Shown: positions 1 to 39,571 of the stretch, piece after piece
Numbering within the stretch: position 1 is the first letter of the stretch
Layout: each line of letters begins with the position of its first letter
Source: Nitrospirota bacterium
GTDB lineage: Bacteria > Nitrospirota > UBA9217
Assembly (NCBI GenBank): GCA_021783455.1
Contig: JAJXTW010000002.1
Span: 1-39,571, forward strand
Direction of reading: 5' to 3'
Length of the DNA: 39,571 bases
The notes under the pieces: generated by a model
The model's input: only the letters and a program-made list of their open reading frames with translations
What the model was told of the DNA's origin: nothing
Databases searched by the model: none
Position numbers and translations under genes: made by a program

Positions 1-133
1 CGCTGGTCGCACGATAACAAACTGGCACGGGTGGATTGGACGCGGGAGATGGAGGCCGGCTGATAATGAGGCAGAGGTGACGTGGTACAAAACAGGCGTG
101 ACAGCTTATGCTTGGCACGCCGGATCTTCAGGA

Positions 134-439
134 TCATGATTTTTCTTTTTTCAGCGATTCGATATACTCCTCCCATTCCGTGGGGAGGAGATATTTTTTT
201 TTGCTGTTGCACTCCTTGCAGGCGGGAACGAGGTTTCCCTGCACGGACTTCCCTCCGCGCACGATGGGGATCAGATGGTCCATCGTCAAATCAGCGGGCT
301 TGAATGTCTTGCCGCAGTAATAACAAATTCCCGAAGAACGTTTTCGTTTCCACCACTGCGAGTCCCGCATTTCACGGGCTTTTGCTTTCTCTCGCTTGAT
401 GTGGGCATCATCAACGGTGATGAAATAATCAGAACTCAT
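134..439 (-). CDS. HNH endonuclease family protein (101 aa)
   Basis: ORF track 134..439. The motif CYYCGK...DHLIPIVRGG...NLVPACKECNSKK shows paired Cys knuckles around the His/Asn residues of an HNH (beta-beta-alpha-Me) nuclease. Confidence 0.75.
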   Translation of the reverse strand: MSSDYFITVDDAHIKREKAKAREMRDSQWWKRKRSSGICYYCGKTFKPADLTMDHLIPIVRGGKSVQGNLVPACKECNSKKKYLLPTEWEEYIESLKKEKS

Positions 440-541
440 AGCGTTTAATATTACGTTATCCCTGCCCTCTTGTCACGCTAAAAAAACTCGGATGCGTCGA
501 GACTCACCCACCGCATAACCTCTCAAAAAGTAATATTTTTC

Positions 542-570
542 TTGACATTAGGTGGCGCGAATTATATACT
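542..570 (+). promoter_or_regulatory. sigma70-type promoter upstream of mraZ (Pmra-like)
   Basis: TTGACA at 542-547, a 17-nt spacer, then TATACT at 565-570. This lies about 50 nt upstream of the mraZ ATG. Confidence 0.55.
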
Positions 571-581
571 TTGGCCAGCAG

Positions 582-616
582 GTGGTATAAAGTGGGAAGC
601 GGTGGGTATGCTGGGG
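582..616 (+). promoter_or_regulatory. Candidate MraZ operator: four direct GTGG(G/T)/TGGGG boxes with exact 10-nt phasing
   Basis: GTGGT 582-586, GTGGG 592-596, GTGGG 602-606, TGGGG 612-616. The boxes sit between the -10 element and the mraZ ATG; the last overlaps the SD. Confidence 0.5.
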
Positions 617-622
617 AGGGAA

Positions 623-1057
623 ATGTTCCGAGGTAGTTTCGAACATACCGTTGATTCCAAGGGCAGAGTGAGCGTGCCGTCGAAATTCCGCGACATCATT
701 TCGGACCGCTATGACGGAAGGCTCGTGCTTGCCATGGACTACGACCGCTGTCTCACGGTCTATCCGCTTGAAGAGTGGGAGCGACTTGAGGAGAAGATCA
801 AGACCCTTTCGCTGATGAAGCAGGAGGTCAAGGACTTCAGGCGCTTTCTGCTTTCGTCGGCCACGGAGTGCGAGCTGGACAAGCAGGGCCGCATCCTGAT
901 CCCGCCGACGCACCGGGAACACGCCGGCATCACCAAGAACGTGATGCTCATCGGAATCATCGACAAGATAGAAATATGGGACGCCAAGGCGTGGGAGGCA
1001 CGAAATAACCAAAACGGCGATAAGATCGGCGAGACGCTCGCCGCATTGGGCCTATAA
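623..1057 (+). CDS. mraZ: Transcriptional regulator MraZ
   Basis: MFRGSFEHTVDSKGRVSVPSKFR plus a second SpoVT/AbrB-like repeat (DKQGRILIPPTHR). ATG at 623 is preceded by GGGGAGGG. The longer track ORF from 542 starts inside the promoter, so it is rejected. Confidence 0.93.
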   Translation: MFRGSFEHTVDSKGRVSVPSKFRDIISDRYDGRLVLAMDYDRCLTVYPLEEWERLEEKIKTLSLMKQEVKDFRRFLLSSATECELDKQGRILIPPTHREHAGITKNVMLIGIIDKIEIWDAKAWEARNNQNGDKIGETLAALGL

Positions 1058-1061
1058 CGAC

Positions 1062-1421
1062 ATGGATGAAAATCTCAAAGTATATCAGATGAACCTTGAA
1101 GGCGAAGTCGACCAGTCCAAGATGGCTGAGATCAACCGGGTAATCGGCCAGCTCATCAAGGGAGAGACGTACGGCCTGATCCTGAACTTTGAGTCGGCGG
1201 AGCACATCCATTTCACGATCCTGCAGTCTCTGGTTGAAGAGAAGCGCCGCCTCCAGTCCTTCGGCGGCGATATCCGGCTCGCTGCGCTGTCCGATTACAT
1301 CAAGAACATTTTCAGGACCACCGGCGTTCTCGAGGAGTTTCAGGTCTTTGACACGGTTCTGCAGGCCGCGAAGAGCTTCGGAATTACAAAACCGGCGACG
1401 AATCTGCCGCTGGGGCTGTGA
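1062..1421 (+). CDS. STAS-domain-like protein (anti-sigma-factor-antagonist fold), 119 aa
   Basis: The layout NLEGEVD...LILNFESAEHIHFTILQSLVEEKRRLQSFGGDIRLAALSDYIKNIFRTTGVLEEFQVFDT matches the SpoIIAA/STAS pattern. The gene starts 4 nt after the mraZ stop. Confidence 0.55.
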   Translation: MDENLKVYQMNLEGEVDQSKMAEINRVIGQLIKGETYGLILNFESAEHIHFTILQSLVEEKRRLQSFGGDIRLAALSDYIKNIFRTTGVLEEFQVFDTVLQAAKSFGITKPATNLPLGL

Positions 1422-1422
1422 A

Positions 1423-1450
1423 AGTTCGGAGTTCAGAGTTCGGAGTTCAG
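1423..1450. repeat. Tandem heptamer AGTTC(G/A)G x4 (= 14-mer AGTTCGGAGTTCAG x2)
   Basis: Perfect 14-mer copies at 1423-1436 and 1437-1450. The complementary word ACTCCGAAC at 1504-1512 is the reverse complement of GTTCGGAGT. Confidence 0.8.
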
Positions 1451-1451
1451 A

Positions 1452-2459
1452 GTGGGGAGTAAAAATCCAAATGAAATAACGAGAGCAAAACAGAATACTT
1501 CGTACTCCGAACCCCTGACTCCGAGCTTGGTCCATACACCTGTCCTGCTTAAGGAAGCCGTTGATCTCATCGCCCCGCGGTCCGGCGGGGTGTATGTCGA
1601 CGGAACGCTCGGCGCCGGAGGCCATGCAGCGGAAATCCTGAAGCGCTCATCGCCCGACGGCATTCTCATCGGGATGGATCAGGACGCAGAAGCAATCGAG
1701 CGAAGCAAACTGAGCCTCGCGGCATACGGCGATCGCGTGCACATCCGGCGCGGGAATTACCGGGATCTGCCGCAGGTCCTCTCCGGGCTGCGATACGAGA
1801 AAGTAGACGGAGTGCTGCTGGACCTGGGTGTTTCCTGGTTTCATCTGAAGACGCCGGAACGGGGCTTCAGCTTCCAGCTGGACGGACCGCTCGATATGCG
1901 CATGGATATGAGCAGACCGCAGACCGCAGCGGATCTGGTGAACAACCTCTCCCGGAACGAGCTTGCGAGGATCCTCCGTGAATTTGGGGAAGAGCGCAAA
2001 GCAGGCGCCATAGCGAGGGCCATAGAAAAGGCGAGGGCCCGGAGGCCCATCACGAGTACGGTTCAACTGGCCGACATTGTTACGAGCGTATTTCCTCCCT
2101 ACCCTCCCCGGAGAACTCATCCGGCTACACTCACGTTTCAGGCTTTGCGCATAGCGGTGAATGACGAGCTCGGCGCACTCAGCGAAGGGGTGAGCGCGGT
2201 GATTCCGCTGCTCTCGCCCGGCGGCAGGATCGCGGTGATAACGTTTCACTCGCTCGAGGATCGCATCGTGAAGCGGGCCTTTACGGCGGAAGCAAGGGGC
2301 TGCATTTGCCCCCCGAAACTGCCCGTCTGCGCGTGCGGGAAAAAACCGGTGCTCAAGATACTGACGCAGCCGCCGATCATTGCGGGACCGGATGAAGTGG
2401 ACCGGAATCCGGCGGCACGGAGCGCCAAGCTCCGGGCGGCGGAGAAACTGCCGGACTAA
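1452..2459 (+). CDS. rsmH: 16S rRNA (cytosine1402-N4)-methyltransferase RsmH (MraW)
   Basis: HTPVLLKEAVDLI...GGVYVDGTLGAGGHA SAM-binding signature, and position within the dcw cluster. The start is uncertain: GTG 1452 has GGAG 6 nt upstream, or TTG 1527 just before HTPVLL. Confidence 0.92.
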   Translation: MGSKNPNEITRAKQNTSYSEPLTPSLVHTPVLLKEAVDLIAPRSGGVYVDGTLGAGGHAAEILKRSSPDGILIGMDQDAEAIERSKLSLAAYGDRVHIRRGNYRDLPQVLSGLRYEKVDGVLLDLGVSWFHLKTPERGFSFQLDGPLDMRMDMSRPQTAADLVNNLSRNELARILREFGEERKAGAIARAIEKARARRPITSTVQLADIVTSVFPPYPPRRTHPATLTFQALRIAVNDELGALSEGVSAVIPLLSPGGRIAVITFHSLEDRIVKRAFTAEARGCICPPKLPVCACGKKPVLKILTQPPIIAGPDEVDRNPAARSAKLRAAEKLPD

Positions 2460-2544
2460 GGAAATTGCCGGATGAGATTCCCGGGCTGCGGCGTTCGGAC
2501 GGGAAAATTTCAAACTTTTATTCAGTCCAGAAAAGAGTTATCCT

Positions 2545-2874
2545 ATGAATTCGGGGGTCGGCAGCATCGGTGCATTGGTGTTCGAGCGGAGCAAGCGGGG
2601 AAAGTTTCGCCGCGTTGTCGCTACCCTCTGCATCATTGCCGGGCTGCTCCTGTACGTCGGAGGCAAGGTAAAAATCATGCGTCTCGGGTATCAGATCGAA
2701 GCCCTGGAGCATGAGAAGCAGGAACTGGAACGGGCAAACGGGTCCCTGCGGATCGAGGCCTCGAGCCTGGCTTCGCCGGCACGGATAGAGGAGATTGCCA
2801 CCAAGCGTCTCGGCATGGTCAGGCCGTTGAAGGAAAACATCGTGATCGTCAAGAGGAACGCACCCAAACAGTAG
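2545..2874 (+). CDS. ftsL: Cell division protein FtsL-like (single TM plus coiled coil)
   Basis: 109 aa with the TM segment VVATLCIIAGLLLYVGG followed by a heptad-like region LGYQIEALEHEKQELERANGSLRIE. The position between rsmH and ftsI is the canonical one. Confidence 0.7.
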   Translation: MNSGVGSIGALVFERSKRGKFRRVVATLCIIAGLLLYVGGKVKIMRLGYQIEALEHEKQELERANGSLRIEASSLASPARIEEIATKRLGMVRPLKENIVIVKRNAPKQ

Positions 2875-2880
2875 GCGGGT

Positions 2881-4611
2881 ATGGAAAGACGGGGGAGAAT
2901 AGTTGCGATATTGGCCATCATGGTCCTGGGCTTTCTGCTCGTGGCCCTGCGGCTGGTGTACCTCCAGGTATTTGAACGGGCAAAACTGACGGCACGCGCC
3001 GAGCGGCAGCAGGAACAGGTGCTGACGCTGGTGCCCAAACGCGGCGCTATTTTAGACCGCATGGGCAGAGCGCTCGCCGTCAGCCTCGATGTCGATTCGG
3101 TATACGGCATTCCCTCGAAGATCGACGACCCCCGCGCGCTGGCCCGACGGCTTTCCCGGATCCTGCATGAAAATCCGGCCACCCTGGAACGGAAGCTGGC
3201 CGGCGACAAGCATTTCGTCTGGCTGAGCCGCAAGGTCGATCCGACCGAAGCGGAGCAGGTCAAGGAGTTGGGGTCCGCGGAGATTCAGCTTCGAGCCGAA
3301 CCGAAGCGGTTTTATCCGAACAAATCCCTTGCCGGACCCCTGCTCGGGTTCGCCGGTATCGATAATGAAGGCCTCGAAGGTTTGGAACGGGCCTACGATA
3401 AGATCCTTCGCGGCGTCAACGGCTGGATGCTTGCGGAGATGGATGCCAAGGGACGAATGGTGTTTCCGGGCGGCTCAGGTTTTCAATATCACATGCCGAA
3501 GCCGGGCCATGACATCATCCTCACCATCGACGAGGTGATCCAGCATATCGCCGAGAAGGAGCTCGATGCCGCGCTGGCGAGCTCCCACGCCAAGGGAGGG
3601 GTCTGCATTGTTATGAATCCGCAGACCGGAGAAATCCTGGCGCTGTCGGTGCGGACGAACGGGTACGGTCGCCCGGCGTTCAACCCCAATGAACCGCAGC
3701 GCTACAAACCCGCGGAGTGGCGAAACCGGGCGGTGACGGATGCTTATGAACCCGGTTCCATATTCAAGGTGGTCCTGGCTTCAGCGGCGCTCGAAGAGCG
3801 CGTCGTCCACCCTCTGGAACGGCTCGATTGCAGCGCCGGGTACATCAAGCTCGCCGACCGCGAGATCAAGGACGCGCACAAAAACGGTGTGCTTACTTTT
3901 TCCGACGTGATCGCAGAATCGAGCAACGTGGGTACGATCAAGGTCGCGCTCCGGCTCGGCAAAGACCGGCTTTACAAATATATTACCGCTTTCGGGTTCG
4001 GCAAGAAGACCGGCGTGGACCTCCCCGGAGAAATTCCGGGTCTGCTCGAGGACACCCGGCTGTGGTCCGGCGTGTCTATCGGCGAGATCGCCATCGGCCA
4101 GGAGATCGGGGTGACCCCGCTCCAGATGGCCGCGGCCTACTGCGCGATCGCCAACGGCGGCGTGCTCATGAAGCCCTATACAGTCTCGGAGATTGTGGAC
4201 CCCGGCGGGGGAGCGGGGCAAAAATTCGGGCCCCAGCCCGTGGGGCGCGTCATTTCGGTAGAGACCTGCGCCAAGGTGGTCGGCTTGCTGAAGCGGGTGA
4301 TTGATATGGGCACGGGCCAGGAGGCAAAGCCCTCCGGGTACAGCGCGGCGGGAAAGACCGGCACGGCCCAGAAAATCGACCGCCGCACGGGCGAATACTC
4401 GAAGAAAAACTATGTGAGCTCGTTTGTCGGGTTCGCGCCGGCCAGCTCCCCGAGGGTTGTGATCCTTGTGATGATCGACACTCCGGAAAGTTCCATCTAC
4501 GGCGGCACGGTGGCGGCGCCGGTGTTCCGGGCAGTGGCGGAACAGAGCCTCGCCTATCTGCAGGTGGCGCCTGATGATATGGGAGGCAGGATGCTCCTGG
4601 TGACGAAATGA
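2881..4611 (+). CDS. ftsI: Peptidoglycan D,D-transpeptidase FtsI (PBP3 class)
   Basis: N-terminal TM segment; SxxK = SIFK, SxN = SSN, KTG = KTGT. Position within dcw. Confidence 0.92.
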   Translation: MERRGRIVAILAIMVLGFLLVALRLVYLQVFERAKLTARAERQQEQVLTLVPKRGAILDRMGRALAVSLDVDSVYGIPSKIDDPRALARRLSRILHENPATLERKLAGDKHFVWLSRKVDPTEAEQVKELGSAEIQLRAEPKRFYPNKSLAGPLLGFAGIDNEGLEGLERAYDKILRGVNGWMLAEMDAKGRMVFPGGSGFQYHMPKPGHDIILTIDEVIQHIAEKELDAALASSHAKGGVCIVMNPQTGEILALSVRTNGYGRPAFNPNEPQRYKPAEWRNRAVTDAYEPGSIFKVVLASAALEERVVHPLERLDCSAGYIKLADREIKDAHKNGVLTFSDVIAESSNVGTIKVALRLGKDRLYKYITAFGFGKKTGVDLPGEIPGLLEDTRLWSGVSIGEIAIGQEIGVTPLQMAAAYCAIANGGVLMKPYTVSEIVDPGGGAGQKFGPQPVGRVISVETCAKVVGLLKRVIDMGTGQEAKPSGYSAAGKTGTAQKIDRRTGEYSKKNYVSSFVGFAPASSPRVVILVMIDTPESSIYGGTVAAPVFRAVAEQSLAYLQVAPDDMGGRMLLVTK

Positions 4612-6152
4612 AACTCGCCCAGCTCCTGAACGTACTGGAGACAACAACAACTCTGCCGAGTGAAGCGCTGGACAGAGAGGCGCTGAACATCGCCCATGAT
4701 TCCCGGAAGGTGACGCCGGGGTCCCTGTTCGTGGCCGTGCGAGGATTTCACTCGGACGGCCATGAGTTTGTTTTGCAGGCCGCAAAGCAGGGCGCAATCG
4801 CCGTTATCGTTGAACAGGAGAACAAAGACGCGGCTGCCATCGGCGCGGTCCAGATCATTGTCAAGGACTCGCGCAGGGCGCTCGCGCTCCTTGCCGATGC
4901 CTTCTACGGCCATCCGTCGCAAAAGCTGAAGCTTATCGGCGTTACGGGGACCAACGGCAAGACCACGACGACCTATCTCGTGAAAGCCATCATCGAAGCC
5001 GCCGGAGGGACCGCGGGCCTCATCGGCACCATCGATTACCGCGTGGGCGACAGGGTCTACCCGGCGCCGAACACGACGCCTGAATCGCTCGATCTGCAGC
5101 GGCTTCTTTCGGAAATGATGGGCGTGGGCGCGGACACCTGCGTCATGGAGGTCTCGTCGCATGCGCTGGCCCTGGGCAGGACCACGGGATGCAGCTTTGT
5201 TGCCGCGGCATTCACGAACCTGACGCAGGACCACCTGGATTTCCACGAGACCATGGCGTCGTATTTTGAAGCCAAGCTGCTGTTGTTCAAAGGCCTCGGC
5301 CCCGAGGCGCACGCCGTGGTCAATCTTGACGATGGGCGGGCAATGGAGATTATCGAAGCGACGCAGGCGAAGGTGATCACCACGGGCTTCTCGGATCGCT
5401 GCGACGTGCATCCGGGAAACGAGATACGGCATGGCATCTTCGGCCTGCAACTGGATATTGTGACGCCGCAGGGGACGATCAGAATCGAATCGCCGCTCGT
5501 GGGCAGGCATAATATTTATAATATCCTGACCGCGGTTGGAATCGGGGTGGCGTTGGGTTTCGAGAGCGACGACATCGGCCGGGGCATCAAAGCCATGAAG
5601 GCCGTCCCGGGCCGCATGGAGAAGGTCATCGAAGGCCAATCCTATGGGGTGATCGTGGACTACGCGCATACGGAAGACGCGCTTATGCGGCTCCTTGAAG
5701 CCGTCCGGGAAATCGCCGAGAACAGGATCATCACGGTCTTCGGCTGCGGCGGCGATCGCGACCGGAACAAGCGGCCCAAGATGGGCGCGGCGGCGGCTAA
5801 GGGAAGCGATGTCGTGATCGTGACTTCGGACAACCCGCGGACCGAGGACCCCTCCATGATCATTCGGGAGGTTGAAGCCGGCATGTCATCTTCGGGCATA
5901 AAAGTCCCGACCCCTGGCGCCGTGAATATCAACCGCGCGGGCAAGACCCCCTACCTGATCATACCCGACCGGCATGATGCGATTGCAGCGGCCGTCAACA
6001 TGGCGAAGCCGGGCGATGTTGTCGTGCTTGCAGGGAAAGGGCATGAGGATTACCAGATCATCGGCGAGAGGAAGACCCATTTCGATGACCGGGAAGTAGC
6101 GCGGGAAGAGATAGAAAAAAGCATGAAACAGGGGGCAGGGAGCCGGAGTTAA
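4608..6152 (+). CDS. murE: UDP-MurNAc-L-Ala-D-Glu--2,6-diaminopimelate ligase MurE
   Basis: P-loop GVTGTNGKTTT and the DNPR motif (TSDNPRTEDP) typical of meso-DAP-adding MurE. ATGA overlap with the ftsI stop at 4608-4611. Confidence 0.93.
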   Translation: MKLAQLLNVLETTTTLPSEALDREALNIAHDSRKVTPGSLFVAVRGFHSDGHEFVLQAAKQGAIAVIVEQENKDAAAIGAVQIIVKDSRRALALLADAFYGHPSQKLKLIGVTGTNGKTTTTYLVKAIIEAAGGTAGLIGTIDYRVGDRVYPAPNTTPESLDLQRLLSEMMGVGADTCVMEVSSHALALGRTTGCSFVAAAFTNLTQDHLDFHETMASYFEAKLLLFKGLGPEAHAVVNLDDGRAMEIIEATQAKVITTGFSDRCDVHPGNEIRHGIFGLQLDIVTPQGTIRIESPLVGRHNIYNILTAVGIGVALGFESDDIGRGIKAMKAVPGRMEKVIEGQSYGVIVDYAHTEDALMRLLEAVREIAENRIITVFGCGGDRDRNKRPKMGAAAAKGSDVVIVTSDNPRTEDPSMIIREVEAGMSSSGIKVPTPGAVNINRAGKTPYLIIPDRHDAIAAAVNMAKPGDVVVLAGKGHEDYQIIGERKTHFDDREVAREEIEKSMKQGAGSRS

Positions 6153-6193
6153 TTCCGGCCTCCGGCGGCCTTCTGGATCCTGCATCGGGTGCA

Positions 6194-7561
6194 ATGAACG
6201 ACGCTGACAAAAAAATGCTCTTGGAAATTCCGGGGAGGATGGAGCGGGTGGAAATAACAGGAGTATCCATAGACTCCAGGAACATCAGCGAGGGGCAACT
6301 GTTCGTCGCCATCAAAGGCGACCGCTTCGACGGCCACGATTTCGTCCCCGAAGCGATCAGGAAGGGCGCCTGGGGCGCGCTCGTCGAGCGGTCCGTGCTG
6401 GAAAACAAATTTGCCAGCCTCGGCGGCCTGAAGAACATTCTGGCGGTCGAAGACACGCTCTATGCGCTGCAAGAAATGTCGTACATGCACCGGAAGAAAT
6501 TTGTCATTCCCGTCGTCGGTATCACCGGCTCGAACGGCAAGACGACGACCAAGGAAATGCTCGCCTGCATCCTGAAACAAAAAGGGCCCGTGCTGAAAAA
6601 CGAGGGGAACCTGAATAATCACATCGGTGTGCCGCTGACGCTTCTCAAACTGAACGAAAGCCACTGGGCTGCCGTTGTTGAAATGGGCATGAGCGCCCCA
6701 GGGGAGATCGACACGCTTGCCCGGCTGACAGCTCCTACAGTCGGCGTAATCACGAACATCGGACCGGCTCACCTCGAGTTTTTCGGCTCCATGGAAAAAG
6801 TGGCCGAGGCAAAGGGGGAGCTGCTCGACAACCTCAAGCCTGACGCAACGGCCGTGCTGAACGCTGATGACCGGCATTTCGGCATTCTGCGAAGCAAGAT
6901 GCCCGGCCGGGTCATGACCTTCGGTATCGTTAACAAGGCCGATGTCGCGGCAATTAACCTCCGGCAGGAGAAAGAGTTCACGGACCTGACGATTGCGGCG
7001 GATGGCGCGAAGATCGATATCCGGCTGCGCACCGTGGGCAGCCACAACGTGTATAATGCTCTCGCCGCAGCAGCCGCGGCGATCGCCGTGGGCATGCCGA
7101 TCGATGCGGTGAAGTACGGATTGGACGCGTTTACACCCATTGCCGGCCGGTCGGAGATCAAAAAAATTGAAGGCAGGACCGTGCTTGCCGATTACTACAA
7201 TGCCAATCCCGCTTCGATGGAGGCGGCGATCAAAACGCTGGCCGAGCTCGGCGCGGGCAGGAAAGCGATCGCCGTGCTCGGCGACATGCTTGAACTGGGT
7301 GAGGCGTCAATCGAGGCGCACCAGGAGATCGGACGAACAGCGGCGCAATGCAAGGTGGATCTCCTGATCACGGTCGGTGAGCTGGCTGCGCATATGGAAA
7401 CCGGCGCGCTGAAAGCGGGGATGGCGAAAGAACGGGTGATCCGGGCGACGTCCCATGCGAATGCCGCAGAGCTGCTGAAGAAACTGTCCAAACCCGGCGA
7501 CGCGATCCTTATCAAGGGCTCGCGGGGAATGAAAATGGAAAAGATTCTGGAGGCATTTTAA
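6194..7561 (+). CDS. murF: UDP-MurNAc-tripeptide--D-Ala-D-Ala ligase MurF
   Basis: [15 protein letters not shown]-loop and Mur ligase layout. TAATG overlap with the mraY start. Confidence 0.92.
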
Positions 7562-8643
7562 TGCTCTATCATCTGCTGTATCCGCTGCACGACAGGTTCT
7601 CCGGCTTTAACGTGTTCCGGTACATCACCTTCCGGAGCGCGGGCGCAGTCCTGACGGCGCTTCTGGTGACGTTTGTGCTCGGTCCGTCGATGATTGCCTG
7701 GCTCCGCAGGCTCAAGGTGGGCCAGCACGTCCGAAACGACGGGCCGCAGACCCATCTTGCAAAGCAAGGCACGCCGACCATGGGCGGGCTTCTGATCGTC
7801 GCAGCGCTGGTGAGCTCGGTCCTCTTGTGGTCCGACCTCAGGAACAAGTACGTGTGGGTCGTGCTCTTTGCCACGCTCGCCTTCGGCGGGATCGGTTTTT
7901 GGGACGATTATTTGAAAGTGGTGAAAAAACGATCCACCGGTCTCAGGGCGATCCAGAAGTTCGGGCTCCAGATAATCGCTTCAGCCGTGATCGGCTTTTT
8001 CCTCTACTATAACCCAGGCGATCCGAACAGCACCTCTCTGTCCCTGCCGTTTTTAAAGCGGATCTTTCTGGACCTGGGGTGGTTCTATATTCCCTTCGTG
8101 ATCATTGTGATCGTGGGTTCGTCCAATGCCGTGAACCTGACAGACGGCCTCGACGGGCTGGCCATCGGCCTCGTGGGCATCGCGGCCACGGCCAATGCCG
8201 TGATCGTGTATCTCGGCGGGAATAAGATCATTGCCGAGTATCTGAAGATCCTCTATATCCCGGGAAGCGGCGAGCTCACGATCTTCTGCGGCGCGCTCCT
8301 GGGCGCGAGCCTCGGGTTCCTGTGGTACAACGCCCATCCTGCCGAGGTGTTCATGGGAGACGTGGGGTCGCTGTCCCTCGGCGGCGCGCTCGGCACGCTC
8401 GGCGTGGTGACCAAGCACGAACTGATCCTGGTGATCGTGGGAGGAATTTTCGTGATCGAGACCATCTCGGTGATCCTCCAGGTGGGGTCCTACAAGCTGA
8501 CGGGAAAGCGCATCTTCAGAATGGCGCCGATCCACCATCACTTTGAGCAGATCGGATGGCCGGAGTCCAAGGTCATTACGCGGTTCTGGATCATCGGGAT
8601 CATCCTGGCACTGGTTTCGATCGCAACGTTAAAGCTGCGGTGA
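7561..8643 (+). CDS. mraY: Phospho-N-acetylmuramoyl-pentapeptide transferase MraY
   Basis: Polytopic membrane protein. [13 protein letters not shown] and APIHHHFE signatures. Confidence 0.95.
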
Positions 8644-8650
8644 CGATAAA

Positions 8651-8783
8651 GCAAATACCAAATGACAAACACCAAATAGCAAATAAGCACCAAGCGTCAA
8701 ATTCAGAAATTTGAAACGTTTTGAAATTGGAACTTTGCAATTGGAATTTATTTGGCATTTGATATTTGCCATTTGGAATTTAT
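8651..8783. repeat. Long imperfect inverted repeat (arms about 43 nt of CAAAT/CCAA words) with a central mini-hairpin
   Basis: The left arm 8651-8693 aligns with the reverse complement of the right arm 8741-8783 at about 33 of 45 positions by hand. Central perfect hairpin: TCAAATT(8697-8703)-CAGA-AATTTGA(8708-8714). Confidence 0.75.
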
Positions 8784-8796
8784 CCACGGAGGCACG

Positions 8797-10134
8797 GTGC
8801 AAAGGGATTTCAAAGGCAAAAGAGTAACCATCGTCGGCCTGGCGCGGAGCGGGGTTGCCGCGGCGCGGGCGCTTCATGCTCTTGGTGCGATCGTTACGGT
8901 AACGGATAAAAAGCCGCTGGATCAGCTTGCAGCGCAGGCAGCGGCCCTGGGCAGCGACCGTATCGTTGTCGAAGCCGGCGGCCATCCGGACCGGGTCTTT
9001 TTTGATGCTGATCTCATTGTGCTTTCCCCGGGCGTTCCCAAGATCCCGCAGGTCGTCGCAGCACGACAGCGCGGCGTCACCGTGATCAGCGAGCTTGAAC
9101 TTGCCTGGCTGATTTCAGAATCGCCTTACGTCGGAATCACCGGAACGAACGGCAAGTCCACGGTCACGACGCTGGTGGGACTTATGCTCGAACGGGCGCG
9201 GAAGAAGGTGCTCGTTGCCGGAAATATCGGGACCGCCCTCACCGAGGATACGTCCCGGCTCAAAAAACAGGATTGGATCGTGGCCGAACTTTCGAGCTTC
9301 CAGCTTGAAGACATCGAGACCTTCCGGCCCCGCGTTGCCGCGATCCTGAACATCACGCAGGACCACCTGGACCGGTATCGCGACATGTCCGAGTACGGAG
9401 AAGCAAAGGCGAAAATCTTCCTGAACCAGCAAAAAGAGGATTTCCTTGTTCTGAACTTCGATGATCCGCTGGTAAAGTCCTACGCCGGGCGGACCTCGGC
9501 AACGGTGGTCCCTTTTTCGCGCCTGCTCCGGCATAGTCCCGGAGCCTGTGTGCTGGACAACTACCTTACCGTTAATAACCAACGCATCGTACCTGTTGAC
9601 GAGATCAGGATCAAAGGCGTGCACAATCTCGAAAATGCACTTGCCGCGTCAGCCCTGTCGATCTGCGCCGGGGCCGATGCACGGTCGGTCGCGGCCGTGC
9701 TGCGCGAGTTCCCCGGACTCGAGCACCGGCTCGAATTCGTGCGTGAAAAAGACGGCGTGACCTACATCAACGACTCCAAAGGCACGAACGTGGGCGCGGT
9801 CCTGAAGTCCGTCGAGGGGTTTGCCCGGCCGGTGATTTTGATCGCCGGCGGTCTGGATAAAGGCAGCGATTTCACTCCCCTCGCCGAACCGTTCACGCGA
9901 AAAGTGAAGCTCTTGATCCTGATCGGCAAGGCAGCGGACAAGATGGCAAAGGCGCTCGGCACGTCCACGAAGACCGTGTTCGCACAGACGCTCAAGGACG
10001 CGGTAACGCTTGCCGCAACAGGGGCTTTGCCCGGAGACGTGGTGCTGTTGTCTCCCGCATGCGCGAGCTTCGACATGTTCAAGGATTTCGAGGACCGGGG
10101 CAGACAGTTTAAGGAAGCGGTGAACGCGCTGTAG
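8797..10134 (+). CDS. murD: UDP-MurNAc-L-Ala--D-Glu ligase MurD
   Basis: VTIVGLARSGVAAARAL Rossmann N-terminus and GITGTNGKST P-loop. GTG 8797 has GGAGG at 8788-8792. The track ORF start 8752 lies inside the repeat arm. Confidence 0.9.
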   Translation: MQRDFKGKRVTIVGLARSGVAAARALHALGAIVTVTDKKPLDQLAAQAAALGSDRIVVEAGGHPDRVFFDADLIVLSPGVPKIPQVVAARQRGVTVISELELAWLISESPYVGITGTNGKSTVTTLVGLMLERARKKVLVAGNIGTALTEDTSRLKKQDWIVAELSSFQLEDIETFRPRVAAILNITQDHLDRYRDMSEYGEAKAKIFLNQQKEDFLVLNFDDPLVKSYAGRTSATVVPFSRLLRHSPGACVLDNYLTVNNQRIVPVDEIRIKGVHNLENALAASALSICAGADARSVAAVLREFPGLEHRLEFVREKDGVTYINDSKGTNVGAVLKSVEGFARPVILIAGGLDKGSDFTPLAEPFTRKVKLLILIGKAADKMAKALGTSTKTVFAQTLKDAVTLAATGALPGDVVLLSPACASFDMFKDFEDRGRQFKEAVNAL

Positions 10135-10137
10135 CGC

Positions 10138-10230
10138 GAATCCGGGGTCCGGAGTGAAGAGCCTCTGGCAGGAGAGCATAGGGCATGGCGCAATGATTTC
10201 ACTCTCTGCCCTTTGCGCTCTGCCGGATTC
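10138..10230. repeat. Intergenic hairpin element between murD and ftsW
   Basis: Perfect outer stem GAATCCGG (10138-10145) / CCGGATTC (10223-10230). Inner complementary words: GGCAGGAGAG versus CTCTCTGCC, and GAGTGAA versus TTTCACTC. Confidence 0.6.
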
Positions 10231-10239
10231 AGAGAATGC

Positions 10240-11352
10240 ATGATTAAAACAACAAGTCATACGGGGCACTACGACCGGACGCTGCTGTCCGCCGTCCTGA
10301 TGCTGCTTGTGGTGAGCGTGGTGATGGTCTACAGCTCCAGCAGCGTTGTGGCGCTCACGACCTACAATGATTCGGCGTTCTTCATGAAGCGCCAGCTCCT
10401 CTGGGGGATCGTGGGACTCGCGCTCATGGCGCTCACCATGCGCATCGATCACCGTCGATTATCGGACCGGCGTGTTGTGGCGGCGCTCATGGCGCTCTCG
10501 CTTCTCCTGCTCGCAGCGACCCTCGTCCCCGGCGTCGGCAGGATGATCAACGGATCCCGGAGATGGCTGCGGCTCGGCATGCTTTCATTTCAGCCTGCCG
10601 AGCTTGCCAAGGTTGTGCTGGTGGTGTACATGAGCTATTACATTGCCAAGAAAGACGGCCGGGTCCGCGATTTTATGAACGGGCTGGTGCCTGCCTACGT
10701 GGTGACCGCGGTATTTCTCGGCGTGGCTGTGCTCCAGCCGGACTTCGGCAGCGCCATGACGCTTGCCGGCGTTTCCGGCGTCATGCTCTTTGCGGGCGGA
10801 GCGAACGTGCTGCACCTCGGCGGAACGCTTGTGGCGGCGCTTCCCGTTATTGCCTTTGCCGTGGCGGACAAGGCGTACCGGTGGAGAAGGATCACCGCTT
10901 TCCTCAACCCCTGGTCGGACCCGCAGGGCGCGGGCCACCAGATCATCCAGTCCTTCCTGGCCTTCGGGAGCGGCGGCGTATTCGGCCGCGGGCTGGGTGA
11001 GGGGCGGCAAAAGCTCCTCTTTTTGCCGGAGCGGCACTCGGACTTCATCTACGCCGTGATCGGGGAAGAGCTGGGACTGATCGGCGCGCTCGCGGTGCTG
11101 TTCCTGTTCCTCCTCATCTTATGGAGGGGCGTACGGATCGCGCTTGCCGTGGATGATCCGTTCAGCAGACTGCTTGCGCTCGGCATCACGCTGCTCATCT
11201 GTCTTCAGGGATTGATCAATATGGCCGTGGTCACCGGGCTGCTGCCCACCAAGGGCATTGCGCTCCCGCTCGTAAGCTACGGGGGCTCGTCGCTCGTGAT
11301 CACCATGGCGGCGCTCGGTGTGCTGCTGAATATTTCGAAAGAAACGGGGTAG
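10240..11352 (+). CDS. ftsW: Peptidoglycan glycosyltransferase FtsW (SEDS family)
   Basis: Multi-TM protein with FQPAELAK and LPERHSDFIYAVIGEELG motifs. ATG at 10240; the track ORF 10213 uses a non-ATG start inside the hairpin element. Confidence 0.9.
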   Translation: MIKTTSHTGHYDRTLLSAVLMLLVVSVVMVYSSSSVVALTTYNDSAFFMKRQLLWGIVGLALMALTMRIDHRRLSDRRVVAALMALSLLLLAATLVPGVGRMINGSRRWLRLGMLSFQPAELAKVVLVVYMSYYIAKKDGRVRDFMNGLVPAYVVTAVFLGVAVLQPDFGSAMTLAGVSGVMLFAGGANVLHLGGTLVAALPVIAFAVADKAYRWRRITAFLNPWSDPQGAGHQIIQSFLAFGSGGVFGRGLGEGRQKLLFLPERHSDFIYAVIGEELGLIGALAVLFLFLLILWRGVRIALAVDDPFSRLLALGITLLICLQGLINMAVVTGLLPTKGIALPLVSYGGSSLVITMAALGVLLNISKETG

Positions 11353-11353
11353 G

Positions 11354-11373
11354 GGAATTTCGGAATGCGGAAT
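11354..11373. repeat. GGAAT stutter (GGAATTTCGGAATGCGGAAT), a half-copy of the GAATTTCGGA(A/T)T element
   Basis: GGAAT occurs at 11354, 11362 and 11369. The core GAATTTCGGAAT matches 17963-17974 at 11 of 12 positions. Confidence 0.6.
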
Positions 11374-11396
11374 AAAAAAAGAGGCGTCCCAGGAAT

Positions 11397-12479
11397 ATGA
11401 AAGTTGTCATTGCGGGCGGAGGGACAGGCGGACATCTCTATCCCGGGATCGCGATCGCCCGGGAAGTGCTGCAAGAAAGCGGCAACGAGGTCCTGTTCGT
11501 CGGGACAAAGCAGGGGATCGAAGCGAAGGTGCTTCCGCGGGAAGGACTGCCGATCCGTTTTATTTCCGTGGGAAAGCTGAAGGGGATGAAGCTTGGCGCG
11601 GTCATACGGACGATGGTCACCCTGCCGCTCAGCATTGTGCAGTCCCTCGCGCTGCTGCGCGAGAAAAGACCGGATGTGGTGATCGGCGTGGGGGGCTATT
11701 CCTCGGGGCCCGTAGCGCTTGCGGCCTGGATGTCGCGGATCCCGCTCTTCATCGTGGAGCCGAACTCCTACGCCGGACTGGCAAACAGAAAGCTGGGAAG
11801 GCTGGCCACGAAAGTGATCCTCTGCTTTCCGGGAACCGGGGCGCGGCATTTCTTTCCAGCCGGGAAAACCATAATGGCCGGCCCGCTGGTCCGGAAGGGC
11901 ATCGATCAGGGCGATCGAGAGAAGGCCTGCGCAGATTTCGGGCTTGAGGCAGGGAACTTTACGGTGTTCGTCATGGGAGGAAGCGGCGGCGCTCATGCCA
12001 TCAACGTGGCCATGAAAGAGGCGGCCCGGGAACTGAAGGAGATAAAAAATTTTCAGATCCTGCACCAGACCGGGGAAAAGGACGTTGCCGAGCTGACTGC
12101 CGGGTACCGGGACGCGGGTGTCGCCTCCGTGGTCCTTCCGTACATTCACGATATGGCCGGCGCGTATTCAGTCGCGGACCTGGTGGTCTCCCGTTCAGGC
12201 GCGACGACCGTTGCGGAGCTTGCGGTTTGCGGAAAGCGGGCAATGCTGATCCCCTTTCCCTTTGCCGCGGACAATCATCAGGAGCACAACGCGCGAACGC
12301 TGGCGAAACGGGGAATGGCGGACGTGATCGTGCAAAAGGACGTAACGCCTGCGAAACTGGCAAGCCTTATAAAAAAATACGTTGGCCAGGGGGGCGCTTC
12401 AGCAAAAGCCCCCCGCATGGAAAACACGGCGGCGGAAGAGATTGCGAGGATCTGTAAAGACTATGTTCGAACGAATTAA
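11397..12479 (+). CDS. murG: UDP-GlcNAc--undecaprenyl-PP-MurNAc-pentapeptide GlcNAc transferase MurG
   Basis: N-terminal [22 protein letters not shown]-loop, GT28 layout, and position within dcw. Confidence 0.93.
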
Positions 12480-13848
12480 GCATATTCATTTCGTCGGCAT
12501 CGGCGGCATCGGCATGAGCGGCATTGCCGAAGTGCTGTTGAACCTCGGTTACAAAGTGTCCGGTTCGGACATGAAAGAGTCCGATACCACGGAACGGCTT
12601 CGGAAGCTCGGGGGCGAGATCGCGATCGGCCACCGGGCCGAGAACATCACGTCGCCCCACGTGGTGGTGATCTCGTCGGCGGTAAAGAACGACAACGTGG
12701 AGGTGGTTTCCGCCCGGGAGAAGCAGGTGCCGGTGATCCCCCGGGCCGAGATGCTCGCCGAGCTCATGCGGCTCAAGTACGGCGTGGCCATCGCGGGAGC
12801 CCACGGCAAGACCACGACGACCTCAATGGTCGCGACGGTGCTCGCCGCGGGCGGCATCGACCCCACGGTCGTGATCGGCGGCAAGCTCAACAGCCTGGGA
12901 ACGAACGCCAAGCTCGGCCAGGGCGAGTTCCTCGTTGCCGAGGCTGACGAGAGCGACGGCAGTTTCCTCAAGCTTTCGCCCACGATCGCCGTAGTCACGA
13001 ATATCGACGCGGAACACCTGGACTATTACAAAGACATCGACGAGATCAAGGCCGCTTTTCTCACCTTCATCAACAAGGTGCCGTTCTACGGCGTCTCGGT
13101 GCTCTGCCTCGACCAGCCGCATATCCAGGCGCTTATTCCGTTCCTTGAGAAACGGTATCAGACCTACGGCATGAGCACCCAGGCGGACTACCAGGCTCGG
13201 GACATCTCGCTCCGGCCGCTGGGATCGACCTTCAAGGTGCTGCACCACAATGACGACCTCGGGTTCTTCGAGCTTGCCGTGCCGGGCGCGCACAACATCA
13301 GCAACAGCCTTGCCGCGATCGCCGTGGCGCGCGAACTGGACGTGGACCTGGAAATCATCAGGAAGGCGCTCAAGGAATTCAGCGGCGTGCAGCGGAGGTT
13401 CCAGATCAAGGGCGAGGCGCAGGGGGTCCTCATTGTCGACGACTACGGACACCATCCCACGGAAGTGAAGGCCACGCTCGCGGCTGCCGCGACGGGCATG
13501 GAGCGGCGCGTGGTGGTCCTGTTCCAGCCTCACCGGTACACGCGGACCCAGCATCTGCTCGAGGAGTTCTTCACCGCTTTTAACCAGGCGGACAAACTCA
13601 TCGTCATGGACATTTACGCGGCAGGAGAGAAGCCGATCCCCGGCGTGACGGGACAGGCGCTCTACGAAGGCATCAAGAAGCACGGTCACAAGGATGTCTC
13701 GTTCATCCCGGAGCGGGAGAAGATCGTCGACCACCTGGCCACGGTCCTGAAAAAGGGGGACCTCCTGATCACGCTCGGAGCAGGGGATGTGTGGAAGGTG
13801 GGGGAGCAGGTCCTGGAGAAATTGCAACATGGAGATCGCAAACTTTAA
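12463..13848 (+). CDS. murC: UDP-N-acetylmuramate--L-alanine ligase MurC
   Basis: [29 protein letters not shown] and EADESDGSF motifs. ATG 12463 overlaps the murG end by 17 nt. Confidence 0.93.
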
Positions 13849-14737
13849 GGGTGAAATAAAGCTGCAGGAACCTCTGAGCAGGCACACGTCGTACGCCATC
13901 GGAGGGCCCGCGGACGTGTTTGCCTATCCCCTTGACCGGAATGATCTCATCGCGCTCCTTCGGGAGATCAGGGGAAACGGGCTCAGATACTTCATCCTCG
14001 GCGGCGGAACGAACCTGCTGGTGCGCGACGGAGGTTTCCGCGGCGTCGTGATCAGCCTCCAGCGCATGCAGGCCGTAAAGATCGAACGGGAGTATCGATC
14101 GATCGGCGGCGCATTTGTCGTGGTCTCTGCCGAAGCAGGCGCGCCGCTCTCCAGGCTCCTCTCCTTTGCCGTGGAAGAAGGGCTTACGGGTCTCGAGTTT
14201 GCCGCGGGAATTCCGGGCACCGTGGGCGGCGCGGTATGCATGAATGCCGGCACCGTTGCCGGAGAGTTCGGCGACGTGATTGATGCCGTGACGCTGCTCT
14301 CGCCGGGCGGCGAACTCGTCATCCGGGGCAGGGAGGAGATGGCATTCGGGTACCGGACGTGCACGATTCCCGACGGGCACCTCGTCCTCGATGCGCGAAT
14401 CATATTGCGGCGCGACGATAAGAAGAAGGTCCAGGCGCGGGTCAAGGAGCTCATCGACGCCCGGAAGCAGCGTCAGCCCGCGGGGTTGCCGAATGCGGGA
14501 TCGATTTTCAAGAACCCCCATGAGGAGTCGGCGGGCAAGTTGATCGAAACAGCGGGGCTGAAAGGAAAAACCGTGGGCAACGCCAAAGTCTCCGACAAGC
14601 ATGCCAACTTTATCGTAAACCAGGGCAATGCCAAGGCCTCGGACGTGCTGGCGCTTATGGAGCTCGTGAAGGCAAAGGTCCTTGAGGTGCATGGGGTGCG
14701 GCTTGAGCCGGAGATCAAGATCATCGGGGAAGATTGA
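13829..14737 (+). CDS. murB: UDP-N-acetylenolpyruvoylglucosamine reductase MurB
   Basis: FAD-binding N-terminus [16 protein letters not shown] and the C-terminal GSIFKNP motif. ATG 13829 overlaps the murC end by 20 nt. Confidence 0.92.
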
Positions 14738-14744
14738 GAAGAAA

Positions 14745-14772
14745 GGGTCAAGGGGCCGGGGTCAAGGGGCAT
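14745..14772. repeat. Tandem 14-mer GGGTCAAGGGGC(CG/AT) x2 spanning the ddl start codon
   Basis: Copies at 14745-14758 and 14759-14772. The word resembles GGGTTCAGGGGCC at 16647. Confidence 0.7.
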
Positions 14773-15691
14773 GGGGAAAATAACAAATAAGAAAATCGGC
14801 GTGTTGATGGGCGGGCTTTCATCGGAGCGGGAGGTTTCGCTCGCAACAGGCAACGCCATCCTGAAGGCCTTGCAGGAAAAAGGGTACAAGGTTGTCGCCA
14901 TCGATGTGAACCGGGATGTCGCGGAAGTGATCCGTAAGTCCGGCATCGAGATCGCATTCAACGGTTTGCACGGAAAATATGGCGAGGACGGCGCGATCCA
15001 GGGGCTGCTTGAGTTTTCCGGCATTCCTTATACGGGATCGGGAATTCTTGCAAGCTCCGTGGGCATGAACAAAATCCTGTCCAAGCTGGTATTCAAGGCC
15101 CACGGTCTGCTCGTCGGCCCGTACCTGGTCGTTCATGCGGAAAAGCGCGAGCAGCTCTCTGAAGCGCTCTCGATCATGTCGTTTCCGCTGGTGGTGAAGC
15201 CGAGTTCCGAAGGCTCCAGCGTCGGCGTGAGCCTGGTCTACCGGCACGACGAACTTGCTCCCGCGGCGGACCTTGCGTTCAAATACGATCGTGAGATCCT
15301 GGTCGAAAAATACATTACCGGCAAAGAAGTCCAGGTCGGCGTTCTGGGAGACCGGGCGCTCGGGGCTATCGAGATCGTGCCGAAGAACGTATTCTACGAC
15401 TATGAAGCGAAGTATAAGGAAGGCATGTCTGAGCACTTTTTCCCCGCCCGTGTTCCCGAGGAGGTGTACCAACGGGTGCTCCAGTCCGGCCTGGATGCGC
15501 ACCGGGCGCTGGGATGCAAGGGATACAGCAGGGTGGATTTCATCATCGACGCTGCCGGGGCGCCGTACATTCTCGAGGTGAATACCCTTCCGGGGATGAC
15601 GGCAACGAGTCTCCTGCCCGATATTGCGCGGGGAACGGGAATCTCGTTCCCCGATCTGGTGGAGGAAATCCTGCGGCTGGCGCTCGTTTAA
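14771..15691 (+). CDS. ddl: D-alanine--D-alanine ligase
   Basis: ATP-grasp layout: VLMGGLSSEREVSL, LVVKPSSEGSSVGV, EVNTLPGMT. Confidence 0.93.
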   Translation: MGKITNKKIGVLMGGLSSEREVSLATGNAILKALQEKGYKVVAIDVNRDVAEVIRKSGIEIAFNGLHGKYGEDGAIQGLLEFSGIPYTGSGILASSVGMNKILSKLVFKAHGLLVGPYLVVHAEKREQLSEALSIMSFPLVVKPSSEGSSVGVSLVYRHDELAPAADLAFKYDREILVEKYITGKEVQVGVLGDRALGAIEIVPKNVFYDYEAKYKEGMSEHFFPARVPEEVYQRVLQSGLDAHRALGCKGYSRVDFIIDAAGAPYILEVNTLPGMTATSLLPDIARGTGISFPDLVEEILRLALV

Positions 15692-15790
15692 TTGCGGATT
15701 GTGGATTTTGGATTGCGGATTTTAAAATGGATTCAACAGTGATGCGGTTTTGTTTTTGGTTCCGAAATTCTCAATCTGCAATCCGAAATT
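15690..15790. repeat. Inverted repeat with GGATT-stutter arms between ddl and ftsQ
   Basis: The left arm 15690-15718 (AATTGCGGATTGTGGATTTTGGATTGCGG) aligns with the reverse complement of 15762-15790 (AATTTCGGATTGCAGATTGAGAATTTCGG) at about 21 of 29 positions. The spacer is 43 nt. Confidence 0.7.
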
Positions 15791-15793
15791 GAT

Positions 15794-16687
15794 ATGCGAG
15801 ACTACAAGAACGTAAAAGTTCCGAAGTCATACCGAAATACATCGAACCGGATCACGGTAAAACGGGTCGATGTCGGGCGCAGCAACGCGCACACCGGGAA
15901 ACGCATTGCGGGAATCGGCGGCCTGCTGCTGAACGTCGCAGCCGTTCTTACGTTTGCGGGGGCCGGCTTTCTGGGCTGGCAGGTCTACCAAGGGGTCTTG
16001 CATGCCGACGCACTGGTGGTTTCGGGTGTGGATGTGAAAGGGGTGAGGCAACTGACCGAGGCTGATCTCAAGGACATCGTGGGCGCGTTTACGGGCCAGA
16101 ACATTTTTCGCGTAGACCTTGAAGCCGCCGCCAGGCGCGCGCGCGCGAACCCCTGGGTCAGGGAAGTCAGGATCCATCGCAGCCTTCCGAACAGGATCAC
16201 GATGGTCTTTGTCGAGCGGACGCCTGCCATGGTCCTGGATACGGGTTCGGCGCGGTACCTGCTGGATGACGAGGGCGTCATCATCGAGCGGTTGGTGAAA
16301 GAGCAGGCCCTGGCGTGGCCGCTCCCCGTTGTGGCCATCAAGGACTATCAGGGGCATCCCGGCGACCAGGTGACGTCAGAGGGGATGGCCGAAGCCATGC
16401 AGCTCCTTGCTGAAATTTCTGCGCGGGGCGGATGGCAGCTTGCCAACGTGACGATCAAGGCAAACTCGCCCGACTCGCTCAGCGTCGTGTATGCGGACCA
16501 TGAATTCAAGCTTGGAAGCGGGCGCTATGCCGAGAAGCTTCGCAGACTGGCGGAAGTGCTGGCTGACGTGCAGCAGCGCGGGATCGAAATCGCCTACGTG
16601 GACCTCCGGCCTGAACGACAGGCGGCGGCGATGGTGAAAAAAGGCAGGGTTCAGGGGCCGGGGGCCGGGGTCCGGAAAAAGCACTGA
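15794..16687 (+). CDS. ftsQ: Cell division protein FtsQ (POTRA domain)
   Basis: Single TM segment (GGLLLNVAAVLTFAGAGFLGW) followed by a POTRA-like region VSGVDVKGVRQLTEADLKDIVGAFTGQNIFRVDL. Position before ftsA. The last roughly 13 codons run through a repeat arm. Confidence 0.85.
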   Translation: MRDYKNVKVPKSYRNTSNRITVKRVDVGRSNAHTGKRIAGIGGLLLNVAAVLTFAGAGFLGWQVYQGVLHADALVVSGVDVKGVRQLTEADLKDIVGAFTGQNIFRVDLEAAARRARANPWVREVRIHRSLPNRITMVFVERTPAMVLDTGSARYLLDDEGVIIERLVKEQALAWPLPVVAIKDYQGHPGDQVTSEGMAEAMQLLAEISARGGWQLANVTIKANSPDSLSVVYADHEFKLGSGRYAEKLRRLAEVLADVQQRGIEIAYVDLRPERQAAAMVKKGRVQGPGAGVRKKH

Positions 16688-16720
16688 AGTAGTTCTTGAA
16701 CCCCGACGACTGGACCCCGG
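16647..16720. repeat. Crossing (A-B...A'-B') complementary words at the ftsQ/ftsA junction
   Basis: A = GGGTTCA 16647-16653 pairs with TGAACCC 16697-16703. B = CCGGGGTCC 16665-16673 pairs with GGACCCCGG 16712-16720. Confidence 0.65.
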
Positions 16721-16739
16721 ACGCTTCGAGGAGGATGTT

Positions 16740-17963
16740 GTGGCCAAAAAAAAGCCGGATAATGTGCTTGTGGGATTGGATCTGGGGACCACCAAGGTGT
16801 GCGCCATCGTCGGACAAGTGAAGGACGACGGGCAGGTGGACATCATCGGGATCGGCATCAGTCCTTCCCATGGTCTGAAAAAAGGCGTTGTGGTCAACAT
16901 CGACAGCACGGTGGAGTCCATCAAAAAAGCGGTGCAGGAAGCCGAGCTTATGGCCGGCGTGGAGATCGGCTCGGTCTATGTCGGCATCTCCGGCGGCCAT
17001 ATCAAAGGCATCAACTCACGCGGTGTGGCGGCGATCAAAAACCGGGAGGTGGGGCCCGCGGACGTGGCGCGGGCGATCGACGGCGCCCGGGCGGTAAACA
17101 TACCCATGGACCAGCAGATCCTCCATGTGCTCCCCCAGGAATTCATCATCGACGACCAGGACGGCATTAAGGACCCGCACGGCATGTCGGGCACCCGGCT
17201 CGACGTCAAGGTGCACATCATTACCGGCGCCGTAACCGCCATCCAGAACATCGTGAAGAGCTGCTCCCGCGCCGGGCTGCACGTGAGCGACCTGGTTCTC
17301 CAGCCACTGGCATCCTCCCGGGCCGTGCTTACGACCGAAGAGCAGGAACTGGGCGTGGTGGTCGTTGACATCGGAGGCGGGACCACGGACCTGGCGTTCT
17401 TTCTCGAGGGAAGCCTGTGGCACACCGAGGTGCTGCCCATCGGCGGGAACCACCTGACGAACGACATCGCCATCGGCCTCCGCACGCCGGCATCGGAAGC
17501 GGAGAAGATCAAGATCAAGCACGGCTGCGCCCTCTCGTCGCTCGTGAAGCATGAGGAAACGCTCGATGTTCCGAGCGTGGGAGGCAGGCCGCCCCGGCTG
17601 CTGTCGCGCCAGATCCTGTGCGAGATCATCGAGCCCCGCATGGAAGAGTTGTTCGGCATGGTGCAGCAGCGGCTGAAGAAAACAGGCTTCGAAGACATGT
17701 TCGCATCGGGCGTCGTTCTGACCGGCGGCACGGCGCTCATGGAAGGCGCCCAGGACGCGGCGGAGCGCTATCTGGGCCTGCCGATCCGGCGCGGAGCGCC
17801 GCGGAACATCGGCGGCCTCATGGACGTGGTCAACAGCCCCATCTATGCAACCGGCGTGGGCCTCGTGCTCTACGGCGCCGAAAACCTGCAGGAAGCGCCG
17901 CGGAAGTTCCGGCCCGGCGGATCAATCAATCGGTTTTGGAAGTGGCTGGGAGAATACATTTAG
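16740..17963 (+). CDS. ftsA: Cell division protein FtsA
   Basis: Actin-fold motifs VGLDLGTTKVCAIVG and DIGGGTTD. GTG start at 16740 with GGAGG at 16730-16734. Confidence 0.95.
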   Translation: MAKKKPDNVLVGLDLGTTKVCAIVGQVKDDGQVDIIGIGISPSHGLKKGVVVNIDSTVESIKKAVQEAELMAGVEIGSVYVGISGGHIKGINSRGVAAIKNREVGPADVARAIDGARAVNIPMDQQILHVLPQEFIIDDQDGIKDPHGMSGTRLDVKVHIITGAVTAIQNIVKSCSRAGLHVSDLVLQPLASSRAVLTTEEQELGVVVVDIGGGTTDLAFFLEGSLWHTEVLPIGGNHLTNDIAIGLRTPASEAEKIKIKHGCALSSLVKHEETLDVPSVGGRPPRLLSRQILCEIIEPRMEELFGMVQQRLKKTGFEDMFASGVVLTGGTALMEGAQDAAERYLGLPIRRGAPRNIGGLMDVVNSPIYATGVGLVLYGAENLQEAPRKFRPGGSINRFWKWLGEYI

Positions 17964-17964
17964 A

Positions 17965-18041
17965 ATTTCGGATTTTAGATTTTGGATTGCGGAATGAACG
18001 TCTTTATCGATTTTTTTAATCCGAAATCCGCAATCCGCAAT
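17965..18041. repeat. Inverted repeat with GGATT/GCGGA-stutter arms between ftsA and ftsZ
   Basis: The left arm 17965-17989 (ATTTCGGATTTTAGATTTTGGATTG) aligns with the reverse complement of 18017-18041 (ATTGCGGATTGCGGATTTCGGATTA) at 19 of 25 positions. The spacer is 27 nt. Confidence 0.7.
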
Positions 18042-18054
18042 ACCCGGAGGGTTT

Positions 18055-19314
18055 ATGGACGATAATCTAGAGTTCGGGTTCCAGGATATCATGGAATTTG
18101 TCGCGGGCGCTGAAGGCGGCATAAAGAACGAAAGCGATACAAGGAACGAAAGCGACGCACAGGGGGCACAGGTGGAGAGGAGGACAAACGCGATGTTCCA
18201 GTTTGAAGAGGAGGAGAGGCTGCCTGCCGTTATCAAAGTGATCGGCGTGGGAGGCGGCGGCAGCAATGCCGTGAGCACCATGGTCCAATCGGACATCAAA
18301 GGAGTTCAGTTCATCGTCGCGAACACCGACATGCAGGCCCTGGAACTCACGCGGGCGCCGATCAAGCTGCAGATCGGTTCCAAGCTTACCTGCGGCCGGG
18401 GGGCGGGAGCCAATCCCGAGATCGGCCGGAATGCCGCACTTGAGGACGCGGAGAAGATCAAGGCTGCCATCGCCGGCGCCGACATGGTCTTTATCACCGC
18501 GGGCATGGGAGGCGGCACGGGCACGGGGGCGGCCCCGGTGATCGCAAGCCTGGCCCGTGAAACGGGCGCCCTTGCCGTGGGCGTGGTCACGAAGCCCTTC
18601 AGCTTCGAAGGAGAAACGAGAAAGCACAAAGCCGAAGAAGGGATCGCCGAACTCAAAAAGAACGTGGACGCGCTCATCGTGATCCCGAATGAACGGCTCC
18701 TGAACCTGGCGGAAAAAAAGACCACGCTCCTGCAGTCCTTCAAGCTCGCCGACGGCGTGCTGGCCCAGGCAGTCAAGGGCATTTCCGACGTGGTCATGAA
18801 ACACGGCTACATGAACGTGGATTTTGCCGATGTGAAGACCGTGATGGCGAACCGCGGCAGGGCGGTCATGGGGACCGGCGTGGGGCGCGGGGAGGGACGG
18901 GCGACCGATGCGGCGCAGAAGGCCATTGCGAGCCCGCTGCTCGAAGACGGCTCCATCAAGGGCGCGCGGGCGGTGCTGATCAACGTCACCGGCGGCGAAG
19001 ACATGGGCATTTACGAGTTCAACGAGGCCTCGGCGATCATCAAGGAAGAGGCGGACCCCTCGGCGAACATCATCGTGGGGGTGGTGATCGATCCCGTGAT
19101 GAGCGAAGAGATCATGGTCACGGTGATTGCAACGGGTTTCGACGAGGAAGGCATCCGGGAACGGGTAAAGCGGCCGGTGAGCCTGAAGGACTTCATGAAG
19201 GTCACGGAACGGCCGAAGAAAAAGCAGGAAGCCTTCGACTTCAAGAACGAGGCGCTCGGCATCGACAGCGAGGACCTGGACAAGCCCACGTTCTTAAGAA
19301 GGCAGGCGGATTGA
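18055..19314 (+). CDS. ftsZ: Cell division GTPase FtsZ
   Basis: GVGGGGSNAV, the tubulin signature GGGTGTGAAPVIA, and the C-terminal peptide DKPTFLRRQAD. There are two plausible starts: ATG 18055 (GGAGGG upstream) or ATG 18193 (MFQFEEEE, GAGGAGGA upstream). Confidence 0.95.
   Translation: MDDNLEFGFQDIMEFVAGAEGGIKNESDTRNESDAQGAQVERRTNAMFQFEEEERLPAVIKVIGVGGGGSNAVSTMVQSDIKGVQFIVANTDMQALELTRAPIKLQIGSKLTCGRGAGANPEIGRNAALEDAEKIKAAIAGADMVFITAGMGGGTGTGAAPVIASLARETGALAVGVVTKPFSFEGETRKHKAEEGIAELKKNVDALIVIPNERLLNLAEKKTTLLQSFKLADGVLAQAVKGISDVVMKHGYMNVDFADVKTVMANRGRAVMGTGVGRGEGRATDAAQKAIASPLLEDGSIKGARAVLINVTGGEDMGIYEFNEASAIIKEEADPSANIIVGVVIDPVMSEEIMVTVIATGFDEEGIRERVKRPVSLKDFMKVTERPKKKQEAFDFKNEALGIDSEDLDKPTFLRRQAD
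18124..18159 (+). repeat. In-frame 18-nt tandem duplication inside the putative FtsZ N-terminal extension
   Basis: GAACGAAAGCGA occurs at 18126-18137 and 18144-18155. It encodes NESD(T/A)(R/Q) twice. Confidence 0.7.
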
Positions 19315-19334
19315 TCCTGCGGGACAATAAAAAA

Positions 19335-19390
19335 CCACAGGACACCGGGATGGTCGTGAAATGCATTCACGTCATTCCTGAATCCTGTGG
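19335..19390 (+). terminator. Hairpin in the convergent gap between ftsZ and the Cys-rich genes
   Basis: Stem CCACAGGA 19335-19342 / TCCTGTGG 19383-19390 encloses an inner hairpin CGTGAA 19355-19360 / TTCACG 19366-19371. There is no clean T-run, so terminator function is unproven. Confidence 0.3.
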
Positions 19391-19443
19391 CTCACGTGCG
19401 AAAAAAGTCGTTCTCAGTAACGCTCGCGCGGACGGGGATTTCC

Positions 19444-19815
19444 CTAGCGCCGCTTGAACTCAGCCGGTCTGGCATGGGCCATCGTACCCGCGGACATGCG
19501 CTGCTTTTCCAATGATTTGTCCAGGCCGAGGCGGGTAGCTGAGAAGCCGAGCGGAGTCGGCTCTTCCTCAAGCTTCACCGCATTCATGAAATCGCACCGC
19601 CAGCAGTTAGTCAGTTTTTGCGCATAGGTCCCCTGGATATTGCCTCCGCACAAGGACCCGGCGATGGCCCAGCATGCCCTGCCGGCATTTTTCCCGCCGT
19701 GCGCGCCGTGCAGTTCCTGACAGGTCGTGACCGGACAGATGCCCAGCTCCTGCGCTTTCGGCCCGCCGGGCTGGCGGCCGCATTTCTTGTGTTCCCAGCA
19801 ATTTATTTTTCCCAT
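19444..19815 (-). CDS. Small Cys-rich 'CW-motif' protein, paralog 1 (123 aa)
   Basis: MGKINCWEHKKCGRQPGG...GICP...GRACW...LCGG...NCWRC. SD GGAGGAG (plus-strand 19824-19830) lies 8 nt before the ATG. Confidence 0.7.
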   Translation of the reverse strand: MGKINCWEHKKCGRQPGGPKAQELGICPVTTCQELHGAHGGKNAGRACWAIAGSLCGGNIQGTYAQKLTNCWRCDFMNAVKLEEEPTPLGFSATRLGLDKSLEKQRMSAGTMAHARPAEFKRR

Positions 19816-19888
19816 ATATTACTCTCCTCCCGGGAATTGATTAAAAAGCGAACAAAGTTTTTCCGTTACGATAAAGCAGCAGCGCTTT

Positions 19889-20299
19889 TTAAAGCTGTTT
19901 TTTGTGGACGACACGTTGAGGCGAACCGCTTTGCTTGTGCTTCTGCTTTTCGAGCGTTTTTTCCATGCCCAGCCGCGTGTGGGAGAACCCGATCTCGGTC
20001 GGCTCTTCTTCCTTTTTTACCATGTTCATGAACTCGCAGCGCCAGCAATTGTTCAGCTTCTGCGCGTAGGTCCCCTGGATCTTTCCGCCGCACAAGGACC
20101 CTGCGACCACCCAGCACGCCCTGCCGGCATTTTTCCCCGCATGGGCGTTGTCCAAAGCCTTATGCGTGGTGGCCGGACATATTCCGAGTTCCTCGGCCTT
20201 GTGCCCGCCCGGCTGCCTGCCGCATTTTTTGAATTCCCAGCAATTCATCTTTACCTGGGTCTCGACCATAACCGGTGTCATGTCCTGTAGTTTTCCCAT
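19889..20299 (-). CDS. Small Cys-rich 'CW-motif' protein, paralog 2 (136 aa from ATG 20299)
   Basis: 78 of 101 core residues are identical to paralog 1 by hand count. GAGGA lies 7 nt before ATG 20299; the track start 20305 is a TTG two codons upstream. Confidence 0.7.
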   Translation of the reverse strand: MGKLQDMTPVMVETQVKMNCWEFKKCGRQPGGHKAEELGICPATTHKALDNAHAGKNAGRACWVVAGSLCGGKIQGTYAQKLNNCWRCEFMNMVKKEEEPTEIGFSHTRLGMEKTLEKQKHKQSGSPQRVVHKKQL

Positions 20300-20377
20300 A
20301 ATCAAGTCCTCACTTGTAGTGTGCGCCCGTTAGAAAAAACCCGTCCCAACAATCCCGCTTTTATTTTGCTTGCAATA

Positions 20378-20407
20378 AATATAATGTTCATGGAGGAGAA
20401 AAGTCAA
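20378..20407 (-). promoter_or_regulatory. Possible sigma70 promoter for the Cys-rich gene pair
   Basis: Reading the minus strand: TTGACT (20407-20402), an 18-nt spacer, then TATATT (20383-20378). Confidence 0.35.
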
Positions 20408-20480
20408 TCCGAATGTAAAAATAGGCATTATCTGCTAATCGTAAATTGAGGCGGACTAGGGGCGTTGCAAGTCGCGGGAT

Positions 20481-21206
20481 TCAGGATTTCCCTGTTCTGT
20501 CGATACAGTTCAGGATACCGCGCAGGATACTGATGTCCCTGCTGTCCAGGCGGGCCCTGCCAAACAGCTGTCTCAGGGAGAAGAGCATCCGTTCCGCATT
20601 TTCGTCACCAAGAAAACCGATCGTCCGCAATGCCCTTTGTAAATGCGTGTAAAAATATTCGAGGTCCTCTGTTGGAGCAAGTTCCAGGGAGGAAGAGGGA
20701 ACGGGTTTTAAGGAAGCGCGGAACAATTCGTAGGCAATAACCATGACGGCGTGGGAGAGATTAAGCGACGGGAAAGCATCGGCAGTCGGGACGGCAACCA
20801 GCTCGTGGCAGAGGGCGATATCCGGGAGCTCCAACCCGCTCACTTCATTGCCGAAAACCACCGCAACTTTGTTGTTCGTGAGAAGGGGGAGAACGCGTTC
20901 CGCCAGTTCCCGGGGCGTGATGACGTTCTTTCTCCGTTTGCCCGAATGACGCGATGCGCCGATGACCAGTCCATGGCCGGAAACCGCGTCGCCGAGCCGG
21001 GGGTACGAGACTGCTTTTTCCAGGATCTCATCAGCGCCTGCGGCCAGTTTAAAGGATTCGCGGTCCACGGCCTTGCGGGGGGCGACAAGCAGCAGGCGGC
21101 TCAGGCCCGTGTTCATCATACACCGGGCAACTGCGCCGATATTGGCAGGCGTTTTCGTGTCAACGAGAATGATGCTGACGTTATCGAGGGGTGATGTTGT
21201 CTGCAT
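20481..21206 (-). CDS. trmJ: SpoU/TrmH-class RNA 2'-O-methyltransferase (TrmJ-like)
   Basis: IILVDTKTPANIGAVARCMMNTG, VVFGNEVSGL and PSLNLSHAVMVIAYEL are the three SPOUT motifs. The length and C-terminal extension resemble TrmJ. Confidence 0.8.
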   Translation of the reverse strand: MQTTSPLDNVSIILVDTKTPANIGAVARCMMNTGLSRLLLVAPRKAVDRESFKLAAGADEILEKAVSYPRLGDAVSGHGLVIGASRHSGKRRKNVITPRELAERVLPLLTNNKVAVVFGNEVSGLELPDIALCHELVAVPTADAFPSLNLSHAVMVIAYELFRASLKPVPSSSLELAPTEDLEYFYTHLQRALRTIGFLGDENAERMLFSLRQLFGRARLDSRDISILRGILNCIDRTGKS

Positions 21207-21308
21207 ACAAGTGTTTTAGAAGAACGGGACCGGGCCGTGAAGGCGCGTCCCTGTCTGTCATTATAAGGAAAGCCACGCCTTGCCACAAGAACAATCATCA
21301 TCATTCCC

Positions 21309-21337
21309 GTTGACAAGCGCCGCGGGGATTGTTACAG
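21309..21337 (+). promoter_or_regulatory. Possible sigma70 promoter of the MBL-fold gene
   Basis: TTGACA 21309-21314, a 17-nt spacer, then TACAGT 21332-21337. The ATG lies only 10 nt downstream. Confidence 0.4.
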
Positions 21338-21347
21338 TACGCGGGAC

Positions 21348-22127
21348 ATGAGCATGATCGCCATATCACTCCAATCGGGCAGCAACGGCAACTGCATCTA
21401 TGTTGAGACCTGCGGCAAGAAACTGCTGTTCGACGCGGGGATCAGCGGCGTGCAGGCGGAGGAGCGTCTTGCGGCACACGGCCGGGACATTCGCGCCGTC
21501 GATGCCGTGATCATCTCGCACGATCATTCCGACCATATCCGGCATGCCGGCGTGTTCCAGCGGAAATACGGCCTGCCGGTGTACGTGACTGCGGCGACGC
21601 TGGCCGCCGCATCAGCACGGTGCGCGCTCGGCAAGATGAAGGACGTACGCCTTTTCCGGTCGAGCGATAAGCTTGCCTTCGGCGATGTGCATGTGCATGC
21701 CATCCCCACTCCCCACGACGGCGTGGACGGATCGGCTTTCGTGATCGAGGGCGCGCAAAAGCGCCTCGGGATACTGACGGACCTGGGCCACGTGTTCAAG
21801 GACCTCGTGCATATCGTGGCGTCCCTCGACGCCGTGTTCCTCGAAAGCAATTACGACCCCGACATGCTGGCGCAGGGACCTTACCCTGCCTATCTCAAGC
21901 AGCGGATCAAGGGACCGCGCGGTCATATTTCGAATATTGAGGCAGCAGAGGTGCTGCTCCGCGCATCTGCCGGCAACCGCCTCCAGTGGGCCTGCCTTGC
22001 CCATCTCTCGGAACAGAACAATCATCCCGACGTTGCCCTCAGGACCCACCGTGCAGTCATGGCGGAAAAACTCACCCTCTATGTGGCCGACCGTTACCAG
22101 GCATCAGCCCTCTTCACCGTTTCCTGA
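21348..22127 (+). CDS. MBL-fold metallo-hydrolase
   Basis: HxHxDH motif (SHDHSDHIRH). Downstream His/Asp residues are spaced as in beta-lactamase-fold hydrolases. Confidence 0.85.
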   Translation: MSMIAISLQSGSNGNCIYVETCGKKLLFDAGISGVQAEERLAAHGRDIRAVDAVIISHDHSDHIRHAGVFQRKYGLPVYVTAATLAAASARCALGKMKDVRLFRSSDKLAFGDVHVHAIPTPHDGVDGSAFVIEGAQKRLGILTDLGHVFKDLVHIVASLDAVFLESNYDPDMLAQGPYPAYLKQRIKGPRGHISNIEAAEVLLRASAGNRLQWACLAHLSEQNNHPDVALRTHRAVMAEKLTLYVADRYQASALFTVS

Positions 22128-22153
22128 TTGAACCAGCCGAATTTAAGAAAATT

Positions 22154-22237
22154 TCTCACAGAGGTTCAAAACCATTCACCGCAGAGATGTTCTCCGCGTA
22201 TTCCGCGCCTCCGCGTGAGATGCCTTTTGTTTTTTGG
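22154..22237 (+). terminator. Intrinsic-terminator-like hairpin in a convergent gap (MBL gene / kinase gene)
   Basis: Outer stem TCTCAC.GAGG 22154-22164 / CCTCCGCGTGAGA 22208-22220. Inner stem CGCAGAGA 22180-22187 / TCTCCGCG 22191-22198. It is followed by TGCCTTTTGTTTTTTGG. Confidence 0.5.
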
Positions 22238-22281
22238 TTATTCCAGGTTTCGGGGGATGGTGGGCGCACTGCAAAAATGAT

Positions 22282-23895
22282 CTATTTCTTTTTCATCAGC
22301 AACAGCAGCCACAGGGCAAGGCCGCCGCAGAGGCCTGCTGCCCACACGCTCTCGTGGTCCAAATGGTTGATGCGGAAAATGACGGAGGCCATGCCCGCCC
22401 CGACGATAAGAATGGCAAAGATAAACCCTCTGCCGATGCGGGAGATCTTGTGGAGTTCGGCAACGATGTCCCGCGACGTGATCTCGACCCGGGTCTCCCC
22501 GCGGCCCGTGGTCACCAGGAATTCGGTCAGCAGTTTCGGCAGCGCCGCCAGCGAGCGGCCCGTTGATACAAGGCGTGTCAGAACACCCGAGGCGGTCATG
22601 ACATCGGTCTTGATGAAGCGCTTCGCAAAGGGCGTTGCGATCTCGATGATGTTGGTCTCGGGGTCGAGCTGCGACGCGAGGCCGTTGAGCATGCCCACGA
22701 CCCTGCCGAAGAGGATGAAGTCGTTCGGGATCTGGATCGACGGGGAGAGTTGGAGCGCCTCAACGATATCGTTGCCGATCTCCGCCACGTTCATGGCCTT
22801 GAGCTCGGAGGGCGAAATGTCACGGTATTTCTGAAGGATCCGCTCGGTGAACTGTACGAGCGGCTGGATGTCCTTGGTGAGCGGTATGAACCCCATGTCC
22901 ACGAGCGCGCGCACCAGGCCCAGGGCGTCCCGGTCCACGATGGCCGTAAAGGCCCGGCGCAGACCTTCTTTCTTCGGAGCAGAGAGGCGGTCAACCATCC
23001 CGAAGTCCACGAGGATGACTTCCGGGCCCGTCCGCACGAAAATATTCCCCGGGTGCGGGTCGCCGTGGAAGAACCCGTCGACAAAGAACATCTGGCAATA
23101 GGCCTCGGCAAGGGTGCGCGCTACCTCTTTCCGGTCAATCCCCCGCGCGTCGATCTTCTCAAAGTCCGTGATCTTGATGCCTTCGAGATATTCGAGGGTA
23201 AGCACCGTGGAGGTCGTAAAGGGCCAGTAGACGATGGGGATCTTGATCTTCGGATTTTTGGCGAAGTTCCGGGCAAAGGTCTCGGCGTTCTTTCCCTCCT
23301 GGAGGTAGTTCAGCTCTTCGTAGATGATCCGGGAAAATTCGGAATAGATCACGTCGAGGTTGATCTGGCGGTAGAGCACGCGCAGGATCCTGATCACAAA
23401 TTTGAGGGTCCGGATATCCGCGGCGATCACTTCCTCGATGCCGGGGTATTGCACTTTCACCACGATGCAGTCCCCGTCCCGAAGGCAGGCCTTATGCACC
23501 TGGCCGAGCGACGCTGAAGCGATCGGGATCTCGTCAAAGGAAGAGAAGACCTCGTCCATGGGCCCCAGCTCCTCGGTGACCCGCTTCGCGATATCGCGGA
23601 AAGGCGCGGGCGGCACCTGGTCCTGGAGCTTTGAGAGCTCGTCGGTGTACTCCTCGGGAAGGATGTCCACGCGCGAGGAAAGGAACTGGCCGATCTTGAT
23701 CAGGACGCCGCGCATCTCGATCATACGCTCGCGCAGCAAGCGCGCGTTTGCGGCATGGAGCCGTTTCAGGCGTTCCTGACGCAGGGAGTCGGATGCGAAG
23801 ACGTTTCTCAGGGAAAGGAATTTGTAGCTCAGAAGGACCCTGAGAAAAAGAAGCACGCCTTGGACAAAGCGGCCACGGTATTGGGAAAAATGCAT
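22282..23895 (-). CDS. ABC1/UbiB-family atypical protein kinase (AarF domain), two C-terminal TM helices
   Basis: VVKVQYPGI (Lys), FFHGDPHPGNIFV and LVDFGMV motifs. Start chosen at ATG 23895 (MHFSQYRGRF); the track ORF extends to GTG 23988. Confidence 0.85.
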   Translation of the reverse strand: MHFSQYRGRFVQGVLLFLRVLLSYKFLSLRNVFASDSLRQERLKRLHAANARLLRERMIEMRGVLIKIGQFLSSRVDILPEEYTDELSKLQDQVPPAPFRDIAKRVTEELGPMDEVFSSFDEIPIASASLGQVHKACLRDGDCIVVKVQYPGIEEVIAADIRTLKFVIRILRVLYRQINLDVIYSEFSRIIYEELNYLQEGKNAETFARNFAKNPKIKIPIVYWPFTTSTVLTLEYLEGIKITDFEKIDARGIDRKEVARTLAEAYCQMFFVDGFFHGDPHPGNIFVRTGPEVILVDFGMVDRLSAPKKEGLRRAFTAIVDRDALGLVRALVDMGFIPLTKDIQPLVQFTERILQKYRDISPSELKAMNVAEIGNDIVEALQLSPSIQIPNDFILFGRVVGMLNGLASQLDPETNIIEIATPFAKRFIKTDVMTASGVLTRLVSTGRSLAALPKLLTEFLVTTGRGETRVEITSRDIVAELHKISRIGRGFIFAILIVGAGMASVIFRINHLDHESVWAAGLCGGLALWLLLLMKKK

Positions 23896-23901
23896 ACTTG
23901 G

Positions 23902-23910
23902 ATTATACCA
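23902..23910 (-). promoter_or_regulatory. Extended -10 (TGGTATAAT) immediately upstream of the kinase ATG
   Basis: Minus strand reads TGG-TATAAT-CCAAGT-ATG. The -10 hexamer is 23907-23902 and the ATG is 23895-23893. Confidence 0.35.
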
Positions 23911-24004
23911 GATTAAAAAGAGGAAGGGTATCGAAGAGAAAAGCATGATGGAGCAGAGGACAGAGGGGAAGCCTGCAACGCCATGCACAATGCGCTCTGC
24001 GCGT

Positions 24005-25246
24005 TTACGTAAATATTCCGATCACTGCGCCGGTCATGCAGGTAGCGAGTGTTCCTGCCACGAGCGCCTTCATGCCGAGTCCCACAACCTCGTCCCGCCG
24101 CTCCGGCGAGAGACTTCCCAATCCTCCGATCAGAATGCCCAGGCTTCCGAAGTTCGCGAAGCTTGCAAGTGCGTATGTCATAATAAGCCGGCTTCGTTCA
24201 TCAAGCGCTCCAGCAGGAAGCTTGGCCATTTCGAGGAACGCGAGCAGTTCGTTCAGGATCGTTTTCGTGCCCATGAGATAGCCCGCGGTCTGCGCCTGGG
24301 ACCACGGAATGCCGAAGAGCCAGACAATGGGCGCCATCACATACCCGAGAAGCCTCTGGAGCGTGAGCGGTTGTCCGGCGACATCCGGAAGCAGCCCGAT
24401 CAGCAGATTCGCGAGATGGACAAGGGCCACCATGACCACGAGCATGGCGATAATGTTCAGGAGCAGTTGCAGGCCGTCCATCGTGCCTTTTACTACGGCA
24501 TCCATGGAGCTGGACGCGGTTCTCCGGGGGATGAGTTGACCTGCCGTCTCCTCGCCCGTCTCGGGGACCATGATGCGCGCGATCGTAATTGCAGCGGCAA
24601 CGTGGATGAAGGAAGCTATCAGAAGATGGCCAAGGGGGTCCGGGATAACGTTGTTCAAAAACGTAGCGTAAAGGATCATGACCGTTCCTGCAATGCAGGC
24701 CATGCCGACGGTCATGAGCGAGAAGAGCTCGCTCCGGGTCATGTTTTTAAGATAGGGCTTGATCACGAGCGGGGCCTCGACCATGCCGAGGAAGATCGTG
24801 GTTGACGCTCCCAGGCCCAGTGCGCCGCCGATGTTCATCGTCTTCTGGAGCAGAAAGGAAAAGCCCTTTACAATATAAGGCAGGAGCTTCCAGTAGAAAA
24901 GAAGCGCCGAGAGAGCGCCGATCACAAGTACGAGAGGCAACGCCTGGAAAGCGAGAATGAAGTTCGACCCCGGGTCCTGGAGCAGGAAGGGCGGCGTACC
25001 GCCGCCGATGTAACCGAAGACAAAGGACGTACCGGCTTGTGTTGCCGAGTCGAGAGCCAGAACGACATTATTCAGAAGCAGGAAGAACTTTTTGAAGAAG
25101 GGAATGTAGAGAAGAACGCCCGCGACCGTGAGCTGGACCGCGACGCCGGTCAAAACGATGGTGTATCTGACGCCTCTCCTGTTTTCGCTGATGAGCCATG
25201 CGATCCCCAGGAAGACGAACAACCCGAGCAGTGGTTGCAGAAGCAT
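24005..25246 (-). CDS. nupC: NupC/NupG-family (CNT) nucleoside transporter
   Basis: The N-terminus MLLQPLLGLFVFLGIAWLISENRR and the polytopic layout are typical of the family. AAGGAG lies 6 nt before the ATG. Confidence 0.85.
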   Translation of the reverse strand: MLLQPLLGLFVFLGIAWLISENRRGVRYTIVLTGVAVQLTVAGVLLYIPFFKKFFLLLNNVVLALDSATQAGTSFVFGYIGGGTPPFLLQDPGSNFILAFQALPLVLVIGALSALLFYWKLLPYIVKGFSFLLQKTMNIGGALGLGASTTIFLGMVEAPLVIKPYLKNMTRSELFSLMTVGMACIAGTVMILYATFLNNVIPDPLGHLLIASFIHVAAAITIARIMVPETGEETAGQLIPRRTASSSMDAVVKGTMDGLQLLLNIIAMLVVMVALVHLANLLIGLLPDVAGQPLTLQRLLGYVMAPIVWLFGIPWSQAQTAGYLMGTKTILNELLAFLEMAKLPAGALDERSRLIMTYALASFANFGSLGILIGGLGSLSPERRDEVVGLGMKALVAGTLATCMTGAVIGIFT

Positions 25247-25264
25247 GAAGGACTCCTTTTTTTG

Positions 25265-26545
25265 CTAGATTTCCCAGGGATAGCCGATGAAAATTGCTGG
25301 CGATGCGCCTTCCCTGCCGAACCCGAGGTCTCCCCGAAACACGACTCCCGACGCCGTAACGACGCGCACCCCGAGGCCGTAGTCATCGCGCATGTTCGAC
25401 CGCCTGGTGAGGTCGCTTTCCACGTCGGAGGTGACGCCGGTCTCGTAGAACAGGGCGACCTGCACCGAGGTGCGGACATCCTTCATAACAAAAATGTTGA
25501 AGGGCGTCCGTTCATCGGTCAGGTTCCAGCGGATTTCGGTGCCGTAAAACAGCGTATGAGCGCCCTTGTAGCGGCCCTGGGGATAACCGCGCAACCGGCT
25601 GAACCCGCCTAAGGACGTGGCGGTGCCGTATTTGTTGTTCGCGATCATGTTTTGGATGACCTCATTGCAGAACTGCTGTTGCTGGGGATCGGTGATCGTG
25701 CTGCAATTCAGCCCCAGATGGAGCTCCGCCGTGGTGGTTGCCCCGGTCTTCAGAACGACTGCGTCAGAGCGGAGAAAGTTGAACGCCCAGGTGCTGCGCC
25801 TGCCGATGGGGATGTAGGCTGTGGTGTTGTAGTCCATGACGTAATAATCCGGGCCGGAATCGCTCGGCGGAGACTGTGAGCGGGTAACGTCGATTCGGAA
25901 GCCCCGACGCGGATCGGAGTAGTCATCCGTCAAATCCAGCCGGGACCCGAAGCTCGTGACGTGGCCGGTTTGGCGGGGCGCGTTCTGCGCTTCGACGATG
26001 ACATTGCCGTCCCTGTCCCTGATGCTCTTGAGCTTGGAAGCCCCCTGGTACCAGGCGCTGTAAATTTCGAAACGCCGGTCGAAAAAAGTGGCAGTCATCC
26101 GGCCGCCGTAGTATTCCGTGTCCCCCAGCTCGAGCAAACGATAATCGTTCTTGTCCGTGTTCATACCCCGCTGGCTGTAGCTCTGGATTGTCGCTTTATT
26201 GAGCGCGCTGTATCCGACGTCCAGGATGAGCCTGCGCGGAATGAGGTGGATATCGGCAACGCCGACTGCTTCACCCCGCACGTCGCCGGTAAAGACGATG
26301 CCATAGGCGTCCGTGTAGGTGTCCGCGATATTCATTGCGCCGCCGACCAATCCGATGCCGGACCCGATGCCGGGCAGGCTGTAAGGATAGGGGAAGAGCG
26401 CGTATCCGAAATTTTTCGTGAACTGCGGCTTGCGGCGGTCGGGGTAGATCGGATCCTGAGTTGGGCTGTCGGCTGCCCATGCAGCGGAAAAAAGCATGAA
26501 GCTTATGCAGAAAATGAATGCCAATCGCTTCACGATCATGTGCAT
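25265..26545 (-). CDS. Omp85/BamA-superfamily outer-membrane beta-barrel (surface-antigen domain), no POTRA repeats evident
   Basis: Signal peptide MHMIVKRLAFIFCISFMLFSAAWA. C-terminal barrel motifs LGGFSRLRGYPQGRY...ALFYETG...DYGLGVRV...FRGDLGF. Start chosen at ATG 26545. Confidence 0.72.
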   Translation of the reverse strand: MHMIVKRLAFIFCISFMLFSAAWAADSPTQDPIYPDRRKPQFTKNFGYALFPYPYSLPGIGSGIGLVGGAMNIADTYTDAYGIVFTGDVRGEAVGVADIHLIPRRLILDVGYSALNKATIQSYSQRGMNTDKNDYRLLELGDTEYYGGRMTATFFDRRFEIYSAWYQGASKLKSIRDRDGNVIVEAQNAPRQTGHVTSFGSRLDLTDDYSDPRRGFRIDVTRSQSPPSDSGPDYYVMDYNTTAYIPIGRRSTWAFNFLRSDAVVLKTGATTTAELHLGLNCSTITDPQQQQFCNEVIQNMIANNKYGTATSLGGFSRLRGYPQGRYKGAHTLFYGTEIRWNLTDERTPFNIFVMKDVRTSVQVALFYETGVTSDVESDLTRRSNMRDDYGLGVRVVTASGVVFRGDLGFGREGASPAIFIGYPWEI

Positions 26546-26671
26546 CAGCCCTATCCCCCGGTACGTCTGAGCGAACTCTTGGTTCCGACAATCCCTGCAC
26601 AACGACGCATAAGTATTGTGGAAAATGCGTCCAAAGTCAAGTCGGTTTTCGCAGATGTGGTTTTCGGCAAA

Positions 26672-34625: not shown

Positions 34626-35447
34626 TTAGCGTTTTGTGTTCCTGTGCCTGTAATTGTTAGCCGCGGATTCCACCCATTGCCGGATATCATTAATATCTTT
34701 TAAATCCATTCCCCATTCTGTGGTGTTCGTTGCTTTTGCAAAGGAACGGGCGTCAGGTGTAAACCGAGACGTCGTTGCTAATATGGCCTTATTTGCACCC
34801 TCTTGCATTTGAGCTCCATAAAGAGCCCGAACGAATTGGACGCCAATTGGCGTTGTTAGGGCATAGCGCTTACATTCGATAAGGTATTTTGACTTTATAC
34901 CTAGATCTGATCTTATTGCGATAATATCCCTTCCGCCATCACGAGTTTGTTTTGTGAGTTCCACCATAAATCCATGAAGAGAGAATATATGTGCTATTAG
35001 TTCTTCAAACCTCCGTGGGTCAATCTTGTAGAGGATATCGGGCTTCTTTTTGACCTCATAAAGAAGTTCGGAAACACCTGAGCACAGATTTGTGATGATT
35101 TTCTTTTCTTCGGGGAGATATAGAAGCGATCCTTCATCGAATGAATAGAATTCGTCCTCAAAATGAAGGTCGATATCTGAAAATCCACGAATTATCTTTG
35201 CACCTTTAGCATTTGTTTCGTTGTAGTTTGGGGCGCCAATTGGATACTCTGATGCTTCGTAACTAACCTCTATAGGGTTATGACATTTGGGGCAGTCTAT
35301 TTCCACATCTCCGCTGTAGAAAATCTCTGGCCCCATCTGTCGCTCGTCTTCGTCAACCTGCTGTACGTCTAGATCATCTGCATCGATATGGAATGAATGC
35401 CCACATTTCTGGCACTCGATCTGTGCTGTTCCTGATAAAGATGCCAT
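34626..35447 (-). CDS. Mrr-type restriction endonuclease domain protein with an N-terminal double CxxC zinc ribbon
   Basis: CQKCGH...CPKCHN zinc ribbon. PD-(D/E)xK core FEELIAHIFSLHGF...GGRDIIAIR...YLIECKRY. ATG 35447 has AAGGAG 7 nt upstream. Confidence 0.8.
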   Translation of the reverse strand: MASLSGTAQIECQKCGHSFHIDADDLDVQQVDEDERQMGPEIFYSGDVEIDCPKCHNPIEVSYEASEYPIGAPNYNETNAKGAKIIRGFSDIDLHFEDEFYSFDEGSLLYLPEEKKIITNLCSGVSELLYEVKKKPDILYKIDPRRFEELIAHIFSLHGFMVELTKQTRDGGRDIIAIRSDLGIKSKYLIECKRYALTTPIGVQFVRALYGAQMQEGANKAILATTSRFTPDARSFAKATNTTEWGMDLKDINDIRQWVESAANNYRHRNTKR

Positions 35448-35895
35448 GCGACGACTCCTTTTTAAGTGGATAACGAGTCTGTAGAATAAGTACCTTTCAA
35501 AACACAAACGCACCAGGCTTCGTTTAACGCGATTAAACTTCTGTGATGTCGCTCGACGTTAACCAAGTGATGGAAAGTCCGCCATTCGGGCTCAGAATAG
35601 TCACCACCACTATTCTTATTAGCATCAGTGAAATTACGTCGCTGCCTTGAAGGGCCTAAAATGTGCCCTTTTAGGGGTTTTTCTACAGGCTCAACGCCCG
35701 AGGGGGGATAGGAAAGCATGGATTTTCAATGTTTACCAGTTTAGCAATGAACATGCCATCGTGATATCAGAATGACTAAATGCCTGAATTTAAGAGATGT
35801 AACGTGATAGACGAAACAACTTTATTCTGATCTTAAAAGGAAGTCAATCAGGGATTCCCTATTTTTTTTTGATTTCCCTGATGTACGAAGACCGG

Positions 35896-36315
35896 CTAGG
35901 GGTTGGTATCCTGACGCGTTGAGAGAAAATAAAAAAAGATCAGTGCAGCCACATACGCACTCAGGCCGAGCGTCTCGATCTGGAACACGGAAGAATTAAT
36001 ATCTGGAGACAGCGCATGAAAATCCGTGCTGCTGTTAATCACGTTCAGGCCGAAGATCGCGCCGATGCCTGCGATGAGGATCGCTTTGACCGCATCCCGA
36101 TTTTTCACCGGATCAAGAGAAGCGGCAAAGAGAAAAGCCGACCAGCCGAACGATAAAAAAGAGATGATCTTGTCCTGGTATCCATAGGAAGGAACGTCGA
36201 AATAGACGAACAACAGCGGCACCTTGGTCCCGAGCATATGTGCGATGGCAACTGCCAGAAAGTAGAGGGCGCCGATCAGTAACAGCCATTTAAGTATCGC
36301 GGTGTTCTTGTTCAT
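35896..36315 (-). CDS. Small integral membrane protein (4 predicted TM helices), unknown function
   Basis: Hydrophobic segments throughout. ATG 36315 (MNKNTAILKWLLLIGALYF); the track ORF extends to GTG 36357. Confidence 0.55.
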   Translation of the reverse strand: MNKNTAILKWLLLIGALYFLAVAIAHMLGTKVPLLFVYFDVPSYGYQDKIISFLSFGWSAFLFAASLDPVKNRDAVKAILIAGIGAIFGLNVINSSTDFHALSPDINSSVFQIETLGLSAYVAALIFFYFLSTRQDTNP

Positions 36316-36364
36316 AGCATCCAGGCCTTTCTTTGAAATGCGTTCTCCAGCTAACACCGGTTAC

Positions 36365-36490
36365 GTCATTGCGAGGAGCGGTTTTAGCGACGCGGCAATC
36401 TCGGACTTGTTGCCATATTGAACTTGCTTCGCTCCGCACCCTGCACTCGCGCCAAGCACTCGTAGGCGCTGGGCACAGGCTCGCAAAGAC
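36365..36490. repeat. MITE/REP-like element bounded by GTCATTGCGAG / CTCGCAAAGAC
   Basis: The termini 36365-36375 and 36480-36490 are inverted copies (10 of 11 match). Internal GAGGAGCG versus CGCTCCGC complementarity. Confidence 0.35.
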
Positions 36491-36581
36491 AGCTTGCTAA
36501 GTGTTTAAGACCAGGACTTGAAGGTTTTCTTGGCGTCTTTGCGCCTTTGCGCGAGACGCTTTTATTTCGACTTTGGTTTCC

Positions 36582-37490
36582 TCACGGCGGGCACTGGGCG
36601 CAGACCGAGGTGAACAGCGCGGTGCTCAAGTACCGGTCCCCACGGTCGGGCAAAATCACGACGATGGTCCCGTCACTCATCTCTTTTGCTTTTTTGATTG
36701 CAGCCCACATGGCCGCGCCGCTGCTCATGCCAACGAACAGGCCCTCTTCGAGCGCCAGCCTGCGCGTGGTCGTGAACGCATCGTCATCCATGACGTTCCA
36801 CTTTTCGTCAAGCGCTTTGGGGTTGAAGATCTTCGGAACGATCGCCTCGGTCATGTTCTTGAGGCCCTGGATCTTGTGCCCGAGGTTCGGCTCCACGCCC
36901 AGGACCGTGATCGAGCTGTTGTACTCCTTCAGCCTTTTGCCTGCGCCCATGAGCGTGCCGCTGGTGCCCATGCCCGCCACAAAGACCGACACCTCGCCTT
37001 TGGTCTGTTCGTAAATCTCTTTTCCCGTTGTCTCGTAATGGGCCTTGATGTTCGCCGGGTTGTCGAACTGGTTCGGCATGAAGTAGCCGTTTTTGTGCTC
37101 GTCGTAGATCTTGTGCGCCAGCCGGATCGCGCCGTCGGTCCCTTCCTTGCCCGGACTTAAGATGAGCTCGGCGCCGAAGGCCTCGAGGATTTTCCTCCGC
37201 TCCATGCTCACGCACTCGGGCATCACGAGCTTGACCTTGTATCCTTTTGCCGTGCCGACCATGGCAAGCCCGATGCCGGTGTTTCCCGACGTTGCTTCGA
37301 GGATGGTCGAGCCGTTAGAAAGCCTGCCTTCCTCTTCTGCGGCCTTCACCATGTACCAGGCGATCCGGTCCTTTACGGACCCGCCGGGATTGTTCCCTTC
37401 GAGTTTGGCAAAGAGCCTCACCTTCGGGTTGGGGTTGATCCTGTCCAGCCGCGCGAGCGGCGTGTTGCCGATGCAATCAAGAATGCTCAT
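36582..37490 (-). CDS. cysK: Cysteine synthase (O-acetylserine sulfhydrylase, CysK/CysM family)
   Basis: IGNTPLARL...KLEGNNPGGSVKDRIA (PLP lysine) and GTSGTLMGAG. Confidence 0.92.
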   Translation of the reverse strand: MSILDCIGNTPLARLDRINPNPKVRLFAKLEGNNPGGSVKDRIAWYMVKAAEEEGRLSNGSTILEATSGNTGIGLAMVGTAKGYKVKLVMPECVSMERRKILEAFGAELILSPGKEGTDGAIRLAHKIYDEHKNGYFMPNQFDNPANIKAHYETTGKEIYEQTKGEVSVFVAGMGTSGTLMGAGKRLKEYNSSITVLGVEPNLGHKIQGLKNMTEAIVPKIFNPKALDEKWNVMDDDAFTTTRRLALEEGLFVGMSSGAAMWAAIKKAKEMSDGTIVVILPDRGDRYLSTALFTSVCAQCPP

Positions 37491-37540
37491 CCGTTGTTAC
37501 TCCGCTTTCATTAAGATATGATGGTTTCGTAAAGTCTATT

Positions 37541-37645
37541 TTTGCCACAGAGGCCACCGAGGACTCAGAGAAGCCATTTTATTTATGAAAATTTTACTCT
37601 GTGTTCTCTGTGTGCCTACCGTTACGAACCTTCATTTGTGGCAAA
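37541..37645. repeat. About 105-nt hairpin element with CACAGAG-type stutter arms
   Basis: Outer perfect stem TTTGCCACA 37541-37549 / TGTGGCAAA 37637-37645. Inner words CACAGAG, CACCGAG and CTCAGAGAA face CTCTGTGTTCTCTGTGTG. Confidence 0.7.
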
Positions 37646-37682
37646 TCCTGATTTCTTACGGTTTCATCAGCTGCAATCAGGA
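37646..37682 (-). terminator. Hairpin just after the stop of the HExxH lipoprotein gene
   Basis: TCCTGATT 37646-37653 / AATCAGGA 37675-37682, 8 bp perfect with a 21-nt loop. On the minus strand it is followed by TTTG. Confidence 0.35.
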
Positions 37683-37685
37683 AAA

Positions 37686-38645
37686 TCAATACCACTGCCT
37701 CAGAACTTCATTTCGCTCGACAACGTGCGGAAAGGTCATCGGCTTCAGTTGCAGGGTCCGGTCCTGGCCGTGAAAGAGATCAATTTCATAGGGCTGGCCG
37801 AGCGTGTTCGCAAAATAGTGCCAGGTGAACAGCTCGGCGAAATCCTCTGCCCAGTTTTGACTGCCGTATAATGACGGGAAAGGGGTTTCCGCGAGCCGTT
37901 GGTAAATCTTGTGTGCGTCCGAGATCTTTATGCGAGGACCGCCCTGCAATCCGTAAAAAACGATGTTTTTGTGCTGCTCGAACTCAAACTGCGGGGCAGG
38001 CGTTGAAAAGTCTTTCCACACACTTCGGGTGAGCGCGGTCGACGAGGGGACGGCGGTTTTGGCGATGTATGTCATGTCTTTTTCAACGTACGGCGTCCGG
38101 TGGTCCACATAATCCACGAGATGAGCGGACTCGTGCAGGAGCGCATACAGGAAGCCCTGGTACTGCGTGCCGCAATTCACCTTGATCCGGACTGACGGGT
38201 CGTCCTTGATGAAACAGGAGTTCTCCCGAATGGTCATCCAGGTCGAGATGTCCGTTTTCAACGAGTCCGGATTGAACACCATGATTGCGAAAAGATCGCC
38301 CCTTTCATCCAGGACGTAATCGGTCAAGCCGCTCCCCATGAAATTATTCACGAAGTAGATCGCGATGAGGCGGCTCTTCAGAAGTTCCTGGTGGGACTTC
38401 GGCAAAAGCGTGAGATACTTTTCGATCAGCGCCAGTTCCTCCGGAGTCGGGGCGTACGATGAATAGCCGTCGACAAGGTCCATGCGCCTCAAGGCATTGA
38501 GCAGAAATTCCGGCGCAGGTTTCACCCGCGCGATGAGCGGTGCGGCGCTGTCGAATTTGTAGGAACGCAGGTTCTTTGAAGGGATTTTTGCGGTGGTATC
38601 GAGAAAGCGCTTCTCCGGCGTAGCGCACGAGAGGAGTGTGAGCAA
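37686..38645 (-). CDS. Putative zinc metallopeptidase lipoprotein (HExxH); N-terminus unresolved
   Basis: HESAH within LLHESAHLVDY and a later EDFAE. The open frame upstream of the annotated TTG reads RKLIFLFSVLLTLLSC, which is a signal peptide plus lipobox. Confidence 0.6.
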   Translation of the reverse strand: MLTLLSCATPEKRFLDTTAKIPSKNLRSYKFDSAAPLIARVKPAPEFLLNALRRMDLVDGYSSYAPTPEELALIEKYLTLLPKSHQELLKSRLIAIYFVNNFMGSGLTDYVLDERGDLFAIMVFNPDSLKTDISTWMTIRENSCFIKDDPSVRIKVNCGTQYQGFLYALLHESAHLVDYVDHRTPYVEKDMTYIAKTAVPSSTALTRSVWKDFSTPAPQFEFEQHKNIVFYGLQGGPRIKISDAHKIYQRLAETPFPSLYGSQNWAEDFAELFTWHYFANTLGQPYEIDLFHGQDRTLQLKPMTFPHVVERNEVLRQWY

Positions 38646-39331
38646 GACAGAGAAAAGAAATATGAGTTTACGGAGAGTTGTTTGTCCGGGTCATTTTCCA
38701 TACCCTGGGTAACGGCACTCGTTGTGCCGCGATCCTTTTATGCTCAAAGGCCGCATGAGCGAAAGCGAGCGTCTCAGTCTATGATTTTCTGAAAAGCTTG
38801 TCAATGAAAGACTGGCAGCGTGGCAAGCCAAAGTAGAAATGTCCGGTTTTTAAGGAGTAGCAATAGGCTGATCCCGCCCCAAGCACGGGAGGAAACGCAC
38901 GGTGTCGATATGTTTATAATTATAACTTGAGATAAAAATCGGGGAGAAGTGAATAGTACCTTGCTATTAAGTCGGAGTTAAGATAACCTACATTCACACA
39001 GCACCTCCATTTTGCTTTTTGTACAATCCTCACCATGTAAGCATCTGCATTTTACTGATTCAATAAAATATTTTATCCCCGGGAATCGCGAGAGAGGCAT
39101 CTGACAAGCTGGCGGAGAATTTTCAGAAACTTTGCAGCATACCCTTAAAATACCCTGGTATGGCGATTCACATCTTTTTCTTAGCGGTCTATTGTGCATT
39201 ACTCGCGGTGTTATTTCAGGTTTTTTTGAAAAGAAAAACACTTCCCCTCTGCTAACGCCGGTGGCTATGAATCCCGCGACTTGCAAGCCCCCGGCTCCTG
39301 CCGGAGGAGGCTCTACTTAAAGGAGGTCCAC

Positions 39332-39571
39332 ATGAGAACAACACGCAATATGAAGTTCAGTTTTTTGGCAGCCGCAGCGCTTGCTCTGATGGTTTCGCTC
39401 ACGCTGGTCAACTGCAGCGGAGGCGGGGGAGGCAGCACTCCGGCCCCAGTTGCTTCGGCGGCCGTGTACCCGCGCTTCGCCTATGTGGCGAACAGCGCGG
39501 ACAACACCATTTACATCTACACGGTAAATGCGGCAACGGGCCAATTGGGAAATGCGGGATATGCGGTTACG
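39332..39571 (+). CDS. Lipoprotein, beta-propeller lactonase-like family (5' partial; runs off the window)
   Basis: AGGAGG lies 5 nt before ATG 39332. Signal peptide MRTTRNMKFSFLAAAALALMVSLTLVNC followed by a Gly-rich linker. FAYVANSADNTIYIYTVNAATGQL is typical of the first propeller blade. Confidence 0.7.
   Translation, partial: MRTTRNMKFSFLAAAALALMVSLTLVNCSGGGGGSTPAPVASAAVYPRFAYVANSADNTIYIYTVNAATGQLGNAGYAVT

Follow-up and report, generated by a model that had tools for sequence, protein, structure and literature searches.

Tandem arrays of short units, some of them paired, have already been reported in bacterial genomes. Geobacter metallireducens carries paired tandem-repeat sites with IS elements at a constant distance from them, and Aklujkar et al. 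proposed that the sites are recognised by a global regulator, with an IHF/HU-like protein as their guess (PMC2700814). [quoted passage not shown] The cyanobacterial STRR are published repeat arrays of similar kind. Heptamers are the commonest long SSR unit, with slippage proposed (Mrazek 2007, cited through PMC4679880). Effects on RNA are documented for the Haemophilus influenzae hmw heptamer-repeat hairpin, which is cut by RNase III and controls expression (PMC12721329), and for the cip-cel operon, in which stem-loops at intergenic processing sites set stoichiometry (PMC4423207).

The window analysed here is a 39,571-nt stretch of a Nitrospirota contig. Its plus strand carries the order mraZ-STAS-rsmH-ftsL-ftsI-murE-murF-mraY-murD-ftsW-murG-murC-murB-ddl-ftsQ-ftsA-ftsZ, established by Pfam and independent gene calls, and 10.3% of the window is intergenic. 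A preliminary description reported repeat-and-hairpin elements in the gaps of this dcw cluster without recognising their architecture as one already described. The repeat type is real, but it is already published and widespread.

Heptamer arrays in and around the dcw cluster

Nine elements were catalogued in the cluster. They fill the whole interval from a stop codon to the RBS or start that follows, or reach into the final codons of the upstream gene.

1422-1528, plus strand: AGTTCRG heptamer hairpin (TRF period 7, 4.4 copies; period 14, 100% match) spanning STAS/rsmH, beginning 1 nt past the STAS stop (1419-1421) and reaching the likely rsmH start (~1527), the Pfam RsmH match starting at residue 26 of the GTG-1452 ORF; RNA fold -38.6 kcal/mol, z -5.03, 0/200 shuffles as good.
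6130-6171, plus strand: weak G-rich hairpin (GGGGGCA GGGAGCC GGAG) across the murE stop; arms 6130-6150 and 6151-6171 (21 nt, 71% complementary), the left coding for the MurE C-terminal tail; fold not significant against 200 shuffles.
8651-8784, plus strand: CAAAT-family element (NCAAATN heptamers, core, inverted ATTTG arm; TRF period 7 on both arms) occupying mraY/murD as far as the murD RBS; z -2.91, 0/200.
10138-10230, plus strand: imperfect murD/ftsW hairpin; outer stem GAATCCGG/CCGGATTC, inner arms 10172-10185 and 10207-10220; z -0.77, not significant.
11353-11373, plus strand: solo array GGGAATT TCGGAAT GCGGAAT, read from the sequence, immediately 3' of the ftsW stop; no inverted partner, no fold.
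14745-14772, plus strand: solo array GGGTCAA GGGGCCG GGGTCAA GGGGC at murB/ddl, read from the sequence and extending into the ddl ATG (14771); sense strand a G4 motif (regular-expression match 14745-14769); no hairpin.
15690-15790, plus strand: NNGGATT heptamer hairpin at ddl/ftsQ (TRF period 7, 4.4 copies), running from the ddl stop codon to a point 4 nt upstream of the ftsQ ATG; z -5.15, 0/200.
16647-16725, plus strand: G-rich (GGGGYCR) element at ftsQ/ftsA (TRF period 7, 3.1 copies; arms 14 nt, 79% complementary; G4 motif at 16647-16670 by regular expression); left arm within the ftsQ ORF, coding for a Gly-rich tail, ftsQ stop (16685-16687) in the loop, right arm in the gap; z -1.06, not significant.
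17958-18041, plus strand: NNGGATT heptamer hairpin at ftsA/ftsZ, occupying the gap up to the ftsZ RBS; z -2.07, 5/200.

Five further elements lie outside the cluster and are listed without strand.

22176-22216: period-9 tandem (TTCTCCGCG TATTCCGCG CCTCCGCG) between convergent genes; z -1.64.
26696-26758: G-rich period-8/16 tandem array (GACGCGGG...), TRF score 77; inverted partner absent, no fold.
28617-28726: GGAGAAAGG-word hairpin (TRF period 8/17) between two minus-strand genes, for an aminotransferase and a ferredoxin; z -4.32, 0/200.
36523-36556: short intergenic period-8 array (CTTTGCGC)x3, from TRF and a lag-8 scan.
37541-37645: period-9 word hairpin (GCCACAGAG ... CTCTGTG; outer stem TTTTGCCACA/TGTGGCAAA; TRF period 9) flanked by two minus-strand genes; z -5.46, 0/200.

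The tandem arrays of the preliminary description are where it put them, with TRF placing period-7 arrays at 1423-1453, 8652-8685, 8719-8781, 15691-15721, 16654-16675, 17965-17993 and 18018-18041. Its words of 5-8 nt are in fact almost all heptamers. At a threshold of at least 15/21 matches, the window holds 8 lag-7 segments against 0.32 expected from local shuffles (n=200; maximum 2); six of the eight are intergenic and one lies in the ftsQ 3' tail. Diverse bacterial dcw loci, 2.2 Mb in all, hold 70 lag-7 arrays, compared with 9, 31, 15 and 13 at lags 5, 8, 10 and 11. A stop codon is abutted or overlapped by 45 of 75 arrays, with a position peak at -10 to +9 nt.

Other parts of the earlier account need amendment. 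It overlooked the arrays at 26696-26758 and 36523-36556 and saw no element in the murE/murF gap, where the weak G-rich hairpin lies; it also placed the 16647 element between genes, although the left arm is inside ftsQ. Its claim that each locus has words of its own is only partly true: GGATT/GGAAT units are shared by the 11353, 15690 and 17958 loci, and G-rich GGGGYMR-type words by those at 6130, 14745 and 16647.

Folding and turnover among relatives

Most arrays face an imperfect inverted copy, as had been described. Arms pair at 1422-1453/1497-1528 (32 nt, 75% complementary), 8653-8704/8730-8781 (52 nt, 73%, in several 7-nt-shifted registers), 15690-15719/15761-15790 (30 nt, 77%), 17958-17974/18018-18034, 28617-28638/28705-28726 and 37546-37561/37597-37612. 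Of the three outside loci said to share the style, the last two do so; at 22154-22220 there is a period-9 tandem, and no inverted repeat was found. When each element was compared with 200 dinucleotide shuffles, none of the shuffles folded as well as 1420-1530 (z -5.0), 15688-15793 (z -5.2), 28620-28730 (z -4.3), 37538-37650 (z -5.5) or 8646-8786 (z -2.9), and 5/200 did so for 17958-18045 (z -2.1). Among the six full dcw hairpins, four thus out-fold 195-200 of 200 shuffles, as do two hairpins elsewhere in the window; 10134-10234 (z -0.8) and 16643-16724 (z -1.1) have short inverted arms but are no more stable than their shuffles. Neither a terminator nor an Rfam match was found at the elements, in agreement with the earlier view that they are not terminators.

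Comparison with relatives reveals turnover. L328 is 94.8% identical to the window over 4.66 kb; at murE/murF it has a 72-nt GCGGAAT (GGAAT) hairpin in place of 69 unrelated nt and the weak G-rich hairpin of the window, and the replaced block takes in diverged codons at its flank. Outside that block the sole alignment gap is one additional 7-nt unit, GGGAGCA, after 10171 in the murD/ftsW element of L328. At ftsW/murG, L201 has (AGTTCGG)x4 where the window has its GGGAATT-type array. At ddl/ftsQ, L002 shares the NNGGATT word and layout, L001 and L003 are without an element, and L202 differs. All five relatives examined have the array in the ftsQ Gly-rich tail, and the right arm is confined to the window, L002 and L202. 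With gene order constant, the word at a given junction changes from one relative to another, and relatives that lack an element have junctions of 0-20 nt. These alignments show arrays that change by whole units and are gained, lost or replaced between 95%-identical genomes; such coming and going looks like that of tolerated filler, not of a conserved regulator.

At least one family, judged by its alignments, is shown to have been copied between junctions. Six CAAAT copies at three junctions, from the window, L328, L201 (two), L003 and L001, align over arms and core, and the two in L201 have a core stretch of ~65 nt in common, nearly base for base. Inspection of the CAAAT copies showed neither target-site duplications nor defined termini. 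The earlier statement that the elements do not behave as a REP or MITE copy family was too strong, given these copies and the recurrence of GGATT and AGTTCNG across loci, genomes and phyla.

The orthologous elements at mraY/murD (window and L201) and ddl/ftsQ (window and L002) retain similar arms despite a divergence that should have saturated neutral DNA. This similarity is a point against a neutral reading.

Origin and competing explanations

The explanation that we hold somewhat more probable than its negation is that these are heptamer-repeat palindromes that propagate themselves and are tolerated in the interval from stop codon to RBS, with any effect on RNA secondary. On this best reading, an element is a tandem array of a ~7-nt unit, often with an inverted array 20-140 nt distant. 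Arrays would be born and resized by replication slippage, and the inverted arm may arise and stay similar through intramolecular template switching (quasipalindrome-type) or whole-element copy-paste. A packed, translationally coupled operon would leave the stop-to-RBS interval and dispensable C-terminal tails as the only neutral space, and a self-complementary insert would loop out in the mRNA, keeping the upstream stop near the downstream start. Imperfect duplexes of 25-50 bp could plausibly be cut by RNase III or block 3' exonucleases, as is documented for the hmw hairpin; such an RNA effect would be opportunistic and lineage-specific, with no conserved programme of dcw stoichiometry.

Slippage or template switching, one of the options raised in the preliminary description, fits better than its other option, conserved RNA punctuation: period 7 dominates, a 7-nt unit indel separates genomes at 95% identity, arms pair in multiple registers, and half and tandem-only copies occur. 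However, when arms were tested for a closer match to their own partner than to that of the orthologue, the result was negative, so template switching in cis is only a proposal. The fixed 5-nt core with two variable positions (NNGGATT, NCAAATN) is unlike the neutral decay of slipped copies and hints at sequence-specific constraint. A purine- or G-rich arm comes first in 26 GGATT elements vs 3 and in 8 AGTTCNG elements vs 0, and a G- or purine-rich arm leads in a word-unbiased set by 12 vs 2; this strong chirality exceeds what slippage alone explains.

A second explanation, which we consider unlikely, is that the elements are non-autonomous transposable elements of MITE or REPIN type, each word family being mobilised in trans by a transposase that recognises the tandem heptamers of the terminal inverted arms. 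Insertion would then be directed to stop-to-RBS gaps, or only the copies there would survive. The conserved CAAAT core and arms, the near-identical pair in L201, the gain or replacement at murE/murF and an in-frame copy within the sucD gene of another bacterium (L173) are all consistent with mobility, as are the fixed-distance IS elements of G. metallireducens and word families that recur, at non-orthologous junctions, in genomes whose FtsZ proteins are 62-83% identical. However, no target-site duplications or defined termini were seen at the CAAAT copies, the spacers of GGATT-family copies have no sequence in common, arms differ in length by multiples of the unit, and 99 of about 130 GGATT arrays are solo arms. 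Moreover, the murE/murF change is a replacement rather than a clean insertion, the window encodes no transposase or RAYT, and Rehm et al. found no link to mobile elements.

Less probable still is selected RNA punctuation, in which RNase III/E sites and 3'-exonuclease barriers in the dcw mRNA would set Mur/Fts ratios. Stable stem-loops at cistron 3' ends that stop before the next RBS recall the cip-cel and hmw precedents; elements persist at mraY/murD (window, L328, L201), ddl/ftsQ (window, L002) and ftsQ/ftsA (window, L002, L202), and chirality could reflect selection on the transcript. The conserved processing or stability role suggested earlier nevertheless fails on several counts. Most junctions vary in presence, word or structure among relatives of the same gene order, an outcome that the preliminary description itself had named as grounds for refutation, and two of the six dcw hairpins are no more stable than their shuffled controls. 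Among 18 elements with a known transcribed strand there is no sense-strand advantage: about half fold better as the sense strand, and in about half the antisense folds as well or better (-43 vs -30 kcal/mol for the CAAAT element). Compensatory change affects only 2 of 27 consensus pairs, and the same elements also separate unrelated or convergent genes and lie in frame within coding sequences.

It is very improbable that the elements are DNA-level sites, either bound by a nucleoid or global regulator protein of IHF/HU-like kind or as G4 arrays acting on transcription or replication. A 5-nt core with two variable positions at 7-nt spacing (3 units = 2 helical turns) does resemble iterated binding sites, Aklujkar et al. 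proposed global-regulator sites, and the 14745 and 16647 arrays are canonical G4 motifs, with G4 formation published for GGGAATC arrays. On the other hand, many words coexist in one operon, most of them (GGATT, CAAAT, AGTTCRG) unable to form three-tetrad G4s; there is no known binding protein, no promoter-like sites overlapping the elements were found, and positional turnover contradicts site-specific regulation.

Artefact has a negligible chance: the source is an uncultured organism and low-complexity repeats are prone to mis-assembly, but two independent assemblies (ENA ERZ27233572 and GCA_027325105.1) agree with window 9834-19494 at 99.9% identity, differing from it by 8-14 SNPs that all fall outside the elements and by no indel, L328 comes from a separate study and has the mraY/murD and murD/ftsW elements, and relatives and other phyla show the same architecture.

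Relatives in other bacteria

The heptamer-repeat palindromes extend well beyond the Nitrospirota. NNGGATT and AGTTCNG words in the layout of arm, spacer and inverted arm were found in Acidobacteriota, Planctomycetota, Verrucomicrobiota, Gemmatimonadota, Chloroflexota, Cyanobacteria and Xanthomonadales. As judged from these occurrences, the repeat type is specific to neither dcw nor this genome, and identical words in distant phyla suggest a shared trans-acting factor or horizontal spread. Published relatives of the architecture are the paired sites of G. metallireducens, the heptamer arrays of Xanthomonas and Nostoc and the cyanobacterial STRR; the likeness to G. metallireducens extends to the word at 22176-22216, which resembles its class-2 unit TCTCCGTS[Y] (PMC2700814).

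Heptamer arrays between the genes of the dcw cluster

The window comes from an uncultured Nitrospirota bacterium. Pfam matches place a complete cluster of cell-division and cell-wall (dcw) genes on the + strand, from ~540 to 19314, in the order mraZ, STAS-domain gene, rsmH, ftsL, ftsI, murE, murF, mraY, murD, ftsW, murG, murC, murB, ddl, ftsQ, ftsA and ftsZ. The ftsW to ftsZ boundaries agree with independent gene calls made on a second assembly. The STAS-domain gene (1062-1421, +) sits between mraZ and rsmH. A near-consensus promoter-like site (542-570, TTGACA-17-TATACT) precedes mraZ, and an HNH endonuclease gene (134-439, -) lies immediately upstream of that site. The tubulin domain of FtsZ (18055-19314) begins only at residue 60 of the 419-aa ORF; this N-terminal extension is common to the relatives, with tblastn matches that start at residue 1.

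The preliminary description, a reading of the sequence by itself, had proposed that the gaps of this cluster are filled by repeat and hairpin elements, and the core of that proposal is borne out by Tandem Repeats Finder arrays, lag scans and inverted arms. The elements are named here by their repeated word. Tandem words are indeed present, but the proposed word length of 5-8 nt gives way to a heptamer almost throughout, with 8-9-nt units at 28617 and 37541. In an autocorrelation scan, several strong segments (at least 17 of 21 matches) appear at lag 7 and at no other lag. At a threshold of at least 15 of 21 matches, eight lag-7 segments are observed against 0.32 expected (local shuffles; maximum 2 in 200); six are intergenic, in sequence that makes up 10.3% of the window, and a seventh falls at the 3' end of ftsQ, in its final codons. 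Within 39.6 kb, GGATT-type words recur at three loci; for G-rich words the count is three or four.

Elements of the window, with period-7 arrays from Tandem Repeats Finder, starts of inverted arm pairs, and folding of each region compared with 200 dinucleotide shuffles (z; shuffles folding as well). The first six lie in the dcw cluster, + strand.
1422-1528, AGTTCRG element before rsmH: array 1423-1453; arms 1422/1497; 1420-1530 folds with z -5.0; 0/200
8651-8784, CAAAT element, mraY/murD: arrays 8652-8685 and 8719-8781; arms 8653/8730; 8646-8786, z -2.9; 0/200
10134-10234, murD/ftsW region: z -0.8; 43/200
15690-15790, GGATT element, ddl/ftsQ: array 15691-15721; arms 15690/15761; 15688-15793, z -5.2; 0/200
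16647-16725, G-rich element, ftsQ tail: array 16654-16675; 16643-16724, z -1.1; 31/200
17958-18041, GGATT element before ftsZ: arrays 17965-17993 and 18018-18041; arms 17958/18018; 17958-18045, z -2.1; 5/200
28620-28730, outside the cluster: arms 28617/28705; z -4.3; 0/200
37538-37650, outside the cluster: arms 37546/37597; z -5.5; 0/200

Each full element spans its junction wall-to-wall. The first arm begins 0-7 nt past the upstream stop codon, the second finishes shortly 5' of the RBS or start of the next gene, and the spacers between arms measure ~21-72 nt in the window. The 16647 element is the exception at its left side: its first arm lies within the ftsQ ORF, the FtsQ C-terminus reads ...GRVQGPGAGVRKKH*, and the stop codon falls in the loop. 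The elements are confined strictly to the stop-to-RBS interval and to C-terminal tails. Units within an array keep a constant 5-nt core and leave two positions free (NNGGATT, NCAAATN), and the arms of the CAAAT element pair in several registers, 7 nt apart. In every full element of the window the purine-rich arm is the first arm, an order that is valid on both strands because the palindrome is symmetric.

Outside these elements, the initial reading needed some correction. The region 22154-22220, counted as an example of the same style outside the cluster, contains no inverted repeat whatever, and the murE/murF gap, scored as empty, holds a weak G-rich hairpin at 6130-6171. The rsmH/ftsL gap, also scored as empty, served as a control in the fold comparison and contained nothing. 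Further arrays, absent from that reading, lie at 26696-26758 and 36523-36556.

The elements also bear on annotation. The longest ORFs of rsmH, murD and ftsW have spurious starts inside right arms (positions within the elements: rsmH GTG 1452, murD TTG 8752, ftsW TTG 10213), whereas domain matches, RBS positions and independent gene calls put the likely true starts at ~1527, 8797 and 10240, respectively. Elements therefore invite start-codon misannotation. In addition, arrays encode the C-terminal tail of FtsQ and, in the relative L328, that of MurE; in the window the MurE tail is array-encoded more weakly.

Several features elsewhere in the window were recorded in passing. A strong hairpin at 33147-33227 is not stuttered (24-nt arms, 88% complementary, sliding-window z about -7) and borders a low-GC island at 33000-36000 (42% vs about 58%). 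The island encodes a DUF3800 protein (33561-34589, -) and an Mrr-type restriction endonuclease (34626-35513, -) and is probably a horizontally acquired defence islet. Another segment, 25426-25550, folds strongly (sliding-window z about -5 to -6, + strand) inside a 445-aa ORF (25265-26602, -) that has no Pfam match. In the ORF at 30171-32102 (-), a YkuD L,D-transpeptidase domain at the N-terminus is fused to a full three-domain Mur ligase (Mur_ligase, Mur_ligase_M, Mur_ligase_C); for peptidoglycan recycling or remodelling, such an arrangement is unusual.

Turnover among relatives and spread across phyla

Relatives at several distances were compared. Next to two assemblies that are 99.9% identical to part of the window (L369 and L370, below), L328 ('Nitrospirae bacterium DBS2-1.bin42') is 94.8% identical to window 5985-10634. 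Three Nitrospirota MAGs, L001, L002 and L003, have FtsZ identities of 83, 76 and 62%, and the metagenome contigs L201 and L202 have Ddl identities of 74 and 76%; a metagenome scan with Ddl returned just two relatives in this 74-76% range and none closer. Between close relatives, elements are gained, lost and replaced.

Occupancy of orthologous junctions.
ddl/ftsQ: GGATT hairpin in the window and L002, spacers unrelated; 46 unrelated nt in L001; a different hairpin in L202; 19 nt only in L003
ftsW/murG: GGAAT half array in the window; (AGTTCGG)x4 in L201
murB/ddl: GGGTCAAGGGG in the window; period-9 GAGTCTATA hairpin in L002; CAAAT elements in L201 and L003
murE/murF: GACAGAN hairpin in L201
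ftsQ tail: G-rich array in 5/5 relatives examined; inverted partner only in the window, L002 and L202

Junctions free of elements are 0-20 nt long or overlapping, which marks the elements as additions to an operon that was tight to begin with. Even in the most conserved, tight operon of a bacterium, heptamer-repeat palindromes can colonise about half of the junctions and leave gene order undisturbed.

Comparison with L328 gives the finest view of change within elements. In the CAAAT element at mraY/murD, 5 of 153 positions have changed; the rate at third codon positions of the flanking genes is 7-9%. Arrays undergo unit-sized change: the murD/ftsW element differs by one clean 7-nt unit indel, GGGAGCA. 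At murE/murF, L328 carries a 72-nt GCGGAAT hairpin in place of the 69 nt of the window, and its left arm encodes the MurE C-terminus (...IAECGMRIAE*). About 40 nt of coding sequence on either side of this swap is hyper-diverged. The last ~10 codons of murE and the first ~13 of murF are ~30% diverged, against a background of 4-5% (L328 ~100-240 vs window 6085-6235). This pattern points either to recombination of a short tract from a divergent donor or to repair by an error-prone route tied to the change of element.

Period-9 hairpins (GAGTCTATA ... AACTCTATG) of the same architecture occur in L002 at murD/ftsW and murB/ddl (1885-2025 and 6598-6745). At its murD/ftsW junction, a stop-free ORF reading with a start codon at ~1949 renders the right arm as an MNS-type repeat and enters ftsW in frame.

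The elements are distributed across many phyla. An exact scan for GGATTNNGGATTNNGGATT, with one genome per species, gave at least 120 matches; among those listed are Planctomycetota, Acidobacteriota, Verrucomicrobiota, Gemmatimonadota, Chloroflexota, Cyanobacteria, Xanthomonadales, Bacteroidota and Nitrospirota, and many of the listed loci have an identical G-arm/spacer/C-arm hairpin layout. For GGATT G-strand arrays of at least three units among the matches listed, the C-arm is downstream in 26, upstream in 3 and absent in 45, with arm spacers of 14-143 nt. A scan for AGTTCNGAGTTCNGAG (AGTTCNG) found at least three units in 86 of the 120 matches listed. In this AGTTCNG set, 8 loci have the inverted partner downstream and none has it upstream.

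A survey of ~2.2 Mb of dcw neighbourhoods from diverse bacteria gave 70 arrays at lag 7 vs 9, 31, 15 and 13 at lags 5, 8, 10 and 11. The lag-7 arrays are clustered in few lineages (Nitrospirota, a Roseiflexaceae, a deltaproteobacterium and the unclassified metagenome contig L203). Of 75 arrays in 2.25 Mb of loci, 45 adjoin a long-ORF stop or run across it, and their positions peak at -10 to +9 nt; purine-rich sense strands are counted in 26 vs 12. In the word-unbiased dcw set, left arms are purine-rich in 12 vs 2 and right arms pyrimidine-rich in 7 vs 2.

A chirality rule holds across words and phyla: the arm with the purine- or G-rich sequence is almost always 5' on both strands (loci L081-L200 and L371-L490, and dcw loci L001-L080 and L201-L280), and published Geobacter class-3 pairs agree. 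At one scan locus (L173, ~6220-6460), a GGATT/AATCC heptamer hairpin lies in frame within conserved sucD (succinyl-CoA synthetase alpha), where it adds ~35 residues (…DRLQNTDCGSRNGGSQSGGCTANPKSQIPNLKSK…) in a loop between the DMVRV and RLIGPNCPG motifs; elements can therefore persist inside essential genes if translated in frame.

Explanations for the elements

Taken as a whole, the elements are best explained, with modest confidence, as self-propagating heptamer-repeat palindromes. This explanation rests on the unit-sized changes, the turnover between close relatives, copy-paste in the CAAAT family, the spread over many phyla and the confinement to stop-to-RBS gaps and C-terminal tails. Replication slippage would create and resize the arrays, and the inverted arm would come from template switching or from copying of the whole element. 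Elements would persist at places where insertion is neutral. In a coupled operon, a self-complementary insert may do particularly little harm, as its mRNA hairpin would rejoin stop and start. The long imperfect duplexes may also, as a side effect, serve as RNase III targets or obstruct exonucleases. Three features are left unaccounted for: the conservation of the 5-nt cores, the chirality rule, and the reappearance of identical words in distant phyla. They leave room for a trans-acting factor or a further generating process.

A second, rather unlikely explanation is that the elements are MITE- or REPIN-like and mobilised in trans. The CAAAT element is a genuine dispersed family, and copy-paste has occurred in it: six copies are alignable over both arms and the core (the window, L328, two in L201, L003 and L001), they occupy three junctions (mraY/murD, murB/ddl and ftsQ/ftsA), and the two L201 copies share the same core stretch of roughly 65 nt almost base for base. 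This shared internal sequence and the inverted arms favour mobile elements. However, neither a flanking direct (target-site) duplication nor shared termini are evident around the six copies, the GGATT copies share no internal sequence, their spacers being unrelated, and neither a transposase-like Pfam match nor a RAYT was found in the window. An exact scan of GTDB genomes with an 18-mer of the CAAAT core gave 88 matches; L328 was the informative one, and practically all the others were isolated matches expected by chance in AT-rich genomes.

Selected RNA punctuation, one of the possibilities first suggested for the elements, is improbable. It would draw on the stable stem-loops that four dcw elements place at a cistron 3' end (z -2.1 to -5.2). 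Folding was compared element by element, a sliding 100-nt MFE scan with 25 shuffles being too noisy and register-dependent to rank elements. Six regions fold better than their shuffles (0-5 of 200 as good), whereas 10134-10234 and 16643-16724 do not stand out. A consistent sense-strand folding advantage, sought as a sign of RNA-level selection in 18 elements with a known transcribed strand, is absent: the sense strand folds better in about half of them, and the antisense of the CAAAT element reaches -43 vs -30 kcal/mol for the sense. Compensatory changes amount to 2 doubly changed pairs of 27 (RNAalifold, six CAAAT copies), and this consensus structure is kept mainly through sequence conservation. 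Between the window and L328, one arm substitution (A8764G) improves pairing and another weakens it; both had been considered compensatory in a 7-nt-shifted register, for which folding supports only A8764G. The right arm is not closer to its own left arm than to that of the orthologue when tested by lineage. Symmetric DNA-level repeats fit the strand, covariation and arm tests better than selected RNA structure, and element-filled gaps should not be taken for conserved regulatory RNA. Terminators had been doubted from the start, and no intrinsic terminator among 31 terminator-like sites on the two strands matches a full element in sense, the sole overlap being a minus-strand site at 1509-1491. 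No site from a sigma-70 promoter scan coincides with the elements, and an Rfam 15 gathering-score scan of the whole window gave 0 matches.

A further possibility, equally doubtful, is that a single word-independent and previously undescribed process makes the elements across many phyla, with a signature of a 7-nt unit, a 5-nt core plus two free positions, and strict chirality, proposed as the purine-rich strand always running 5'->3' towards the element centre. Such geometry is expected if the 3' ends on either side of a break are repeatedly extended and then rejoined. The same geometry could also come from transcript-level selection, for example if a C-rich arm were never exposed to Rho before its partner was made. 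The hairpin would then be kept in operons because the insert is looped out and termination-reinitiation coupling between stop and start is preserved. The chirality counts, stop-codon abutment and wall-to-wall filling are compatible with a single process but do not demonstrate it.

Protein-binding or G-quadruplex (G4) sites are very unlikely. A G4 motif (at least four G3+ tracts) matches at 14745-14769 and 16647-16670, and not in the GGATT, CAAAT or AGTTCRG arrays. Binding of a global regulator, IHF/HU, has been offered for similar sites as a hypothesis only (Aklujkar et al. 2009, PMC2700814); an IHF consensus, sought by eye on the GGATT arms, gave no match. Finally, an artefact of assembly or sequencing can be dismissed, as two independent assemblies (L369 and L370; ENA ERZ27233572 and GCA_027325105.1), 99.9% identical to window 9834-19494, match it base for base in every element and show no array variation.

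Comparison with known systems

Intercistronic stem-loops can set operon stoichiometry (SRPS; Xu et al. 2015, PMC4423207), and the hairpins here likewise lie between cistrons, at 3' ends, where they could set transcript ratios. However, SRPS stem-loops are position-specific and their stability correlates with expression, whereas the window elements, known here from sequence alone, turn over among relatives; SRPS-type junction conservation with compensatory change is not found (2 of 27 pairs).

REP/BIME and REPIN sequences are also short intergenic hairpin repeats tolerated between co-transcribed genes; REP/BIME repeats are known to stabilise upstream mRNA, and a REPIN consists of two inverted units with a spacer between them (PMC2817692, PMC8266576). 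REP units, however, are palindromes of conserved sequence with a GTAG-type head; they exceed 100 copies and go together with a RAYT gene, whereas the arms here are tandem direct heptamers; no 20-40-nt palindromic unit with a conserved head is found, and only the two arms jointly are complementary.

Heptamers have been reported as the commonest long SSR unit, with slippage proposed (Mrazek 2007, as cited in PMC4679880). TAACTGA direct repeats occur in marine Beggiatoaceae, cyanobacteria and Bacteroidetes (MacGregor 2015, PMC4679880). Like the arrays here, they are heptamers in 2-6 units, intergenic near start codons, also in essential operons, and patchy across phyla; they differ in being almost all direct (one inverted set), in having one dominant word, and in being a proposed translational-regulator binding site. 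In the Haemophilus influenzae hmw 5'-UTR, an (ATCTTTC)n array supplies one arm of an extended RNA hairpin. RNase III cuts this hairpin as a double-strand substrate, with an effect on expression, and changes in repeat number depend in part on the hairpin, on transcription and on RNase III (Rapun-Araiz et al. 2025, PMC12721329). A heptamer SSR thus forms a hairpin arm in both systems. The hmw case, though, is a single 5'-UTR locus for adhesin phase variation rather than intercistronic filler, its right arm is G-rich and not an inverted array, and its order is pyrimidine-first.

The 'paired sites on opposite strands' of Geobacter metallireducens, each with 3-5 tandem 7-, 8- or 9-nt units at variable distance, have the same layout as the window elements. 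Their classes 1-3 are multicopy, intergenic, sometimes intragenic, and also found within operons (proB/proA), and a (GGGACCG)4 element has 49 copies, some within genes (PMC2700814). The class-3 unit MTYCTGA, TCAGRAK on the other strand, is a permuted GGATTCA-type word near the TCRGAGT of the window, and the class-3 alignment (ATTCTGA/CTCCTGA units) is purine-first on the + strand, as here. The class-2 unit TCTCCGTS[Y] resembles the 22176-22216 array. Against this, the phylum is another, the word sets overlap only in part, and the association with ISGme8/9 is not seen here.

Heptamer arrays of GGGAATC in Xanthomonas and GGGGAYT in Nostoc show non-coding bias and a preference for four units; the G-rich strand is sense within 50 bp after stops and antisense before starts, stop codons are overlapped, array length and sequence vary between close relatives, and stem-loop formation by inverted repeats is noted as a possibility (Rehm et al. 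2015, PMC4692102). These arrays, the cyanobacterial STRR and the window elements have in common the 7-nt unit, about four units, non-coding placement at ORF ends, stop overlap and variation. All seven Tandem Repeats Finder sites have the 7-nt unit in about three or more copies, unit number varies between related genomes (the GGGAGCA indel, and arm lengths among orthologous elements), and non-coding bias, nearness to ORF ends and a purine-rich sense strand after the stop are all found. Rehm et al. stress G-quadruplexes, whereas most window words (GGATT, CAAAT, AGTTCRG) lack G3 tracts; the inverted-pair hairpin, a side remark there, is the dominant form here.

The window elements are not a dcw-specific regulatory system. 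They are a real, unusually dense case of a known, mechanistically unexplained bacterial repeat, common in Acidobacteriota, Planctomycetota, Verrucomicrobiota, Chloroflexota, Cyanobacteria, Nitrospirota, Geobacter and Xanthomonas. The kind is already described without an accepted origin or function; for the Xanthomonas and Nostoc arrays, the function 'still remains to be elucidated' (PMC4692102). Together with the H. influenzae RNase III result, the chirality rule and stop-codon abutment provide a testable handle on these repeats in tractable species.

Follow-up and report, generated by a model that had tools for sequence, protein, structure and literature searches.

The locus raises the question of what two small cysteine-rich proteins, encoded side by side next to ftsZ, might do in the cell. 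The window, that is, the whole 39,571-nt stretch of Nitrospirota DNA that was analysed, carries two adjacent minus-strand genes, here called A and B (Table 1). The first-pass annotation had described their products as gapless paralogs with 78 of 101 residues identical by hand count, and BLASTP agreed closely, giving 79 identical residues out of 104 (76%), zero gaps and an E value of 1e-61. Their core DNA sequences are 74.7% identical, the copies being spaced by about 0.44 kb. In both proteins, as claimed, an EEEPT linker and a GFSxTRLGxxKxLEKQ tail are seen, the C-termini are basic and differ from each other, and the pI is 9.3. Both proteins are of the soluble type, in line with the lack of a signal peptide or transmembrane helix noted earlier: no hydrophobic stretch was detected in A or B by the Kyte-Doolittle 19-residue mean (maximum 0.67 and 0.76, respectively). 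The A type is recognised by the signature CWEH/CPV/CWAIAG/CDF/GFSATRLGLD and has no N-terminal extension; the B type shows CWEF/CPA/CWVVAG/CEF/GFSHTRLGME and an N-terminal extension of about 17 residues. The longer open reading frame of gene B (19889..20305) has an alternative TTG start at 20305 and would encode 138 aa.

Table 1. Features of the two-CW gene pair and its flanks (positions in the window).
Feature	Position	Strand	Description and basis
Gene A	19444..19815	-	123 aa stand-alone two-CW protein; ORF; NF045718 97.9 bits
Gene B	19889..20299	-	136 aa stand-alone two-CW protein; ORF; public gene calls start at ATG 20299; NF045718 105.2 bits
Two-CW domain of A	19573..19803	-	residues 5-81; NF045718 profile positions 2-78 of 80
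Two-CW domain of B	20009..20248	-	residues 18-97; NF045718 profile positions 1-80 of 80; seven Cys and both Cys-Trp
Conserved tail of A	19501..19548	-	GFSATRLGLDKSLEKQ; gapless alignment to B tail; subfamily motif
Conserved tail of B	19943..19990	-	GFSHTRLGMEKTLEKQ; overlaps predicted helix 109-124
Promoter-like site	20378..20407	-	sigma-70-type, TTGACT-18-TATATT; consensus scan, 10/12 matches
SD-like site of gene B	20307..20313	-	GTGAGGA, 7 nt 5′ of gene B ATG; read from sequence
SD-like site of gene A	19824..19831	-	GGGAGGAG, 8 nt 5′ of gene A ATG; read from sequence
Terminator-like long hairpin	19329..19393	-	stem CCACAGGA/UCCUGUGG, structured loop, then U6; RNA fold

Both proteins score well above the cut-off of 35 bits on the NCBIfam model NF045718, 'two-CW domain', which bears out the label suggested in the first-pass annotation. 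The full 80-position model is matched and nothing structural sets A and B apart; the one addition is the GFSxTRLG...LEKQ tail of their Nitrospirota subfamily, which 46 of 92 genome copies carry, every one of them from a single Nitrospirota clade. NF045718 was the only catalogue entry found and carries a name only, and homolog records at NCBI are named accordingly 'two-CW domain-containing protein', for example those of Methanosphaerula palustris, Thorarchaeota and Hodarchaeota. Our literature search for two-CW or NF045718 found no paper and no assigned function, nor a cofactor, ligand or partner reported for any member; one candidate, a heliorhodopsin paper, was set aside because the Cys-rich extensions it describes are unrelated.

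The family is large. A broad profile gave a minimum of 7,795 clusters at the 90% identity level; at 50% identity there were 1,852 clusters, and protein B alone as query returned 3,111 hits. Identity across phyla is 55-80%, with about 55% between Nitrospirota and Asgard archaea. Named hosts include Thermodesulfovibrionia-type Nitrospirota, Methanoregula, Methanosphaerula palustris, Ammonifex degensii, Thor- and Hodarchaeota, Desulfobacteraceae and Omnitrophica, almost all of them from lineages that we take to be anaerobic, and several paralogs may occur in one genome (at least four loci in the MAG MFD03899.bin.2.142). The stand-alone, duplicated form had been considered unusual, a view that does not hold: 100 of the best 150 representatives at 50% identity are no longer than 170 aa, stand-alone proteins of about 100-140 aa being the majority, and about a quarter of the related loci (approximately 22 of 80) have another copy no more than 0.5 kb away. 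The pair is made up of ordinary members of a catalogued family and adds nothing unusual to the family picture.

We then examined the residues on which the family is built. A and B have seven cysteines in common (C20, C26, C41, C62, C70, C85 and C88 in B numbering), with the spacing C-x5-C-x14-C-x20-C-x7-C-x14-C-x2-C, and A carries an additional, non-conserved cysteine, C32. The claim that the seven are invariant was supported at family scale, all seven being kept in 262 of 282 domain instances, far above chance. The sole recurrent internal loss concerns the fifth cysteine (8 cases; about 97% conserved), and six cysteines are invariant among 59 diverse stand-alone members. Three Cys-Trp dipeptides had been noted. 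Two of them, C20-W21 and C62-W63, occur in both proteins and family-wide, W21 in all 276 ungapped instances and W63 in 275 of 282, whereas the tryptophan of the third (NCWRC) is found in just 117 of 282. No histidine is invariant; position 53 is His in 176 and Asn in 97 of the 282 instances. In the tail, G104, F105, S106, T108, L110 and G111 of B are invariant among 112 stand-alone homologs. When the two halves of the domain were aligned with hhalign, C20/C62, C26/C70 and C41/C85 fell in register (E = 0.021, probability 2%), which is only suggestive of an internal duplication.

Searches for relatives of known structure or function gave little beyond the family itself. A Pfam scan of A and B returned nothing significant, and no Pfam model for two-CW was found; the sole zinc-finger match at E <= 1 was PHD_4 (E = 0.25, 11.7 bits against a cut-off of 30.6). 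The sequence profile search of the PDB gave no relative, the match to a ferredoxin being non-significant (E = 0.41), and Foldseek with two AF2 models found none in the PDB either (best TM-score 0.13-0.16, E > 3). PADLOC and PHROGs models did not match A or B, that is, no anti-phage defence or phage protein was recognised. In the AF2 model of B, a helix is predicted at residues 109-124 within a block of pLDDT 83-85, and four of the seven cysteines fall in a segment with a pLDDT of only 60-68. Because the domain has just one CxxC knuckle and lacks CxxCxxCxxxCP, it matches neither the classical zinc-finger motif nor that of ferredoxins.

In longer members of the family the domain is joined to other modules. 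The first-pass annotation had placed it at the N-terminus of some signalling proteins, and this proved correct, with internal and C-terminal placements found as well, including positions after HATPase_c. Domains detected in 44 long members were HATPase_c (13), Response_reg (8), HisKA (8), PAS (8), cNMP_binding (5), Pkinase (4), GGDEF (2), MCPsignal (2) and cyclase (2), together with PP2C and NIT, in architectures such as 2CW-PAS-GAF-HK, PAS-HK-2CW, NIT-MCP-2CW and 2CW-cNMP-kinase-cyclase. Since two-CW is fused, in anaerobic bacteria as in archaea, to histidine kinases, receivers, PAS/GAF domains, Ser/Thr kinases, PP2C phosphatases, nucleotide cyclases, GGDEF domains and chemoreceptors, it appears from domain architecture to behave as a cytoplasmic signalling module, either input or regulatory. 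Where it lies behind the kinase catalytic core, a docking or regulatory module fits as well as a sensor.

Such placements resemble those of CZB, a small cytoplasmic metal-binding module that occurs after the signalling domain of chemoreceptors, before nucleotide cyclases and as a stand-alone protein; the corresponding two-CW forms are NIT-MCP-2CW, 2CW-cyclase and the stand-alone proteins. The likeness is one of architecture. CZB folds as a bundle of four helices and binds zinc through three histidines and one cysteine, whereas two-CW gives no CZB match in Pfam, finds no similar fold in the PDB, and has six to seven cysteines without a conserved histidine. The likeness to zf-CW, a eukaryotic chromatin reader, ends with the name and with Cys and Trp occurring in both: no Pfam match was obtained at E <= 1, and the number and spacing of the cysteines differ.

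Next, we considered the surroundings of the pair. As had been proposed, it is convergent on ftsZ (18055-19314, plus strand), and no maturase or constant partner gene is present near it in the window, also in line with the earlier reading; its neighbours there, trmJ and ftsZ, are housekeeping genes. The arrangement of trmJ, two-CW gene(s) and convergent ftsZ with ftsA is retained in 16-20 of 80 related loci (TrmJ in 20, FtsZ in 16), down to an FtsZ identity of 62%. Whether homologs always lie near dcw genes or hgcAB had been posed as a question. These counts describe the ordinary synteny of one Nitrospirota lineage, and a link to hgcAB found no support, HgcA being encoded in 0 of the 80 loci. 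Most family members, including most paralogs within the same genomes, sit away from ftsZ. Among neighbours of stand-alone copies, signalling genes are only weakly enriched, and we do not treat this as main evidence: PAS genes were seen in 11 of 150 cases, as against at most 2 of 116 among distal controls (uncorrected p = 0.03), and over the same controls no enrichment appeared for HATPase_c, GAF or Response_reg. Individual cases include the M. palustris pair, flanked by HK and RR-GAF-HK genes at about 1.197-1.205 Mb of CP001338.1, and the two-CW gene of locus L088, flanked by RR-GAF and PAS-HAMP-MCP genes. In about 20 loci, a long antisense ORF spans the two-CW genes; because the ORF caller favoured it there, genome copies of two-CW genes were taken from tblastn hits.

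Pairing recurs. Tandem pairs were found repeatedly in Nitrospirota, an independent adjacent pair exists in the cultured methanogen M. palustris, and Asgard archaea have single-chain proteins in which two two-CW domains are fused. The AF2 model of such a tandem protein has a pLDDT of 85 and a pTM of 0.74, the latter being only an indirect sign that the two domains may pack against each other. Compared across genomes, the copies sort into an A-type clade and a B-type clade: gene B joins the first-position copies of loci L005, L007, L008 and L024, and gene A joins copies that stand second at other Nitrospirota loci. The dN/dS ratio is 0.13 between the two paralogs (dS 1.35) and 0.06-0.11 against orthologs (0.06-0.10 for A; 0.11 for B against its ortholog in L005). 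Judged by clades and substitution rates, the duplication is old, and each type has been conserved as an orthogroup of its own, with purifying selection acting on both (dN/dS 0.06-0.13).

The expression signals named in the first-pass annotation were recovered. SD-like sites were read upstream of both genes. The promoter-like site lies within the 181 nt that separate trmJ from gene B, and 11 of 13 syntenic relatives have TTGAC[AT]-N17-18-TATA[TG]T in the corresponding region between trmJ and the two-CW gene. On the other side, between the end of gene A and the convergent ftsZ, there is a terminator-like hairpin that a simple terminator scan missed because its loop exceeds 8 nt; folding of 19320-19445 on the minus strand gave an MFE of -43.1 kcal/mol (z = -2.83). 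An Rfam scan of the locus detected no RNA family. From these sequence signals, A and B appear to form their own two-gene transcription unit with a conserved promoter.

What the pair does can be considered at two levels. The first-pass guess of a small metal, Fe-S or redox-sensing protein is consistent with all that was observed. That A and B are stand-alone metal-cluster signalling modules, paired and acting in trans on a partner encoded elsewhere, we put at an even chance. A fuller version, which we regard as tentative, possible rather than probable, takes two-CW as a labile metal-cluster sensor (Fe-S or other) of new fold with which anaerobes would detect oxygen, redox state or a small molecule. 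Such a sensor would be dimeric, the motif CW-x4/6-CG-x14-C would occur in it twice as an internal pseudo-repeat with one further Cys, and A and B would be a free heterodimeric sensor regulating kinases, cyclases or chemoreceptors in trans. A somewhat unlikely alternative is that the cysteines hold structural zinc, or another metal staple, in an interaction or dimerisation adaptor that tethers signalling proteins without sensing, the stand-alone forms being adaptors or competitive inhibitors. The varied placements, including those after HATPase_c, agree with an adaptor; the conservation across phyla is what a metal-stapled mini-domain would be expected to show; tandem fusions and gene pairs suggest self-association; and the weak similarity to PHD_4 points the same way. 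However, zinc fingers normally have two CxxC knuckles rather than one, no zinc-finger family apart from this insignificant match was obtained at E <= 1, and a purely structural zinc does not predict that nearly all named hosts should come from presumably anaerobic lineages. On balance, the most probable picture is a domain with one or two metal centres, and an oxygen- or redox-labile Fe-S cluster is favoured over structural zinc.

Other functions for small cysteine-rich proteins fit the data less well. The WhiB-like (Wbl) proteins of Actinobacteria carry an O2/NO-sensitive [4Fe-4S] cluster on four cysteines (C-Xn-C-X2-C-X5-C) and act by protein-protein contact, and WhiB2/WhmD is linked to septation. 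In lifestyle they resemble two-CW proteins: members of both groups are small and soluble, rich in Cys and free-standing, a genome may encode several of them, and their basic C-termini vary. In addition, one two-CW paralog locus is fixed beside ftsZ in 16 genomes. That A and B, with their basic pI, are likewise small redox-sensitive regulators binding nucleic acid or the transcription machinery is nonetheless unlikely: there was no match to Whib at E <= 1 or to any DNA-binding family in Pfam, two-CW has seven cysteines and is often fused to kinases and cyclases, its partners including chemoreceptors and no DNA-binding or sigma-related domains, and the basic C-termini are not conserved. The host ranges also differ, two-CW occurring in Nitrospirota, methanogens, Asgard archaea and others. 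Regulation of cell division through FtsZ or the divisome, for which the conserved gene order speaks, is very improbable given that most relatives lie elsewhere, that the pair is convergent with ftsZ and not co-transcribed with it, and that trmJ and an MBL-fold gene are retained in the same block, as plain housekeeping synteny would predict. We hold it most improbable that the proteins are small ferredoxin-like electron carriers. Seven cysteines are the ligand count of 7Fe ferredoxins, the hosts belong to anaerobic lineages and in 5 of 150 cases a Fer4_5 membrane protein is encoded nearby, but no Fer4 family was matched, and the fusions are to signalling domains rather than oxidoreductases, with no conserved redox-enzyme neighbour. 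A small size, many cysteines and duplication could also describe precursors of Cys-rich RiPPs, a reading that we can scarcely credit, since conservation across phyla extends over all 80 residues of the domain and the domain is fused to enzymes, which is not precursor-like; nor is there a maturase in the window, and Radical_SAM genes are neighbours in 4 of 150 cases versus 3 of 116 controls.

Returning to the metal-cluster signalling module, we infer metal binding, the identity of the metal, a sensing role, dimerisation and a partner, and with them that A and B act as a dimer. The module of about 80 residues is glycine-rich and soluble and rests on six invariant cysteines and one near-invariant cysteine, and the stand-alone proteins would play in trans the role of the fused domains. 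A and B would form a heterodimer, a pairing mirrored by the natural single-chain tandem fusions; the state of the metal centre would then bring about a conformational change, and the conserved C-terminal helix (GFSxTRLG...LEKQ) would relay the signal by protein-protein contact to the partner encoded elsewhere.

Beyond this locus, two-CW is a large and extremely conserved family, whose domain is built into signalling enzymes of every major prokaryotic type. The stand-alone members, at just 100-140 residues, offer a practical entry to its study, as does the cultured M. palustris, with its adjacent pair between kinase genes. If the domain held a labile metal cluster, it would provide a previously unrecognised means of oxygen or redox sensing in anaerobes, including mercury-methylating Nitrospirota, methanogens and Asgard archaea. 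Should the sensor reading prove true, these proteins would represent a widespread, undescribed class of one-domain redox sensors that extends to the Asgard archaea.

The adjacent minus-strand genes A and B both encode members of the two-CW family, which is defined by a seven-Cys domain of ~80 residues. A Pfam scan of the two proteins returned no significant match; NCBIfam NF045718 'two_CW_domain' aligned over its whole 80-position model at 97.9 bits for A and 105.2 bits for B (cut-off 35), and both proteins qualify as members. This result bears out the 'two-CW domain' that the first-pass annotation had named, and its description of the paired genes held at each checkable point. By BLASTP, A and B are identical at 79 of 104 residues without gaps (E = 1e-61), and the DNA identity of the core is 74.7%. 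The seven Cys are common to both, with one additional in A (C32); each protein has a basic pI (9.3) and no hydrophobic stretch. SD-like sequences precede both starts, and public gene calls place the start of B at ATG 20299 (four independent contigs with an identical protein).

Positions of the two-CW genes and other features (window coordinates unless another sequence is named)
Feature	Position	Strand	Remarks
ORF A	19444-19815	minus	123 aa
ORF B	19889-20305 (longest)	minus	136 aa from ATG 20299
Promoter-like site	20407-20378	minus	TTGACT-18-TATATT
Long nested hairpin, then U6	19393-19329	minus	downstream of A, within 129-nt gap to ftsZ
ftsZ	18055-19314	plus	convergent on A
Antisense ORFs	19618-20031; 19904-20290	plus	137 and 128 aa; span both two-CW genes
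ORF	26772-27398	minus	no match in NCBIfam (single library scanned)
hgcB	28743-29048	minus	NF040864, 123 bits (cut-off 99)
hgcA	29033-30178	minus	NF040863, 397 bits (cut-off 275)
ElsL-like L,D-carboxypeptidase (YkuD) + MurC/Mpl-like ligase fusion	30171-32102	minus	643 aa
ORFs	33100-33546; 35896-36357; 37686-38645	minus	no match in Pfam (single library scanned)
DUF3800 protein	33561-34589	minus
Mrr_cat restriction-endonuclease-domain protein	34626-35513	minus	adjoins DUF3800 gene
Methanosphaerula palustris two-CW pair	L087 3253-3573 and 4001-4321		CP001338.1, about 1.197-1.205 Mb

Judged from its signals, the pair seems to form a bicistronic unit of its own. Near-consensus promoter-like sites (TTGAC[AT]-N17-18-TATA[TG]T) recurred in syntenic relatives, in 11 of the 13 intergenic regions between trmJ and two-CW. 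The downstream hairpin folds better than shuffled sequences (z = -2.83) and carries a near-palindrome, GTGAATGCATTTCAC, in its inner loop; a simple terminator scan missed it, and no Rfam family was detected in the locus. The long antisense ORFs are probably an artefact of codon composition; selecting ORFs by length gave such an ORF in place of the real two-CW gene at ~20 related loci.

The nearest genome relatives of the pair are Nitrospirota MAGs (91% identity at locus L005). With B as the query, 3,111 proteins were found, and a profile built from 59 diverse stand-alone members retrieved 7,795 or more 90%-identity clusters. When the representatives at 50% identity were searched exhaustively by HMM, 1,852 clusters matched (1,044 at E <= 1e-10). 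Among the best 150 of these, 100 were at most 170 aa, 26 were 171-299 aa and 24 were at least 300 aa, so the stand-alone form, which had been regarded as unusual, is the norm of the family. Across 282 domain instances, all seven Cys were kept in 262, the fifth being the only recurrent internal loss (8 cases). The two name-giving Cys-Trp pairs were nearly invariant, unlike the third one present in A and B (Trp in 117 of the 282).

The chief evidence on function comes from fusion architectures. In 44 long members, Pfam domains included HATPase_c (13), Response_reg (8), HisKA (8), PAS (~8), cNMP_binding (5), Pkinase (4), and GGDEF, MCPsignal, nucleotide cyclase and GAF (2 each), plus PP2C and NIT. 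The two-CW domain (2CW) occurs at the N-terminus (2CW-RR-PAS-HK, 2CW-GAF-HK, 2CW-PAS-GAF-HK, 2CW-cyclase, 2CW-cNMP-kinase-cyclase), C-terminally (PAS-HK-2CW, NIT-MCP-2CW) and internally (cNMP-kinase-2CW-PP2C). A range this wide is characteristic of a promiscuous module of cytoplasmic signalling.

Duplication, also thought unusual at first, proved to be recurrent: ~22 of 80 related loci had a second same-strand copy no more than 0.5 kb away. In a neighbour-joining tree, B clustered with the first-position copies of loci L005, L007, L008 and L024, and A with copies in second position. The A and B types, each with type-specific residues, are thus orthogroups of long standing that have been maintained separately. 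Both genes are under purifying selection (A versus B, dS ~1.35 and dN/dS 0.13; dN/dS against orthologs, 0.06-0.11). In the cultured methanogen M. palustris, two closely similar stand-alone genes of 106 aa lie next to each other, and the flanking genes encode HATPase_c and RR-GAF-HATPase proteins; two domains occur within one chain in Asgard archaea and others. Taken together, the pairs, orthogroups and single-chain tandems suggest that the module works in pairs. In a syntenic variant, L012, trmJ lies between the two copies (1-297 and 1336-1710). At L053 (5447-6076) and L038 (6028-6354), a copy was split or truncated as extracted, perhaps through a frameshift, pseudogene formation or faulty assembly.

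An AF2 model of B built from 112 stand-alone homologs (mean pLDDT 72, pTM 0.63) contained short helices and, at the C-terminus, a confidently predicted one (109-124), with segment 61-90 weaker (pLDDT 60-68). For P0121, a natural tandem two-domain protein, the model reached pLDDT 85 and pTM 0.74 and was weak in just one part of each domain, the loop with the fifth Cys. Neither Foldseek searches of both models nor a sequence profile found a relative in the PDB. The domain halves aligned weakly by hhalign (E = 0.021), with three Cys each in register (CW-x4/6-CG-x14-C).

We propose that two-CW is a cytoplasmic signalling module that would hold a putative metal cluster and act as a dimer, stand-alone proteins signalling in trans via the conserved C-terminal helix. 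An Fe-S or otherwise labile centre has, in our estimate, slightly better than an even chance, and is favoured over a structural zinc adaptor, a tentative possibility, because there is just one CxxC knuckle, the Cys occupy loops rich in glycine and have aromatic residues beside them, no His is conserved (of 282 instances, 176 have His and 97 Asn at the single candidate ligand position), and the named hosts come from lineages that we take to be anaerobic. Two-CW most resembles CZB by architecture, as a small metal-binding signalling module, and Wbl proteins by lifestyle; A and B nevertheless qualified as neither CZB nor Wbl members. A Wbl-like regulator is a rival reading. A ferredoxin-like carrier is poorly supported.

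A division regulator is a further rival reading, drawn from synteny. The order trmJ, two-CW, convergent ftsZ is conserved in one Nitrospirota lineage, ftsZ here ending a full dcw cluster (mraW ... ftsW-murG-murC-murB-ddl-ftsQ-ftsA-ftsZ), and related loci carried TrmJ (20/80), FtsZ (16/80), FtsA (14/80) and an MBL-fold gene (11/80); other two-CW paralogs, often several per genome, are located elsewhere. Immediate neighbours included PAS (11/150), Response_reg (7), and HD-GYP-type HD_5, GAF and HAMP (6 each). HATPase_c, GAF and RR counts were similar among distal genes of the same loci, used as the control, and only PAS stood out (p = 0.03, uncorrected), so that the neighbourhood counts as weak evidence. 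Radical SAM genes were not enriched among the neighbours, which disfavours a RiPP precursor, likewise poorly supported. In one subclade of Thermodesulfovibrionales/Sulfobium MAGs (L058, L066, L073, L077), a ~100-aa stand-alone two-CW gene adjoins a ~570-705-aa gene, likely as lineage synteny; gene length suggests that they probably correspond to the four selB-domain neighbours of the census.

The hgcAB genes, ~9 kb from the pair, assign the contig to a Nitrospirota organism that is a putative mercury methylator. The link to two-CW genes raised by the first-pass annotation was not found, HgcA being present at 0 of 80 related loci. Directly upstream of hgcA, with an 8-nt overlap, the YkuD-MurC/Mpl-like gene looks like an unusual peptidoglycan-recycling fusion beside mercury methylation genes. 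The DUF3800 and Mrr_cat genes may form a small defence-type islet.

Since the family is already catalogued and its proteins are named by NCBI, A and B are further members of a known family, within which the pair is nothing exceptional. The M. palustris pair is tractable for experiments. The interest rests with the well-defined two-CW family itself.
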